Shown here piece after piece: positions 1 to 53,181 of a stretch of 53,181 nt of DNA. The position numbers were made by a program, and so were the translations under genes. The stretch spans positions 186,001 through 239,181 of the forward strand of contig QPGO01000135.1 in NCBI GenBank assembly GCA_008632985.1, in the 5' to 3' direction. Positions within the stretch are counted from its first letter, which is position 1; the number at the start of each line of letters is the position of its first letter. The notes under the pieces were generated by a model, which searched no databases, was not told the origin of the DNA, and worked only from the letters and a program-made list of their open reading frames with translations. Origin of the DNA: Psammoneis japonica (taxonomy: Eukaryota).

Positions 1-413
1 AACACCAGACCTGAAGCCAGAGACCCAAATCCAGGAACCCGGATTTGGAGCTCTAGAGCCACCACTCCACAGGGAGACAAGAGGCCACACACAAGAGAGA
101 GGGAGAAAGTCAAGGAGAAGCAAGAAGAGAGGCAAGGTGAAGGAGGAAAGGCAAGTGGAAGTGGCCAAAGCATGTGGCACTGTGAGAGCGGCAACACTTG
201 GCCTGGAGACCGGGCCAGGGAGAGAAGAAAATGAGTCAGGTGTGAATGCCAAGCAAGGGGAAGAAGCATGTTGTGAAGCCACACTGGCAGGGCTGAGAGA
301 CAGTCCATGGGATTGGGCGACAGACCCCACCAGTTGCTCTGAAGACATGCCAACTGCCCAATGACCGCAAAGGTAAAAGAAAAACCAAGGCTGAGTGTCA
401 AGGAGTGCACCAA

Positions 414-2421
414 TCATGGTTTGCACCATTGGGGAGCTGACAGTGCAGAAACAGTCATGCAAAGTAAAACTTGACAGCATCTGAGTTCCAGTGGAGACAA
501 CAGGCCGCATCTTTGATGGGGCCCCCAGCATTGAAGAGAGCAACAGCTGCTGTTGCATGGTTGGGGTGGGAAACCAGGCATTTGATGTGCTGACGCAAGC
601 AGTGGGAGGGATCCAGATGTGCTGCTTTGCAGGCATTGCACAAGAAGCTGACACATGTTTGCTTTGAAGGAAGGTGTGCAAGCCTGATGGCGAGTTCTGA
701 AAGGCTCCTGGGGGCTCATCCAGTGGGATTCTGAGTCTCCAAGTGTGACCAATGATGGCTTGTGTGGCTTTCACGGGGCAGAAAAAACCATCAAGGCAGC
801 GGCAACATCAAATTGTGAAGTTCTCCTTGCTCTTGTCATGGCAAAAGAGAAGGTGGAGTTCTGTGGCTTCTTCAGTGAGCTTGTGATGGGGAGGCAGGGC
901 TGTGAGATTGGAGGTGTAGAATGTGAAGTCCAATGTGATGATTGCAAAGGGCACTCTTCCATTCCCTGGCTTCAGGGTTCCAAGGGAGCATGGCAAACAC
1001 TTGACCTTTTGGGATCTTGCTCTGAGCACGCTCTGCAAGGCAGAAACTGGTGAAAAGGGAAAAATTCCCAATCTGTGATGGCAGCAAAAAGATCCAGAAA
1101 AGTGGCTTCTTGTGAGGCCAGCTGGGCTTGGCACTTGAGTTCCATGTGCCCATGCATCTCCCCAGAGATGGAATGTTTTTTGTCATGCTTTTTTCACCAG
1201 GTCCAGTGCTGGTGGATGATTTCACCAAAGAAGGGAAGCAACTGTGACTTCCCATTGAGTTCTTGGCAGATTGGAGCATCGATGCCAAAGTGATGCTTCA
1301 ACCAGGTGCCTGCAATGTTGAGACAGCTGACAAGGGAGTCTTTGGCCAGGATGGTTGCATTGTGGAGGGACTCACCCTCAGCAAGGCTGAGCAGGTGACA
1401 GCTGAGAATGGGGATGGTCTGGGTGGCCATTGGTTTTGCAAGACTGATGCTCAAGCCAGCACGCAAAGTGACCAGCGTGAGACTCAAAAGTTGTGTCATT
1501 TGCACTGCGGACATGTCCTTGGTCAAGTCTTGTCCAACAAGCAATGAAATCACATTGCCAAGCTCAGAGGGGACATGGCATGCTTGCACTGTTGAGAGCC
1601 AGAAGCATTGCTCTGCAATGGATGCCCAAGTTGGGTGGTCCGCTGGGTGCAAGAGAGTGTCCGCCTCATCATTGGTGAGGCCAGCTGTGAGGCTTGCTGG
1701 TCGGGGATCCCTGAAAATCAGTGGCAAACAGAAGAGCATTGAGAAAGTGAGCAAGGCACTGGAGAATGGGGCGGTGTGTACAACTTGTGCATTCAACCAT
1801 GAGAGCGTGCTTGTGTTGTCCAAGCAAGCATGCAGCATCTGTCCACCAACTCACACCGCACCATGCTGCCAGAAAATCAGGGCCATGCAGAGGTTGATGA
1901 TGATTGCAATGAACTCCAGCACGTTGATGTGGAGCCCCTTTTTGTCAATGAGGGGCTCCTGCATGCTCCTTCATTGGGAAGCCCCATTTCACAAGGTTGG
2001 CTCAACTGAGGCACCACATGAAGTTGAACTCCAGGCTCCAGCTGCAAAGGCCTGCATGGGAAGCATCAGAGAGAACCTCCTTGGTGTGGTCCTGGGGCAC
2101 CAGGCAACCAACACAGCACAACCAAAAGTGATCACAGTGTGGCTTGACTGGCTTGTTGTGTGGAAGCTGCAAATCACAACAGGCTCTCTTGGGCATGGTG
2201 ACCCAGCTGTGGCACCAGAACTCTTTAGAGGAGGCACGGGCTGCTTGAGCACTGATTGCTTCAATCAGGGCCGTGGCAATGCACAGGGAGAAAAAAATGC
2301 CGGTGGGAGTGACAAAGGAGGCATTGTGCATGAGATGCCAAGCAGCTGTGCCATTTCTCAAGGTGTGTGCCAAAGGCGCCCTTTGCACATCCAGAGCTTG
2401 TCCAAGATGGCCCAAAACTGG
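414..2421 (-). mobile_element. Decayed tyrosine-recombinase retrotransposon (DIRS/Ngaro-like): RNase H plus tyrosine recombinase; 5' part truncated by a TRIM insertion
   Basis: Minus-strand motifs: 'VLSDASHAGLCSWS' (ORF 2002..2415) and 'GLHINVLEFIAIIIN' (~1890-1937) match DIRS-type RNase H. 'LVSHPNHATAAVALFNAG...LHWNSDAVKFY' (455..643) is a degenerate H-S-x-R...R-W-x-S...Y recombinase C-terminus. Frameshifts and stops present; ends approximate. Confidence 0.75.
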
Positions 2422-2599
2422 TGCAACATCCAGCTGCTTACAAGAGCCAATGCATCACGGCGACGTGTCACAGCCTTTAAAAGTCACAAAGGTCATGACA
2501 AAAATGACCTTTTGTGTGCATGCATTCTGCATTGTGAATTCACAGCAGAGTGGTTCATCACGTAACCATTGGGCAGAAGGCCAGGGGTTCGAAACTGAG
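2422..2599 (+). mobile_element. Truncated TRIM copy (110-bp LTR 2422-2531 plus tRNA-like A/B-box segment)
   Basis: Aligns with 24146-24325. TG...CA LTR, followed by CAGCAGAGTGG (A-box-like) and GGTTCGAAAC (B-box-like). Interrupted at 2600 by a Copia LTR. Confidence 0.75.
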
Positions 2600-2779
2600 T
2601 GAATGCTGACACACTGTCACGAACACAGGCAGTTTATGTGCTGTTGGCGATTGGCCCACTGTCGCTTGTTTGGTGGTCCCAGTGGTGCAACATCTCACAA
2701 TTCTAGAACCTGTTGATGCTGTTCAACACTCTGTCTTGTCTTGTGCCCAATTCTCAGCTGTCATGGCAGCATTTGTTCA
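2600..2779 (+). repeat. 5' LTR of Copia family A (~180 bp)
   Basis: TGAA...TTCA ends; reverse complement of 4604-4787. Followed by ctttGTCAGAGCCA, resembling an iMet PBS core (ATCAGAGCC), and then a gag ORF. Confidence 0.7.
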
Positions 2780-3269
2780 CTTTGTCAGAGCCAATGCGCT
2801 GTGATGTTCATCACCTGGAATGGGCATCACGGATGGTGCAACGGCATCATTGCAATCGATTTTTGCAGCAAGCGCCATGTTGGTCCCATGGTTGCTCGTG
2901 CAATCGCTGAGTCCTTTGTGCGCACATCAACATTCATGGATGTGAACGACATGCTCTTGGAGACCAGAGCTGTGATCCGTCAAGTGGATGGAACATGTTG
3001 GCAAAGACACACAAACATTCGTGATAAAGACAACACAATGGTTTGTGCATTGAGGTCCATTGTTTGACTGTGTCGTTTAACCAAAATGCGTTGTCAAACT
3101 GCTTGGACAACATACATGTGGATGCATGTCTGTTGGAAATTATTGCTCAGGGGCAATCTTGCCTGCTCGCGAGTTTGCCAAGTAGAAACTGCCAAATCGG
3201 CACGAGAACCACACATTTTTCTCATTTTTCTCCCCTCACACAAGTGGATGCTCACGTGTCGAAACGCGA

Positions 3270-4603
3270 GTGACTGTTGACATACCTGCCGCAGCCTTTA
3301 CTGCTTGTCTTACACATTGTGGATACAATGCGCAGACACGTGCCTGCACAGCCGCTCATGGCTTTGCTGCTGTCCAGGACCTGGAACAGGTCCCTTTAGC
3401 AGAAATTGCCACAATGACCAAGGGTGTTATGAAGGTCATGGATGCCACCGCCAACCCTCAAGTCTGCTTCCCACACCTGGCGAATCGCAAGTTCAAGGCC
3501 CTGCATGCATGGACTGACTGCTGCAGAGCCCGAAATCAACAGCCAACTCCCGCTCTCTTTGCTGGTGACACTGTTGGGACATGGACGGCACGTCTCACGG
3601 AATTGGAACAACTCAAGTCAGCGGATTCGGATGTCAACTCGGTGACCAAGATGGTTGTGGAACTCAAGAATCTACATGACTGGCCCACCTTCCAAGAGTT
3701 GCTGGAGACTGAACTGCACCACCACAGCAGCACTGTCACTGGAGCACCCCTCATCTACCTCGTTGGGGAGCATGAAGAAGTCACCGACAATGTGTTGGGT
3801 GCTGCCTGCTCTGCCATTGACGAAGACCTTGTTGCCACTGCCCGACTTGCAGGAGCACAGCACACACAGGACAGGCAATGCCTGTGTGATCTCCTGAAGA
3901 AGTCAGTGACAGGCGGGCCTGGATGGGCTTTTGTCAAACCTTCCAATCGCAGTTGCGATGGTCGTGCTGCCTTCTTTGCACTGAAGAGACAGGTGGAAGG
4001 ATTGGCTGCCACCACCACCCACAAGAACCATTCTTGTGCACAGATTGCTGCCGCAAAGCACACCGGATGGGGTCGTTTTACTTCTGACCAGCACATTCAA
4101 TGCCATCAGAAGGCCCACAACAACTTGTCGGAGCTAGATGAACCAGCAGCCAAGACCAAGAAGGTCTCTGACTTTCTCAAGGGCATCTCCGACCCCAGGT
4201 TGGAGACTGGCAAGAGTGCAGTGGACGGTGATCCGGTGAAGCTAGCAGATTTCAAAGCATGCCAGCAGTGCATGAAGACTCTGGTGGAGAATGCCAAGAA
4301 CCACAATGCCGACACTCGCGGAACAGCACCCGTCCAACGCCGCAACAACCAGTGTGGAAACCCTGGTGGCAAGCACCCACCTGAGAAGGACAAGCCCAGG
4401 ATCCGGGCAGGCCATTGTCCTGTTGATGAGTGGAATGCTCTCGACAGTCCTGAGCAGGAGCAAGTTAAGAAGCTCCACGAAGCCAACAAAGCCAAGAAGA
4501 AACACAAAGCAGCAGCTGCATCTTCGGAGGCTGAGTCGGCCGATGCCGAAACTCGTGCTGTTAAAAAGGTGGCTAATGCTGAGCCTGAACCTGCTGATGA
4601 ACA
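3270..4603 (+). pseudogene. gag: Copia family A gag (CoDi-like), hypermutated and 3' interrupted
   Basis: 450-aa ORF with 'GPGWAFVK...DGRAAFFALKRQ' and 'KKVSDFLKGISDPRL', typical of diatom Copia gag. Only 2 Tyr. Runs into an inverted LTR at 4604. Confidence 0.75.
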
Positions 4604-5554
4604 TGAACAAACACCACCATGACAGCTGAGAATTGGGTGCAAGACAAGACAGAGTGTTGAACAGCATCATCAGGTTCTAGAATTGTGAGATGTCATGCTG
4701 CCGAGGCCACCAAATGAGCAATGGTGGACCAATCGCCAATGGTGCATAAACTGCCTACATTCGTGACAGTGTGTCAGCATTTTTTCAGTCCCCTCAAACT
4801 GACACTGGCTCCGCTTGGGCCAGATCGACAGACAAATGCAACCTGATGCTGCCCCATTCCAGGGCAGTGTTTTCATTTTGGGGATGGGAAAAGCTGCACC
4901 TGCATGGCAAACCTGTTCGGTTTGTCCCCTTTTGGGACTCACCACAGGACATGACTTATGATTTCCCGGAGCTTTGGTCCAGGCAACAACTCAGTTAGCA
5001 CGTCCACTAAATTCGTGCTTCCGTCTTCCCAAGCAATGCACACTGTTCCAGTGGCTTGTGCCTCACGAGTCCTGTGACAGGCAATTGCATTGTGCTTCTT
5101 CTTCAAAGTGGACTCTGGTGTAGTTGAGTTCTTGAAGACAGCCTCATTGTCACAGAAAACGTCAGTGGCCCCATCCATGGGGATTCCGAGCATCCGAAGC
5201 TTGTGATGCAAGGCTTCAATTTGCTCCACTGCAGTCTTCATAGCCACAAACTCCGACCCAAAAGTAGAGGACTCTGCGGTGTTCTGCCGCTTAGAGTGGC
5301 ATAAGATGGGCACTCGTTGGATAAATGTCAGGATCCCAGTGTGGGACCTGCGCGTCACACGGCATCCGGCGTGATCAGCATTGACAAAGCAAGCAGTGGT
5401 CACGCCATTCCCGCGTGCCTCCGGCATGTTCGGCTGCATTGGTTCAGCTGCACCAGGGTGACATTCTTCCCAATCGCACTTGGTAAAAGGACTCTCATCA
5501 AAGACAGGCTCAGTGTGGTTGAACACTGGCGCAGACTTAGAGTGAGCCTTCAAG
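4604..5554 (-). mobile_element. 3' end of Copia family A in reverse orientation: RNase H (4939-~5550), PPT (~4789-4799), 3' LTR (4604-4787)
   Basis: ORF 4939..5571 has 'FVNADHAGCRVTRRSHTG', 'ESSTFGSEFVA', 'FCDNEAV', 'LKKKHNAIACHR'. Minus-strand tttgagggga lies just before the LTR. Confidence 0.85.
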
Positions 5555-5740
5555 TGCTGTCCCATTTGCAATCAAGTGCCAAGCTTCCTGTCTGGTCTGC
5601 AGAGTTGTGCGGGCACGTTCGAACCCTTGGCTGTTGATGCCTTGGGTTGCTTGAGAGCAGAGCAATGGGTTGTAAACCCCTGCTGACAAGCCAACCAGAG
5701 GTGGACAAATCTGACAGAATTTGAACAAGAATGACTCACT
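5555..5740 (-). repeat. Deleted LTR fragment of Copia family C
   Basis: 5555-5708 aligns with 15176-15335 and, inverted, with ~29122-29278. Confidence 0.65.
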
Positions 5741-5800
5741 CTTGTCCCACTCCATTCTCCAGCTGATTCCAACACCAATGATGCTGCATGGATCAATGCA

Positions 5801-8800
5801 GTGCACATCACCATGCATGAGTCTCTTCATGACTCTCATCCAGTCTCATCTGACTGTGATTGTGGCACTTTCGAGGTCAATGCCATGCACTTTGAGAAAT
5901 CAGAATGCTGTGGGCAACTTGACACTGGTGCTTCTATCTCGTGCACGGGTGAATGTGACCTCCTTCACTCCCATCGGGAATTTTCTGATGAATTTCCTTG
6001 TCCTCTAGACATGGCCCCTGCTGTAGGATCCAAGGCCATTCCCCATGGTGTTGGTCATCTGCACATCCCTGCCGAAATGGACAATGGTTTTGTTTGCATG
6101 CGGAGTTGCTGCCACCCCGCTCTCTGTTCAACTCTTGTCAATGAATGCAATTTCCTTACTGCCAATGGTGCACGTCGACAAGATTGTGTCACTGAGTGCA
6201 TTCAAAAGTTCCACGACCTCAGAACTTGTCGATTTACTGCGAAACGTTGTTTACGGAAGAGTCAGGACGTCCTCACACGTGGACAACTCATCAATGGAAA
6301 ATGTTTTACTGACCCGTTGATTCCGCCTCAGACGACAGATGCAATTGACACATCGATTGCTCAAGTCAAGGTGGATGACCCTGAATTTGCTGATGAATGT
6401 AATGCTGTCACAGCGCACCTTGTTGAAACACACAAGGATGACAAGCAGGAAGCCCTTCATCAAGAGAAGAAACTCATTCCTCGTTGCCATCAAGACCTGG
6501 AATTCCAGGAATGTGTCGACGACGAGGCTCCAATCCAGTCTCTCAAGGCCAACACCAAATGCTTGCTGTGGCATCAGCATCTTGGTCACCCAAGTGATTC
6601 ACACTTATTTGATGCTCACAAGCATGTTGATGGAGTCCCCAAGTTCTCCAAAGGTCAATCTCCCCTTGACACTTGCCCTGCGTGTGTTCAGGCGAAGCAG
6701 ACCAAGACACCTGCTGGACCTGACACTGCTCGGATGGCTGCTCAACCTTGTCAAGGTCTTGCTGTTGACTTCTCTTTCTCCGGCATGAAGTCTAAAGACT
6801 CTGAACATGCTGTTGATTGTGTTGGTCTCAATGGGGAGACTTGTTGGACACTTGTCTACAACCATTGCTCCCAACATCTCCATGGTGCTGCTCGTGTTTC
6901 CAAAGCCTCGCCGATTAGTTGGCTCAGCCATTTCTTGGACGAACACTCGCCAAATTGTCCTGACAAACATGTGTTTGTGGACCAGGGTGGAGAATTGAAC
7001 TCAAATCCTGAGGTGCAAAGACTTTTTGAAGATGACTTCAGTTGTGACATGCGCCCGACTGGGAAGGATGCCTCCAATCAGAATGGCCCTGTTGAACATG
7101 CCCACTTGACAGTGGCGAATGCAATTTGAGCGCTCTTGATCGGTGCCGATTTTGGCCTCATGCATTCCATCATTGTCTTTGGATTAAGAATGCTGTCCCG
7201 CCCAAGGACAAAGATCGTTCTCCTTTGACAATTGCCACAGGAAAGGTGGATAACTTCAAGGATCTCCGCACATTTGGTTGTCGTGTGTGGGTGCGCTGTT
7301 CTAACCGACGACCCGCCAAACTCAAGTCTAACTCGCGCAAGGGTGTGTTTCTTGTTGGTTGCCTGCCTGACACCACCAAGAATGTCTTGTGGCATGATCC
7401 AGTGACATCATGCATCAAGATTGCCAAGCATGATCATTTTCATGAAGGCATGAATGACCTCCCTCCTGACAAGATTCCACCTGATGTTGTTCATTTACAA
7501 CGTGTCCAGAATGGTGAACCATTGCCTGCTGAACCATCTGAAACAACAGTTGATGATTTTCATTTTACTGGCAATCCTTTTGCCAAGACACTGTCATGGA
7601 CATTGAAAGGATTGAACTCGGACAGCTCCTGTGGCATGACCCTTGACACCAATCCGCTCTACAAGCAGGTTCATTTGTCGGGGATCAACAGTGCGAGTCC
7701 TGCGTCATGCCCATTTTCATCTTTGAAGGCCACGGGGAACAAGGCATTGGGCACATGCATTGCATCGATTGATGGTGCTGACATGTTCACCCCCTGCATG
7801 AACTCCAACGGCTTCACGAGAAGGGCACGGAAAGTTTCAATGTTGTGTTTGCACCTGAGCGGCGCCTTGACTCTCATGAATTACAACGTGCTCTTGTCGA
7901 GCACAACATTTTCTCCCCGCCTCCTGCACCTGATGAGGACCATGTCCCTGAACTTGCCATGGCGGACATCATGCACATTGCTGCGTTGCTGCATCCGGAC
8001 ACGGATTTCTCCGATGTGACCCCAGGTGAACATGTTGAGGAACCGTTTGTTGACTGTGAGATGGCCACTGTCAACCTGTGTGCCATTTCTTCTCACACTG
8101 TTACACCTGAGGAGAAGGCCATTGGCAGTTTTGCACGTCGGCATCTTAAGAATTTAGCTGCTTGGCCTGAATGGCTTGCTGGTGAGAAGAAACAACTTGA
8201 CCAGTTTCATGATCTTGGAATGTTTGGTGCACCCATCCGACGACCACCGGGTGCTGTTGCACTTCGCCCTCATTGGCAACATCAAATCAAACAGGATGGT
8301 GCTCGACGCTCCAGACAGTGTTGCAATGGTTCCCCTTGGGCTGCCCCGGCTTTACACCGCATCCGTTCAACACACTTGTGGTGCATTGAACAACCGATTC
8401 AGCGTCTGTTTTTTGCCATCGCGGCTTCTTTGTCCTGTCGGGTCCACAGTGCAGATGCTCAAGATGCGTGTGCACACTCACCTTGTCCTGCCAATCCTGT
8501 GTACATTGCCATTGACGATGTTTGCGTGAAATGGCACAAGGAACGTTTTGGCATTGACATTGATCATGATGTGGTTTTGCCAATGCGTCATGCCCTCCAA
8601 GGTCATCCTGAATCGGGCGTCTTGTGGGAGAAGCATGTCAACAGCGTCCTTGCTGACGCCAAGCTACTTTTAAAAAGCACCGCACATGACAAGTGCATCC
8701 ACACCTCGACGTTCAATGGAAAGAAGATCCTGTCACTCTGCCAGGTCGATGATTTCTCTATCGCATGTCCGGAGGAATCTTGTGCTGTTGAAATTTTTGA

Positions 8801-9105
8801 GTTGATTGGAAAGGCTCTTCAGACACCGTCTGAGGACAAGCCTCCTTTCAAGTGCCTTGGCCCATGTGATGCTTTCAATGGTGTTGACATTCATCAGTGC
8901 AATGATTCATTGTCTGTCACCTGTCACACCCATCTGGACCATGTCTTCATTTCCCATGGATGGGATAGACTGGCTGAGGGTGAACTTGACACTGATTTCC
9001 ATGCTGTGCCCATTCCAGTTGAGTCAATTGGTTCACTTTGCCGCAAAGTTGGTCCCATGGAAGGGATGGCTGAGCATGATGAACTGGCAAAACAGGCTGG
9101 TTTCA
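5801..9105 (+). mobile_element. pol: Copia family B pol remnant (protease, GAG-pre-integrase, integrase, RT), truncated before RNase H
   Basis: 'QLDTGASISCTG', 'LLWHQHLGHP', 'VDQGGEL', 'SNQNGPVEHAH', 'LRTFGCRVWVR', 'ALQGHPESG', 'QVDDF' in ORFs 5801..7129, 7126..8019 and 7845..9203; frameshifted. Confidence 0.9.
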
Positions 9106-9242
9106 TTGGCATTTTGCTCATGGTGCAAGGCAGGAAAAATCCTGGTCGTGCACGCCTAGAATCGCAGCATGTTTCTACTACAGAAAATTTTTGTCAAAGT
9201 TGAGCTCAAAAAGTTGTCGGACCAAAAATGGCGGTGCCGGCT

Positions 9243-10332
9243 TGTTGCAGCTCACAAAATGATCGAACGAAGAAAGAATCAATGGCACAGAGAAATTGTG
9301 ACCAGCACAAGGCCTCAACCTGTCAGAGCACCAAAAGGACAGAGGCAACAATGGGTCAAAGACTCCCCAAAGACTGGGACAGTGATGCAACACATGCACC
9401 AGTGATCGAGAATGAGAGGATCTCGGATGGAGATCCACGAGGCCATCTAAAAGGGTCTGTCCATCAATCCTGCGGTGCAGTCTGTCTGCATGCCATCATC
9501 CGGTAGACTGACACCAGCATTGATGACATCAGGTGGACACGGCAAGCAGAGCTCCAGCCCAGACCATTGCAGGTGCCCCTGTGAATGATGGGGACATGTG
9601 TTCCAGGGTCAGGAACAGTTTTTGGTCTGGCCAGGTAGAAGTGCCTGGTCTCATGCCTGTGATGGCACACCCAGATGTGCAGACACCCAGATGGCTAAGA
9701 CACTTGGTTGGTGTGACTCGAACCCAAGCCCACTTTGGCATTTGTGACAGAATGTGCCACCATTGCTGACAGATTTCCATTCCCTGACTGAGAAATGGAG
9801 TGATCTTCCAGCACTCATGCCATTGATTTGTCACTGTTGCTGTTTGCTGTTTTGTTGTTCATCGTGCAGGCTGACTGCCAAAATTCCATTCTTCTTAGAT
9901 TTTTGTCACTCCCCATCAACCTGAAACTGTGAATGTCACTCATCCATCTCTTTTCAGTGGCTCCCAGCTTTGCTGATAAATGAACCCCAGAATCAACTCT
10001 TCTCACCACTCATGCATTTGTGTCATTGCAACATTCTCATTGCTCGATGACAGCTCAAGGTTGTTGACAAGGGTCATCAAAACTGTCAATCTGACAGAAA
10101 TTGAAAATGACTGGGTGGAAGAATGACTCCTTGCTGCTGTCTAAACAGCAGATGAGCATCCATGCAGAGACTGTTGCAGGAGCTGAAAGACTGGTGTTGT
10201 TGACATCGGTGCCACTGTTGTCATTCTTGTGAGCCGTGTGGTTTGAAAGCAAACTGCATCGCTCGATGCGCACGGAACTGAGAGCACACATGATTGTGTG
10301 TGATGAACTAAAATCTTGTTCAAATCCTGTCA
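9243..10332 (-). repeat. Long LTR (~1.1 kb) at the 3' end of the minus-strand Copia C-type element
   Basis: On the minus strand the PPT 'aaactggggag' is followed directly by TGACAGGATTTGAACAAG at 10332. The first ~260 bp match 28336, 32162 and 52781. The 9250-9560 part is similar to 27505-27800. The distal end is uncertain. Confidence 0.55.
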
Positions 10333-10405
10333 CTCCCCAGTTTGCTTGAGGGGTCAACAGCGATAGATTCAAGGTCAGATTGGCAGAAAGCCTCAGGATT
10401 GAAGT

Positions 10406-13400
10406 TTAAAACATCAGAGGATGAAGGAGGTTCCAGACTTGGGAGCAACCCCAGTGCTTGACAAGGATGTCAGCTGGGTTGCGGGAGCCTTCGATGAAAT
10501 GAAACTCAAGGAAACCGGAGGCAATTGCCTCACACACATGATGGAACAAGAGGGCAGTGTGTTGCTTGTGCAACTTGGAGTGCGGGATAGCAGCACTGTC
10601 CACAACCGACTTGTTCTCCCCGAACATGTGACATGTTTCACGAATGGGGATGCCAAGGTGATGTAAAGTGTTGTGCAGATCAATGATCTGCTCAATGCAC
10701 GTCCTTGCGGCTACAAACCAATGTCCACACATGGCAGTCTTGACTGTTGCTTGTTTCTTGGAGAACCAATCAGCTGGAAACCAATTGAGGAAATGAAGGA
10801 TGCCGGTGACGGAGTGTCCGGTGAGCATACAATGGATCAAGTTTGCATCGACATAGTGTGTCATGGTGACAAACTTGCCAAGTGGCTCGGGCACATCTTG
10901 CGGGAGCAGCTCTTCTACCTCCCCACACTCTGATTGGGCCCAGTCACACATGGGCTTAGGAAGGTCCAAACAGTCGGGCTCCTTGGTGCACACTCGGAGG
11001 GCACCATGACGCATCTTGGAGAGGAATCTGCAGACAAGTTTGGCACAGTCTAGGTAGCCCTGTCGGGGTGCTGCACGGAAGCCAGACAGAGACATGACAG
11101 CCGCAGCAATGTCAATGTGACCAAGGGATGCGGCCCATTGCAGGGAACCAACAAAGGATTGAAATTGGTGGATGCCATCCGGTTCAAGTAATTTGGAAGT
11201 GTCAAGCTCAGGGTGGTCTCCCTTGTCAAGGGATGAAAGCACATCAGTGCGGGGTTGGGGTCAGTTGTCAACCATGCGCTCAATGTACTTGCGGGGGGCA
11301 AAGCACAGGGTGCCATCTGGATCGTGGGTGAAATCGCAACCAAGATGGAACTCCAACAGTCCAGTGCCCTTGAGCTTGAACTTGCATTTCTACATGAGGG
11401 TGTCTGCAAAATCCTGGGGGTCCTTCATGGTGAAGGCCAGGTCGTCCACATGTGCTGCCACGCATTCGTGGTGTGCACCATTCCCATGCAGCCAGATGTC
11501 GGGTTCAGCTTTGCACGGGAAGAAGCCTTCAGCAAGCAAGCAATCGGCAAAGTGTTCATGCCATCTGAGGCCAGAGCTGCGGAGTCCGTGTAAGGCCTTG
11601 TGGATGACAAGGATGTGTCCTTCTAGCTTGCCAAATTCAGGGCCTGCTGCAATGTACAGTTTCTCCTTGGTTGCAGCTTTGAGATGGGCATTCCCAATGT
11701 GGGTGGCCCAAGTCTCTAGTTCGTTAAGTTCGGCTAGGAAGATCATCATTTGCAGGCCACAAAGAGACACTGCTCTGGAATGGACACTATCGACGGGCAC
11801 GTCTGTGAGGTGTCCATCGGCAACAAGCCTTGCTTTGTGCCGTTCGTCATGTTTGACGTCGCAGACAAGATGCACCTGGATCTTCTTGTGTCCCAATGGG
11901 GCACTGGAATCTTTGTAATGTCCGCAGTCATGGAAGACCTCGCACTCATCAAGCTGAGTCATCTTGAGGTCCGTTGCGTCTCCCCACTTGCGGTTGCCGT
12001 TGTGCTCATCAAGGGCCAAGGCGTGCTTGTAGTCCCATGGCACTTCATGCCCGTCAATCGTCCTTGGCAATGATGGCAAGGGGTTCAGACGTGATCTCCC
12101 CATTCTCCCATTCAAGCATGACATTGTAGCTTGAGCCTTTCCAAGAGGGATCATGGGGTTGCAATGGTCCTTCGTGCGATGCGATGCATCGGAACTTCCA
12201 GAGGGTGGTGTCCTCATCTTCTTGTTCAATGTGGTGCATGATGTCATTGTGGGCTGGGACTTCCTCGCATTCGTCATTGTTGATGGAGCAAATGAACTTG
12301 ACCAGTTCAGGATTGTTTCTGATTTTCCAGTCATGGTCTTCAACGGCTTTGATGATGCGGGCTCTGTGGCGTTGTCCATCCTCTTGTGGCTTCATGAGGA
12401 AGGCACATCTGATGATGTCCTCGGGGTCAAAGACTGGCATTTTGGGCATCCTGATGGCCTCCCCATCTGGTGAATCTGGTGAATCCTTGGAGTTGTGGCA
12501 GAATTTGATGATGGGTTCAGCAGATTTCTTGTCAGGAGGATCAAGACACAGGTTTGGAGCAGACGGATCACGGTTGGAACGCACGTTGGAACAGCAGAGA
12601 ATCTTCTGAGTGTCGTCAGAAAGAATCTTGAACGTCATTTGGTGGCCCACGTGTTTGGCAATGCCAACAAAGCAACCACGTAATTCACGGGATTTGGACG
12701 GCCAGTTGGAATCATCCAGGTGACAACACATGGGTTCCCACCATTGAAAATGGAGGAGCGGGCTGATGTCAGGAGTAGAGCTGGACAGCACTTTGGTGGG
12801 GGTGCACCAGCACAGCTTGGCAGACGCTGTGTGGTTGAGCACGAAGCACACCTGCATCAGGGCGAGTGGCCAAGTGCAAGCCGGAGACCCAAAGCAATCC
12901 ATGATGGTGTTGGCCATGGTCTTCACAGTTTGGTGGTGAGGTTCAGCAAAATTCTGATGCTGTTGATGAGGCTCGCTTTGCCAACTGGACATGAAGAGGG
13001 CACGGAGGATGCCAAGAACCTTGTTGCTGATCTCAACTTGAGCACGGTCGCTGATGAGCTTGGACGGGGCACCATGATTGTGAACATGGTCCTCAAGCAT
13101 GTTGACAAATTCTCTGTCGGTCTTCATTCCGCACACGTCCGTGACAAGGGATTCGGTGCCAACAAAGAGCTGGGTGCTGGTGCAGCCGGAGTCAACGGCG
13201 GCGGTGTCAGAGTGCACCATGTCAGTGGCAATGGGTTCGTTGCATTGGTGAACATTTAGAGACGGGTTGGGCAACTTTTGCGCCTTTTTCAAGTGAGTGC
13301 TGGCTGGCATGCGGGCACATTGTGTCGTGCAATCAAAAGTGTGGCAAACAGTGTCCTTTGGGAGAAAGCCAAAACAAGGGCACAGAGACTTAAGTCAGGA

Positions 13401-15040
13401 TCCTTTGGATTAATCTCGTGCTCATGGCATTCATAGAAGAAATCGGACGTCGGGAGCAGGTGGTCATCAAGGATGGAGTCTGTAAGCATGGTGTTGTTGA
13501 CAACATGACGGTGGTGACAGTTGCCGAACTCATCAAAGAGGTTGGCAGTTGGGTCAGCCTGGAGGTCAGATGCAGCATCATGCCACATCTCATTGTTGGT
13601 GAACTGGTGGTTGAGGACAGATGGGTCCCAGGTGTCATCACCAGTGAGGACAACATGTGGCAAGGTGTTCCATTTGGCATCAGTGTGCGGACGTATGGCG
13701 ATGCACGGAAGGCCACCTTTGATGTCAATGGGGATGACGTGTCCATCAATGGTGGTGATGCATGGCAGTTGCCGGTGTGGGCGGTGCACCAGCCAAGGAT
13801 GATGGCCTTGGTGGACTGGGGCAAGGTGTCCCAAATGCGATGATGGTCCGGCGGGATGTGATGCCATTGTTCCCTGGTGAGGGATTTGCTGCAAGTCTGT
13901 GCAGCACAAGCTTGGACAACATCAACATCACTGTCGACATGTTCGTGTGTGGTGTGGAGCTGAGCATGAGGAGCTGTCTTGGGGGTGATGGTGCTGTCGC
14001 ACTGTGCTGCTGCAGAAAGCAGGAGCCCACAGTGCTGTTCGTAAGAAAGACCTCTGCCATTCTGTGTGTGAAACTGATTGGCCTGATTCTTTACCGAACA
14101 AAGTTCTTCGATGGGATGAACGGCGTTCTCAAGCATGACACGTTTCCGGCCATCACAGAAGTGGTCCGCACCCAGAATGAGAGCTTCACACTTGCAAAGC
14201 TGGTCTTGCCAGTGAAGCATGAAGGCATGAGTGGATCCTTTCCAGGTGCCATCACCAAGGCGGGCAGTGGTGAGGTGCAAGAGAAGGGTTGAGGACTCCA
14301 GGGATGTGCGAGCAGATGCAAGTGTGCACTTGGACAGGTCACGATACACTGCTTGAGCATCAGAGGAGCCGACATGTTCACGAACAAGTGCCTTGCCTTT
14401 GTCATTCTGCAAGATGCGTTCAAATGCGGCGAACATGCATTTCTGTTGTTCGTTGAACAGGGCCTTGTCCTCAGCTGTAGAGGGCTTGTACATTGGATCA
14501 AGAATGCGGTTGACGTCCTGGGAGTGGGCCTGTGCAACGATGGAGTTGTGCCACTTGTGCCACTGTTTGTCGGACTTGAGAGTCGCGAAGGTGAGAGGGT
14601 CACGGTTGATGCCTCATTTTAAGTCACGCACAGGATCATGTGGTTTGGGTGGCAATGAGCCAGGAGTGGGAGCAGATGGTGCTGCACCCATGGAAAGGGA
14701 CGCTGCGCACTAAGGACTAAGATGACAGTCAGTGAACTCCTCATGTGTGAACAAGTGAGGGTCGTTGCTGACATTGGTGCCACCACGCGATTTTGCCATG
14801 TGCAGACTGATCAGCACAGCCATCTGTGCTTTGTGACCACGTGGCAAGGGGATCTGATTTTCGCCGTTGTTGTGAACCAGGGCATCCAGTTGCATCGGAG
14901 TAAAAGTGAAGAGATCCTGATGCAAGTCAGTTCCGTCAATGTTGAGGGCGGAATGCAATGGACTGTCTGTGGCTTGATTCAGAACAGTGCCTAGAATGTG
15001 CTCAAGGCCATCAATTTGTTGCTGCCTGGTGAGAACCATG
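10406..15040 (-). mobile_element. Copia family C gag-pol, decayed, with internal deletions
   Basis: gag begins 'MVLTRQQQIDGLEHILG'. Integrase 'LISDRAQVEIS', 'SEPHQQHQNFAE'. RT 'DVKHDERHKARLVADGHLT', 'KALHGLRSSG', 'HVDDL'. RNase H 'YVDANL', 'WFSKKQATV', 'NPADIL'. Confidence 0.9.
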
Positions 15041-15175
15041 TTGCAACTGGGTGGGTGTTGGGACTGGCTAGAGTGGGAGGGTGAGCTTGAAATAACTTGA
15101 AACTTGACTTGAATCTTGACTTGAATCTTGACTTGAAGTCTTGAACAATCTTGCAAGTCAGAAGCCACCGGGCTG

Positions 15176-16400
15176 TGATGTCCCATTTGCAGTGAAGTGC
15201 TGAGCTTCCCATCCAGTCCATGGAGTTGTGCCGGCACATCCAAACCTGCAGCTGGCGATGCTTTGGGTTGTCTGAGAGCAGAGCAACGGGTTAAAAACCC
15301 CTGCATCTGCTGACAAGCTAACCAGAGGTGGACAAGGCCTCCAAACCGTTGTCATTTTGCATTGGTTGGACAACCCGATCAGGCCGGCCAAATTTGGCGC
15401 TGTGGATGGACAAACAAATGTGGGAAATGCACCCTTGCCCCAATGCAGGCTACAATCACGAACTGCTTCCTCTCACAGTTTTCCTCGTGGACCTTGCAGG
15501 ACTGTAGAAGACCAGCAATCCGGTGTAGATACGAGGCGGTAGACTTGGCGTACGTGGAGCAAGGCCAGAGTCAAGGGTTTGTATCGTGTGCATGTGGACG
15601 TGAGCGGATGGATTGGTCTCTCTGCCAACCAGGGTAGAGTCCGCCATGTGGAATCCAGAATCTCGGATGTCTGAGAATTTGGGAATTCCTGACCAAACAA
15701 ACATCCGTTGAATAAATGTGTCCAATGATGGGAGGCATTGGATAAATCCAAATGCACAGATTTAAGGCTGGATCGATGTTTAGCGGCATTTTTTTAAACA
15801 GCTCGTGATTCTACAATTTGCTCCTCGCACTTCGCCCGTGTTATTTTGCGATGCATCTGAGCACCCCCAAACACTTGTGTGTGTGTCTAGCCCCCATCAG
15901 GGCTGTTAGACCTTGATATGAACTACACTTGTCAACCTTCAAACGCCAATTATTGCATTGGGTGCGGTTGCCACATTCGACAAACCGCTGTTTTTCGCCA
16001 AAATCGGACTGTTTGTGGTAGATGAGCTGCAACTTTCCAGGAAAGGCCGACAATTGGCGTTTGACTGGCTGCAGACATGTCTGCGGTCGTCATTCTAGAG
16101 ATCCCGAACCTTCACATTCATTGTGCATGCATTCCATGACATCTTGCGAATGGACAAAGTTCGACCCATCGCTGAACATGTTTTTGGCGAACGTGCGCAT
16201 TGTCAGTGTGAAGAATCCGGGTTGTTTTTAAACATTTACGAGTTCTAATGAAATCGACCACCAAACATCGATCCATCCTTAATCCAGCATCCAGCAGTGA
16301 AGAAGGTAGACACATGCTTCCACCGCCAACCGTGTGCATCATCGAAAAATTTCTCGACAACAATGACGAACGCTCAATGGACAAGAATGAGCATCAGAGG
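15176..16400 (-). repeat. 5' LTR of Copia C (copy 1), interrupted by a MITE and truncated
   Basis: Collinear (inverted) with 28600-29278 once 15762-16278 is removed. Confidence 0.65.
15766..16278. mobile_element. MITE (513 bp), 16-bp TIR, TTAA target-site duplication (Kolobok-like GG...CC ends)
   Basis: TTAA|GGCTGGATCGATGTTT ... AAACATCGATCCATCC|TTAA. The empty site (ggaTTGAatc) is present in the paralogous LTR at 28699-28708. Confidence 0.85.
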
Positions 16401-16575
16401 GCGCAACATGGTGATCTGGCTTTGCCTTTTCATTGTGATTTTTGTCTCTTTAATGGATGAAATTTTTACATTTTCAAACCTCATTAGTTGTGTAGCTGGT
16501 GAAAAATTTTAATCTGTGACAGCCAATTTTTTTAAACTGCAGAGACCTCTTTTCATCTGTGAGAAAAAACCTTGA

Positions 16576-17078
16576 GGACACATCCATGGGGGTGAGGGCG
16601 GATGTTTGCGGACCCACAATTTTTTGGGACAACAACCAGATGCACTGCACCAAATGCACGCGCGTTCGCCAAATGAAATTCTAGCAACAGGTCCAACTTT
16701 GTCAGTTCCCAAGACATCGTGGAATGCACAAACGATGGTTGTGACCATGTGCAATCTTTAGCTTGTTGACTGTGGATGTGTCCACAGTCAATCAAACGCC
16801 AATTGTCGGCATTTCCTGGAAAGTTGCAGCTCATATACCATGAGCAGTGCGATTTTGGCAAAAACCAGTGGCAATTTCAACCTGGCAACAGGGCACAGGC
16901 CGACAAGTGGCATTTGAAGCTTTGAACATGCAGCTCATGTAGTGGTCTAACAGCCCTGATGAGGGTTTGTTGAACACACAAGTGTTTGGGGGTGTTCAGA
17001 GATGGGTCCAAATAACATGGCGAAGCACGGGAAAATTGGCACCCACAACCCATTCGCCTCACCCCTGTGGACATGTCC
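16576..17078. mobile_element. Second MITE (503 bp), ~28-bp TIR, TTGA/TTAA flanks; internal region homologous (inverted) to 15766-16278
   Basis: TTGA|GGACACATCCATGGGGGTGAGGGCGGATG ... CATTCGCCTCACCCCTGTGGACATGTCC|TTAA. Shared blocks include CACCCCCAAACACTTGTGTGT, CATCAGGGCTGTTAGACC and ATGAGCTGCAACTTTCCAGGAAA. Confidence 0.75.
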
Positions 17079-17275
17079 TTAACCATGTAAATGTCCCCCT
17101 CTTTTCCCATTTAGCATGTGCCTTCATTCACTGTGACTGCTGACAATCAATGTCATTGGCAATTTTCACATCATGTGACAGTTTTGTTGTTTGAAGGGAC
17201 AAACACAATGAATTTGGTCCACTCTTTTCAATCAACCAAGATGCATTGCTGTGGCTTTTTAACATCTGTTGTCAA

Positions 17276-18510
17276 TCAATGCCAAGTTGATGCTGCGGTC
17301 CTGGTTGTCCTGCATTTCCAATTTGCTTGTGCTGGAGTCTCATTTCCTTTGCTTCCGTCACTGTCTTCCTGGCTGGCTTCATCTTCCGCCTCATCTCCTT
17401 TGCCACCTGGTGTCTCCATTGCTTCATTGTCCTCCTCGTCATCACTAGAAAGTTCCATTGTTGCTTGCGTTCTTGTCTCCGTTTTTGCTGGCTCTTGAGT
17501 GGTTCTTGCCTTTTTTCCGTTTTCTTCGCTCTCCTTTTTCTTTTTGTCTGTGTGCCATGTGTCGAAATGCACACCCTGCTCTCTTGCCCTGTCTTCCTTT
17601 GCCTCCTTTAGCAATGTGTTGAAGCACTTCATTCCTTCATCCTTCCAAGAGTCATGCTGTCTTGATGGGTCTGTGAACAATGAAGCTGGTTTTTCCTCTT
17701 TGCTCCCTTCCTCATCTACTTCCTGCATCTTCTTGTACTCCCAAACCTTCCAGCAGTTTTCCATCATCAACAGGGCCAGTGCCTCGTTGCTTGCACAGCA
17801 GCCAGATCTGTGGCCTTGGTGCTTCCGGACTCTGCCATCCTCCTCCACATCACAGTGCTCTTCGTGAATTTTAGGACATTGTCATAGAACCATGCCTGCG
17901 CCTCTCTGTTCTTTTGCTTCTCAAACACAATTGTGTCCACCGTCCCATCCTCCCAAGTCACAATGAACTCTTCCTCAATGTTGGCTTCGTCCGTTTTCGG
18001 CTTCCTTCCAGATTTCTTCTTCCTTGCTTCTTTCTTTTTTTTGTCGCGGATTTCCTCTGCTTGTTTTTCTGTTGTAACAACTGCAGAAAAACGAGCAATT
18101 CATCAGCAGCACCACTTTCTATTTTCGCTTCGGAAATGCTCCACTCCTCCTCACTTACCACTCATTGCACTCCTCATTGTCATCTGACACATACATTGAT
18201 CGCATTGAGCATGCTTTTTTTTAGCCCAGTCCTCCCATGATCCCGCCCATTCACGCTTGCTGAACTTGCCATCTGCTGTGTTTTTGCGCATTGGCCGTGA
18301 CACCTTGCCACCACTCGCCATGTCCACCTTCACGAGGAATTTCGCCTTTGGGAACAGCTCTCTCCATGCCACCTCTTCCACCTCTCTCTTTGGTGACTGG
18401 TGATCCGCAGCAGCCCCCGACCGCTGCAATGCCACCACAAGCCTCGGGCTGTTGGGCACTCCCTCCGCCCCTGCAGCATCCATCTTTGCTGCTTTCTTCC
18501 TCCTTCCCAT
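17276..18510 (-). pseudogene. Decayed DNA-transposon accessory gene (homologue of 48150-49547)
   Basis: 'REVEEVAWRELFPKAKF', 'WFYDNVL', 'SNEALALLMMENCWKVW', 'SWKDEGMKCFNTL' parallel 'KVRECVKETLFLGVTF', 'FYDCML', 'AEAFAAHMLLKNNCNAW', 'KGWLPKANKFF' at 48-49.5 kb. Frameshifted. Confidence 0.6.
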
Positions 18511-18864
18511 CGCCCTCCACTCATTGTGTCACCGTCAGTTGCTCCAGTCTGCAATCGTGCAGTGCAACAGCTCTTCCAAAGAAGATTGTCTTTGCAAAAT
18601 TTCAAACCTGTTCCTGACACTTGATGGTGACACTGCCTCCCCATCCTTGTGCATTGTCAACTGTCAAATCTTTCCCAAATCATCACAATTGGTGACATTC
18701 ATCATTTAACTTTGAAAACCACATCCTTGGTTACATTCACTCCAGTTCAAGAGACTGGTCATTCAATTTAAATTACATGAACAATTGTCAATGATAATTT
18801 TGACATGCAACTTGATCATTGCATTTGAAACTTTTAATTGTGCAGAATTGTGCATGAACATCAA

Positions 18865-20214
18865 TCACTGCAGGTCAGAAGTTTGCATCCATGCTCCATG
18901 CGCTCTTAACCCCCAACAGAAACTCGGCACCAAAAACGATCTCCAACCCAATTCTTCCATTGCATCCTCCTCTAAATGGACAATGACAAAATCACTGCAC
19001 CTCCTCTCATGTGAGCAATCAGTCATGCGATCAAACGCGCTGGTCACCTCACTGACACAACCAATGAAACGCTCGATGTGATGACGATGGATCTTTCCCT
19101 TTTTCATTTTTAGAAATTGTCTCCATAGTCTCCTGTCCTTTTCATCGTCACAACAACCATTGGACCCTCCATCCAAGCCCATTTTCTTGATGATTTCCAA
19201 GATCCAACCATTGGCCTTCCTTGGTGTCAATTCAAAGTACTCCAATTTGTCACACCGCCACAACCTGCAAGGTGCGTCTCGCTCCACTTGTCACTCGAAC
19301 AAATGCGCCAGCTTCCTTGCATCAAACACGATGCCCTTTCTGTCCACAACCAGTTTGCACACATCTCCCAAACCATTGTCCAATGCGAGCAGTCCGCAAT
19401 TCCTGCTTTGGTCCATTCCATGTGTGGGCAAGCTGATGGTTGATTCCCCACTCAATGAATCAACATCTTGCTTGTCAATCTCCAGACAAAGCTCGCCCTC
19501 CCTTGATCCAGCTGCAAACTCATCAAACAGCTCATCGCTTGGGTCGTTTAACCAACCGCTTGCCGAGTGCTGTTCTCCCTGCCTCTCCGGGTGCATTGCC
19601 AGTGAGTTCCAATGCTGCCGTGTTTTGTGAGCATTCCTTGCTCGCTCGATGATCAAACTTGAACGCTCGTCCTTGTCATGAATGGAGAACATGGCCTGTG
19701 TAGCGTGCATGCATTCCCTCACTTCCCTGGTCCATCCATGCATGTTCTCATACACCCAGCTCACAATGTTGCACTTGGTTTCCCACAGTTCCTTCCATTT
19801 CTCCTTGATGGTTCGTTCATCTCTTTCCATGTTTTTCAAATGAATCTCCCAAATTTCTTCGACATCTGTGGGCTCTTCGCCCAAGTCACCGCGTGTGACC
19901 TTGCTGCATGAGCCAATTGAACGATGCATGTCCATGCAGTCTCTTTGCAAGCAGGGGTTCTTGGATGGTTCCTTCCTCCCGGTGCCCAACCATTGACCTG
20001 GCTCTTTTTTAGCTGCGCTGCAGTCCGCCTCCATCTTTTCTTCTTTTGCTTCTTGTTTCATGCTCTCCACCTCAGCCAGTTTCCTCCAGCAGTCATCAGG
20101 CCAGCGTGCCAGCAACAAATCGTTCTGGACAATGGAAGCCATGGTGCAACTGCAGGTCACTTGTAAAGCTGTGGCACAATGGGTGTTGTTCTTGATGCGT
20201 TGACACCGTGCCAA
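18865..20214 (-). pseudogene. Decayed ORF of unknown function, probably DNA-transposon cargo
   Basis: In-frame ORFs 19291..20214 and 18865..19287 split by one TGA; protein-like charged composition; no family recognised. Confidence 0.4.
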
Positions 20215-20597
20215 TGGTGGAACCAGCGGACGTGGAACAACGCGTGTCTTCTCACTGCGTGCCCAAGTTTAAGAATTGACAGTGAGCGGCGATCACAAAA
20301 TGTTCCGAAGACTGTGTTCTAACTTACTCTTTCCTTTCCGTTGGCAATTTTTGCATTCTCATTTATCACACAACCCGAAAGTGTTCAATTGTCCCAATGC
20401 ATTCTTTTGACAGGCAACTGCAAAAGCATTCATCAATGCAAAAAAACCAATGATCACAATTTTCGCGCCAATTTCGTGTCTTGCATCCTGCCACCCCTGA
20501 CAACACACACCGTCCAAATGACCAAACCTTAGCCGCAACCATTCTCACAATTATTCTCGCCAATGCGTGACTGTTTCTTTCCACCAAAACCCCCAAA

Positions 20598-20790
20598 ATG
20601 AAACTGCCGCAGTCCGAAAATGAGGGTAAAGAAGCAATCACCTGTCCCTGTTGCCATCGCTCCTTCCAGTGCATGCTCGGTCACTTAAATCGCAATCCAC
20701 AATGTCTCTCTGTCGCTCGCGAAATGTCAAACTTGGCGTCACCAGGTGCATCGGGACCCAACTTGTTACCCGATGCTTGTGTCAAAGTGG
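20598..20790 (+). pseudogene. N-terminal zinc-finger-like fragment, possibly the start of a transposase truncated by Copia B
   Basis: 'CPCCHRSFQCMLGHLNRNPQC' (CxxC...H...C). Divergent from the accessory gene, as the transposase is at 44-49 kb. Confidence 0.3.
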
Positions 20791-23700
20791 TTGGCAGGCA
20801 GAGCAACTCCAGGAATGCAAATGTGCCAGCAGCAGAAAACTCTACTTCCGCAGAACTTGCAGCAGTCACCAACTGAGTCTTGCACTGGAAGGAAATGGCA
20901 GCACCCGCCAACATGCCAGCATTGCCCATCATAGAATGGTGGTTGCAAAGATCATTGCCATGTGCAGCATCCAGGAATGTAATGAGTTGGTGATCATGCT
21001 TGGCAGCAGGGAAGGACGGAAGAGTCTGATGAGCAGTCAAAAGTTCTTGGGGATGTGCAGGAAGATTCGAGTCACATTGGGGTTTCTTGCAGTTCAATTC
21101 CCAATGCTTGGTTTGCCGAAGATGCTTGCAAACACCCTTGAGTGCATCACAATGTACTTCTGCAGGGTAAATGGAGAACTTGGACAAGGCAGTGACAGCA
21201 CACCCAATGTCCAATCAACAGACAACATGTGCATGCAACAATTGACCAAGTGGGGTGCGGCATCCAAAACCAGCAGCCTCTTCAAGCTCCACATGCTCCG
21301 GTGCACCTTCAGCTGGACCTGTGGCAGTGTAAAGTTCACAAATGGAGTCAACCAGAATCGGAGTTGCCTTGAAATCATCAACAAGTTCCTCAGCAGTTGA
21401 TGTTGCCCAACCCTGCCAGAGGCAAACCCGCTCAATGCAACTGTAGACAGCAACACCAAGGGAGTCATTGCATTGGTGGATGTCCACACCATTGAATTCC
21501 TCAATCAGTCCAAGACACTTGAATGGTGGGGCAGGTTCCAAAGTCAATTGAAGAGCCTTGCCAATTTTGTTGTAGATCTTGACTGCACATGACTCTTCAG
21601 GGCATGTGACAGAGAAATCATCTGCTTGTCGAAGCAGCAAAATCTTGTGTCCTTCAAATGCAGCAGAACAGATGCATTTGTCATGAGTGGCATTGCAAAA
21701 CAATGGAGTCACATCAGACAAAATGCTGTTGATGTGAGTCTCCCAGAGCACACCATCTTCTAGGTGTCCTTGGAGAGCATGTTGCATCAGCAGCACCACA
21801 CTTCCATCCAACTCAATTCCAAAGCGAGACTTGCACCAAGTCACACGGGCATCATCAACAGCAACATGGACAGGATGAGAAGGCTGGGGAGAGTGCGCAC
21901 AAGCATCGCGGGCATCACTGCTAAACACTGGACAGCTCACAGCAGCCACTGGAGCAAAGAAGATCCGCTGGACAGGTTGTTCAACACAGGAGGGAGCAGG
22001 TTGAGTGAAGATGGTGGAGAATGGATGCTGCACAGGGGGAACCATCACAGCACTGTTGGGAGCATCCGGTGCCATCATGCTTGAGGTCACATTGCCAATG
22101 GGGACAAAGGACAATGGCATCCATGGGGCACTTGATTGGTGTGCACCAAACATCCCTGACTCATGAAATTGGTCGAGTTGTTTGAATTCACCCACAGGCC
22201 ATTCAGGCCATGTGTCCAACTTCTTGAGGTGATGAGGAGCAAAAGTGCTCAATGCTTGTTCCTCTGGGGTTGTGGGCATGGGAGGAGATCACATGAATGT
22301 TGACAACACCATTGTCATGGTCAACACAGAGAGGTGGACGAACGTCATTGTCAGCAATCTCCAAGAAATCAACATCAGGGTGGCACATCGTGGAAACAGC
22401 ACACGCATGTCGGCGCATTTGTCAACTCTGGGACATGCTCATTGTCAGGGTCTGGAGTGGGTGCACAGACATTGTGTTCCATGAGAGCACGTTGTAAACC
22501 CTGAGAGTCCAGGTGGCATTCTGGTGCAAATTCAATTTCAAAATGAGTTTTGCCAGAATCACACATCTGTTGGAAACCACGCATGGCCTCATCAGCAGTG
22601 AAAACACGTTGACCGTTGATTGAAACAATGTGTGCGCCCATGATCTTGTTGCGTGTTGCCTTCATGGATGACAAAAGGCAGGCAGCAGGGGAACCACATT
22701 TGACATCCAAGACAAAGACACATTGACAAAGGTCATCTGCAATCAATGATGTTCCAAAAGTGGGGTCTGAAAAAGGGCCTTTCATTGCACACGCAATGGT
22801 CTGGGCAAATGGGTTGCCATGGAAATGAAGCTCATCCACAGTGGTTTCCTCAGTCTCAGCAGGGAATGCTGCACCAGCCTGAGTGCATTCCAAGGGGACC
22901 ACATTTGGAGGGATGGAGTCACAAATTACACAATGAAAGTCATCCTCGAAAAGTCGCCAAACCTCTGGATTCTTGTGCAACTCACCTCCTTGATCCACAA
23001 AAACACACTTGTCTGGACATTTTGGTGAGTGCTCTTCCAGAAAGTGGCAAATCAAATTCAAAGAGGTGGCCTTGGAGACATGAGTCACACCATGGAGTCA
23101 TTTTGTTGCACGATCATAAAAGTGATCCAACATGTCTCACTGTTCAACCCAACACAATCTTTGGCACATTCCGTGTTCTTGGAACACAATCCGGAGAAAG
23201 AAAAATCAACCGTCAGGCCTTGGCAGGGTTGGGTGGCAGTCAAAGTGGTGTTCAGACCAGCAGATTCCTTGGTCTGCTTAGCTTGGATACAAGTGGGACA
23301 AGTGTCAAGGGGGGATGCACCATGAGCAAACTTTGGGACACCATCAACATGCTCATGAGCATGACACAAGTGATCACTGGGATGGCCAAGTTGTTGATGC
23401 CATGAGAGGCGTTCCGTGTTAGCCTTGAGAGATTGAACAGGAATGTTCTTCTCAGCATGCGCTTCAAAAGGGACATCCTGATGTGCTCAAGGGATCAACT
23501 TTTATTCTGCATGAAGATCATTGTGTTGATGTCCACAATTTGTTTCAATCATGTGCACCAAAACTGCTTCACATTTCTCAACAAAGGATGGGTGGCCAGT
23601 CTTCAGGCATTCGATTGATGTGTTCAACTCATTGTGAGACTCCAGGAGCACAAGAGGGTGAGTGTTGCACTTGCCATTGATCAAATTGCCATGGACAACA

Positions 23701-26700
23701 ACATCCTGACTCTTGTGCAATCGATGCCGTGTGACAAACTTGCATGTCCCCAGGTCATGGAATTTGAGGATGCAGTCAATGTTGCAGTCCATGCAACAGG
23801 CACCATTGTTGGGCAATGACAGATGTTCATCAATGAGGGCAGATTAGATCTGTGGGTGACAGTGTGCATGGACCTTAACACAACCATGAGAGTTCTCTGC
23901 GGGCATGCGAAGGTGTCCAAAACCAACCAGTGCAGCTTCATGACCAAGTGCTGGGTTGACAGCAAGTGGACACAGGTTCTCTGGTGTGAATTCCTGATGT
24001 CGATGAAGGAGGTCATGGTTGCCAGTGCACACAATGTCAGCACCAGTGTCCAACAGAGCACATCCATTTGTTGGGGACAAACTTGACTGCATTGACTTGA
24101 AATGGTGCAGGTTCTAATTCTGGTGCAGTGGGTTCAAAGACCTTTTGCAACACACAGCTGCCAACAAGAGTCGGTGTATCACGGCGACATGTTACAGCCT
24201 TTAAATGTCACAAAGGGCGTGACAAAAACAACCTTTTGTCTGCGTGCATGCTGCATTATGAATTCATAGCGGAGTGGTTCATCACAACCACCAGGCAGGA
24301 GGCCAGGGGTTCGAAACCCTGAGTGGGAGTTGTCTGCAGCAACGTTGATCACTGTCGAACGCGTAAAACTCCGTGCAGTTCTGTGTGTTCCTTCGTACAT
24401 ACCCACACTGTTCCGCCAAAACCGTGCAGTGTCAGTGCACGTTAGTAAAGAGCCGCATGGACGCGTGACACATGGGGAGGAGTGCAACACACAGCTGCCA
24501 ATGAGAGTCAATGTATCACGGCGACGTGTTGCAGCCTTTAAATGTCACAAAGGGCGTGACAAAAACAACCTTTTGTCTGCATGCATGCTGCACTTTGACA
24601 GATCATGCAGGGTGATGTGAACAGAATTGATTGCAGCAAAGCCATCTTCAATTGCCATGTCATTGCAGGCAAGATCAATGAACTCTGCTTGATCATGGGG
24701 ATTGCAATCATCCCTCCCCTGTTCCAAAGAGTTTGGAATGTGAGCATCAGCCTGTTCATGCGGAGACACAGCTGGATCATCATCGGGAAGCTTTGGGGCA
24801 TCCAGAGGAACTGACAGGTCTGGATTGTCAGCACTGTAGAAAGAGGCAGCACAGTGGCAGGTGACAAGACATTGTGTCCCTCTTTCACAGGCACCCTGCT
24901 GACATCTGTCTTGTCTTGGTGCATGGAGAATGGGCTGCATTGGAGATCCAAAACCAGCTGCCATGGCCCAATTGAAAATCCGGAGACTGGGTGCCGGGCT
25001 TGGGTGGGTTGTCCTTGTGTTCCTGGTGTGGCAGCAATGAATCTTGAGGTCCTTGGAATTCAGAAGAATGCAAAGCTGCTTCCCTTTTTAGGAACTGACA
25101 AATGTGCATGTGGAAACCCTTGATGTGTGGGTTGTTGTTCAAGACAGGGCACTCATGAAACAAGTGTTTCTTGGAACAAATGACACACGGTTTCTTGGAC
25201 ACCTCCTGTGGAGTGACCTTCAGCTTGCACACAGAAGCCAAGTGGACATGATGGAGGAGACAATCCTCATCTGCAGGTGGCATGTCCATGCCAGCCAATT
25301 CGTCACAAAGGGTGTCAAAGGTGTCATTTGGTGGATCATCCACATCATTGGGTGTCTCATCTGAATCATCCTCAATGGGAGGAACATCCAGAACAGACAA
25401 GGCATTGACATCAACAGCTGCACATCTAGGATCCTCCTGATTCTGCTCCCATTTACGGCAGGATTTGCAAGGATTCGTGTGGGTGGTGACTGAAGGACTG
25501 TCAGGTTGACAAAGGAAGTCAGACAGGGTCTCAATGATCTGAGCATCTGTGTGCTTCTTGAGCATGGCCAGGGACTTCCATTCATCATGTGTGGTGTGAG
25601 ATAAGAACTTGGAGCATTCAGTGTTTGTGATGAAGACAGTCATCTCTCATGGATCATCCAACGTGGAGTCCATGTCAAAGACATGAGCACACAACTGCAG
25701 GAAAACTTTGAAAACAACATGGTGGTCAGCAATGATGGGTTGCCTCAAGCAGGGTGAGAATCCACCAGTCATCCAGCAGCTTCGTGATCAAATGCTGGAT
25801 GATTCTTGTGTGGAATCTGCTTGAGAGCCTTGCATCCATTGCCACAGCATGAGGCAACAATGTGATGACACCTGCTGTTCTTGGGGAACACATCCGCCTT
25901 GGATGGAATCTTGTGGAGAGAGCTCTGGGCTTCTTTGCAATGCACACACATGCATTGGGGCAAGTTGTCATCCTTTCCATTTCTGATCATAAAACCCTGC
26001 TCACCACCTTGATCCTTGGTGAAACACCACACAGGATGGATGCAGCATCCAGAGTCAAAAGAGTGACATTTTGGAAATTTTGAAACCATGCCCGCATCCC
26101 AGCGGGAGAGTTGTCATGACATGTTGGTGGTTCTCCAAAGAACATCTTTTGATCAGGAGTTGAGCTCATGATGAAGAGCATGCCATCATTGAGAATGATG
26201 TGGTCAGAGGCATCAATGTGATGATGGAACATCCATGGTCATAATGAATGAGTGAACGCTTCAGGGCAACATCACTGCGTTCCTTGCGGTCATGGTGTGC
26301 ACATACATCCTTGGGTGCAGTGTTGGTGTTGAAGAGGCACTGTGATGTGATGGATGATGTGGCACCTTCTGATGTCTTGGCAGCAGCAGTTGAAGGTGGA
26401 GTGTGGCTCATTGCAAACTTGTGGAGGGCTGCTGCTAAATCATTCACACCAACAGTCACAGCTCCTGTGCCAGTCAAGGATGAGGGTGTAGATGGCATCT
26501 TTTGCTGGCAGGGAGGAAGGGAAAACTCTTTCCAATCTTCATAATTCCATGTCATGCAAGGATCAACATGGATGTGTTGCATGGACATGACAATGAAGAG
26601 AGACTGATCATGATTCTGAAGGTTCAGCTTGATTGTGGATGACAGAGCTTCTGGTGTCAAATGAATTGCACGAGGCCTGTTGGGGTCCACAATGCAAAAC

Positions 26701-27000
26701 AGAGCTTGATTCACTGTTGTCTTGATGGACTGCATGTTCACAGGATCCTCAGTGCAAGGTGGGAATGCTTGATTGACAAGATGGTCTCAGAGCAAGTCTG
26801 CAACATTCTTCTTGGGTTGAGCATGCTCTGGATCTTCAAAGAATGGGTCCAGATCAAGCATTGAATCTGCACAGAGATCTTGTTCAAGCACACATGGAGA
26901 TGTGGCATTGTCACATGTGCTTGGAATTCACAACAGATCTCTGCAACCAATGTGGGAGTGGCCTTTGTAAGGTCGGGAGATGCCATGGTTTTGCCTGGTG
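20790..27000 (-). mobile_element. Copia family B second copy (gag with zinc knuckle, protease, integrase with internal deletion, RT, partial RNase H)
   Basis: 'CVICSKKHLFHEC', 'LLDTGADIVCTG', 'VDQGGEL', 'ALQGHLEDG', 'RQADDF', 'FLDAAHGND'. Clearly homologous to 5801-9105. Ends approximate. Confidence 0.85.
24146..24592 (+). mobile_element. Complete TRIM (447 bp): 110-bp LTRs 24146-24255 and 24483-24592, PPT, 4-bp TSD, internal tRNA-like Pol III boxes
   Basis: Direct repeats with TG...CA ends; GGGGAGGAG at 24474-24482 abuts the 3' LTR; CTTT on both flanks; A box TAGCGGAGTGG 24267-24277; B box GGTTCGAAACC 24308-24318. Confidence 0.88.
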
Positions 27001-27504
27001 AAAACAATGTGTTCCAGCTCTAGGTGGGACCTTGCACTGCTGAACTGTGACATCGACAGTTTTTTGGATCGCGCCGCATGTCGCGCACATAGAAAGGTAC
27101 CAGACTTTTGTGAAATTTTGCATCATTTTGTGGTGCACTTGTTGAGCGATCCATCCAACAACTTTTGACATTTTTTGTTACAGCGCGATTCTACAATGTC
27201 TTCAGAATCACGCAGGGCATGCACATTTGCAAAAACGTCGAGTGGTGAGAGGCACAATTGCACCACAAACTTGGCCATTTATTTGATGTTGAAGATAAAC
27301 ACATCCACCAATTAAATTCTTGTACTACGGAGCTTGCATGTAGAGTTCCACGGGCCCAATGTCACACGGAGTCCCATCTGGGGCTGGAACGCGTCAAACA
27401 TTTTTGGTCATGCACACGCAGAAATCTGGCATGTTTCTACAGTCGTGAAAAATGCCAGGAAAGCAAGAAAAAAAATTGTTTCAGGAACAAAGATGAGGCT
27501 TGCT

Positions 27505-28335
27505 TGATCGGCTCACAAAACAAATGAATTGAAACAGAAAGTGTGGCACAGAGTTCAGTGGCATGGCGCAAGGCCACAACCTGACAGAACACCGAGAAGG
27601 TCAATGAGGACAGCAGCACGATAGACCAACGAAGCACTGGGACTGTGATGACATGAGTGCTAGTAGAAAGAAGTGAGAGGCAGATCTCAGAGAGATCTGC
27701 TCGTCTGTCTAAAAGGACTGGTCATCATCCGCACACAGTCTGTCCAATGCAGGACAGACAGGCTGACAATGTGAAGATGTCAAGTGCGCAACGAGTGCTG
27801 GGGCAACACAATCATTAAGACAGCCACCCACTGAGAAGTCGTGGTGCTTCACAAATTCTCTTGCTAGTTTGGGTGACAAGTTCAAATGCTCTGGCAAGGT
27901 GTTGGTTCCCCTGCTGCATCATGGGCACAGCAAAACCTGGAGAGTGCATTTCGTGGCTCAAACCAAACATTTGAGGAGCCTCTCCTTTCAGCAATTGTCG
28001 CTGTTTTCTTAGATAAACCAGCCTGAGAGCCCCAGATGACTGGCTCAGGCATGTGTTGCATCAACAATGGAGTGCCAATAATTGCAACATCACTTAAAGA
28101 ACTTCTTACATTAGTTTGGTTGGATGAGCCCCCGATCCATCAAAAATCTCCATTCCAACAGCTTCTGGCATCTCAAGCACTTGAAAAACTTTGTTGTTCA
28201 TTCCAACCACCAACAATTGTTGCCATTGACCACGCATGGTGACAAAGGAGTCAACGGTGGCATGCACCTCTGCTGGTGAGGTCTTGGGTACATTCACACT
28301 CTGTTGGCGGCAACGGCAATGGGCGAATGTGGGTG
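27505..28335 (-). repeat. Non-coding repeat, probably the distal part of another long LTR
   Basis: Block-wise similarity to 9250-9560; 27718-28335 is duplicated at 31546-32161; no coherent ORF. Confidence 0.45.
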
Positions 28336-29278
28336 TGACAGGATTTAAACAAGATTTTAGTTTATTGCACATAATTGTGTGCTCTTAGTTCCGCACGCGT
28401 CACGCGATGTAGTTTGCTTTCGAGCCACACGGCTCACAAGAATGACAACAGCAGTGCTGACATCAACGACACCAGTCTTTCGGCTCCTGCAACCGTCTCT
28501 GCACGGAGACTCATCTGCCATTTAGACAGCAGCAAGGAGCAATTGTTTTCTTCCATCCAGTCATCTTCAATTTCTGTCAGATTAACAGTCTCGTTCAATT
28601 TCATCCATTGAGTGTTCATCACAGTCATCGAGAAAATTTCAACGACGCGCATCGTTGGTGGTGGAAGTACACACCCACCTTCTTCACTGCTGAATGTTGG
28701 ATTGAATCTTTACGTTTGGATTTGTCCAACACCTGCCGTCCTTGGATGTGTTTATTCAACGTTGGTCAGGAATTCCCGAACTCTCAGACATCCGAGATTC
28801 CGGGTTCCCTGCAGCAGATTCTACCCTGGTTGGCAGACAGACCAATCCATCCGCTAGCCTTCACGTGCACACAATATAATCGTCTGACTCTGGCCCTGCC
28901 CCATGCACGCCAAGTCTACTGCCTCGTATCTACACCGGATTACTGGTCTTCTACAGTTCTACAAGGTCCACGGGGACGACTGCGAGAGGAAGTAGTTAGT
29001 GATTACAGCCTACGTTGGGGCAAGGGTGCATTTCCCATGTTTGTTTGTCCCTCCACAGCACCAAATTTGGCCGGCCCGATCGGGTTATCCAACCGACATA
29101 AAACAAGAATGGTTCAGAGGTCTTGTCCACCTCTAGTTAGCTTGTCAGCAGGGGTTTTTAACCCGTTGCTCTCCGATCTCAGGCAACCCAAAGTGTCACC
29201 AGCTGTGGGTTCGGACGTGCTGGCACAACTCTGCAGACCGGACAGGAAGCTTGGCATTTAATTACAAACAGGACATCA
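28336..29278 (+). repeat. 5' LTR (~943 bp) of Copia C copy 2
   Basis: Starts TGACAGGATTT, like the PPT-adjacent copy at 10332, and ends ...GGACATCA about 125 bp before the gag ATG. The 3' end is supported by the fragment ending at 5555. Confidence 0.65.
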
Positions 29279-29403
29279 TAGCCTGGCGGCTTCTGACTTG
29301 TGAGATAGTTCAAGACTTCAAGTCAAGATTCAAGTCAAGTTTTCAAGTTGTTTCAAGCTCACCCTCCAACTCTGGCTAGTCCCAACACTTGCCTGGTTGC
29401 AAC

Positions 29404-31545
29404 ATGGTTCTCACCAGGCAGCAACAAATCGATGGCCTCGAGCACATTCTAGGCACTGTTCTGAATCAAGCTGCAGAGGATCCATTGCGCTCAGCCCTCA
29501 GCATTGACGGCACTGACTCGCGCCAGGATCTCTTCACTTTTACTCTGATGCAACTGGATGCCCTGGTTTACAACGATGGCACCAATCAAATGCCCTTGCC
29601 ACGCGGCTACAAAGCACAGATGGCTGCGCTGATTAGTCTGTACACAGTAAAAGTGCACAGCAGCACCGATGTCAGCAATGATCCCCACTTGTTCACACTT
29701 GAGGAGTGCACTGACTGTCATCTTAGTCCCAAGCATGTGGCGTCCCTCTCCATGGGCACAGCGCCATCTGCTCCCACTCCTGGCTCGTTGCCACCAAAAC
29801 CACATGACCCCGTGCGTGACTTTAAATGAGGAATCAAACATGGTCCACTTGCCTTTGCGACTCTCACGTCAGACAAACTGTGGCACACGTGGCACACCTC
29901 TGTTGTTGCACAGGCCCACTCCCAGGACGTCGACCACATTCTCGATCCAATGTACAAGCCCTCTGCAGCTGAGGACAAGGCCCTGTTCGATGATCAACAG
30001 AAGTGCATGTTCGCCACATTCAAATGCATCTTGCAGAATGACAAAGGCAAGGCACTTGTTCATGAACATGTTGGCTCCTCTGATGCTCAAGCAGTGTGTC
30101 GTGACCTGTCCAAGTGCACCCTTGCATCTGCTCATGCATCCCTGGAGTCCTCGACCCTTCTCATGTACCTCACCACTGCCTGCCTTGGTGATGGCAGCTG
30201 GAAAGGATCCACTCATGCCTTCACACTTCACTGGCAGGACCAGCTTTGCAAGTGTGAAGCTCTCATCAAGGGTGCGGACCACTTCTCTGATGGCCAGAAA
30301 TGCATCATACTTGAGAACACCGTTCATCCCATCAAAGAACTCTGATTGGTCAAGAATCAGGCTGATCAGTTCTGCACACACAATGGCATGGGTCTTTCAC
30401 ATGAACAGTGCTGTGGGCTCCTGCTTTCAGCAGCGGCTCAGTGCAACAGCACATTCACCCCCAAGACGGCTCCACGCGCCCCACGCTGTGCCATCTACAA
30501 ACATGACCTGGCTCCCGACAACCCTGATGACGATGTGTTCTTTGACATTGACAGTGACATTGACATCATTCAGGCATGTGCTGCTCAAACCCATGGTTCT
30601 TCTCTCACCAGGGAACAGTGGTGCCACATTTTGCCAGACCACCAGCACATTTGGGACAGCCTGCCACAGTCCACCAAGGCTGCCATCCTTGGATTGCGCA
30701 CCCCCTCTTCTGGCAAATGCCACGAGTCAGAAGCTGTCAGCCTCCACGACCATCTTGGAAGCGATGGCGACATCGATTTGTACGCCAACACTCATGATCT
30801 TACCTCAACCACTGCACCACCCACTGATGCACACGACAAAATGGACAACAACCTCATCCTGGCAAATGTCATGAAGTGCAAGCCCTCTGCCGCCTGGTGA
30901 TCTGCAGCGTCTTCTTTCACCCAACATCAGCCTGCTCCTGCGCTTTCAATGGTGGGAACTTGTGTGCTGCCACCTCAACAATTCTGACTGGCCGTCCGAA
31001 TCCTGCAAGTTGCCTGGTTGCTTCGTTGGCATTGCCAAACATGTCGGTCATTAGATGACATTCAAGATCCTCACTGACCACACTCAGAAGATTCTCTGCC
31101 GCTTGAACGTACATTCCACCCATGATCCGTCCACCCCAAACCTGCGTCTTGACCCTCCTGATGCAGAATCTGCTGATCCTGTCATTAAATTCTGACATGA
31201 CTCCAAGGATTCCCCAGATTAACCAGATGGGGAGGGGATCAGGATGCCCAAAATGCCAGTCTTTGACCCCGAGGATGTCATCGGACGCACCTTCCTCATG
31301 AAGCCACAAGAGGACAGACAATGCCACAGAGCCTGCATCGTCAAAGCCATTGAGGACCACATCTGGAAAATTCAAGACAACCCCGAACTAGTCAAGTTCA
31401 TTTGCTCCATCAACAATGACGAACATGAGGAAGTCCTGGCCTGCAATGACATCATGCACCACATCAAGCAAGAAGACGAGGACACCACCCTCTGGAAGTT
31501 CCAATGCCTTGCATCGCATGAAGGACCATTGTAACCTCATGATCC
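29404..31545 (+). mobile_element. Copia family C copy 2: gag plus post-integrase fragment (large deletion at ~30915)
   Basis: Proteins align with 12140-15040 ('MVLTRQQQ', 'MYKPSAAEDKALF', 'MPKMPVFDPED'); premature stops. Confidence 0.85.
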
Positions 31546-32409
31546 CTGGTCATCATCCGCACACAGTCTGTCCATTGCAGGACAGACAGGCTGACAATGT
31601 GAAGATGTCAAGTGTGCAATGAGTGCTGGGGCAACACAATCATTATGACAGCCACCCACTGAGAAGTTGTGGTGCTTCACAAATTGTCTTGCTAGTTTGG
31701 GTGATAAGTTCAAATGCTCTGGCAAGGTGTTGGTTCCCCTGCTGCATCATGGGCACAGCAAAACCTGGAGAGTGCGTTTCGTGGCTCAAACCAAACATTT
31801 GAGGAGCCTCTCCTTTCAGCAATTGTCTCTGTTTTCTTAGATGAACCAGCCTGAGAGCCCCAGATGACTGGCTCAGGCATGTGTTGCATCAACAATGGAA
31901 TGCCAACAATTACAACATCACTTAAAGAACTTCTTACATTAGTTTGGTTGGATGAGCCCCTGATCCATCAAAAATCTCCATTCCAACAGCTTCCGGCATC
32001 TCAAGCACTTGAAAAACTTTGTTGTTCATTCCAACCACCAACAATTATTGCCATTGACCACGCATGGTGATAAAGGAGTCAACGGTGGCATGCACCTCTG
32101 CTGGTGAGGTCTTGGGCACATTCGCACTCTGTTGGCTAAACGGCAATGGGCAAATGTGGGTGTGACAGGATTTAAACAAGATTTTAGTTTATCACACATA
32201 ATTATGTGTGCTCTGAGTTCTGCATGCGTCGCGCGATGCAGTTTGCTTTCGAGCCACACGGCTCACAAGAATAACAACAGCAGCACCGATGTCAACAACA
32301 CCAGTCTTTCAGCTCCTGCAACGGTCTCTGCATGGAGACTCATCTGCTGTTTAGACAGCAGTAAGGAGTAATTGTTTTCTTCCACCCAGTCATCTTCAAT
32401 TTCTGTCAG
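31546..32409 (+). repeat. Direct ~864-bp duplication of 27718-28580
   Basis: Near-identical sequence and ORF translations; includes the LTR start junction. Confidence 0.9.
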
Positions 32410-33319
32410 GGTGAGTCAGTGAGGTGCAAAAAACATCACTCAAATCGAAACTTTGAGGAGGAATCGCCACACAGTGTCCTTCCATTGGGGGTAAAAGAGA
32501 CTGTTGTACCCCGATTCCTCCTCAATTGTCAACATTGACGACCTCGGAACAGTACATTCATCATGGTTGATGGCTTTTTTTCCCACACAAAAAGCACGGA
32601 GAACGCGGATGACGGACAAGCAAAAATCAAAAACATTCAGTCGATTTGTTGGAGCTGTGCAATGCAACTCTCAAGTGCAGTCTGCTTGCTCTAACATGTG
32701 CTGGGGGTACATACGAAATTTCAGTATATGTTATAGAGAGGGTGTGTGTTATCCCTCCCTGGCACAAATCTACGTAAATTGATCCTGCACACGTAGAAGC
32801 TGCACGAGGTTTTACACAGGGCCCCAGCAGATCTTGCGCATGCGCCAGTGCACCAAAAGTAATAAGAAAGGGCATTATTTACAGGTAACGGGGAAAAAAT
32901 GGTCTCCATACGGTGCAGTCCACACCGGTACTACTATGTACATACGCAGCACAGTGGCCATCGCCGAACACCTCTCTCGTCTGTCGTCACTGCAGCACTC
33001 GTTGGCCCTTTTCAAAGAGTCCCTCCCTTCATCAATTCTTTGCTTCTACCACAAAGACGACCAGGACTAGTTCTTAGAGGTATGTCATTGCCAATGAGGA
33101 TGTTTAGAGTCATTGCAAGTCTAGTCTAATGAGCCTTCATCACCTCAAACATGGTCTTAGAACAGTGATGTCTGGCCTTCGTCCGTGGGGGTCAACGCAC
33201 GCACGCACACGCATGCATTCATTCCTTCCAAAGTCGTACAGCTCATAAAGCCTATTGTCATCCTTCAGTACGTAGGGTGTTCTTGTCTGGTGAAGAAGGC
33301 GAGAGGGTAAAGAGGAACG

Positions 33320-35370
33320 ATGGAAACGATGAGATGGGCCGAGCCGGGTTCGCCGCATGACGGTGGTGGGCCGCCCACTATCAAGAACCACTCGGTGACC
33401 TACTTCAATGCGTAAGTACTCCAATCGCTTCCCTGCCGCAATTCCACCTTCTATCTCTCTATCTCACAATCGACGATTCAACAACACCGCTTTGTAAGCC
33501 ACCTTTATTGCTTTGGAGGTTATGATGGGAGGCGCAATCACATGACTTTATTGCTTTACTCGATTCACTATCAGACATGGATTGCTCCCCTTACGATTCA
33601 CGCTGGGGAAGAGGCATCTTTTGCAACTGGCTCTCCAGGTGATGTTGTTCTTACGGGCACACCTCCACCCGGCCGAAACGGCCACACAGCGACCTTAGCG
33701 GTAGATCCTGGGTTCCACGAGAATGGACGAATTATTATTATCGGTGGGTGGCTGGGAACTGGACCCCTGGCGGCGTCCGACATGTATGTTCTTGATGTTA
33801 CTAATTGCCAAGGCCGCCATTCCCTTCGATGGTATCAGCCAGTTGTAAAAGGAACCCCCCCTGGCCCGTGCAACATGCACAGTGCAGATTATCTTGCGTC
33901 GCGCAGGGAAGTGTATGTGTTCCGTGGAGGGAACGGGCGTGAATACCTGAATGACCTACACGCGCTTAACGTCGACACGTACACTTGGCGGAAAGTGACT
34001 ACCTCAGGATCTTTGCCCCAACAGAGAGCTAATCATTCGAGCGCAGTTCTCGATGAAACCGCTGAATTGTTCATTTTTGGCGGGTGGTAAGTGGAATATG
34101 TTCGTTCTTATTGCGTTGGAACGTGCTGCTTTAACGCTGTCCTGTCTGAACTCCTTTCTTAAAGGAACGGAAAGGAACGTCTGAACGACATCCATGTACT
34201 GAACACGGAGAATTCCACATGGACCTGCCCCGAAGTCGATGGCGTCCTACCTCACCCCCGGGCTGGAATGACCTTGACGGCGCTTCGGGGACGTTTGTAC
34301 CTTTTCGGAGGCAGTGGAACGAGTTCGAAATGCTTCCAAGATCTCCAAATACTCGACCGCAAGGATATGGTATGTTTTGCGCTCCCAGTGTTCCATTGAA
34401 TTGCAGTGTATTGACTCGCCTCTTCTGTGATTTGTAGAGATGGTTGGACGTGGTGCAGCACGAGGAGGCTCCAGCGACGGATTCGTTCATCCGACACGTA
34501 GATTCCAATGGTAATCGTGATTCAGCGACGCGATCACTGAGATCAAACGGCAGCCAGGCGCGAGGTGCAACCAGGGACGAGACGAACACTACGCGAGTCG
34601 GCATCGCTGACAACGCTATGTCTGAATCATCGTCCCCTACGAACAACGGCGTAATAGCCCCATTTGGGTTGGGCTTTGATGCTACCCCCAACCCTAATGA
34701 CGAAGATGGTCTGGCAACAGTTGTTGTTCACGGGCCTGGTCCAGGTCGCAGAGCGGGACACACTGCCACTGCTGTGAATCGGAGGATATATGTTTTCGGT
34801 GGATCATGTGGATCCGACTATCTGAATGACTTCTTTGTACTTGATACCGACCCCCCTCCTCGAGCCATCGTTTCAGAACCCACAAGCCTGCAGCGTTTAG
34901 AGCGATCTCTGCGTCGTTTTCACGACAATGACGAGTTTTCTGATGTGACGTTTGTGGTGGAGGGTCAGAGAGTGTACGGGCATAAGTTGGTTCTATCGGT
35001 TGTCTCGGATTGCTTTCGTGCGATGTTCACAACTGGCTTCCGAGAAAGTGAGGCTGGAGCAGAGATCGAAATTCCAAATTGCTCGTATCATGCTTTTCTG
35101 GCCATGATGGAATATATATATACTGGGCAGACGCCGATTGCTGAAGTGTCTCGTGAAGGTAGCGAAGGGATAGATAAAGTCGTGGATTTGTTGGAACTTG
35201 CTGATCAATTTTTTCTGGACCATTTAAAGCAACTGTGCGAGAAGATACTTCAACCGATGGTGAATCATGACACGGCAGAGTACTTGCTTCATGTGTCGCA
35301 GAAAACAAATGCACCTCAGCTGCTATCAGTATGTGAACACTACCAGAGGAATCAAGGCGGCGTTAGATAA
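33320..35370 (+). CDS. Kelch-repeat plus BTB/POZ protein (LZTR1-like architecture); join(33320..33411,33499..34086,34165..34369,34438..35370), 605 aa
   Basis: Three GT-AG introns (GTAAGT, GTAAGT, GTATGT donors) give a continuous 1818-nt frame. Kelch motifs 'LYCFGGYDG', 'IIIIGGW', 'LFIFGGWNG', 'LYLFGGSG', 'IYVFGGS'. BTB 'FSDVTFVVEGQRVYGHKLVLS...FRAMF...EYIYTG'. Confidence 0.93.
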
Positions 35371-35752
35371 TGGTCTCCATCATGGCTTTTTGGATATCTT
35401 CAAGTGTTAATGTAGTCATGAATGAGTTTGGAAGCATTGTGATTGTACTTTATGTTGGGGATTGGCTTGGTCGTGTCTCTTAACATTCATACTCTACCGA
35501 AACTTCTCCTAGGGCCCTATTAGCTATGCTTATTGCTTATGTTTAACAATCCACTAGTCTCGTTGAACACGATGCAGTTGGCGATGTGTAATGACGTGTG
35601 TTCATGCGGTTCCAACTCGAGCACTTGGCATCCGAGCACCCCACATCTTTTTCTGGTCAACAGGAGCTGCTTAGCTCTAGCCGCCATCAGTCTTGACGTA
35701 CGACAAGCGGGATAACCTACTGAAAAAATGAACCAGATATTCACCGCAGCAG

Positions 35753-36610
35753 TCAAAATTGCCCTGTCAGAAATGCCCACAACTCAACATTCAATACGTC
35801 AAAGTTTTCTTCGTCGCAAAGAGGTTCATTATCGAACGTGTCACAGGTTCCGGTTGAGCCCCGTTGAAAATCCTGCTCAATGCATAAACCGAACGAGCCC
35901 TTATCTCCACCACCTCCAAACGCCAACATTTTATGACCGACATCACAAAGCTGGATGTAACGATTAAGCCCAGTCCACTTGAAGACACGGAGTTGTCCTT
36001 CGGTGAAACGGTACAAAAAGGCCTGGGCACTTCCATAGAAACACGCACCTACTGCAAGCGAATGATGCTGAGACACCCAAGGGCTGTCCGCGAAGCCTCC
36101 AAAGACATCCCCACGGGTTGTTTTTAGTACCAATAGCGTTCTCGCAGCCCCTTCAACTAGGTGCATGAAGGCATCGAAGGAGTCGCCGTCGCGCGCCAAA
36201 CTGTACAGGCGACTCCAGCGGCAGTGAGCTACACTTGCCGGAAGAGCGTCGTTCGCAATTCTAAGCATCTGATCTTCGCTAAGTATGTACGGACAAAATG
36301 GGTGAGAGCTATTAGGCTCGTCATCAATGCGGATGCCAGCAATCCAGGTGTCAGTTCGCTCATTGTCCATCTCAACGCTCACTGACATCCCCTTGCCCGA
36401 CATTGTTGTAGTCGGTATGGATACTTTCAGATCTACACATGACACTGGTGGACACGCTGCGACTGCCGACCCTTGTTGAAGCCGTCTTCGTTGATCTTCG
36501 ACTTGAGTCTCAAGCAAATGTCGCTGACGCCTCTCACGCTGTAGCTGAAGAAACCTCATCCCTGCTCCAAAGAAGCCGATTTCCGATGACGCCGCAGCGT
36601 CATCCGTCAT
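35753..36610 (-). CDS. TLDc-domain protein (OXR1/TLDc family), 285 aa
   Basis: 'WSRLYSLARDGDSF', 'GDVFGGF', 'FYGSAQAFLY', 'LAFGGG', 'GSTGTCDTFDNEPL', 'VELWAF'; first ATG at 36610. Confidence 0.92.
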   Translation of the reverse strand: MTDDAAASSEIGFFGAGMRFLQLQRERRQRHLLETQVEDQRRRLQQGSAVAACPPVSCVDLKVSIPTTTMSGKGMSVSVEMDNERTDTWIAGIRIDDEPNSSHPFCPYILSEDQMLRIANDALPASVAHCRWSRLYSLARDGDSFDAFMHLVEGAARTLLVLKTTRGDVFGGFADSPWVSQHHSLAVGACFYGSAQAFLYRFTEGQLRVFKWTGLNRYIQLCDVGHKMLAFGGGGDKGSFGLCIEQDFQRGSTGTCDTFDNEPLCDEENFDVLNVELWAFLTGQF

Positions 36611-36677
36611 TCCCACGCAATGCTCTTAGTCAACACTAATTCTACCGTAAAACAAACTGACTCTCTGTTCTGTCGCT

Positions 36678-36727
36678 CTACAGTGCAGTAGCTACTGTAG
36701 CTACAGTAGAGTACAGTACGGTAGAGA
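36678..36727. promoter_or_regulatory. CTACAGTAG/CTACTGTAG-type short repeat cluster upstream of the TLDc gene
   Basis: ctacagtgcagtagctactgtagctacagtagagtacagtacggtagag, ~70 bp upstream of the ATG. A regulatory role is inferred from position only. Confidence 0.35.
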
Positions 36728-36783
36728 GGAGAACTCGTACGCGACCATTTTTTTGTCAGCGCTAAGACTGTATATTTCATTAA

Positions 36784-37182
36784 GGGGGGTCACATGCTAC
36801 TTTTTTAGCTCGAATTTGGCCGAATGGCTCGTGATTTTCATGATTTTTCCTGAATTTCACCGTGCTTCACCGTGGCAATCCATGCCATGCCATCAGTCTG
36901 AGGGAGGTTGTCCGTCCTTCAACTCTCATCCATTTTGTGTTCGTTGTGTGTCAAAGGTCACAACATGTGCGCCAAACAATGTTTGAGGACGGACCACTGC
37001 ATTGTGAAGAAATGTTGAAATTGCCATCATCGTCGTGCTTCAATCACGGTGCCTCATGTTCTCATTTTCGTGCACGAATTGTGTGAGTGTGAACAATTTT
37101 TGTGTTCAAAAATGAGCACTGTGAATGACCTTGTTCAAATGCCATGAAAATTCCAGGACAACAAACACAGGGATGACCCCCC
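36784..37182. mobile_element. Putative MITE (~400 bp) with GGGGGGTCA TIR and TTAA/TTGA flanks
   Basis: TTAA|GGGGGGTCA ... TGACCCCCC|TTGA; the TIR is short. Confidence 0.5.
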
Positions 37183-38059
37183 TTGACATGTCATTGTTTG
37201 CAAGAGAGAAAAGTGCACATTGTCATGCATTCAATGCAGTCACATGAGCAAGGAGTGGCTGTTGCGTGCAAGTTACATTTTTTGTGCACGGAATTCTGAT
37301 AGATTCCAGCACGACAACCATTGCACTGGCAGGGTTCTTTGGTGGTCTTGTCAGTGTGGCATCAACAGCGTCTGAAGACATGTGGCCAGCATTCCATCTT
37401 GATCAGCAAAACAACCCAACTGAGTTGTGATCCCTCAATGTCTGCAAAGGCACAGACCAGCACCGCCCTTGCACCGGGACGCCTGGAGCTGACCTGGAAT
37501 GAAGGGAGACGAGATCCCTCAAGGCAGCCAATGATGGGTCACCGGCAAAGTTGTCATGTTTGTTCTCATGCCAAAGCAGCAGCATGCTTCTGAGCACAGC
37601 TTTTGCCACTTGCTGGCCAGCTTTGATGAGATCATGCTGAGCATGGCTTTGGCTTCTTTGCCAATCAGCTCGTCACACAACACACAACAAAAAAAGAGCA
37701 AAACAACAGCATTGCTCAAAGAAGCAGGGCTTGCGACACTTGTGCTTTTTCTCTCATTTAAGACTGGCCACGTGGAAAGTTGCTGACAGAGCTCAAAACA
37801 GCTCGAATTGTTGATTTTCAGGTGTGGACATCGATGGAAAGCTCTCGTCGTGCATTTTCCAGCCATGCATGCGTTGTTCATTAATTCTTTTCCCCAATGA
37901 ATGCAGGCCGGTAAAACATCTCAACAGTCAAAACAATTGGTCATAAATTGCATTTGCACATGAGGACCAATTGTTTGTTGCATGATTGTGCTCTGCACAC
38001 TTTTTCTCAATGAATGTTTTGGGAGCTTGAGAGCATGCGTTGGCACCTTTTTATGTGGA

Positions 38060-39000
38060 AAGTCTCATTTGTGGTTTGCCAGGTCTTGTTCTGGTGTCTT
38101 GGACAATTGTGATTTCACGCTGGCATCTGGAGTGTGAATGTCCACCACCATGTCTGTCCCTCTGTCCCAAAATCTCACAGCTGGAACATCTCCATGGTCA
38201 CCATCCTCGTTGGCATTTGTGTTGCCCGAGGAACTGTTGGAGTTGCTTCTGTTTCCCAAGATGCTGTGACCAGCAGGGTTGATGAGAGGCTTGCCGGCCA
38301 CATGAGCAGGAAGGCTTGCAAGCTGCTCCAATTGGGTCGCTTGGGTCATCACACACTCCACCCTGTCGTGAGATGACTGGACCCCCGTTCTTGCACTGAA
38401 GGGCATGATTGACAAAGAATTTGCAGCCGTGCCCATCACAAAGCTTGGGGAGGTCCAGCGGAGCATTGCCATGGTGCAGATGGAGCACATGTCACAGAGC
38501 TCTTGGTGTGTGAGAGTTCCATGACATTCAGCCCTGACAGGTGCACTGATGGCCATGCTCCAGTTTTGGTGCTGCACACTTGATGGCTCTGGCCTTGAGG
38601 TCAGGTGGAGTGCTGAGGATCATTTTGAGTGTCTCCTTGCACATTTTAACATTCTTGCTTCACTTTGCATGTGGTGTCCTTGTGGACTGCAGAGAAGAGA
38701 ACTGAGAGCAGTTGCAAAGTGGGTCAATCACATGTGAGCATGTGAGAGTGCTTGCTTCACAGTTTTGAGCCACAGACTCCATTGGACGAGCAATGGACAG
38801 TCCCAACAATTTTGTTTGGGAGGGTGGAAGGTGCCAGACTTGGGTCGTCATCAGCCAAGATCTCACAGACCAGTGCTGGAAGAAATTTGTGCCGCATCAC
38901 ATGCTCCACTTTTGCAAATGATTTGCCACAGTCCTTGACTGAGCAGGACCATCAGAGACCCACAGAAGGGGCCATTGGTCACAGGTCATTGAACCCCACC
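38060..39000 (-). mobile_element. 3' fragment of an RLE-type non-LTR retrotransposon (CRE-like): CCHC finger plus restriction-like endonuclease
   Basis: 'PLDLPKLCDGHGCKFFVNHALQCKNGGPVISR' and 'DHGDVPAVRFWDRGTDMVVDIH'; frameshifted. Confidence 0.75.
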
Positions 39001-39349
39001 ATCCCATGTCATGTGCATGCGTGCAAATGTTTGTTGACCCCCCTCCTGATTGAAATCAACATTTGCTTGTTGGGAGTGCAACATTTTCATTGGTTTTCAC
39101 CATCCTGATTGGTGCATTTTGCACTTGCTCCCAGACGTGTGCAATTTAATGTGCACTTGTTGACTTGAATGCCAACATGCCAAGTCACATGGCTGCATCA
39201 TTCCCTGAACTCTGAACAATTGCATTTCATTCCAACTGACAAATGTTCGTTTTCACATTGTGTGTGGCATTTTCGCCAAAAGCACTGAATTTCCGTCCTC
39301 ATGATGAATGTCAATCATTCAGCAGAATGCAGCTTTAGAAAATCTCCAA

Positions 39350-39710
39350 CTCGATTGTAATCCTGTTTGCAATTCGATTGCGGATCGCGATTGAAACGAT
39401 TGCAATCTGCTGATTGTTTGTCCAGTGCTGGTCACAAAGATTGCAATCATGTTCACGATCGATTGCAACCGATTCGTGCCTAAAATTTAGTCGTGAATCG
39501 GGATTTACAGCAAACACAGGACTAAAAATTGACCAAAACGTGGTGTCCATTCACGAAAAATGCATGGGGCACCCCTGCGTGGGGCGTGTGAGTTCCGCAT
39601 GGGGGCCAATGGCGATCACAATTGCAATCGATTGTTGCATGTGGCAAGCGTGCGTGCATTGCAATCTTTCGATTGCTGCGGAGCCACATGCAATCGATGG
39701 CTGCAATCCT
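39350..39710. repeat. Array of palindromic (C)GATTGYAATC(G) motifs around a central near-palindrome
   Basis: Copies near 39353, 39398, 39439, 39461, 39621, 39658 and 39689; tgcatggggcacccctgcgtg at 39561-39581. Confidence 0.6.
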
Positions 39711-41077
39711 TGAATGTTGGGAGAAAGTTAACAATTTTACAACGCTGCAATTTTCACCTTTTTCTGTTCCCCCTCCAAAACCCATCCTTGCCGTTAAATC
39801 ACAATGTTTTGTTTGCACTGTTTGGAAGACCAATCATGTGTGGGGTGTTTGTCCCTTCCACTTGTGATCTGCAGATCCAATCCCCTGTGTTTTTGGTGAA
39901 TCAGTGCACAACCGTGAAAGCAGCATGACAAGGAGTCCGCAGGATTCCATGTCCACTGTGCCGCGATCGCCCATGGTGGTTTGCCTCTCCAGCTTTTGCG
40001 ATCGTGCCCCACCTCAAAGTCATGCCCAAGCAAAAATGCGTCTCTCTTCTCCTTGCCCAGATTTGTTTTGAGGATGCCGAATGTAAAACCGGTGTCACGG
40101 CTTGCTTTGTCACGTCTCTGGACCTTGATGGTTCATTGCTTGATGTTTTGTCACCCTCCGATGTGGCAGCAAGCCTCTCTGATGGTGTCTTTGACATCAG
40201 TGACTCTCCAGCAGCCTTTGCAAATTTGCCCAAGGAGGATTTGAAGGGCTCTGTCGATCAAGAACAAGGCAATTCTGCATCCGGTGAGGCGGCATCAGTG
40301 TCCTCTGGGAAGGACAAGCCAGCCAGTGGATGCATTCTAGACATCGATGTCAACTCAGACGATGACTCCAATGGCAACGACTCGACCAGCCAAGGCAACT
40401 CACATGCCAGGATTGCGTTGGCATCCGGAGACCTTGATGGTTGTGCCAGTGATCTTTCTTTTTCTGACAAAAACAACAGAGATGATGATTCTCTCAACAG
40501 AAGTGATGGTTCTGTGCTGGATGACCAAGCCAAATCATGCACCAATGGTGTTGGGGGTGCCTGCACAACCAAGGCTTAACTAAAAAATCATTGAGACACA
40601 GCACCCCTGTTAGCACTTTCTTGAGACTTCCGAATGGACTCCCTCTGCTGATCTTGTGGCTCTCCCCTTTGTTTGTTACAACCACTGGAATTGAGCCTCC
40701 CATTTCTTCATGGAAGTGTTGTTGGTCAACCTTGTGGTTGCCCATTCTCTCTGGCATAAAGATGGCTTTCATTGTGTAAAAAAGTCGTGGCTGGTTGTGT
40801 TTTCATGGCAAAGGTGGGAGGCATGTTCTGGAGTGCCGCAAGCTGGCCAAATCCTTCTCCAATCTTTCCCGATTTGGTGGAAATCTCCATGCAATTATTG
40901 ATGATTTGTGCAAGATGACAGTGCGTGATTGACTTGGCAATGATCCCTGCTTCCTGTGGATCACCAGCTTCACACATTTTTTGTGCAATGCCTGAGCATT
41001 GCTGCTGACATGACTGTTGCTTTCTGCCTCATGTCGACAAAGAGAGGGGCAATTTTTTCCACTGGTCCACCATCATT

Positions 41078-41159
41078 GTTTCTGGCTGCAAAAAGAGGAA
41101 GCAGTTTGTGCTGTTTTGGTTTCTGGCTGCAAAAAGAGGAAGCAGTTTGTGCTGTTTTG
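41078..41159 (+). repeat. Perfect 41-bp tandem duplication
   Basis: gtttctggctgcaaaaagaggaagcagtttgtgctgttttg x2. Confidence 0.9.
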
Positions 41160-44100
41160 TAACAACGTTTTGACCCTGATGAACATGCAGCAGAGGTTGA
41201 AGGATGGAAAGGTTGCCAAGAAGAAGAAGATCCTCACCAAACATCTGGAATGTGTCAAGGCTTGTGCAGAGACTCATGCCTTGGCAAAAGGCATGGCACA
41301 AAAATGCCAAGAGTTGGTGGAACGTGAGCTCCACTCCACCTTCAAGTGTTCCTGCAAGAACACAAATTGGGTCAAGTTCTGCAACCTGGCAATTGTGTGA
41401 TCACATGTTCATGATCTCACACATCCATGCCTTTCCCGGGAAGCCAAGGCAAAGTTTGTCTCTTCTGCCAAGAGGAGGAAGGAGAGCAAGGAGTCCTCCA
41501 GTGTGTCGGCTGGTTCTCTGGCACCTACACCACCCACTTGGCCGATGCCCTGTGTGCTGCCAGTCCCTCCATCAGCACACTTGCCTCCCAGTTGCAACCG
41601 TTGGGTGACGACAATGTCAAGTCGTTTTCAGACAGTGAGCCATCGTCTGCAGGCGAGTTGTTGTTTCATGATGACCCCATTCCGAAGGACCCTGACACAG
41701 TTGCTGTTGATCCATCCTCAGGAGTTGCTTCTGCAGCATCTCCATCAAAGCCAAGCACATTGGCAAGCTCCACAACTTCCTTGTCAATCGGTGATTGGTT
41801 CCCATGAGGTTGTTGTTGCAGCTTTGCATCACCTGCAGATGTTGTGAGATGTGCTCCTTGCGTCTGTCAAGATGTGCTCCTCGCGTCTGTGTTTTTTATG
41901 ATCCAGATGACAATGATGAGGACAACGAGCAATCCACCAATCCTGAGTTGAGCTTGCATCATTCTCCAACTGACTGTTGCCCACTTGTCAATCTATGCCA
42001 TCATCTTCACTCCTTTGAGATGACGCAACCACTTCCTTCTGCTGCAACTCACAATCGAGAGCCAGTGGTTGTCCCCCAATGGCTCAAGGCATCCAGGATG
42101 ACACCACCATTTTGCCCTCTTCCTCACATCTCTGGCAGAAACACTTTGGATCTCTCCAAGTTGATGTCATCATGATTGCCCGTTTTGCACTTGAACATGG
42201 CTGTTCCAATGCCCTGCGTGATGAGAAAAACAAACACGACAAGAACAACAATGATGATGGGTTCAACCAGGAAGAGAAAAAGGATTGGATCAATTTTGGT
42301 GCCTGTGGTCAGTTGCACAAATTGCTTGATGACAGTGAGAAAGTCCCAACAAGTGGGTTTTGGAGTTTTCAAGAAAGAAAAAGATGTTGTCATTCGCAAT
42401 CAGATCAAGTCTGTGATTGCGGACATCTGTGATTCCATGCAGAGGTGCCATGATGAGCCAGAAGTGGAGCATTTTGGCAATCACCTTCAGTGCTGCAATG
42501 CATGGGATGGCACTCCACGATGGGCTTGGTTGCAAAGCAGCAAGGAATGAGCTTTGCATTGTCCATGTTAAGATTGTGCTTGATCATGTGAAGATTCGTC
42601 CAGATGATCAAAACCATGTTTGTTGCAGATGCACCAAGACAGGAGCTCTCCTCTGTGTTTTCATCCCAGACAAGTTCAGGAACGTTGTTTCGGTCAAGTT
42701 CCTCGCCAACAGCCGCTGACGTGTGGGTGAACATTTTGACAAGCATCCGACATTGTGACCATTGCAGACAATGATGCTGAAGCATGTCACCACCATAAAT
42801 CGCACCTGCAAGGAGTTCTCCTTGATGTGCAAGGGTCCTCATGGTCCACCTGGAGATTTGAACCACCATCATCCCCAGAACATGATTCTTGACAATCATT
42901 GCCCATGCAAGAAAAAGGCCCTCGACAAGGCTGGTTTGATTCTTGTAGATGGGTTGGAGTTTCCAACCTCTTGCATCCGGGATTTGTGGTTGTCCGTGGG
43001 GATCACAATCCTCTTTCTGCTTCGAGATGCACTTGGAATCCACAAAGTTGTGAAGATGGCAATCATGGCTTCTTGTCAAACCAGTTTCCACTGGTTTTTT
43101 CACATTGTGGCATTGAGTGCAAGGAAGAGTTGACTGAACCCAGTTCCGATCCCACCCTTGTCTGATGCCAACTTGCTGGGAAGCTGTTTGGCACTGCCGC
43201 CGGAAACATTGGAGTTGCTCCACATCGTCTGAACCCCAGCGGCTGTGACTTTGTCAAGACTTGCTGCAAAGTTTCCTCCGTCACTGGCCACAAGAGGAAA
43301 TCTGATGAATCCACCTGCATGAGAAGCAACAGAAAGCACATGTGCCACGTCTCTTTCTCCTTTTTTGGAGAAAGAAGTTCTTCCTGATGATTCTGACATT
43401 TAAGAAATTCTCAGAGATTGTGAATCCAACAATGATGATGCTGAAATGGATCTTGCGGGAGATGATGATCTTGGTCTTGACGGCCTCCAGATGTCAGGCA
43501 TCACAGATGAAATGGTGGGTGTGAATCTGGATTTGTTGAAATGGATTGACAAGCACACCGGAACTGCAGATTTCCATCATGCCATGCTGGAGAGGCAGTT
43601 CTGGCTTGCACTTTTAAGAAATTCCCAAGAGGAACTGACATCAACAAGTTCCGTTTAATTGTGGTTGTCCAAATGCCAGTCGGTGCCAGAATCATTGTTC
43701 ATCCCCATGCTGATTTGAGAAATCTTGTTTGTCCAGTTTCCAAACTTGACACTGCCAAGCAGTTGGAGCACTTGGACCCAAAGGATTGTGCAGCGTGTGC
43801 TGACTTGCTCATGGTCAAACATGGAACAAAGCGTCACAGTGGCGATGGCTGGAAAAAGGGATCGAGAAGGCATTGAAGGAGACTGATGGAGCGGCGATGG
43901 CCAGAGAAGAAATCCTTGAACTGGCATTAAAGACAGAGAAGCTTGCGCAGTTGAGGCCAACATGGCTTCTCCAACTGAAGATTGTGCGGAGGCTCTCATG
44001 GTGGCAGAGCATCGTTTCCAGTGACATTGGAAGAAAATGGTTTTGTGAGCCCACCACTGATGTAAGTCCACCACATTGTCTGCATGGCAGTTGCTCTAAA

Positions 44101-44289
44101 AGTTGCATTTCTCAATTCCCTCAGCACTTTCCCATCTCAACATCATTTCCATTATCCAATCATAAAAGATCTTTGCCCAGTCCAAGTGGGGTTTAATCAC
44201 CATCACTCGGTGTTCCCTCCTCTGCTTTTAATTGCGCAATTGGGGGGGACTGGGTCTTTGTGTTGCTTGGACATGCAACAGAGAATGCT

Positions 44290-47200
44290 GTGACACATGT
44301 CGAATGTACACTGACATCCCGCATTGACGGTCTTCTGGAGGATTGGAATTCTTGAACACAATGAGTGAACAATCTTGCATCCCCGAAACTGGACTCAGTC
44401 ACCCCTGTGGAGGCTGACTTGCAGTCAACAGAGTGAACGATTGCCTTGGCAACCTGACAGGAATCCTTGTAGAATCCAACGACACATGCAGGGTGTGGTT
44501 TGCCAGATGTGCATCGTCCATGTCAAAATGGACTTCCGCCCAGTCAAACCAGGGGCCCTCTTTGGAACAGCACTGTGGGCAAGCTCGGAGGTGGTCACCG
44601 TTGGCAAGTTTTACTTCTGTCCATGTGTCGAACCCAGGCCAGTCTGGCTCCAGTTCTTGGACAGCTTCAAAGGAAGCTCGGCATGGCGTGCCCATTTTCT
44701 CACCAGCCAGGATTTTGTTCCCATGTTCATCAAGTGCAGATGCATCATTGAAACAATTGCAACAGGAGACATTGTGTGGCATGCATTGGGTCACCTTGGA
44801 TTCTCCATCACCATTGGCAATGAAAGAGGCATCATCTGCAAGACCACCAACTGCTGGGATGTCTTCTGACTTTTGCATGGCAATCTCATCAAAGCCCCTT
44901 CCACACAGAAGGGCCTCGCAAATTCGTTCACATGTCTGTTGGAGGAAAGTGGCCTCACTGTCTTGCAATGGTGCTTCACAACACAATTCTCCATTGGGTG
45001 AGAGAACTGGCATGGATTTTGAACTTCCACACATCCTCCCCTTCACATGTTTCCTCTGTGACCAACAGATCCACCTTCTTCTTTGACACAGTTTTGCACA
45101 ACCTTGAGTCAACACATCTCTTGACATTTGAAAGCATTCCCGGATTTCTTTGTAGAAGACAATCACAGTGGTCCCTGATGATGGGACATGCAACAGAGTC
45201 TAGGATGTCACGGGGTGGGCAAAAATCATCCTTCTTGCTTGTGACAGTTTTCAAAATCTTCCACGATTTGACAAACAACTGATCTAGCTGAAAAACTCAT
45301 TGAAGTCATCCTCCAGCAAAAAAGCAAATCCGTGGAGCTTTGGGTGCTTGTTGACACACTGGATAATTTCCGATTTGCAATTAAAAGGATCTCTGGTGCT
45401 GTGGACCAAGGCAAAAAACATGTCCTTCCTGTTTTTGTCACATTCTTCCTTGGTGCAGGCTTCCTTTTGGGCCACCTCCTGAGCAGCCTTTCTTGCATTT
45501 TCCCTGTTGCGGCAGCCTCCCAATTGACTCTTTGTCACTTGTTGTTGCATCCATTGGCAGTGGTGGATGCATGAGATCTTTTGCTCCTGCTGCAACTCTT
45601 CATGTTGGAAGATGAACTGTTGTCAATTCCTCAGGAAACGTTGGAAGATGGCTTGTCGCTTGCCTTTGCCTTTTTGTTCTTGCTCTCCTTTGGTGGTTTG
45701 CACAGGGTGGCAAGTTTTGAGGCAGAGGGAAATGTTTCACACTTCTTCTTCTGTTGTTCATGTGCCTTTTCCATTGTCTCACATGGCTTGAGCAATTGCA
45801 TTGCTGCACACAGGCAGAACAGTGAACCCATTTTTTCAGAGTGGGTCTGGAGAGTCATTCTGCTAAAGCCAGAACTTAAGCAACCTCTTGGGCATTGTGC
45901 CAAGGCCATGGACCTGCAGCTTCCAACAACAGCTTTCAGTTCCATCTCAAAGTTTTCTTTCTCGGTCTTGGTCAGTCCAAAGTGTGAGACTTGCATGACA
46001 TTCTCCGCACCACCAGCTTCCCAGGAATGGAGGTGATTGTCAGCTGCAGTCGACACCGTCAAAGGCATTTTGCTGCAGGTGCATTGTGTGCAGATGGGAA
46101 AGAAGGCTGCTGCAAGCTTCTGTGGTTGTCTCTTGAGGCAACCATCCAATGGACTGTCCTTGCTGACTGCTGCAGTGGAGCCGGTGTGTCCAAGCATGAG
46201 CTTGTTAAGATGGGACACAATCTTCACATTGATTGGAGAACACAAAAGGCCTGGCTCATTGGTTGGACGGGAAGTGTTTGTAACATCATTGGCAGAACAC
46301 ATGTAGAAGCACTGCACTCGACCATCACCACCCCCATTGGTTGCTTTCCATCCACAGACAAAGTCTTGTGACTTCTGGTCCCAAAATGTCAGCCCTTGTA
46401 CAAGGAGGATGGGCATGAGCTGGGGAACACCACCCAAGTTTAAACCATCATGAGGGGGGGCTCAGCCTGCAAGGCCTTCAAATCATCCAAGAGAAAAGAC
46501 AACATGTCATGGCAAGCCTCCATGTTTGAAGCAGAAGACTCACCCGCTTGTTGTTGCAGTGAATCATCTTTGTTCACATTGCCATTCTCATCAAGTGTGC
46601 CACTTGCCCCCCCCCCCTTGTTTGCACTCAGCATGAACCCCAGGTGATGCCAAGCACAATCATGCTCCCACACATGCCTCTTGGCAAGAAGAGTGCAAAA
46701 CCACCAGGGTTCGAGGTGATGCCTTTGACAGGCATCAGTCCCTGTCTGATTGGCGTGCAAGCTGATTGGCAAGAGCAAGTCTTTCTCACAGTCAAAGTCC
46801 TCAGGGAGGTCATCACATGTGTTGGAGCACCATTTGTTGGACATGATCTTGCCAAGATCATGCTCATCAACAGGAACAAACTTGTGGAAATGTGCCTGCA
46901 TGGACTTGCTCACATCAAGATTGTGCTGGTCATCAAACATCGAGTGGGCGAGCAAATCACTCAACATGTCCTGCATGCAGAAGCAAGTGACTTTTCCATC
47001 CACCAATGATGTGAGTGTCGGGCTGGAGCAGGAAAACCTTCTTACAGAGATTTTTTGCCAACAAATCCCACCCAAGACACTGGGAACAATTGAATTTCCA
47101 CTTCTTGCAAAATGGTGGTGACAGGGCAAGCAACTGCCCACAAAATTGATGAGTGGCACCGGAATTGTCACACAGCACAATCAGCTCCAATGAAGCTTCC

Positions 47201-47631
47201 TCTGCAATTGAAAAGGTTGGTGGATCAGGTGCCTTGGTGTCCAAGGGATCTGATTTGGCAGTGGTGGGTGGGACGGTGGGCAGATCTGGGGGCAAGGTGG
47301 ATTCTTCAGAAGACTCATCCAGAGAAGAGGACAAAGAAGCAACAAGAGCACCAGGGAACATTGTGCAAGAAGAGGAGTTGTTGTCATGTTCATCGTCCTC
47401 CTCCTCCTCTTCCTCCTCCTCTGCTTCTTCATCGGGAGGGGGGGGTGTGGGCTCCGAGTCTTCTTCGGGTGGGAAACTGGGTGGGTCATCATCTCCATTG
47501 AAGCAAGTGCTGGGATTTGCTGATTCATCTTTTTCAGAGGCAGCAACAGATGACTGACAAGCAATTTGCTGTTCTTGGAAAAACAAAATGGTGGCTTGCA
47601 ACAACTGGCTCATTTCAGTTGTGGCAGACAC
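44290..47631 (-). pseudogene. Plavaka-type (CACTA/CMC-related) transposase, decayed
   Basis: Acidic N-terminus; 'LLLPISLHANQTGTD...LEPWWF...WHHLGFM', 'CHDMLSFLLDDLKALQ', 'WDQKSQDFVCG'; C-terminal 'LRACPQC...PWFDWAEV'; several stops and frameshifts. Confidence 0.7.
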
Positions 47632-48149
47632 ACTGGGACGGGCTGCATTTTGCCTGCATTGGCGGTGTCAGTGGCAAAAAGGCATGCCAAGCAAAGAGTC
47701 CAATTAGAAAAGGCAGGCTGTGGAAGTGGGGTGAAGCAATTTGATGCTTGTTCACAACCATTTGTTGGCAAGCAGATGTCTGATTGATCATTGAATCAAA
47801 TTGTTGAGTGGAGACTGGGTTTTGTTTTTGAATGAGACTCAATTGGCATGCTGGCAACAGCCATTAGAGAGTTGGCCATAAAGAGACATTGCACATCATG
47901 GCACACACACATTCAGACATTGAAGATGCAAAGATTTGAATTGGATGGAGGATCCATTTAGATTGGAATGCAGATGCACAGCCAAAATAAAAAATGTGGG
48001 GGAAACACCCTTTTCAGGCAGGCAAAAAATGTGAAGAAGGGAAAAAGACAACCGTTGCATGCACATCATCCACAAGACTCAACCACATCTGTCACCTCAC
48101 TTCTGTGTACTTCAGCACACACTGGAAAAATCACTGCAGCAGCAGCGGA

Positions 48150-49547
48150 GGACAATGGTCATTGTGGAGCTGCAGATGAGTTCTGCTGAATGGATGGTGG
48201 ATCAAGCCAAGGTCATGAAGGACATGGCAAAGGTGAGAGAATGTGTCAAGGAAACATTGTTCCTTGGTGTCACATTCATGTTCAACAACAAGGAAATGGA
48301 GAAAATGGGAATGCTCCACAGAGATTGTAAACAGAATTGTGGCCCCAAGATGATGGACAGGATGCTGCAGGAACCACCCCAAGCCAGAGCAAAAATGCAC
48401 CTGCGCTTCCTGTGGCTCATGATGAAACAAAAAAAGATGCATCAGGAGTGGCTGGCAATGAAGAGGTCAAATGCATGCCAGGCACAGCAGGAAAAGTTCC
48501 ACAGTGAGTGTAAATGGAGGATGCAACAAGAGCAGCCCCATTGTGCTGTTGCCAACAGTGTTGTCTCTTGCTTTCCCTGCCAAAAATGAAGCTCTTTGTG
48601 CATGCTGCAATGACAACAATTGGATCTTGCCATCCATGGAAAGATTCCAAGATCACTTGGGCAACCCAGCTTTGCAGATGGCATTCTACGACTGCATGCT
48701 GTGTCCGATTGTTGGAGACACATGCTGGAAAGAGTGCATTTCCAAGGACAAGAGGATGAGCACAGCATGTGCTGAGGCGTTTGCTGCCCACATGCTCCTC
48801 AAGAACAACTGCAATGCATGGTGTGCCAGCTGCAAGAGCCAAAACAAGGATGGGACTTTGATGTCAGATTACGACATGGAGTTGGTTGATGATGGAGGCC
48901 TGACGGACTAAGAGGGAAGCAACGACTTGTGCAAGACCATCATGCCAGACCTTGTGACAGCCCAGGAGAAAGATGACCAGGACAAGAGTGTGTTTGTGCT
49001 GCTCCAGAAAGATCCACAAGAGCCATCGGAGGAAGGTGCATCTGTGCAAGAACTAAAACAGAAGTTCAAGGACACAAGGGAAGAGTCCATCACAAAATGG
49101 GATGTGATGGTCAAGAAGATCAGAGACAAACCAAAGATTGCAGCACAAGTCATGGCTCTGACCAAGGTTGCAAAAGTGCTCGTGGACATCCAAAACAATG
49201 CAGATGCATCCAGCAAGAAGAGAAAGGTTGTCAGGACACTCAAGCATTTCACAGTGGCAAAGCCAAAAGACACAGACGGAAATGCGGGACCAAGGGGGAA
49301 GTGCAAGACACCAAAGAAGAGCAAAGGGTGGTTGCCAAAGGCCAACAAGTTCTTTGTTGACATGGTCATGGAGATCAAGCAAGATGTTGCAAGCAGATGC
49401 CTTGGCCGGTGGGAAGAGCTCTACAAAGCTGTTGCAACTGAGCAAGATCAACAGGCTGCAGAAGAAACACAACACAGCTCGGATGATGAAGACAACCACC
49501 AGGTCAACTGTGCCAAAATCTGTGAACTGGAGTTGGCGGCAGTTTAG
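48150..49547 (+). pseudogene. Transposon accessory gene, divergent from the Plavaka-type transposase
   Basis: ORFs 48059..48589, 48471..48911 and 48927..49547; homologous motifs with 17276-18510; possible intron near 48509-48585. Confidence 0.6.
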
Positions 49548-50836
49548 TCAAGATTAACTCAGTGGCAACAACTTGCATTCACACTTGTTGACAATCGATT
49601 GCAGCAGAGACATGCAACAAATGGATGGGACAATGGAAATGACTGTTTGAACATGCAAGTCAACTGATTGACTTTGACAGCAAAGATTGAAAACGAATCC
49701 CAACACTGCATTTGGTCATCACCCAGTCGGCAATGACAAGCCAAGTGAAATCCCATAAAGCAACTTGTTTGGCATTGTAAACTGATTGAGTTGCAGCTCA
49801 CTCATTGGGATTGATGACTGTTTGTTGATGTCTCCAGACACTTGTTGGTTTGCATGGACATTTGTTCATTTTTGGTCACACCTGTTTGTGACAAACAGGT
49901 GTGATTCATGTTGAACAGCAATGATTCATTATAAAAAAATTTGTGTGCTGACACTCACACACACTGTCTGCAACATTGTTCATTGGTCCAACCACAAGAC
50001 AATTCATAGAAACGGCCCTCTGATGACTTCTGCAGACCAGCACAGGTGGTCTGTGGGTGATGAATTTGCTGTCTTGGTGAGTTCTTGGATGACTGAGGTT
50101 AATGACTTGGCTTTTCCTCCAACCAATGGTCACGTGCATCCATCTCACTGACAAAGCCTCCGAGGCAGGGGCCACCAGATTTGACAGTGAAGCCAAGGTC
50201 TCTGAAGCATGCCTTGGCATTCTCCAGGTTGCACTCTGGGACTGCTGGGATGTTCTTGGAGTTGTCAGCAGGGCAGTGCTTGCATTTTGGGATCTCTTAG
50301 ACCAATGGAAGAAGTCCTGGTCCAAAGTTCAGGCAATTCACCAAACTTGTGCAAATGATCTTCCTCTGGAATCCTCCCATTTGGGTGTGTCTCCTAAAGT
50401 GCCTCAAACATGGCATCTCAGTCAGAGATGTGCCCAGCTGCCCCCCCCCCCCCCTTGGGTTTCCTCATGGCACCATTCCATTGAATGTCTTGGCATGCTG
50501 CTCTGGCATCTCCTCTTTCTGATTGGTTTTTGATTGTTTTCAGGTTGCAGCTCAGTTGACTGAACTAACATCTTGTGCTTGTCTGCGTCCCAATCATCCA
50601 AGCACCTGGTGAGCAAGGTTCTAATGTCCCCAGCCCCTTTTTCATTTCAATCTTGCTGTGAAACACAGCTTGGTGCACCGTGAACCTTTCTGAGTTCTAT
50701 TTTCACATCTTGACTGCATGCAGCAACTCTGCCAATGCTGCAATGAACTGTTTTTCAATGGCACCATGTGGAACATTGTTTCATGGTGATTGATGGGGCA
50801 CTGGCCGGTGCCAACACTCTTGCCAAATTTTGCCGA

Positions 50837-51054
50837 CATGCCACCAATCAGATGAGAACTTTTGTTGAGATGATGGGTCTCACCATGTGCCTCATGTGTG
50901 ATTCATTCCACACCCCAATTGAAGTGGTTCGGTGTGACATTGGGCATGCCACCAATCAGATGAGAACTTTTGTTGAGATGATGGGTCTCACCATGTGCCT
51001 TGTGTGTGATTCATTTTCCACACCCCAGTTGAAGTGGTTTGGAGTGACATTGGG
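50837..51054 (+). repeat. 108-bp tandem duplication
   Basis: catgccaccaatcagatgagaacttttgttgagatgatgggtctcaccatgtgcct... at 50837 and 50945. Confidence 0.9.
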
Positions 51055-52780
51055 GTCGTCTTGTGATGGGACAATGACTCTCTCTGGGTCTTCTCCTTCC
51101 TCTGGCTGACTGCTTTCTTCCCCTTGAGGTGGCATCAACCACCTTGCCATCTCCACCTGCATCAGAGTCCATTCTTGATTGTTGGGTGTGGAGTTTTCTT
51201 TGCTGGCTTTGTTGGCAGCCTTGTCTTTTTCTTGTTTGTCAGTTGCGCCAGGGGCATTGTTGATGAGTTGACAAATTTTCAGCTGAAGTGAACTAGATTC
51301 TGGGGAGGTTTGAAGTTTTCATAGTTTCTCATCTGAGTTCCTGTTGCTTGGGGTGCAAGTTGGGAGTCCTTCCTTGCCTGGCCTTCTTCCACTTAGAAAA
51401 TTCTTCACATTTGTCATCTGTCTGTTCTTGGCTGATGGACTCCTTGATTGCTGTCTTTCCATGTGTGGGCATCTTCTTCTCACATGTTTGTGAAAGTGGG
51501 CCTCATCACAGCCATTGTGCACATCATCATCCAATGACCATTGGCGACCATTGTCCATTGCATCTGTGGCCAATTGCCAACCGCATCTGTCCTCTCCACT
51601 TTTTGATCTCACCACAGCAGATTTGCTCACAATCTAGATGATCACTCGCTTTTCACATGCTCTCAACTTTTAAGCAGTGCTTCAACTTTCTCTGTCACAA
51701 ATGCGTGCATGTTGAGCATGGACCATGATGGATCCACCATCCAAGAAACCCAAGATCTCCCGGTCAGATGGGGGCCTGGTGAATCCTCTGTCCAAGACTT
51801 TCACCCCAAAAACATGCATTTCACACACTGATGGATGCAACTCCTTTGTGGCACACCCTGCCACATCTCCTGACATGGGTGACACCAAACACTGCTTGGC
51901 ATTTTAAATCAACAAGAGCACCACATCCAACTCATCTGGCCTCACCAACTCTGATTGCCTTGCAGTCATGGGCAAACTGTGCAATTCTGCCAGTCTTGTC
52001 AACATTTCAGAGGAGGAAAGGAAGCACACAGGGAAGCCAGCACTGCACAACCCTGCCACCTTGACTGTCATGTCACACCACAATGTCTCCAGCACCACAG
52101 TTGGCAACTGTGTCAATCTAGCCACCAGGATTGCCTGGCTTGTCCAAGATCAACCTGTGGCTGATTGTTGTCCAACCAAATGGGTTCATGCACATCAAGG
52201 TGAAAGGTGCTGCAAACCCACCAAGTCTTGACAACTCTGTCAAAGAAACCAATGTCATCTTCTTTGTGTGTTTGTCCATGAAGGATCAAGTGACAGTCAA
52301 CGCAGCTGGCAACAATGTCCACTTGTGCAGGTTTGAAGTCTAAAGCGCCCAGTGACTGTGCAACCCTTAAAGTGGAACCCTGTCAACAGCTCATCTAAAT
52401 AGATCAGGGATTGTCAAGCCCCTTGACTTGCAGAGCCTAAACTTTCAACAAGCTCATTGTGCATGCTAGCTGCAATTTCATTCTGAATGCAGCATTCAAA
52501 GCTGTTGCTCCCATTTTCCTTGATGATCCATGCAAAACCCTCAGCAATGCACATCAGACTGCCACCCACCCAGACAGTGCCATTGTGTTGTCAACAGTTG
52601 TCACCAAGCATCATGACAACTGTCACGTTGTTGTCGTGATGTTTCCCAATCATCCCTCAGCAGCACATGGGGCAAAGCAATCCTCATTTCCATGCTTTCA
52701 TGGAGAACCTCACGGAAGGATCAGATTGGTGATGGAATGGAGTCCAGTGGGTTTCACAGACATGGTGAGACCACATCATT

Positions 52781-53181
52781 TGACAGGATTTGAACAGGAT
52801 TTAGGTGCGCGCGAAGCATCGCGCGCTGTTTAGTTTACCGTGCACAGTTTTGTGTGCTTTAGTTCCGCGCGTTCACGCGCGATGTAGTTTGCTTTCGAGC
52901 CACAAGGCTCACAAGAATAATAACAGTAGCCCGATTATACCGACTTACACGTCTTTCGGCTCCTGTAACGGTCTCTGAGCGGAGACTCATCTGCTATTTA
53001 GACAGCAGTAAGGAGTTATTGTTTGAATTCTTGCCATTTGCCTTCAATTTCTGTCAGATTAACAGTCTTGCTCATTGTCAACCCATTGAGCAACCGCCAT
53101 CGTCGTCGTTGATTTACCAACGACGCTATTTCAATTCTACGTGGACCTCCGTATATATTCTACATACATCAGCAAGTCTAC
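52781..53181 (+). repeat. Start of a little-mutated long LTR related to the Copia C LTRs (runs off the window)
   Basis: TGACAGGATTTGAACAGG start; ~280 bp align with 28336-28600; retains TpA and CpG. Confidence 0.75.

Follow-up and report, generated by a model that had tools for sequence, protein, structure and literature searches.

Probable post-integration hypermutation of TpA to TpG and CpA in the repeats of a Psammoneis japonica contig

The repeats in a 53,181-nucleotide stretch of Psammoneis japonica contig QPGO01000135.1, referred to here as the window, are poor in TpA as well as in CpG, and the question that they raise is whether a second mutational process has acted on them besides the decay of CpG. 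Dinucleotide counts over the 53,181 nt gave observed/expected (o/e) ratios of 0.19 for TpA, 0.43 for CpG, 1.67 for CA and 1.62 for TG, with the remaining 12 dinucleotides between 0.94 and 1.12. When a gene-bearing island (32410–37000) is removed, 48.6 kb of repeats are left, with TpA at 0.15, CpG at 0.38, TG at 1.66 and CA at 1.71; since the other 12 dinucleotides lie at 0.93–1.13, the shortage is limited to TA and CG and the excess to TG and CA. The unique island, which is the single 4.6-kb in-window control for the repeats, gave 0.64 for TpA, 0.93 for CpG and 1.21 for TG/CA. There are 481 TA dinucleotides in the 48.6 kb of repeats as against 190 in the 4.6 kb of the island, and TA is absent from stretches of up to 862 bp, where one TA per ~15 bp is expected under independence. 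The GC content of the repeats (0.45–0.53) is similar to that of the island. Depletion of TpA and CpG with an excess of TG/CA had been described in a first-pass annotation, and these counts reproduce it; the gene island, with TpA at 0.64, is not depleted to the same degree as the repeats, at 0.15. Tyrosine codons number 2 in 450, 1 in 442, 1 in 452 and 1 in 418 in four repeat ORFs and 8 in 182 and 8 in 308 in host exons, exactly as counted in that annotation. The TpA and CpG depletions are correlated over 96 repeat bins (Spearman 0.51, p=1.4e-7). As a separate observation, mild under-representation of TpA is general, the island standing at 0.64 and intact relatives at a median of 0.63.

The features of the window are as follows.

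1–32409, no strand: left repeat block, low in both TpA and CpG, high in TG/CA (1-kb bins, TpA o/e 0.02–0.54, CpG 0.12–0.69)
3186–4619, forward: ORF that looks Gag-like (890 homologues, best 44% identity; no Pfam family), called YR in the first-pass annotation
5735–9200, forward: Copia-type pol relic with integrase, SH3-like and RT regions (Pfam gag_pre-integrs, SH3_retrovirus, RVT_2)
10050–15800, reverse: Copia-type element A, of the same family as element B (RVT_2, E 1e-14, at 11393–12391)
20630–23486, reverse: Copia-type relic (gag_pre-integrs at 23088–23486; Copia homologue tblastn matches at 20–23 kb)
27718–32409, forward: LTR element B, with an internal deletion (LTRs 27718–28580 and 31546–32409, 94.6% identical)
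32410–36830, no strand: gene island of ordinary dinucleotide content (repeat fragment until ~32,560, unique DNA after)
33262–35367, forward: host Kelch-BTB gene (Pfam Kelch and BTB)
35756–36625, reverse: host TLDc-domain gene (Pfam TLD, E 1e-35)
36834–53181, no strand: right repeat block, most depleted and unclassified (TpA o/e 0.03–0.14 in bins 37001–51001, 0.31 in bin 52001)

The summed depth of X1 contigs over 20001–32673 is 360–75,000, compared with 29 in the unique island. In the left block, the Gag-like ORF is flanked by inverted repeats at 2594–2779 and 4604–4789, and the pol relic that follows it shares ~50% identity with diatom Copia polyproteins (TpA o/e 0.14, CpG 0.52). Element A, with TpA at 0.18, is 81–83% identical to 28702–31547 and retains an LTR piece at 10082–10345; the relic at 20630–23486 has TpA at 0.10 and CpG at 0.29. 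Within the gene island, TA is dense from 32692 to 36806. The Kelch-BTB gene contains three short GT..AG introns (33412–33498, 34086–34163 and 34369–34436), and a 3108-nt contig from run X2 lacks exactly these three intervals. The best named relatives of the TLDc gene are from diatoms, at 46–49% identity. CpG in the right repeat block is 0.13–0.71 across bins, and the Pfam search gave no TE family there.

A Pfam scan of the 143 window ORFs of at least 110 aa revealed, besides the host genes, only Copia-type domains (gag_pre-integrs, SH3_retrovirus and RVT_2), and no non-LTR element or DNA transposon was identifiable in these ORFs. The earlier statement that every TE class is hit thus stands for Copia-type LTR elements and unclassified repeats, but its YR, non-LTR and DNA transposon labels are unconfirmed. 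The YR label had been given to the ORF at 3270–4622. Pfam was negative for this ORF family, both for the ORF at 3186–4619 and for all 10 of the 10 homologues scanned, and the predicted model of one homologue, P0241, is all-helical (pLDDT 83), its best matches being the Ty1 Gag CA-CTD (prob 1.00, E 0.29), the Copia capsid and PEG10 CA. These matches are weak (E 0.29–1.6); nevertheless, capsid domains are the nearest to the model, and with neither a recombinase domain in the ORF and the 10 homologues nor a recombinase fold in the one model, we rejected a tyrosine recombinase in favour of a protein that looks Gag-like.

The direction of change was inferred from the consensus of homologues, as distinct from family consensuses of the P. 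japonica genome, at 50 columns in which tyrosine is conserved in at least 70% of eight or more diatom Copia homologues. Tyrosine is kept in 2 of these columns; 19 now read TGY (Cys) and 18 CAY (His), so that the two strand outcomes are near equal. Other residues are retained in 49–96% of their columns, with the exception of arginine (27/79), which has given way to His (12), Cys (10) and Gln (8), as expected of CpG decay. The Gag-like family, which is unrelated to Copia pol, has kept one of eight conserved tyrosines, four being now Cys and two His. Where the first codon position was ancestrally A, G has taken its place in 32 of 51 cases with a preceding T, compared with 10 of 157 without one (Fisher p=5e-16). 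Resolved by context, A>G is found in 19/50 cases for TA>TG, 2/84 for CA>CG, 0/68 for AA>AG and 2/120 for GA>GG, and T>C in 18/50 before A, 2/73 in TT and 0/54 in TG. Enrichment of these transitions at TpA over other contexts had been named beforehand as a check, and it is present. The change is specific to TpA and runs from TA to TG or CA; since TpA is palindromic, A>G on one strand cannot be separated from T>C on the other by sequence alone.

The timing can be read from element B, whose LTRs differ at 43 of 865 aligned columns. Fifteen of these differences are of CpG type, 11 of TpA type and 8 fall at four TG/CA double sites, with 2 other transitions and 7 transversions; 9 of the 43 lie outside TpA and CpG sites. 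Eleven of the 22 still-visible TA sites differ, in addition to the four TG/CA sites. As both LTRs stem from one insertion, their TpA-type differences place the process in situ and after integration. It is also confined to repeats and ends at their border. On the right, the last dense TA lies at 36806 and paralogous X1 contigs start at 36834–36838, placing the switch within ~30 bp, with TA absent between 36806 and 37274; on the left, the switch occurs within ~130 bp of the repeat edge.

Related copies in metagenomes allow the TpA and CpG losses to be pulled apart. TpA o/e in 80 metagenomic Copia loci ranges from 0.01 to 0.83, with a median of 0.63. In a 47-copy family, the ancestral TA sites retained fall from 64/72 to 0/72 at similar divergence; ancestral CG sites are retained at 40–56/72 in the 23 rows of full or nearly full span and at 27–41 in shorter rows. 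With CpG retention flat, TpA loss in these loci is copy-specific and untied from CpG decay. The most mutated copy, L043, combines a TpA o/e of 0.01 with a CpG o/e of 0.69 and has TG at 38 and CA at 25 former TA sites. A>G in this copy amounts to 42/64 after T, 14/102 after A and 18/121 after C, T>C before G to 19/108, and some non-TpA contexts reach 10–18%; these non-TpA rates are probably inflated by lineage divergence and by CpG decay in the reference state, and there may be a weaker secondary context besides TpA. No strand-coordinated runs were found in the nine copies examined, the runs test being non-significant in 9/9 (z −1.6 to +0.5). Several metagenome assemblies contain relatives depleted of TpA, some on contigs with NODE names, which suggest a short-read assembler. 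The Tyr columns, contexts, island, LTRs and copies together bear out the earlier proposal of a second process, distinct from CpG decay, that makes A:T>G:C changes at TpA on both strands and in repeats only. We conclude that the repeats have probably undergone real, DNA-level, post-integration hypermutation of TpA to TpG/CpA, alongside CpG decay but separable from it.

Could the letters themselves be at fault, the true TA of heterochromatin carrying a modified T or A that was miscalled as C or G? A palindromic modification would also yield random TG/CA. Six X1 DNA contigs (485–3674 bp) show 0 differences to the window at depth 29–36, in repeats and genes alike, that at 33151–36824 being exact at depth 29.2; X1, whose platform is unrecorded, may be the assembly's own source data, so that this check is only partly independent. 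Nevertheless, the k-mer contigs are exact over repeat stretches of 485–1184 bp at gene depth, which would be unlike noisy long reads, relatives with the same depletion come from several metagenome assemblies, NODE-named contigs included, and the elements bear the transversions, indels and 5–19% divergence of old relics. A pure base-calling artefact is unlikely, and we allow it only a very small probability. Editing before integration, by ADAR-like A>I conversion of retroelement RNA or cDNA fixed through reverse transcription, would suit the retroelements that make up most identified targets in the window, and ADAR prefers a 5' U neighbour according to the available text of a preprint (10.64898/2026.01.13.699255). 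However, element B has TpA-type differences between its LTRs, both strands are equally hit without significant runs in 9/9 copies, and the targets described in the accessible part of that preprint, in Bigelowiella natans, are DNA viruses mutating in situ; we consider this route very improbable indeed. The idea that the elements owe their lack of TpA to origin or selection, through codon usage or horizontal descent, has nothing specific in its favour beyond the general mild shortage of TpA. It is scarcely credible given the replacement of conserved Tyr by Cys and His, which disables the proteins, the in-situ LTR differences and sister copies that range from intact to fully depleted.

Two further readings accept the mutations and differ as to their source. 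Error-prone patch repair of the Pol-eta-like WA>WG kind, drawn by deaminated 5mCpG in methylated repeats, had been an early candidate, and it would account for the correlation of TpA and CpG depletion (Spearman 0.51) and the confinement of both marks to repeats. That correlation is, however, what shared age would give; moreover, AA>AG at 0/68 against TA>TG at 19/50 departs from the WA motif, and in the metagenomic family TpA retention runs from 64/72 to 0/72 with CpG unchanged, L043 reaching 0.01 for TpA at 0.69 for CpG. The candidate is disfavoured on both counts, and we regard it as improbable. Thymine chemistry would leave the phenomenon the same and change the enzyme, a JBP/TET-type activity oxidising the T of TpA to 5hmU or 5-formyl-U, which would mispair with G and give T>C. 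5-Formyluracil miscodes, dinoflagellates carry 5hmU at TpA, and the palindromic site with nearly equal TG and CA outcomes (19 and 18) would fit. On the other side, the B. natans authors, in the text available, favour adenine deamination as a hypothesis. We rate thymine oxidation as a rather unlikely candidate.

In the hypermutation that we favour, A:T>G:C changes would strike the A of a TpA, whichever strand carries it, while the CpG of the repeats decays to TpG/CpA in parallel. An enzyme may edit TpA inside silenced or foreign chromatin, most likely by deaminating adenine to hypoxanthine, which would be read as G. The events would be independent single hits on both strands without processive runs, perhaps slightly favouring an A that a pyrimidine follows on its 3' side. 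Through the process the elements lose their Tyr codons and their TAA and TAG stops, and are left dead.

No described system with this signature had been known to the first-pass annotation, but one has since come to light. In the available text of the preprint, integrated NCLDV and virophage DNA of B. natans undergoes TpA>TpG/CpA-only hypermutation (Mettrop et al., bioRxiv 2026, 10.64898/2026.01.13.699255). Nearly all mutations there are A>G/T>C, invariably at TpA, and produce TpG or CpA depending on the strand; they were measured in mutation-accumulation lines and occur only in certain regions and lines, and RT and DDE domains are over-represented among TpA-depleted coding sequences (10.64898/2026.01.13.699255). 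As far as that text goes, the two cases share the TpA context, the involvement of both strands, the restriction to foreign or repeat DNA and, in our metagenomic loci, a copy-specific extent. They differ in host, here a diatom-like stramenopile and there a rhizarian; in targets, here high-copy LTR retrotransposons and unclassified repeats and there giant-virus and virophage inserts; in depth, depletion going much further here, with TpA o/e at 0.02–0.3 against a Rho of 0.45 in the B. natans NCLDV region; and in the strong CpG depletion that coexists here. Nearly all repeats of the window are hit, sparing being seen among metagenomic copies. The signature is now present in a second lineage and in a new target class, LTR retrotransposons.

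Other known systems match less well. Fungal RIP likewise makes repeat-restricted, context-dependent transitions on both strands that inactivate transposons and skew dinucleotide content. RIP, however, is a premeiotic, homology-dependent process of RID/DIM-2; its C>T changes, mostly CpA>TpA, generate TpA and depress GC, whereas here A>G at TpA removes TpA, repeat GC is like that of the island and copies of one metagenomic family are 0 to 100% mutated. It was rejected, TpA at 0.15 being not raised, the direction being TA>TG/CA and GC not being lowered. Deamination of 5mC is matched by the CpG o/e of 0.12–0.71 in repeats against 0.93 in the island, by the change of Arg to His, Cys and Gln, and by the 15 CpG-type LTR differences, but it accounts only for the CpG half; the TpA loss, no less complete, is separable. 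The repeats of the window may carry 5mC, by analogy with diatom transposons, which are DNMT5-methylated at CpG in the available text of Hoguin et al. 2023 (PMC9998398). ADAR, APOBEC3 and ADAT2 resemble the present case in deaminating bases of parasitic nucleic acids with a neighbour-base preference. Enzymes of the ADAR/APOBEC3 type act on RNA or on ssDNA during replication and leave strand-coordinated runs, whereas the events here are post-integration, on both strands and without runs. We know of no natural adenine deaminase for double-stranded DNA, and the responsible enzyme could therefore serve base editing. Among natural ADAT2 enzymes, amphioxus BjADAT2 alone is described, in the part of the source available, as deaminating adenine in DNA, and it prefers TCG and GAA, not TA (PMC10354150).

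For annotation, the loss of TpA removes TAA and TAG, so that dead repeats show long false ORFs on both strands, and the loss of Tyr from repeat proteins weakens domain searches. The separability from CpG decay, the action on both strands without runs and the halt at the repeat border provide handles on mechanism. A broader reading, which we hold possible while inclining somewhat against it, is that a dedicated defence system editing TpA is common among SAR protists, including at the least diatoms and chlorarachniophytes; this may be a natural adenine deaminase of chromosomal dsDNA, independent of 5mC and switched on per copy, that outdoes CpG methylation decay in erasing integrated mobile DNA. 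The signature had been described for one rhizarian alga only, in a preprint of 2026. Here it is found on LTR retrotransposons of a diatom-like genome and of several metagenome assemblies, near saturation (TpA o/e as low as 0.01), and would mean a general eukaryotic way to disarm mobile DNA, not a one-strain curiosity.

Over the whole window (53,181 bp, 49% GC), the observed/expected (o/e) ratio is 0.19 for TpA and 0.43 for CpG, with CA and TG raised to 1.67 and 1.62, and the remaining twelve dinucleotides lie between 0.94 and 1.12. A unique gene stretch at 32410–37000, referred to here as the island, has o/e values of 0.64 for TpA, 0.93 for CpG and 1.21 for TG/CA, versus 0.15, 0.38 and 1.66 (TG) or 1.71 (CA) in the 48.6 kb of repeats outside it. 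Neighbouring host DNA is spared, as the first-pass annotation had claimed, to the extent that one 4.6-kb island represents it. The repeats retain 481 TA dinucleotides, versus 190 in the island, and the longest stretch of the window without TA is 862 bp. The TA that is left in the window is scarcest in ATAT (5 of 1275 YR steps) and most frequent in CTAA/TTAG and TTAA. The tyrosine counts reported earlier, 2 in 450, 1 in 442, 1 in 452 and 1 in 418 residues for open reading frames (ORFs) in repeats versus 8 in 182 and 8 in 308 for host exons, were reproduced. In the six frames of the repeats, stop codons are mostly TGA (2429), with few TAA (372) or TAG (251); many long, overlapping ORFs therefore occur on both strands, and these are no evidence of genes.

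A Pfam scan of the 143 ORFs of at least 110 aa in the window identified repeat domains of Copia type only:
5735–9200, plus strand, Copia domains gag_pre-integrs, SH3_retrovirus and RVT_2 (Pfam)
11393–12391, minus strand, RVT_2 (Pfam)
23088–23486, minus strand, gag_pre-integrs (Pfam)

Self-comparison of the window revealed an LTR element at 27718–32409 (plus strand; element B), with LTRs of 863 bp that are 94.6% identical, and showed it to be related to a longer element on the opposite strand at about 10.0–15.8 kb (element A). The transposon classes named at first are largely unverified: Copia is borne out by Pfam, no recognisable non-LTR element or DNA transposon turned up in the window, and the YR label of the ORF at 3186–4619 found no support. 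This ORF has 890 homologues, and no Pfam family was found in it or in the homologues scanned. The AlphaFold model of one homologue is all-helical (pLDDT 83), and its top PDB matches are the Ty1 Gag CA-CTD, the Copia capsid and the PEG10 CA, at probabilities of 0.94–1.00 with E-values of only 0.29–1.6, hinting that the ORF may be Gag-like. The ORF at 1399–2562 has no homologues at E ≤ 0.001, and ORFs of at least 110 aa in the 37–53 kb block contain no Pfam transposon domains.

Several other structures were seen among the repeats. An inverted repeat of 186 bp (83% identity; 2594–2779 and 4604–4789) flanks the putative Gag-like ORF, an arrangement that is unusual for a Copia gag and possibly derives from a nested or rearranged insertion. 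Another, of 370 bp (72% identity; 15830–16197 and 16659–17025, arms about 460 bp apart), perhaps represents a foldback or TIR element and possibly prompted the DNA-transposon label; it yielded no transposase domain. A unit of about 116–180 bp occurs at 24146–24261, 24483–24598 and 2421–2601 with 84–92% identity; the summed contig depth of about 63,000 at 24003–24669, the bin holding this unit, indicates a short repeat present in very many copies, of satellite, SINE or MITE-like type. Within the most depleted block, a unit of roughly 110 bp is present as a tandem pair (93.6% identity; 50837–51054). In 2-kb bins (e.g. 12001–16000, 20001–22000 and 28001–32000), the imbalance of TG versus CA reaches ±0.16, with a sign that follows element orientation. 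TG is in excess in element A (minus) and CA in element B (plus), both of one family, and the sign likewise flips between Copia relics at 6–9 kb (plus) and 20–23 kb (minus). Family composition could account for this, as could a mild strand bias relative to transcription.

Contigs of the DNA sequencing run X1 were placed on 20001–40000 at a likeness of at least 80%. Their summed depth is 260–75,000 over the depleted parts versus a flat 29.2 over 33.3–36.7 kb, from which we conclude that the depleted DNA is repeated and the normal DNA unique. At the right border of the island, dense TA reaches 36806 and the unique contig 36824; paralogous contigs set in at 36834, and no further TA occurs before 37274. 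At the left border, signs of repeats extend to about 32,560 and TA is dense from 32692. No spread of depletion into unique DNA is visible at either border. The differences between paralogues among the placed contigs (2839 places) show an excess of transitions, with A>G 592, T>C 552, G>A 515 and C>T 478 against 72–108 for each transversion class. Six X1 contigs of 485–3674 bp, from repeats and the gene island, have no differences to the window at depths of 29–36. Their exact matches in repeats are:
23300–23786, exact X1 repeat match
25298–25843, exact X1 repeat match
36846–38029, exact X1 repeat match
38004–38688, exact X1 repeat match
39393–39877, exact X1 repeat match

The exact 31-mer contigs and their even depth suggest that the X1 reads are accurate, a supportive rather than decisive point, X1 being possibly the assembly's own data and its platform unrecorded.

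The direction of change was read from protein homologues. Alignment by tblastn of the top 40 of 120 Copia homologues onto the window gave 337 HSPs, and window codons were compared in the 1221 columns where at least eight homologues were present with at least 70% agreement. Tyr is kept in only 2 of 50 Tyr columns; 19 have become TGY (Cys), 18 CAY (His) and 11 other residues (five Phe, three Asn and three more). Retention is 80–96% in columns of Phe, His, Cys, Trp, Gln, Gly or Pro and 49–79% in the rest, with the exception of Arg, kept in 27 of 79 and changed to His (12), Cys (10) or Gln (8), as CpG decay predicts.

Changes by sequence context in the Copia columns
Codon-position-1 A now G, T before: 32/51
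Codon-position-1 A now G, no T before: 10/157 (Fisher p = 5e-16 versus T before)
TA>TG: 19/50
TA>CA: 18/50
CA>CG: 2/84
AA>AG: 0/68
GA>GG: 2/120
TT>CT: 2/73
TG>CG: 0/54

A>G and T>C changes are enriched at TpA over other contexts, as had been proposed (compare TA>TG and TA>CA with AA>AG and TG>CG). In the Gag-like family, one of eight Tyr columns (60% threshold) is kept, with four now Cys and two His. The Tyr content of the homologue sets is normal, with medians of 2.6–3.5%. Taken together, the changes in Tyr columns, the context counts and the normal Tyr content of homologues identify the process as TA>TG/CA, strictly tied to TpA. Low-Tyr outliers, a sign of other mutated copies, number zero among 120 Copia and 150 Gag-like database proteins, probably reflecting a bias of predicted proteins towards intact copies.

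The LTRs of element B differ at 43 of 865 columns, comprising 15 CpG-type and 11 TpA-type differences, 8 at four TG-versus-CA sites, 2 other transitions and 7 transversions. Among visible TA sites, 11 are common to both LTRs and 11 are mutated in one; for CG, the corresponding numbers are 10 and 15. As LTRs are identical at insertion, TpA sites have been mutated in place, at roughly the pace of CpG sites. Editing solely before integration is ruled out by these TpA differences within one element.

A single scan of metagenome contigs, using a Copia alignment, yielded 80 loci, which at only 63–65% DNA identity to the window represent other families or organisms. Their o/e values are 0.01–0.83 for TpA (median 0.63) and 0.50–1.20 for CpG (median 0.71). 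We aligned 47 related RT segments, leaving out L017 and L069, which duplicate L016 and L042 exactly or nearly so. Some other near-identical rows are still present, so that rows are not independent; the ancestral sites number 72 TA and 72 CG. TA retention ranges from 64/72 in locus L005 to 0/72 in L043, where the sites read TG (38), CA (25) or other (9). CG retention is 40–56 in the 23 rows spanning all or nearly all 72 sites and 27–41 in shorter rows, with 44 in L043. Copies of similar divergence differ in TA loss: L014 keeps 40 of 59 TA at about 9% divergence at other sites, whereas L043 keeps none at about 11%. This pattern indicates that TpA loss is copy-specific, not clock-like, and uncoupled from CpG decay.

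With the 28 least-depleted copies as reference, A>G in L043 is found at 42/64 positions after T, 14/102 after A, 18/121 after C and 2/93 after G, and T>C before A at 23/61. Lineage divergence, together with CpG decay in the reference state, probably makes the non-TpA values too high; a weak secondary context other than TpA may conceivably contribute. Strand coordination was not detected, TG and CA outcomes lying along the copies without runs in 9 of 9 copies (z −1.6 to +0.5). Events per opportunity by +1 base are 0.226 for C, 0.192 for T, 0.148 for G and 0.125 for A; the events being not independent, this mild preference is a trend only, which agrees with the residual-TA pattern of the window. 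L043 and L080, which are fully or nearly without TpA, have 47 of 59 TG/CA outcomes in common (other pairs, 55–76%). Either a mutated copy was later duplicated or two strain variants carry it; copies already dead may continue to spread, or the community may contain related strains.

The host genes of the island are, by Pfam, Kelch-BTB (plus) and TLDc (minus). Contigs of run X2 (listed as 'DNA?') resemble spliced transcripts at these genes and leave most repeat bins without cover, which we do not count as evidence of silencing. One contig of 3108 nt, covering 33262–36602, skips three GT..AG intervals of 87, 78 and 68 nt, like a spliced host-gene transcript. After the Kelch-BTB introns it continues across the convergent, opposite-strand TLDc gene, so that the 3′ ends of the two genes seemingly overlap or abut, or the contig fuses two transcripts. 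Named relatives of TLDc are all diatoms, at 46–49% identity (Seminavis, Fragilaria, Mayamaea, a Bacillariaceae MAG and Pseudo-nitzschia), and almost all those of the Copia polyprotein are diatoms as well (Nitzschia inconspicua, Cylindrotheca and Fragilaria). Two polyproteins, P0130 and P0146, carry the source label Flammeovirgaceae bacterium MAG; they are nearest to diatom elements, and the label probably arose when eukaryotic contigs were binned with a bacterial MAG. The database contains no near-identical protein. Judged by these relatives, the host is thus diatom-like and not Bigelowiella, whose proteome, presumably part of that database, would have given a match.

The signature, at first held to be undescribed, has a precedent in B. 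natans: a full-text literature search found TpA>TpG/CpA solely in Mettrop et al. (bioRxiv 2026), and in no diatom paper. That preprint reports that, of 302 nuclear SNMs in mutation-accumulation lines, 231 lie in an integrated NCLDV and a virophage, that 230 of these 231 are A>G or T>C, all 230 at TpA, and that rates are ~6e-7, in some lines only. TpA-depleted CDS are enriched in RT and DDE domains, and the proposed enzyme is an ADAT2 homologue. The signature is the same, but the window belongs to a different supergroup lineage, and its depletion is much deeper, lies on LTR retrotransposons and occurs together with CpG decay. Such decay is expected in these repeats, given that DNMT5 methylates CpG in diatom transposons (PMC9998398). 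Compared with fungal RIP, the process is a mirror image and lacks RIP's defining feature.

The core of the first-pass annotation, a TpA->TpG/CpA process in repeats, holds. The process acts at TpA only, on both strands, in situ, in repeats only, independently of CpG loss and without processive runs; Pol-eta repair coupled to 5mC, one of the mechanisms put forward, is disfavoured. Within the accepted phenomenon, adenine deamination is the likeliest editing chemistry, a choice that we make tentatively and with not quite even confidence. The main chemical rival is thymine oxidation at TpA, which, because TpA is palindromic, sequence cannot part from adenine deamination. For adenine deamination, amphioxus ADAT2 is a natural enzyme shown to act on A in DNA; it prefers GAA and TCG (PMC10354150), which makes ADAT2 a candidate by fold only. 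Overall, the TpA depletion is real and striking. It is of a kind very recently described, to which this analysis adds further constraints on mechanism, and the responsible enzyme would edit TpA within chromatin marked as repeat or foreign.

Follow-up and report, generated by a model that had tools for sequence, protein, structure and literature searches.

TpA erosion and the loss of tyrosine codons in a dead Ty1/copia-type retrotransposon

The stretch shown here covers the reverse-transcriptase core of a dead LTR retrotransposon of the Ty1/copia type (element A), in which conserved tyrosine codons have become histidine and cysteine codons. The changes run in one direction, from TpA to CpA or TpG; they are specific to the dinucleotide, fell on both strands and after insertion, and spared the neighbouring genes within the window (the whole analysed stretch of 53,181 nucleotides). 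We consider it very probable that a process acting on both strands of integrated DNA turned TpA into CpA or TpG in this dead element, together with ordinary CpG decay, an explanation built on one assembled sequence and its relatives.

The element and its reverse-transcriptase motifs

Element A (10409..15039, minus strand) is a degraded Ty1/copia-type polyprotein region, apparently from gag to RNase H, recognised by tblastn and by its RVT_2 domain. With tblastn it aligns colinearly to residues 1-1832 of a relative of 1845 amino acids (P0064), in four reading-frame segments; the frame changes three times or more, and in-frame stop codons interrupt it at 11392, 11263 and 14616. A preliminary description of this DNA had proposed aligning the region to RVT_2; a single open frame of 333 amino acids (11390-12391, minus strand) matches this Pfam family (PF07727) with E 1.1e-14 and 55.1 bits, the cut-off being 31.6. 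No integrase, protease or gag family was matched by Pfam in the element's other frames, and PF07727 is the sole family listed for the relatives. Element A retains a single LTR remnant (10091..10345, minus strand), which shares 84-88% identity with the final ~255 bp of the LTRs of element B. No 5′ LTR was found by blastn, a direct-repeat search of 8800-17500 was also empty, and with only this remnant the element is not datable from its own LTRs. Element B (27718..32409, plus strand) belongs to the same family, with 81-83% DNA identity to A. It carries an internal deletion, with reverse transcriptase and RNase H missing, and an LTR pair of 863 and 864 bp (27718-28580 and 31546-32409) that is 94.6% identical.

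All three motifs singled out in the preliminary description are present on the minus strand, within the 333-residue frame and inside the RVT_2 domain. The motif C region (11473-11441: CAC CAC GAA TGC GTG GCA GCA CAT GTG GAC GAC) reads HHECVAAHVDD where the relatives follow the pattern x-Y-E-Y-[IV]-A-V-Y-V-D-D, and three ancestral tyrosines are now H, C and H. KALHGL (11582..11599, codon CAC) stands for KALYGL, and IGNAHL (11681..11698, codon CAT) for IGNAYL. We aligned 120 listed relatives, all carrying PF07727, to this frame. The conservation that had been stated for YVDD, KALYGL and NAYL is evident among them: the tyrosine is kept in 119 at NAYL (C in 1), in 118 at KALYGL (C in 2) and in 117 at YVDD (C in 2, H in 1). 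At the first tyrosine of YEY, H in element A, they have Y 116 times and C, W, H and G once each; at the second, C in element A, they have Y in 107, M in 11 and C in 2. Each of the five changed tyrosine codons is CAY or TGY, just as had been claimed.

Other positions in the same region behave differently. The valine preceding YVDD, present in 116 of the 120 relatives, is GCA in element A, which fits a change from GTA. The first H of 'HH' (11473) falls in a column that varies among I, V and L in the relatives, and is therefore uninformative on the direction of change. The catalytic aspartate of motif A (11699..11701, minus strand), which is D in 52 of 52 and in 118 of 120 relatives, has become CAC (His) in element A by a G>C transversion, a change outside the TpA process.

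The same kind of change was also described for RNase H near 5075, as IACHR for IAYHR. It is found at 5085-5071 in an RNase H fragment (4939..5571, minus strand) of a Copia family different from that of A and B. The tyrosine position is TGT (5079-5077, minus strand), the column holds Y in 101, F in 23 and W in 6 of 138 aligned relatives, and there is no tyrosine at all among the 210 residues of the frame.

Direction, context and timing of the changes

We compared the codons of element A with those of intact relatives, for which we took those loci (44 of 79) whose open frame reaches 1000 codons or more. Tyrosine codons make up 0.65% in element A against 3.87 ± 0.41% in the intact relatives, while His (7.2% against 3.4%) and Cys (3.96% against 1.04%) are in excess. 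The fates of codons had been suggested as a check on the direction of change, and Tyr, ATA and GTA all turned out to be depleted: ATA accounts for 0.014 of Ile codons (0.14 in the intact relatives) and GTA for 0.036 of Val codons (0.17). Junctions of the T|A type between codons number 0.92 per 100, compared with 6.1. Observed/expected TA is 0.68 ± 0.14 in the 79 relatives (minimum 0.33), 0.28 in element B and 0.15 in element A, and from B to A the loss of TpA scales with apparent age; in element A, CG stands at 0.50 and CA/TG at 1.69. For the whole window the values are TA 0.19, CG 0.43, CA 1.67 and TG 1.62, and over 48 one-kb windows TpA loss tracks CpG loss (Spearman 0.63, p 1.5e-6). The CA/TG excess does not come from TpA loss alone, because CpG decay yields CA and TG too. 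These comparisons are with relatives only ~60% identical to element A in protein, a set that does not include its immediate ancestor. The 79 loci were gathered partly with the pattern YEY[IV][AG]VYV, which favours copies with this motif unmutated; no such bias affects the 120 proteins, retrieved with the mutated query.

The same loss can be followed column by column. A column counted as conserved when at least 90% of 52 full-length relatives agreed, and we used a cleaned codon map, leaving out 282 of 1694 mapped codons where two frames overlap (12058-13851). Only 2 of the 26 conserved Tyr columns are kept in element A, with H in 10 and C in 9; the raw map gives 3 of 29 kept, H in 11 and C in 9. 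Other residues are largely retained (Phe 22/24, Trp 18/19, His 17/18, Leu 43/45). At codon position 2, A>G is found in 9 of 26 cases after T and in 0 of 122 after any other base (Fisher p 4e-8); at codon position 1, T>C is found in 10 of 26 before A and in 1 of 48 before T or G (p 6e-5). Across the 79 metagenomic relatives, 54 of 2158 Tyr cells hold H or C, against 19 of 26 in element A, and the loss is far beyond chance. Conserved Arg columns are likewise eroded: 14 of 40 are kept, with C in 11, H in 8 and Q in 4, and these 23 of 40 changes to Cys, His or Gln are CpG decay. Two-step derivatives occur at Tyr columns as well (in the cleaned map TGA at 11263 and CAG at 12854, and in the omitted two-frame stretch TGG at 12143). 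In terms of strand, element A counts 15 His and 16 Cys outcomes, which show no run structure (runs test), and element B counts 8 Cys against 1 His.

That TA is ancestral, with changes running from TAY to CAY or TGY, is strongly supported, as the preliminary description had argued: it follows from outgroup conservation in the 52 full-length and 120 listed relatives, from the context tests and from the codon census. At position 12251, other copies in the same genome sample read a plus-strand A, at 63% of contig depth, so that the codon there is TAC (Tyr), against CAC in the window. One public sequencing run was matched, no RNA run being listed, and it consists of contigs only; none of those listed spans element A, and no variable place was shown within 11441-11700. 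The places shown are 40 of ~1200, and the contigs do not independently confirm each base of the locus, nor do they contradict the motif bases.

Two parts of the earlier account were not borne out. It spoke of a few hits, while changes affect 24 of the 26 conserved Tyr columns and 26 of the 40 conserved Arg columns. It also held that hits at catalytic motifs inactivate the element, which is unsupported, since frame changes, stops and the loss of the motif-A aspartate are present too; in a copy saturated with changes, frameshifts and stops, the first inactivating lesion cannot be told from element A. HVDD may be inactivating in itself, and the accessible literature on mutagenesis of the YXDD tyrosine held nothing usable on Tyr>His.

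Element B supplies the timing. Its LTRs differ by 41 substitutions, of which 11 are between TA and CA or TG, 15 between CG and TG or CA, and 4 are adjacent CA/TG doubles; the implied loss per LTR is ~0.33 of TpA and ~0.43 of CpG. Among the 422 positions that lie in no YpR dinucleotide, there are only 2 transitions. Because the LTRs were identical at insertion and now differ at TpA and CpG sites, the process continued after insertion. Between A and B, 253 of 332 transitions are changes of YpR state, including 60 CA/TG doubles. The copies were also hit independently of each other: at shared Tyr columns the two elements are found in different states (e.g., CAC and TGC, TAT and TGT), and at some they share one mutated state (e.g., TGC in both). 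The surviving TpA sites are biased by their flanks, YTAR being kept and RTAY nearly gone.

An island of host genes (32692..36806) serves as an internal control. Observed/expected TA is 0.5-0.8 there and CG 0.8-1.1, and dense TpA in the window is confined to it, with edges near 32.6 and 36.8 kb. Within the island, Kelch/BTB frames occupy 33416-35370 (plus strand) and a TLDc frame 35753-36625 (minus strand); those relatives of the TLDc gene that carry a name come from pennate diatoms. All repeats of the window are depleted of TpA, whichever their strand, and the depletion stops ~150-280 bp past an LTR end. Both conserved Tyr of the host genes are kept (2 of 2), a control too small to carry weight.

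A proposed process and its alternatives

We propose that integrated repeat DNA would be hit on both strands, TpA becoming CpA or TpG (A:T to G:C at TpA), and that ordinary CpG decay (CpG to TpG or CpA) would go on alongside. Tyrosine is the sole amino acid with an in-frame TpA in all its codons (TAY), so that such a process becomes visible as Tyr>His where the coding strand changes T>C, or as Tyr>Cys where it changes A>G. Repeat DNA would be targeted as a domain, with the action stopping near host genes, and the process may well be enzyme-driven and directed at repeats or at heterochromatin. As TAA and TAG are erased and no stops are created, dead copies would retain long open reading frames on both strands and be annotated as proteins; public protein sets already contain 'reverse transcriptases' poor in Tyr and rich in His and Cys. 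Counts of His and Cys at conserved Tyr columns could polarise and quantify the process in genomes or metagenomes where ancestral DNA is lacking.

As for the chemistry, given that the process is real, adenine deamination to hypoxanthine in DNA at TpA is the route we find likeliest, at somewhat less than even chance; a thymine modification mispairing with G would leave the same footprint. It is possible, if on balance doubtful, that diatoms have a dedicated DNA-editing defence directed at repeats or heterochromatin, a TpA-specific adenine deaminase or thymine modifier working on integrated DNA. Such a defence would kill retrotransposons by missense at Tyr codons rather than by stop codons, and, if it is real, the flank bias would represent the recognition site of the enzyme. 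Diatoms are transformable and editable, and the enzyme could thus be sought by knock-out.

Alternatively, the copies may have been inserted already mutated, by ADAR- or ADAT-like A-to-I editing of RNA or by damage to the cDNA during replication. Such an origin could account for the Tyr columns at which A and B share a mutated state, possibly inherited, and ADAR-type enzymes prefer U before the edited A, as the available part of a preprint notes (10.64898/2026.01.13.699255). We nevertheless regard it as very unlikely, given the 11 TpA and 15 CpG differences that arose between the LTRs of B, the different states of A and B at the same ancestral Tyr codons, and the depletion of all repeats in the window, on both strands and to ~150-280 bp past an LTR end. 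Moreover, editing of sense RNA would give A>G on the coding strand (Tyr>Cys) only, whereas the outcomes in A are divided almost evenly between His and Cys. Plain neutral decay, in an old pseudogene where transitions are strongly favoured, has even less to recommend it. The two transitions of TAY do lead to His and Cys, and the copy is old (90 transversions separate it from B over 2601 columns); yet the same transitions are at least 15-fold rarer in other contexts (0/122 and 1/48 against 9/26 and 10/26), the non-YpR positions of the LTR pair are almost free of transitions, and H or C is rare at the Tyr cells of the 79 relatives.

Nanopore data show systematic miscalls at methylated motifs, and modified TpA (with 5mC at CpG) might have been miscalled A to G and T to C in an incompletely polished long-read assembly. 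The coin-toss-like choice between TG and CA at TpA in element A (runs test) would suit such an artefact, as would the failure of the run to give a long near-identical contig of the locus, with 0.44 of sampled words found. We give it little credence, because a metagenome contig (L048) has the signature, with H or C at 7 of 20 conserved Tyr and an observed/expected TA of 0.33, and public proteins (P0118, P0060 and P0057) carry it too. TpA loss scales with CpG loss and with apparent age, element B is strand-biased, Tyr columns hold two-step derivatives, and 863 of 8073 contig pieces are at least 99% alike. Real de novo mutations of the same kind have also been measured in lines of Bigelowiella natans, according to the accessible text of that preprint (10.64898/2026.01.13.699255).

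We can practically dismiss the idea that HVDD, KALHGL and NAHL are native and functional in this Copia lineage, or that TA is avoided under selection for codon or dinucleotide preference. The YVDD tyrosine is replaced in three of the 120 relatives, but these exceptions include the three Tyr-poorest proteins of the set, and no open full-length frame among the relatives combines HVDD with KALHGL; the case that the preliminary description had named as fatal to its reading was a narrower one, intact and recently active copies of this family with identical LTRs. Element A itself has frame changes and stops and has lost the motif-A aspartate. Selection against TA is at odds with the values of the neighbouring host genes and of the intact relatives. 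We thus return to a TpA-directed process after integration as the reading that best accommodates these observations.

Comparison with known systems

RIP, in Neurospora and other Pezizomycotina, changes C:G to T:A at CpA and creates TpA and stop codons. The process seen here resembles it in its dinucleotide-specific transitions in repeats, after integration and on both strands, with most genes spared and transposons killed. It is opposite to RIP in that A:T to G:C at TpA erases TpA, TAA and TAG; instead of the raised TpA of the fungal pattern, we find TpA lost and Tyr codons turned to CAY or TGY. In animals, APOBEC3 (G>A) and ADAR (A>G) hypermutate the single-stranded cDNA or RNA of retroviruses and retroelements before integration and leave a one-strand signature. 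The likeness lies in deaminase-type, context-dependent transitions that inactivate retroelements; unlike in those systems, divergence of the LTR pair followed insertion here, and the hits lie on both strands.

Methylated transposons undergo CpG decay through deamination of 5-methylcytosine. This is the second component here (window CG observed/expected 0.43; Arg to Cys, His or Gln at 23 of 40 columns), but it can neither give Tyr>His or Tyr>Cys nor remove TpA. Methylation of transposable elements in diatoms has been described (PMC9998398), and where that paper discusses RIP and DNMT4, no RIP-like footprint is reported for diatoms. In the accessible parts of the literature on diatom transposable elements, hypermutation and RIP, we found no diatom report of a process that erases TpA.

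The same signature has already been published (2026) for integrated viruses of Bigelowiella natans. As the available portion of the preprint describes, mutation-accumulation lines undergo hypermutation that is almost exclusively A>G and T>C and falls at TpA only, integrated NCLDV and virophage DNA is hypermutated, DNA adenine deamination is proposed, and reverse-transcriptase and DDE domains are over-represented among coding sequences poor in TpA (Mettrop et al., bioRxiv 10.64898/2026.01.13.699255). As far as that text goes, the two systems agree in A:T to G:C changes at TpA that give TpG or CpA, in TpA depletion coupled to CpA and TpG enrichment in clustered tracts, and in hitting foreign or mobile DNA with host genes at a normal level (here, within this window). 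They differ in host, B. natans being a chlorarachniophyte (rhizarian) and the present host most likely a diatom (stramenopile). In our case the process has hit LTR retrotransposons, to near saturation, with observed/expected TA of 0.02-0.44 per kb compared with 0.45 in the viral region of B. natans, and TpA loss is accompanied by strong CpG decay. The process in B. natans was measured in real time; ours is known from its footprint alone. If real, it would be a second, phylogenetically distant mutator of mobile DNA, with a chemistry opposite to that of RIP, and a dedicated defence occurring in both a stramenopile and a rhizarian would be ancient in the SAR supergroup.

Direction of change at the tyrosine codons

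The reverse transcriptase (RT) codons between 11441 and 11700 on the minus strand read exactly as in the preliminary description: HHECVAAHVDD at 11473-11441, KALHGL at 11599-11582 and IGNAHL at 11698-11681. One 333-aa stop-to-stop frame (11390-12391, minus) holds all three and matches Pfam RVT_2 (E 1.1e-14; 55.1 bits, cut-off 31.6). A protein search by word index, with this frame as query, retained 414 of 1588 candidates at E ≤ 0.001; we used the best 120 of these 414, which reach 64% identity and many of which are polyproteins of 1850-1990 residues. By tblastn of 52 full-length relatives (proteins of 1800-2000 aa) against the window, the frame belongs to element A, a 4.6-kb Ty1/copia-type polyprotein region (10409-15039, minus) colinear with residues 1-1832 of the 1845-aa database protein P0064 and broken into four reading-frame segments. 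The only LTR piece kept is a remnant of about 255 bp at 10091-10345 (blastn). An inverted repeat of about 370 bp (15830-16197/16659-17025, 72% identity) adjoins the 5′ side of element A.

Among the best 120 of the 414 relatives, the NA[H]L column has Tyr in 119 and Cys in 1, the KAL[H]GL column Tyr in 118 and Cys in 2, and the [H]VDD column Tyr in 117, Cys in 2 and His in 1. The rare exceptions at these named columns, again Cys or His, include the Tyr-poorest entries, P0118, P0060 and P0057 (2.2-2.9% Tyr versus a mean of 4.0% in the best 120 of 414). These three are Tyr-poor database "proteins" with KALCGL, GNACL, HVDD or CVDD. In the same best 120 of 414, the first Tyr of YEY, His in element A, is Tyr in 116 (Cys, Trp, His and Gly 1 each), and the second, Cys in element A, is Tyr in 107 (Met 11, Cys 2). 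The 120 relatives came from a search with the mutated query, which leaves no bias towards Tyr in this set. All five Tyr-column codons in the motifs of element A are CAY or TGY, and the Val preceding YVDD (116/120 in the best 120 of 414) is replaced by GCA, the product expected from GTA>GCA. In the doublet HH, the second His lies at the first YEY Tyr column, and the first His in a variable, uninformative column. The IACHR reported in place of IAYHR was found at 5085-5071, in an RNase H fragment (4939-5571, minus) whose 210-aa frame contains no Tyr; its Cys column is Tyr in 101, Phe in 23 and Trp in 6 of 138 aligned relatives.

We also compared codon usage with that of the 44 of 79 metagenomic relatives in which an open frame reaches 1000 codons. 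Against this set, which favours copies unmutated at YEY[IV][AG]VYV, one of the two peptide patterns that fetched the 79 loci, Tyr makes up 0.65% of codons in element A versus 3.87 ± 0.41% (minimum 2.78%), His 7.2% versus 3.4 ± 0.4% and Cys 3.96% versus 1.04 ± 0.29%. For the same 44, TTA plus CTA account for 0.07 of Leu codons in element A versus 0.22, ATA for 0.014 versus 0.14 of Ile and GTA for 0.036 versus 0.17 of Val, and there are 0.92 versus 6.1 T-A codon junctions per 100. The observed/expected ratio of TA in DNA is 0.15 in element A and 0.68 ± 0.14 in the 79 relatives (minimum 0.33), so TA poverty is not intrinsic to the family.

Each codon of element A was then placed in the 52-protein alignment of full-length relatives, and columns with at least 90% conservation were scored. 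The raw map has 29 Tyr columns with 3 kept (His 11, Cys 9); dropping 282 of the 1694 mapped codons, which were doubly mapped in two frames (12058-13851), left 1412 codons and 474 conserved columns. In this cleaned map Tyr is kept at 2 of 26 columns (His 10, Cys 9, Phe 2; Asp, stop and Gln 1 each) and Arg at 14 of 40 (Cys 11, His 8, Gln 4); for Phe the count is 22/24, for Trp 18/19, for His 17/18 and for Leu 43/45. As a baseline, of the 2158 cells at the same Tyr columns in the 79 metagenomic relatives, 1907 are Tyr, 47 His and 7 Cys. Rates could be compared by context since, for most amino acids, the first two bases of the ancestral codon are known: A>G at codon position 2 occurred at 9/26 sites preceded by T and at 0/122 preceded by C, A or G (Fisher p 4e-8), and T>C at position 1 at 10/26 sites followed by A and at 1/48 followed by T or G (p 6e-5). 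In the raw map the corresponding figures are 9/29 versus 3/146 and 11/29 versus 1/50. Residue and context counts together indicate two processes, TpA to CpA/TpG and CpG to TpG/CpA: Tyr>His/Cys is the footprint of TpA conversion and Arg>Cys/His/Gln that of CpG conversion. The proposal that TA is ancestral, with TAY going to CAY or TGY, is thus supported by tests capable of failing, Tyr conservation in relatives and context-specific rates being in agreement.

The same signature was also seen outside the Psammoneis japonica genome, in a metagenome contig of 2561 bases from the same Copia group (L048): 7 of 20 conserved Tyr are changed (His 5, Cys 2), 7% of other conserved columns are changed, and TA observed/expected is 0.33.

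Reading frames and the death of element A

Erasure of TpA leaves CAA or TGA in place of TAA, and CAG or TGG in place of TAG, and no sense codon becomes a stop through it. Counted on both strands, the depleted DNA (window 1-32409 and 37001-53181) has, per 1000 trinucleotides, 3.8 TAA, 2.6 TAG and 25.0 TGA, versus 9.1, 9.4 and 19.9 in the host-gene island. Element A has 102 of 474 conserved residues changed, yet it retains frames of 284-446 codons because such erasure removes TAA and TAG and adds no stop; long antisense frames, e.g., 11163-11918 on the plus strand (251 aa), are attributed to the same stop loss. Two-step products at Tyr columns fit this logic: the cleaned map has TGA at 11263 and CAG at 12854, and the doubly mapped stretch has TGG at 12143. 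Gene callers may report dead repeats with many long frames on both strands as proteins.

Element A is certainly dead. It carries at least 3 frame changes (tblastn) and in-frame stops at 11392, 11263 and 14616, and its motif-A Asp (Asp in 118/120 of the best 120 of 414) has become His by a G>C transversion unrelated to TpA. The preliminary description held that a few hits at catalytic motifs inactivate the element, which is overstated: 24/26 Tyr and 26/40 Arg are changed in addition to these lesions, whose order is irrecoverable in this copy. It is plausible that Tyr>His in YVDD alone would abolish activity; literature searches on YXDD tyrosine mutagenesis returned nothing usable on the effect of Tyr>His.

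The repeat domain and the molecule hit

Observed/expected ratios over the whole window are 0.19 for TA, 0.43 for CG, 1.67 for CA and 1.62 for TG, and TA per 2-kb step ranges from 0.04 to 0.41 save at 32-36 kb. Dense TpA is confined to 32692-36806, a host-gene island where TA is 0.5-0.8 and CG 0.8-1.1. It carries two ordinary genes, one seen as Kelch/BTB frames (33416-35370) and one as a TLDc frame (35753-36625). Named relatives of the TLDc frame come from pennate diatoms (Fragilaria, Amphora, Nitzschia, Pseudo-nitzschia and a Bacillariaceae MAG; 37-49% identity), which makes a diatom, rather than Bigelowiella, the most likely host. On the left, the TpA-poor state extends about 150-280 bp past the LTR end of element B at 32409; on the right, a 468-bp gap free of TpA opens at 36807, some 180 bp past the TLDc frame's high-coordinate end. 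Both edges of the TpA-poor domain are sharp (32410-32692 and 36806-37274). Deficits of TA and CG rise jointly over 48 one-kb windows outside the island (Spearman 0.63, p 1.5e-6). TpA depletion is a property of the surrounding repeat DNA, not of the RT gene.

A different Copia family at 5735-9203 (plus; gag_pre-integrs, SH3_retrovirus and a sub-threshold RVT_2 match), unrelated to element A, is TpA-poor to the same degree. At 50837-51054, about 110 bp are duplicated in tandem (94% identity).

Element B (27718-32409, plus), of the same family as element A at 81-83% DNA identity, has lost RT to an internal deletion and keeps an LTR pair (863/864 bp, 94.6% identical). These LTRs, identical at insertion, are today separated by 41 substitutions and 3 indel columns. 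Eleven differences are TA versus CA/TG and 15 CG versus TG/CA; 8 make up 4 adjacent CA-versus-TG doubles, which indicate independent hits on a single ancestral dinucleotide; 3 are single other transitions and 7 are transversions. Loss per LTR, a rough estimate from small numbers of shared versus one-sided sites, is about 0.33 of TpA and 0.43 of CpG; the 422 LTR-pair positions outside any YpR show 2 transitions and 1 transversion. Over 2601 aligned columns, elements A and B differ by 332 transitions and 90 transversions, and 253 of the 332 are YpR state changes (36 TA<>CA/TG, 97 CG<>CA/TG, 60 CA<>TG doubles). At shared Tyr columns their states often differ, e.g., CAC/TGC, TAT/TGT and CAC/TAC. 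Tyr outcomes are balanced in element A (15 His, 16 Cys; no runs, 18 versus 16.4 expected) and skewed in element B (8 Cys, 1 His; binomial p 0.039), a strand bias that, set against the older element A, would fit single events working along one strand.

The public sequencing run X1, seen as contigs, contains 8073 pieces that match element A with at least 80% identity (863 reach 99%, 2566 fall below 90%), so the family is very abundant in the sample. At position 12251, adenine on the plus strand accounts for 63% of contig depth, giving TAC (Tyr) where the window has CAC. Variable places in this run over positions 10000-16000 are about 85% transitions (1011/1186), in all four directions.

Chemistry and known systems

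The sequence shows that repeat DNA was hit on both strands, after integration, by A:T>G:C changes restricted to TpA. The divergence after insertion, the hits on both strands and a domain that covers non-coding flanks speak for a process on chromosomal DNA, as do the Tyr-reading copies at 12251, and against editing of RNA or cDNA before integration. The simplest chemistry would be deamination of adenine to hypoxanthine; since this pairs with C, TA>TG and TA>CA would be one event on either strand. A thymine modification mispairing with G would leave the same footprint; the only published account, in the part available to us, proposes adenine deamination, with an ADAT2-like candidate in B. natans (10.64898/2026.01.13.699255). 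The main remaining risk, an assembly artefact, we consider very improbable.

Surviving TpAs in the depleted DNA are mostly YTAR; relative to the 79 metagenomic loci they are enriched in it (TTAA 3.0-fold, TTAG/CTAA 2.15-fold, CTAG 1.8-fold) and nearly devoid of RTAY (ATAT 0.12, ATAC/GTAT 0.28), a rough comparison because the baseline is coding DNA, in which in-frame TAA/TAG are excluded. This may reflect a flank preference of the mutator.

Full-text literature searches found no diatom report of a TpA-erasing process, and the accessible part of a paper on diatom DNA methyltransferases (PMC9998398) mentions RIP only for fungal DNMT4 relatives. Compared with fungal RIP, the process is mirror-image-like, but it lacks the C:G>T:A change at CpA that defines RIP. 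The closest known case is TpA hypermutation in B. natans. According to the available part of a 2026 preprint (10.64898/2026.01.13.699255), two viral regions integrated in its genome gained 231 de novo substitutions, of which 230 were A>G or T>C; these all fell on TpA and arose in some mutation-accumulation lines only. The same part describes 124 clusters of TpA-poor, CpA- and TpG-rich windows and enrichment of reverse-transcriptase and DDE domains in TpA-poor coding sequences. As far as that part goes, the TpA signature and the preference for mobile DNA are common to both, whereas the Psammoneis window differs in host lineage, near-saturation and accompanying CpG decay. Element A adds a well-polarised case of TpA-erasing hypermutation, a process so far described in one preprint on a different lineage.

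Follow-up and report, generated by a model that had tools for sequence, protein, structure and literature searches.

A miniature LTR element of Psammoneis japonica with a tRNA-like head and the palindromic, putative primer site of a Ty3/Gypsy group

The 447-bp jumping element in the window (the whole 53,181-nucleotide stretch of Psammoneis japonica DNA analysed here, from contig QPGO01000135.1) is best explained as a miniature LTR element (TRIM) that is moved in trans by a palindrome-type Ty3/Gypsy group, that is primed by RNA dimers without a tRNA and onto which a tRNA-derived Pol III promoter has been fused. We give this reading as a whole a probability of about 0.6. The element is copied in the manner of LTR elements, with a 4-bp target-site duplication (TSD) and with Gypsy-type ends, polypurine tract (PPT) and palindrome. 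From its sequence, the tRNA-like head behind the 5' LTR is best read as a putative promoter and not as a primer.

Structure and copies of the element

The features of the element, which occupies positions 24146-24592, are collected in Table 1. A sequence-only reading of the window had described 110-bp TG...CA LTRs, a PPT, a CTTT TSD, a palindrome overlapping an A box and a B box within a T-arm-like hairpin, and each of these lies exactly where it was placed. That reading had also assigned the element to the TRIMs, and rightly: it is shorter than 1 kb, has two LTRs (93.6% alike), a PPT, a TSD and dispersed copies, regenerates its LTRs by reverse transcription, and is non-coding in that it holds no ORF of 150 aa or more. 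The remaining TRIM feature, a tRNA primer-binding site (PBS) after the 5' LTR, was not found against 43 host tRNA entries, a set that lacks Tyr and Ile. Shuffled sequences fold as well as 24246-24482 does (z 0.55). SINEs derived from tRNAs have no LTRs, a TSD of variable length and a simple-repeat or LINE-like tail; the fixed 4-bp TSD and the LTR at both ends rule out such an identity.

Table 1. Positions of the TRIM features within the window
Feature	Position	Strand	Remark
Left TSD, CTTT	24142..24145	+	exact 4-bp TSD in 57 of 69 full copies
5' LTR, 110 bp, TGCA...TGCA	24146..24255	+	contains TCACAA (24208-24213) and T4 (24234-24237)
Spacer T (1 nt) and 12-nt palindrome TATGAATTCATA	24256..24268	+	primer-site position; register as in the Gypsy group
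Palindrome proper	24257-24268	+	perfect 12-mer in 47 of 69 copies
A box TAGCGGAGTGG	24267..24277	+	bases 1 to 4 or 5 coincide with the Gypsy junction (last palindrome bases, then GC/GCG)
Decayed 3' side of D arm, shortened anticodon arm, variable loop	24278..24303	+	nearest host tRNA-Glu/Asp
T-arm-like hairpin CAGGG-GTTCGAAA-CCCTG	24304..24321	+	encloses B box, 24307-24317
Non-coding internal body	24322..24473	+	same-strand T4 absent from all 69 copies; overall fold not significant
PPT GGGGAGGAG	24474..24482	+	resembles PPTs of palindrome-type Gypsy elements
3' LTR	24483..24592	+	earliest potential Pol III stop downstream of the head: T4, 24571-24574
Right TSD, CTTT	24593..24596	+	duplicate of left TSD
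Second, truncated copy	2422..2595	+	LTR 2422-2531, palindrome, altered A box 2543-2553, B box, up to 2595

The 18-nt B-box word has 257 exact matches in the 91-Mb genome (control 0), giving at least 257 TRIM copies; a search with the full element gave at least 45 matches, with 40 of 322 candidates scored. From 90 fetched loci 69 distinct full copies were drawn. None has a TSD of 5 or 6 bp, and of the 12 without an exact 4-bp match 5 are one base off. A 1-bp LTR deletion occurs in 12 of the 5' LTRs and 12 of the 3' LTRs; 11 copies have it at both ends where 2.1 would be expected, as is typical of LTRs regenerated through reverse transcription. Tandem junctions were seen twice among the 90 loci, with units arranged as LTR-internal-LTR-internal (L016/L079 and L078).

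Most other variation among the copies consists of TA changed to CA or TG. Sister LTRs differ at a mean of 9.8 positions per pair, of which 2.0 lie outside TA/CG-type sites; because the TA changes are mostly unshared between sister LTRs, they arose after insertion. Strong mutation of this kind is seen in all TRIM copies and in the repeats of the window generally. It is biased by context, in that 65 and 59 of 69 LTRs retain the TA of TTTAAA and most other TA sites are changed in nearly all copies; extra A:T to G:C changes dominate elsewhere. The pattern resembles the TpA hypermutation reported for Bigelowiella, as far as the accessible part of that report goes (10.64898/2026.01.13.699255).

For the second copy in the window, which had been read as a diverged element at 2422-2599 retaining both boxes, a correction is needed: its A box has two changes (CAGCAGAGTGG). 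The copy ends at 2595, severed just after the B box by another repeat. With 89-91% identity to other copies it is a truncated ordinary family member; a separate lineage was considered and rejected on that identity, and the copy is not independent evidence of box conservation. The severing repeat is a 186-bp inverted repeat (2594-2779 and 4604-4789) that flanks a gag-like ORF (3186-4622).

The tRNA-like head

The A and B boxes of the TRIM exceed what chance would provide. Their joint score is 27.0 bits with a matrix trained on host tRNAs, which themselves score 18.2-33.3 (n=36), a range inflated by the use of the same 36 tRNAs in training. That score is reached at 0 of 1,812,774 background positions, and at 2 of 1.81 million when the first five A-box bases, those of the junction, are left out. 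The boxes begin 12 nt after the 5' LTR, occur once per element, and read TAGCG...TGG, with G and not Y as the fifth base, and GGTTC. The sequence-only reading had taken them as genuine and had weighed the possibility that other copies lack them; both boxes were called in 64 of the 69 copies, which bears out its view. Searches for a tRNA came back empty: ARAGORN found no tRNA in the window, and Rfam gave no hit there at the gathering score and none on 24100-24650 at E up to 10. The head is therefore no tRNA gene but a relic that resembles a promoter.

Against the 43 host tRNA entries, the head aligns best with Glu and Asp, its local alignment scoring 46.5 compared with a maximum of 44.5 in 200 shuffles; since the one barely tops the other, Glu and Asp are tentative donors only. 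Of the 69 copies, 53 have a distance of 43 from T8 to T54 and 8 a distance of 45; in host tRNAs with a short variable arm it is 44-48. From T8 onward a tRNA-derived body, closest to Glu/Asp, is fused in register onto the junction TAGC(G), and this completes the A and B boxes. The junction of the TRIM and those of two Gypsy relatives (L223/L225) agree at 22 of 26 nt, among them the GCG that follows the palindrome. The A box thus opens with a TAGC(G) that is at the same time an inherited Gypsy junction, and the palindrome belongs to the Gypsy primer site and not to the tRNA head. The fusion may have arisen when the template was switched to the RNA of a tRNA or SINE at the short shared word TAGC(G), which would account for a likeness to tRNA that begins at T8. 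An origin as a SINE/TRIM hybrid is possible. No match to the exact head pattern was found in metagenome contigs, and no free SINE with the TRIM head among 30 loci fetched by LTR+20 nt, all 30 of which run into the internal region. Elsewhere in the genome, contig C310 holds a cluster of diverged tRNA-Thr/Ala-like copies (L059, L067), possibly a tRNA-derived repeat.

The palindrome at the primer site

The sequence-only reading was correct that an ordinary PBS is absent, the longest Watson-Crick run to any of the 43 host tRNA entries (without Tyr and Ile) being 6 nt. It had the tRNA-like part standing in place of the PBS, and in this it was not supported: the palindrome, not the head, replaces the PBS, a conclusion drawn because autonomous Gypsy elements without a tRNA head share the palindrome.

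LTR junctions were read in 40 autonomous loci of this genome and in 20 more, after dropping those in which no LTR pair was found (7 of 40 and 3 of 20); four loci (L156, L159, L162, L190) gave no RT hit and are absent from the tree. Five Gypsy families carry a palindrome one base after the LTR (LTR+2), and no tRNA primer site was found in them. The palindromes differ from family to family (TGTGTATACACA, AGTGAATTCACT, AGTAAATTTACT and TTTGATCAAA, the fifth being present only in TA-mutated forms). These families have the Pfam order RT, RNase H, integrase, their best PDB match is the Ty3 RT, their RT-RNase H is 45-57% identical to that of the L154 family, and their TSD is 4 or 5 bp. Of 31 palindrome sites in this genome 11 are perfect and 20 become so when 1-3 TA-to-CA/TG changes are undone, at a chance rate of 0.15% per site. 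One site (L170) was taken from a separate junction reading and not from the 31-site scan, and one row (L162) among the 32 of the scan was set aside as a chance pattern match.

Relatives of this group were sought with an alignment of seven RT segments, and the best 80 of 542 confirmed candidates (78 metagenome and 2 IMG/VR loci) were examined. An LTR-end motif, one base and a perfect palindrome follow one another in 48 of these 80 (45 12-mers and 3 10-mers), with 12 different palindromes among them. The remaining 90 scored sense-strand motif sites, without a palindrome, are mostly coding DNA and some 3' LTR ends, and in the antisense control a palindrome follows the motif at 0 of 99 sites. An earlier subset scan had been positive in 29 of the 37 relatives with enough upstream DNA; later scans covered all 80. 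Across 43 perfect 12-mers five of the six pairs vary and one is fixed; as these sites were chosen for being perfect, the evidence lies in their rate and variety. A B-box-like word occurs within 110 nt at 1 of 47 Gypsy palindrome sites. A complement of the Tf1 type reaches at most 9 nt within 800 nt upstream in 43 relatives, and a downstream copy of the GalEa type at most 6 shared nt in 43 relative loci.

The TRIM has the features of this group, which is unnamed and defined in the present analysis: the LTR end, the 1-nt spacer, a W-N-T-R-W-W palindrome, a Gypsy-type PPT and the TGCA start. Its PPT and LTR start match those of L273 at 21 of 23 positions. An autonomous partner, for which the sequence-only reading had proposed a search, was sought by a pattern search of the genome for the exact TRIM-like junction, with 0 matches. 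BLAST with the TRIM gave, among the matches listed, only inserted TRIM copies in the 40 autonomous loci, and only junction and PPT words in the 80 relatives. The nearest in cis-signals are the 4-bp-TSD families of L154, with a TRIM-like LTR start, and L161, with a TRIM-like PPT. In a literature search that left Repbase and most subscription papers outside, no published account was found of a palindromic Gypsy primer site or of an internal tRNA head in a TRIM. The main text of Maumus 2009 (PMC2806351), in its accessible part, makes no statement on primer sites, which its supplements may list. Palindromic priming sites of a Gypsy group thus apparently have not been described.

At the other junctions read in this genome Copia families pair with tRNA fragments. 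Several (L134-L136, L142, L143, L146-L148 and L152) have a 13-14-nt primer site that starts at the LTR end and is complementary to the D arm of tRNA-iMet; the pairing stops near nt 24 of this tRNA, the 5' fragment being far below the usual half-tRNA in length. A family at 28580-28595 of the window, with L144 and L145, has a 15-nt site for the anticodon arm of tRNA-Asn and a 5-bp TSD, and L137-L141 have LTR ends other than TG/CA, an apparent 4-bp TSD and an imperfect site for the iMet anticodon loop. Two 8.8-kb elements found by a Gypsy integrase profile (L159, L162), which gave no RT hit with the L154 query, have LTRs bounded by CTTAAAAG...TTTTAAG and a primer site for the 3' end of tRNA-Phe. 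A 155-bp stretch in a Copia leader (29123-29283, 15175-15304 and 5554-5708) has TGTCC...GGACA ends and, in some copies, a B-box-like word; kinship with the TRIM head was rejected, its scores of 24-35.5 being within the shuffle range.

Two tRNA-based primers compete with the palindrome. A fragment of tRNA-Met is a very improbable minus-strand primer, for all that the 6-nt run, in which TTATGA pairs with the anticodon loop in each of the two Met tRNAs, ends at position 38 and starts exactly at the LTR end, and that other elements of this genome do use tRNA-fragment sites. The duplex amounts to only -6.3 kcal/mol at that register and -8.6 at the best one, compared with -24.6 and -30.3 for genuine PBS controls from this genome and -13.8 for the self-dimer of the palindrome. 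The GG of true sites is missing, the palindromes of the Gypsy relatives mostly lack TTATGA while keeping their symmetry, and half-tRNA primers have been found only in Copia according to the accessible part of Neumann 2019 (PMC6317226). Even less credence attaches to the suggestion of the sequence-only reading that the tRNA-like RNA of the element is processed into its own primer. The head does overlap the primer-site position and retains tRNA-like D and T arms; against this, it has no acceptor stem and gives no tRNA call, the palindrome shares a word of at most 4 nt with the following 10-100 nt, the same site serves autonomous relatives that have no head, and no such complementarity is noted for Helenus in the accessible text of Kojima 2024 (PMC10886601). 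Priming through an RNA dimer at the palindrome, without a tRNA, is the probable alternative to both. Counting a G-U pair, the self-duplex begins on its left with the base that directly follows the LTR, and the TRIM LTR holds only a 3-nt complement to the primer site.

Transcription, replication and known systems

Public RNA data contain the stretch in two runs from different studies (word shares 0.12 and 0.05), as contigs at a depth of about 3 that cannot show a start and may be DNA. One contig spans 24251-24519 (257 of 262 nt) and the other matches 24260-24435 as a whole; both align from their first letter, begin in the junction region, and have 2 extra nt between the boxes, which gives the tRNA-like spacing of 45. 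At five sites the longer one still has a TA that survives in only 1-5 of 69 genomic copies, and its indels fall mostly in 24415-24447; differences near the contig ends are unlisted, so the state of the A box is not visible. LTR cover is missing, which is uninformative. Pol III starts 18-20 nt before T8 in yeast, a spacing that predicts a start at 24247-24249. The proximity of both contig starts to this position is a weak hint, and Pol III transcription of the TRIM is plausible from its sequence. That in unmutated copies the boxes would direct Pol III to start within the final 5-10 nt of the 5' LTR seems to us an even bet.

A Pol III transcript would nevertheless meet a difficulty at its end. 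Downstream of 14 of 31 host tRNA genes the first run of T is a T4, and in every TRIM copy a T4 stands at LTR nt 89-92, about 10 nt upstream of the predicted start. An RNA that ended there would lack about 10 nt of the LTR and have no R, so that as a monomer it could not rebuild the LTR; this argues against a Pol III transcript alone as template. It speaks for a different account, in which a palindrome-type Gypsy TRIM is transcribed by Pol II from its LTR and the tRNA piece is carried along as a relic, serving at best in TFIIIC binding or packaging. TCACAA, which we take to be an initiator-like word, lies at LTR nt 63-68, and comparable words occur in this range of the partner LTRs (compared by eye); because TCACAA is present in the LTRs of 69 of 69 copies, as is the T4, ordinary Pol II transcription is possible. 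Moreover the boxes of this young family (A box 0.42%, B box 0.79%) are not clearly better conserved than the rest of the internal region (0.97%), so that selection on them is not demonstrated, and T8 of the A box is altered in 65 of 69 genomic copies. The T8 changes, however, are of the post-insertion TA type, the box score is at the level of tRNAs, and both boxes are kept although the acceptor and anticodon arms are lost; the start of both RNA contigs at the junction, and not at nt 65, also tells weakly against Pol II. On balance this account of the TRIM appears unlikely, if much less so than either tRNA-based primer.

Under the preferred reading, a TRIM moved by the palindrome-type Gypsy group, the element RNA would most likely be packaged by that group, and two packaged RNAs would pair via the palindrome. 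One strand would then be cut at the duplex edge, leaving a minus-strand primer at the LTR boundary; in Tf1 it is RNase H that cuts the RNA to give the primer. The PPT would prime the plus strand, and integration would give the 4-bp TSD. It is doubtful that the Pol III RNA is itself the RNA that is copied: to serve as template it would have to read through the T4 at LTR nt 89-92 or be transcribed from tandem units. With a tandem RNA, a primer at the second of its palindromes could allow a whole LTR to be copied without the first jump. More speculatively still, these steps may amount to a fourth mode of initiation in a widespread Gypsy group, in which two genomic RNAs pair at a palindrome on the LTR boundary and the cutting of one supplies the primer for copying its partner. 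The TRIM might then be a Pol III-driven parasite with a promoter wholly outside the LTR, its RNA starting a few bases before the palindrome and being copied after read-through, or from tandem units without the first strand jump.

Tf1 self-priming needs a complement of at least 10 nt in the 5' LTR. No complement of that length was found in the TRIM or in 43 relatives, which separates them from Tf1. The likeness to Tf1, Sushi and Tcn1 is that of Gypsy elements independent of tRNA (PMC6317226), whose primer is cut from the RNA of the element itself, as would be the case here. The accessible part of Neumann 2019 (PMC6317226) distinguishes three primer types of LTR elements, whole tRNA, half tRNA and the Tf1-type self-primer, and does not mention palindromic sites; a Gypsy group with a freely varying, always symmetric palindrome fits none of the three. 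The nearest parallel for the primer site in the literature, as far as the accessible text shows, is the Conserved Hairpin Site of the GalEa Ty1/copia elements, which have no PBS and a palindrome right after the 5' LTR, with an unknown mechanism and a mention of dimer initiation (Donnart 2017, PMC5445492). The fungal GalEa site is a 10-nt palindrome that includes the last A of the LTR, with a complementary second copy 12-41 nt downstream, whereas the TRIM site is of Gypsy type, covers 12 nt from +2 and has no downstream copy (PMC5445492).

For the head, the closest comparison is with Helenus, known from fungi, animals and one lycophyte, which has a tRNA piece inside both LTRs and a tRNA PBS (Kojima 2024, PMC10886601, accessible part). 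Like Helenus/TRIMp3, the TRIM is a short non-coding LTR element with a PPT and a decayed tRNA piece with boxes A and B, and it shares the 4-bp TSD of animal Helenus, itself mobilised by Gypsy (PMC10886601). It retains boxes A (TRGCY, YGG) and B (GGTTC), and has neither an LTR-internal tRNA piece nor a PBS for a tRNA 3' end or anticodon loop. Unlike that of Helenus, its tRNA piece is single, internal and fused to the primer-site position (PMC10886601); with the piece outside the LTRs and no PBS, identity with Helenus was rejected. Were the head only a passenger, the TRIM would be a modest variant and its interest would rest on the palindrome. In either case its 447 nt condense the cis-acting signals into an RNA short enough for in vitro tests. 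Cassandra, in the accessible parts of its descriptions, has a 5S promoter and terminator inside the LTR, an 18-nt R and a tRNA-Met PBS (Kalendar 2020, PMC7215508; PMC10886601), and read-through of tandem Cassandra units is presumed (PMC7215508). The TRIM resembles it in its Pol III promoter, predicted here, and in its tandem arrays, Cassandra also having read-through transcripts; it differs in that the promoter is of tRNA type and outside the LTR and in having no ordinary tRNA-Met PBS (PMC7215508). The TRIM would thereby extend TRIMp3 to a layout with the predicted Pol III promoter outside the LTR, and raises the question of how a full LTR is rebuilt.

What the first reader, a model, noticed from the sequence alone, without database searches (positions are those of the whole stretch)
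52781..53060. Four LTR paralogues show one TpA resolving to CA in one copy and TG in others
Seen: ctgcTAtttaga (52991) vs ctgcCAtttaga (28515) vs ctgcTGtttaga (32344, and inverted ~10140). Also aaTAaTAacagTAgc vs aaTGaCAacagCAgt; cctgTAac vs cctgCAac; cagTAagg vs cagCAagg. This is the two-strand pattern expected from a symmetric TpA target. The end-of-window copy is near-ancestral (young or protected).
Basis: seen in the sequence. Interest (0 to 1): 0.72.

Follow-up and report, generated by a model that had tools for sequence, protein, structure and literature searches.

The report
TpA-erasing mutation of diatom retrotransposon copies
The flagged DNA is the front end of a young jumping gene in a diatom whose copies have each had most TA steps changed to CA or TG after insertion, a targeted DNA-mutating process that I found described in only one 2026 preprint, on an unrelated alga.

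Summary
Observation confirmed. 52781-53056 is the 5' LTR of a young Copia family; the other three window LTRs belong to an ~80% identical sister family. Copies mutated independently after insertion, on both strands, without strand coordination, about 23 times faster than CpG decay, preferring T-A-pyrimidine. The end copy looks unmutated mainly because the 5' ~600 bp is often spared: TA kept 0.67 (5' LTR) against 0.43 (3' LTR) in 32 copies chosen without that bias. CpG is spared there too. Contigs of a public run match the erased DNA exactly. The same spectrum was reported for viral inserts of Bigelowiella (bioRxiv 10.64898/2026.01.13.699255), so this is a variant of a barely known process. The enzyme is not identified; adenine deamination on silenced chromatin is my best guess. 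The scan found this process before on other DNA of this genome.

The parts
52781..53056 (+). 5' LTR (276 bp, TG...CA) of a young Copia family; 16 TpA and 20 CpG intact
   Evidence: 40 scored matches at 98-100%, 934 candidates; length and ends from 37 complete elements; counts
53057..53071 (+). Primer-binding site, 15 nt complementary to positions 27-41 (anticodon arm) of a tRNA-Asn(GTT) gene of the same genome; suggests priming by a 5' half-tRNA
   Evidence: 1 of 20 tRNA genes tested, L146; 22 further matches not tested
53072..53181 (+). Start of the element's 5' leader, cut off by the end of contig C133; part of the TpA-spared zone
52776..52780 (+). Left 5-bp flank, presumed half of the target-site duplication; matching 3' junction not found
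   Evidence: 5-bp TSDs in 36 of 37 family members; no match
28336..28579 (+).
32163..32408 (+).
10092..10332 (-).
10333..15765 (-). Body of the inverted sister-family Copia (RVT_2 hit), TpA-erased, His/Cys where Tyr is expected
32500..37000 (.). Unmutated host gene island (Kelch/BTB gene on +, spliced in run X2; TLDc gene on -); internal control, TpA o/e about 0.6
37001..52780 (.). Old repeat DNA with TpA o/e 0.05-0.12 in the 2-kb bins from 38001 to 52000 and CpG decayed too; the young element inserted into it

Best explanation
A host process mutates A:T to G:C almost only at TpA in inserted mobile DNA of this diatom. Shown: TA is the original state; changes arise after the two LTRs are formed, separately in each copy, equally on both strands, scattered rather than in strand-coordinated tracts; the rate is about 23x CpG decay and about 270x A>G outside TpA; the preferred target is T-A-pyrimidine-(not A), read on the strand of the A; the 5' ~600 bp (LTR, primer site, leader) is often spared, and CpG is spared there too. 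Inferred: the target is silenced, CpG-methylated chromatin, and the spared end is an unmethylated or protein-bound promoter. Guessed (about even odds): the lesion is deamination of the A to hypoxanthine by a TadA/ADAT-fold enzyme acting on chromosomal DNA, fixed as G at the next replication, one base at a time over many divisions. The effect is to turn Tyr codons into Cys/His and so disable elements while leaving frames open.
For: Direction: CG 7 of about 10,180 cells at TA-type columns; 26 outgroup-Tyr columns, 909 cells: TGn 381, TAn 334, CAn 158, CGn 0; control His columns 700 of 703 kept. After insertion: TSDs in 36 of 37 and 331 of 415 LTR differences; 56 of 57 cases of CA in one LTR and TG in the other lie at TA-type sites; 1460 copy pairs share outcomes no more than chance, mean z 0.05, sd 1.08. 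Both strands, distributive: strand factor 1.15, log 0.14+-0.11; same-strand |z|<=1.3 at all distances. Motif: +1 C 2.25, T 2.72, G 1.07 against A; surviving TpA in old DNA YTAR 81, RTAY 15 of 183, against 36 and 58 of 189 in genes; rare non-TA A>G also prefers 3' pyrimidine, 169/62,322 against 83/62,366. Link to methylation: CpG kept 98.9% in the 5' 600 bp against 95.6% inside; TA and CpG loss correlate across 55 copies (rho 0.63) and across 161 sites (rho 0.20, p 0.01). Enzyme class: clean transitions; TadA edits UACG (PMC13170351, passages); Tad2/3 needs U at -1 (PMC11156358, passages); one ADAT2-like gene present; no MPG-type glycosylase found. Same spectrum seen arising de novo in Bigelowiella.
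Against: Sequence cannot tell a lesion on the A from one on the T. No extra or chromatin-fused TadA-like gene was found (5 hits; 10 hits; read), and no ADAT3 was among them. No preference for hairpin loops (p 0.2), which fungal Tad2/3 shows, and fungal editing prefers purine at +1 where this process prefers pyrimidine. An endonuclease V gene is present. Methylation was not measured. 5' sparing is partial and uneven (0.29-0.94 per copy); in the 24 newly found copies alone it is weak (217 against 166 TA, p 0.02). Context explains only about a quarter of site variation. That it is a defence, not a by-product, is not shown: the family still reached many dozens of copies.
Confidence: 0.6

Rival explanations
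1. Same targeting, but the lesion is on the thymine of R-T-A (for example an oxidised or otherwise modified T that pairs with G), not on the adenine.
For: T-A-Y on one strand is R-T-A on the other, so every count fits equally. No dedicated adenine deaminase was found. That oxidised thymines can miscode is recalled, not tested.
Against: No positive evidence; TET/JBP genes were not searched. Known TadA/ADAT enzymes already require T/U at -1.
Confidence: 0.17
2. Error-prone repair synthesis in methylated DNA (polymerase-eta-like gap filling after 5mC deamination, or adenine excision followed by C insertion) makes the changes as a by-product.
For: TA and CpG loss co-vary; TA hits cluster weakly within copies up to about 500 bp (r 0.02-0.12) and near lost CpGs (z about 2 within 50 bp).
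Against: AA>AG is 2.5e-3, no higher than CA>CG (2.2e-3) and over 200 times below TA, whereas polymerase eta hits AA as well (recalled). Transversions at TA are rare. Neighbouring hits are not on the same strand, as repair tracts would predict.
Confidence: 0.13
3. Editing during retrotransposition (RNA or cDNA), before integration.
For: Every copy has a private pattern; two A_deamin genes exist, one with ADAR-like motifs.
Against: RNA editing would be one-stranded and copied to both LTRs; here both strands are equal and the LTRs differ. Load rises with CpG decay, a genomic clock. Sequences with no evident RT step are erased too: C5-methyltransferase gene copies (TpA o/e 0.07-0.10) and a deaminase gene fragment. 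Editing of double-stranded cDNA just before integration is not strictly excluded for part of the load.
Confidence: 0.04
4. CG was ancestral and TA is a double deamination product, or classical RIP turned CA/TG into TA in the 5' LTRs.
For: CpG decay is real here: 35 CG-type columns, and 18 of 38 alignable CG cells decayed to CA/TG in the three older window LTRs.
Against: CG is 7 cells at 189 TA-type columns and TA is 1 cell at 35 CG-type columns; outgroups have Tyr, not Arg/His/Cys; one site cannot have been CA in some ancestors and TG in others.
Confidence: 0.01
5. Base-calling or assembly artefact at a modified base.
For: A base read as G on both strands would give random CA or TG in a consensus. 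Run X1 may be the data used for the assembly, and its library type is not on record.
Against: Single-copy-depth contigs of X1 match erased DNA with no other letter over 36846-38029, 38004-38688, 39393-39877, 43707-44272, 44932-45652 and 50971-52807; the 865-bp duplication shares most CA/TG states; load is graded by copy and position.
Confidence: 0.02

Closest known systems
TpA hypermutation of integrated NCLDV and virophage DNA in Bigelowiella natans (Mettrop et al., bioRxiv 10.64898/2026.01.13.699255; read parts 1-3 of 5: abstract, results, discussion; supplements not seen)
   Same: TpA>TpG and TpA>CpA on both strands, in foreign and largely silent DNA, about three orders of magnitude above background; host genes spared; enzyme unknown, ADAT2 proposed; TpA-poor coding sequences there are enriched in RT and DDE domains.
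   Different: There: a rhizarian, two viral regions (the larger single-copy), measured de novo in 11 of 15 lines, modest depletion (rho 0.45). Here: a diatom, retrotransposon families, near saturation (o/e down to 0.04), with a spared promoter end, a +1 pyrimidine preference and co-variation with CpG decay. None of these is in the main text I read; 'diatom', 'LTR', 'retrotransposon' occur 0 times.
Repeat-induced point mutation (RIP) of ascomycetes
   Same: Dinucleotide-specific transitions on both strands that disable repeats after insertion; diatoms have RID-related DNMT4 (PMC9998398, passages).
   Different: RIP is C:G>T:A, mostly CpA>TpA (PMC2621366, abstract in listing), so it creates TpA; this removes it. 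No strand-coordinated tracts. A two-copy gene duplicate on C10 is not erased, and the Bigelowiella target is single-copy, so pairing of repeats seems not to be the trigger.
TadA / Tad2-Tad3(-Ame1) adenosine deaminases and adenine base editors
   Same: A>G outcome; U/T required at -1; C favoured at +1 for bacterial TadA (UACG; TAM for TadA-7.10 RNA off-targets, PMC8845244, passage).
   Different: Natural substrates are RNA loops; no hairpin effect here; fungal Tad2/3 editing favours purine at +1; no such enzyme shown to act here.
CpG decay of DNMT5-methylated CoDi elements in diatoms (PMC9998398, passages)
   Same: Young LTR-Copia are methylation targets in Phaeodactylum; CpG>TpG/CpA runs alongside here and spares the same 5' zone.
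   Different: CpG decay is about 23 times slower than TpA loss here and cannot make TA>CA/TG.

Membership tests
Bigelowiella-type TpA hypermutation | Changes almost only T:A>C:G at TpA | tested here: met
   331 of 415 LTR differences; non-TA A>G 252/124,688
Bigelowiella-type TpA hypermutation | Both strands (TpG and CpA products) | tested here: met
   167 against 164; strand factor 1.15, not different from 1
Bigelowiella-type TpA hypermutation | Confined to foreign DNA, host genes spared | tested here: met
   gene island 32500-37000 and gene loci L116-L118, L120, L124 at o/e 0.44-0.57, against 0.04-0.2 in old repeats
Bigelowiella-type TpA hypermutation | Rate about 1000x background, measured per generation | tested here: inconclusive
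   relative only: about 0.55 per A against 2.0e-3 (other A>G) and 0.86e-3 (non-CpG G>A); no lines to measure
Bigelowiella-type TpA hypermutation | Switched on in only some lineages; same enzyme | not testable with these tools
   enzyme unknown in both organisms
RIP (ascomycete) | C:G>T:A transitions, CpA>TpA | tested here: not met
   direction is TA>CA/TG
RIP (ascomycete) | Triggered by duplication as such | tested here: inconclusive
   one 85%-identical two-copy gene pair is unerased, a multi-copy array is erased
RIP (ascomycete) | Premeiotic timing, RID-dependent | not testable with these tools
   27 PF00145 matches, not assigned to DNMT families
Ty1/Copia LTR retrotransposon (CoDi-like; label recalled) | TG...CA LTRs, 5-bp TSD, primer site, polypurine tract, RVT_2 polyprotein | tested here: met
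   relatives at 55-76% identity, most of them carrying PF07727
ADAT/TadA-type editing | T/U at -1 | tested here: met
ADAT/TadA-type editing | Preference for hairpin loops | tested here: not met
   374 strand-sites, loop against other p 0.2, unpaired-A rho 0.08; local 42-nt folds only
ADAT/TadA-type editing | Hypoxanthine intermediate in DNA | not testable with these tools
   needs chemistry or raw signal

The most novel reading that the evidence does not exclude
Diatoms and chlorarachniophytes share a natural DNA adenine-editing genome defence: a deaminase guided by the silencing mark rewrites T-A-pyrimidine sites in chromosomal DNA, a counterpart of RIP and APOBEC with the opposite chemistry, and a natural adenine base editor for chromatin. 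Here it ran to near completion genome-wide, and LTR promoters escape it because they stay unmethylated.
Probability: 0.35. Interest if true: 0.9.

Novelty: new variant of a known kind. Interest (0 to 1): 0.72.

Why it matters
The process has one published instance that I could find, a 2026 preprint with 231 mutations in a rhizarian. A second case in a diatom, with thousands of events readable in one young family, gives the motif, the strand behaviour and a chromatin link, and so narrows the hunt for the enzyme. A natural enzyme that edits adenine in chromosomal DNA would be new biochemistry. Practically, LTR-LTR dating, repeat annotation and neutral-rate estimates in this genome are badly biased unless TpA sites are removed: 80% of LTR differences are of this one kind.

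Tried and rejected
Finding the rest of the window's own copy by its expected 3' junction: no match. Distance to genes by flank TpA: 9 of 55 copies with a TA-normal flank keep 0.42 against 0.34 (p 0.54); 5' sparing against upstream flank rho -0.12; weak positives for interior against upstream flank (rho 0.30, p 0.03) and 3' LTR against downstream flank (rho 0.32, p 0.02). An odds ratio of 1.61 for TA hits near lost CpGs shrank to z about 2 once copy load was removed. A 124-bp periodicity of site rates (p 0.008) fell to p 0.052 with better context. Hairpin preference: none. My first estimate of 5' sparing (572 against 242 TA) was inflated because copies were chosen with a TA-rich LTR; corrected. 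Spread to other organisms: 0 of 120 homologous polyproteins have 3 or more His/Cys at 26 Tyr columns and 3 of 3 metagenome loci have TpA o/e 0.74-0.84; both samples favour intact elements, so this shows no absence. The ADAR-like gene on C79 has relatives across centric and pennate diatoms and unspecific Atlas hits, so it singles out nothing. No RNA holder listed. Pfam named no transposase in 11 ORFs of erased DNA. PMC10953296 and PMC10661471 were searched for TadA context and gave nothing usable. Literature searches for a diatom report found none (open-access papers and bioRxiv only).

Full report
1. The observation. The window is strongly TpA-poor (o/e 0.19; CpG 0.43; CpA 1.67; TpG 1.62), except for a gene island at about 32500-37000 (TpA about 0.6) holding a Kelch/BTB gene and a TLDc gene. 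Much of the rest is decayed Copia (RVT_2 and gag_pre-integrs hits in 3 of 11 ORFs). The host is a diatom by inference: the named relatives of one host gene are all diatoms. The four window LTRs alone are weak evidence for direction. Three belong to a sister family at 76-80% identity, only 2 TA sites show both CA and TG, and 2 CG sites do too.

2. What the flagged stretch is. 52781-53056 is a 276-bp TG...CA LTR. It is followed by a primer site that pairs with the anticodon arm of a tRNA-Asn gene and then by the contig end, so it is a 5' LTR. The genome search scored 40 copies at 98-100% among 934 candidates. I fetched the 39 other than the window's own. 37 are complete elements of about 7.1 kb and 36 of the 37 have a perfect 5-bp target duplication. 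A second search with an internal probe gave 40 hits, 13 already held and 27 new; 24 of the 27 had two LTRs. The 55-copy alignment holds 36 of the first set (one with an internal duplication dropped) and 19 of the second (5 with tandem or doubtful ends dropped).

3. Direction. Among 229 column pairs that hold both CA and TG, 189 are TA-type (TA 3808, TG 3758, CA 2569, CG 7), 35 are CG-type (CG 1559, TG 202, CA 109, TA 1) and 5 are tied. At 26 columns where at least 90% of 40 outside Copia proteins (of 62 full-length hits) have Tyr, the copies read TGn 381, TAn 334, CAn 158, TTn 35, AGn 1 and CGn 0 of 909 cells, while conserved His, Trp and Gln columns are kept in over 99%.

4. Timing and strand. 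The two LTRs of an element are identical at insertion (established knowledge). 331 of 415 differences in 37 pairs are TA>TG (167) or TA>CA (164); CpG decay accounts for 37 in that direction. In 57 cases one LTR has CA and the other TG, 56 of them at TA-type sites. Copies share outcomes no more than chance (1460 pairs, mean z 0.05, sd 1.08), so each was mutated separately. After context is modelled the strands are hit equally (factor 1.15, log 0.14+-0.11). Neighbouring hits are not on the same strand at any distance, and per-copy strand bias is binomial. Interior TpA kept ranges from 0.18 to 0.85 per copy and tracks CpG kept (rho 0.63), as expected for slow accumulation in the chromosome.

5. 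Rate and motif. Mean loss is 1.11 per TpA against 0.049 per CpG, about 23-fold. Per adenine (about 0.55) it is about 270 times other A>G changes (252/124,688) and about 640 times non-CpG G>A (111/129,357) (two copies with masked stretches left out). A competing-risk fit on 189 sites gives, relative to A, +1 C 2.25, T 2.72, G 1.07 and +2 C 2.37, G 1.70, T 1.88. Two independent checks agree: the TpA that survive in 27 kb of old DNA are YTAR 81 and RTAY 15 of 183, against 36 and 58 of 189 in the gene island; and rare A>G outside TpA also prefers a 3' pyrimidine (169/62,322 against 83/62,366), which looks like off-target activity of the same agent (G>A shows a smaller skew, 64/63,802 against 47/65,555).

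6. 'Young or protected'. The first set suggested strong 5' sparing (572 against 242 TA), but it was chosen with a TA-rich LTR. In the 32 usable copies of the 40 chosen by the internal probe, TpA kept is 362/543 in the 5' LTR, 677/893 in the leader, 1910/5019 in the interior and 245/576 in the 3' LTR; 5' exceeds 3' in 26 of 32 (p 9e-5), with a wide spread (0.29-0.94). In the 24 new copies alone the effect is weaker (217 against 166, p 0.02). CpG is spared in the same zone (1232/1246 against 13,116/13,718). Sparing does not follow the upstream flank (rho -0.12), and interiors are mutated even beside TA-normal DNA, which differs from the gene-proximity reading of e1-7550005. So the end copy's intact look reflects position in a young family; its own age is unknown.

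7. Artefact test. Contigs of run X1 at single-copy depth match erased DNA with no other letter over six pieces of 485-1837 bases, and a seventh with one gap (only the longest pieces are listed). X1 may be the source sample and its library is not on record, so this checks the base calls, not biological replication. Raw reads were not available.

8. Mechanism. Shown: paragraphs 3-6. Inferred: targeting of silenced, methylated chromatin, from the co-sparing and co-variation with CpG decay and from methylation of young LTR-Copia in Phaeodactylum (PMC9998398, passages). Guessed: adenine deamination, because products are clean transitions and TadA/ADAT enzymes need T/U at -1 (PMC13170351 and PMC11156358, passages). 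Against: no hairpin preference; fungal Tad2/3 editing favours purine at +1; and the genome shows only ordinary members of the family. These are a TadA with an organelle-type leader, dCMP deaminases, guanine-deaminase-like and RibD-like genes and one ADAT2 (my reading), plus two A_deamin genes. No MPG-type glycosylase was found, but endonuclease V was. A lesion on the T cannot be excluded by sequence. Duplication alone seems not to trigger it: a two-copy gene pair is untouched while a multi-copy methyltransferase array is erased.

9. Comparison with what is known. It reports the same TpA>TpG/CpA spectrum arising de novo in viral inserts of Bigelowiella at about 1000 times background and proposes ADAT2. 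It does not mention diatoms or LTR elements. Five further searches found no diatom report, in a library that lacks most subscription papers. It works like RIP but is not RIP: the chemistry is opposite. Outside this genome I saw no sign of it in 120 homologous proteins or 3 metagenome loci, samples that favour intact elements. The scan has noted this process, and the spared 5' end, on many other pieces of this genome; those notes are unchecked and I use them only as leads.

10. Verdict. A real feature, correctly read. It is a new variant of a process with one published instance that I could find: another supergroup, retrotransposon targets, near saturation, a spared promoter end and a measurable motif. 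Interest 0.72.

Noticed in passing
window 53057-53071; L146: The primer site pairs with the anticodon arm (27-41) of tRNA-Asn(GTT), not a tRNA 3' end, which suggests half-tRNA priming. Its TpA is kept in 53 of 55 copies.
   Followed up: partly
L121-L123, L127 (C297, C301): Multi-copy array of a C5 DNA methyltransferase gene, 92-96% identical, TpA-erased (o/e 0.07-0.10 in L121-L123) with CpG partly kept; short similarity to the intact gene in L118.
   Followed up: partly
L117 and L126 (C10): A methyltransferase gene and a broken duplicate 65 kb away (85% identical) show no TpA erasure, so duplication alone does not trigger the process.
   Followed up: partly
L103/L104 (C79) and L102/L105 (C40): Two A_deamin genes; the C79 one has ADAR-like motifs (recalled) and relatives across diatoms that carry only PF02137.
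   Followed up: partly
G000: No match to PF02245 (MPG/AAG-type glycosylase) though 4 of 14 control genomes ring; one endonuclease V gene present.
   Followed up: partly
L115:1315-1773 (C151): Fragment of a zinc-deaminase gene in TpA-erased DNA with His/Cys where its relative in L073 has Tyr (compared by eye, no DNA alignment found).
   Followed up: no
element alignment of 55 copies: Some TpA sites are almost immune even in the interior, including three conserved Tyr codons kept in 35 of 35-36 copies; context explains only about a quarter of site variation; a 124-bp periodicity is borderline.
   Followed up: partly
element alignment: The coding region has few TpA sites to begin with (about 7 per 250 bp against 17-26 in the 5' 750 bp), which may be long-term avoidance by the active lineage.
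   Followed up: no
window 27718-32413: Odd layout: the same 616-bp flank and 5-bp site precede both a 5' LTR with a truncated body and a solo-like LTR; looks like a tandem rearrangement of one insertion.
   Followed up: no
window 36801-36875 and 15830-16197/16659-17025: A short high-copy repeat at the edge of the gene island and a 370-bp inverted repeat pair at 72%; possibly small DNA transposons.
   Followed up: no
window 52802-52829: The young family's LTR has a 28-bp CpG-rich, partly self-complementary insert that the sister family lacks.
   Followed up: no
run X2: Listed as DNA but its contig skips three GT..AG introns of the Kelch/BTB gene, so it is RNA-derived; one 946-base contig ends exactly at the LTR's last base.
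   Followed up: no
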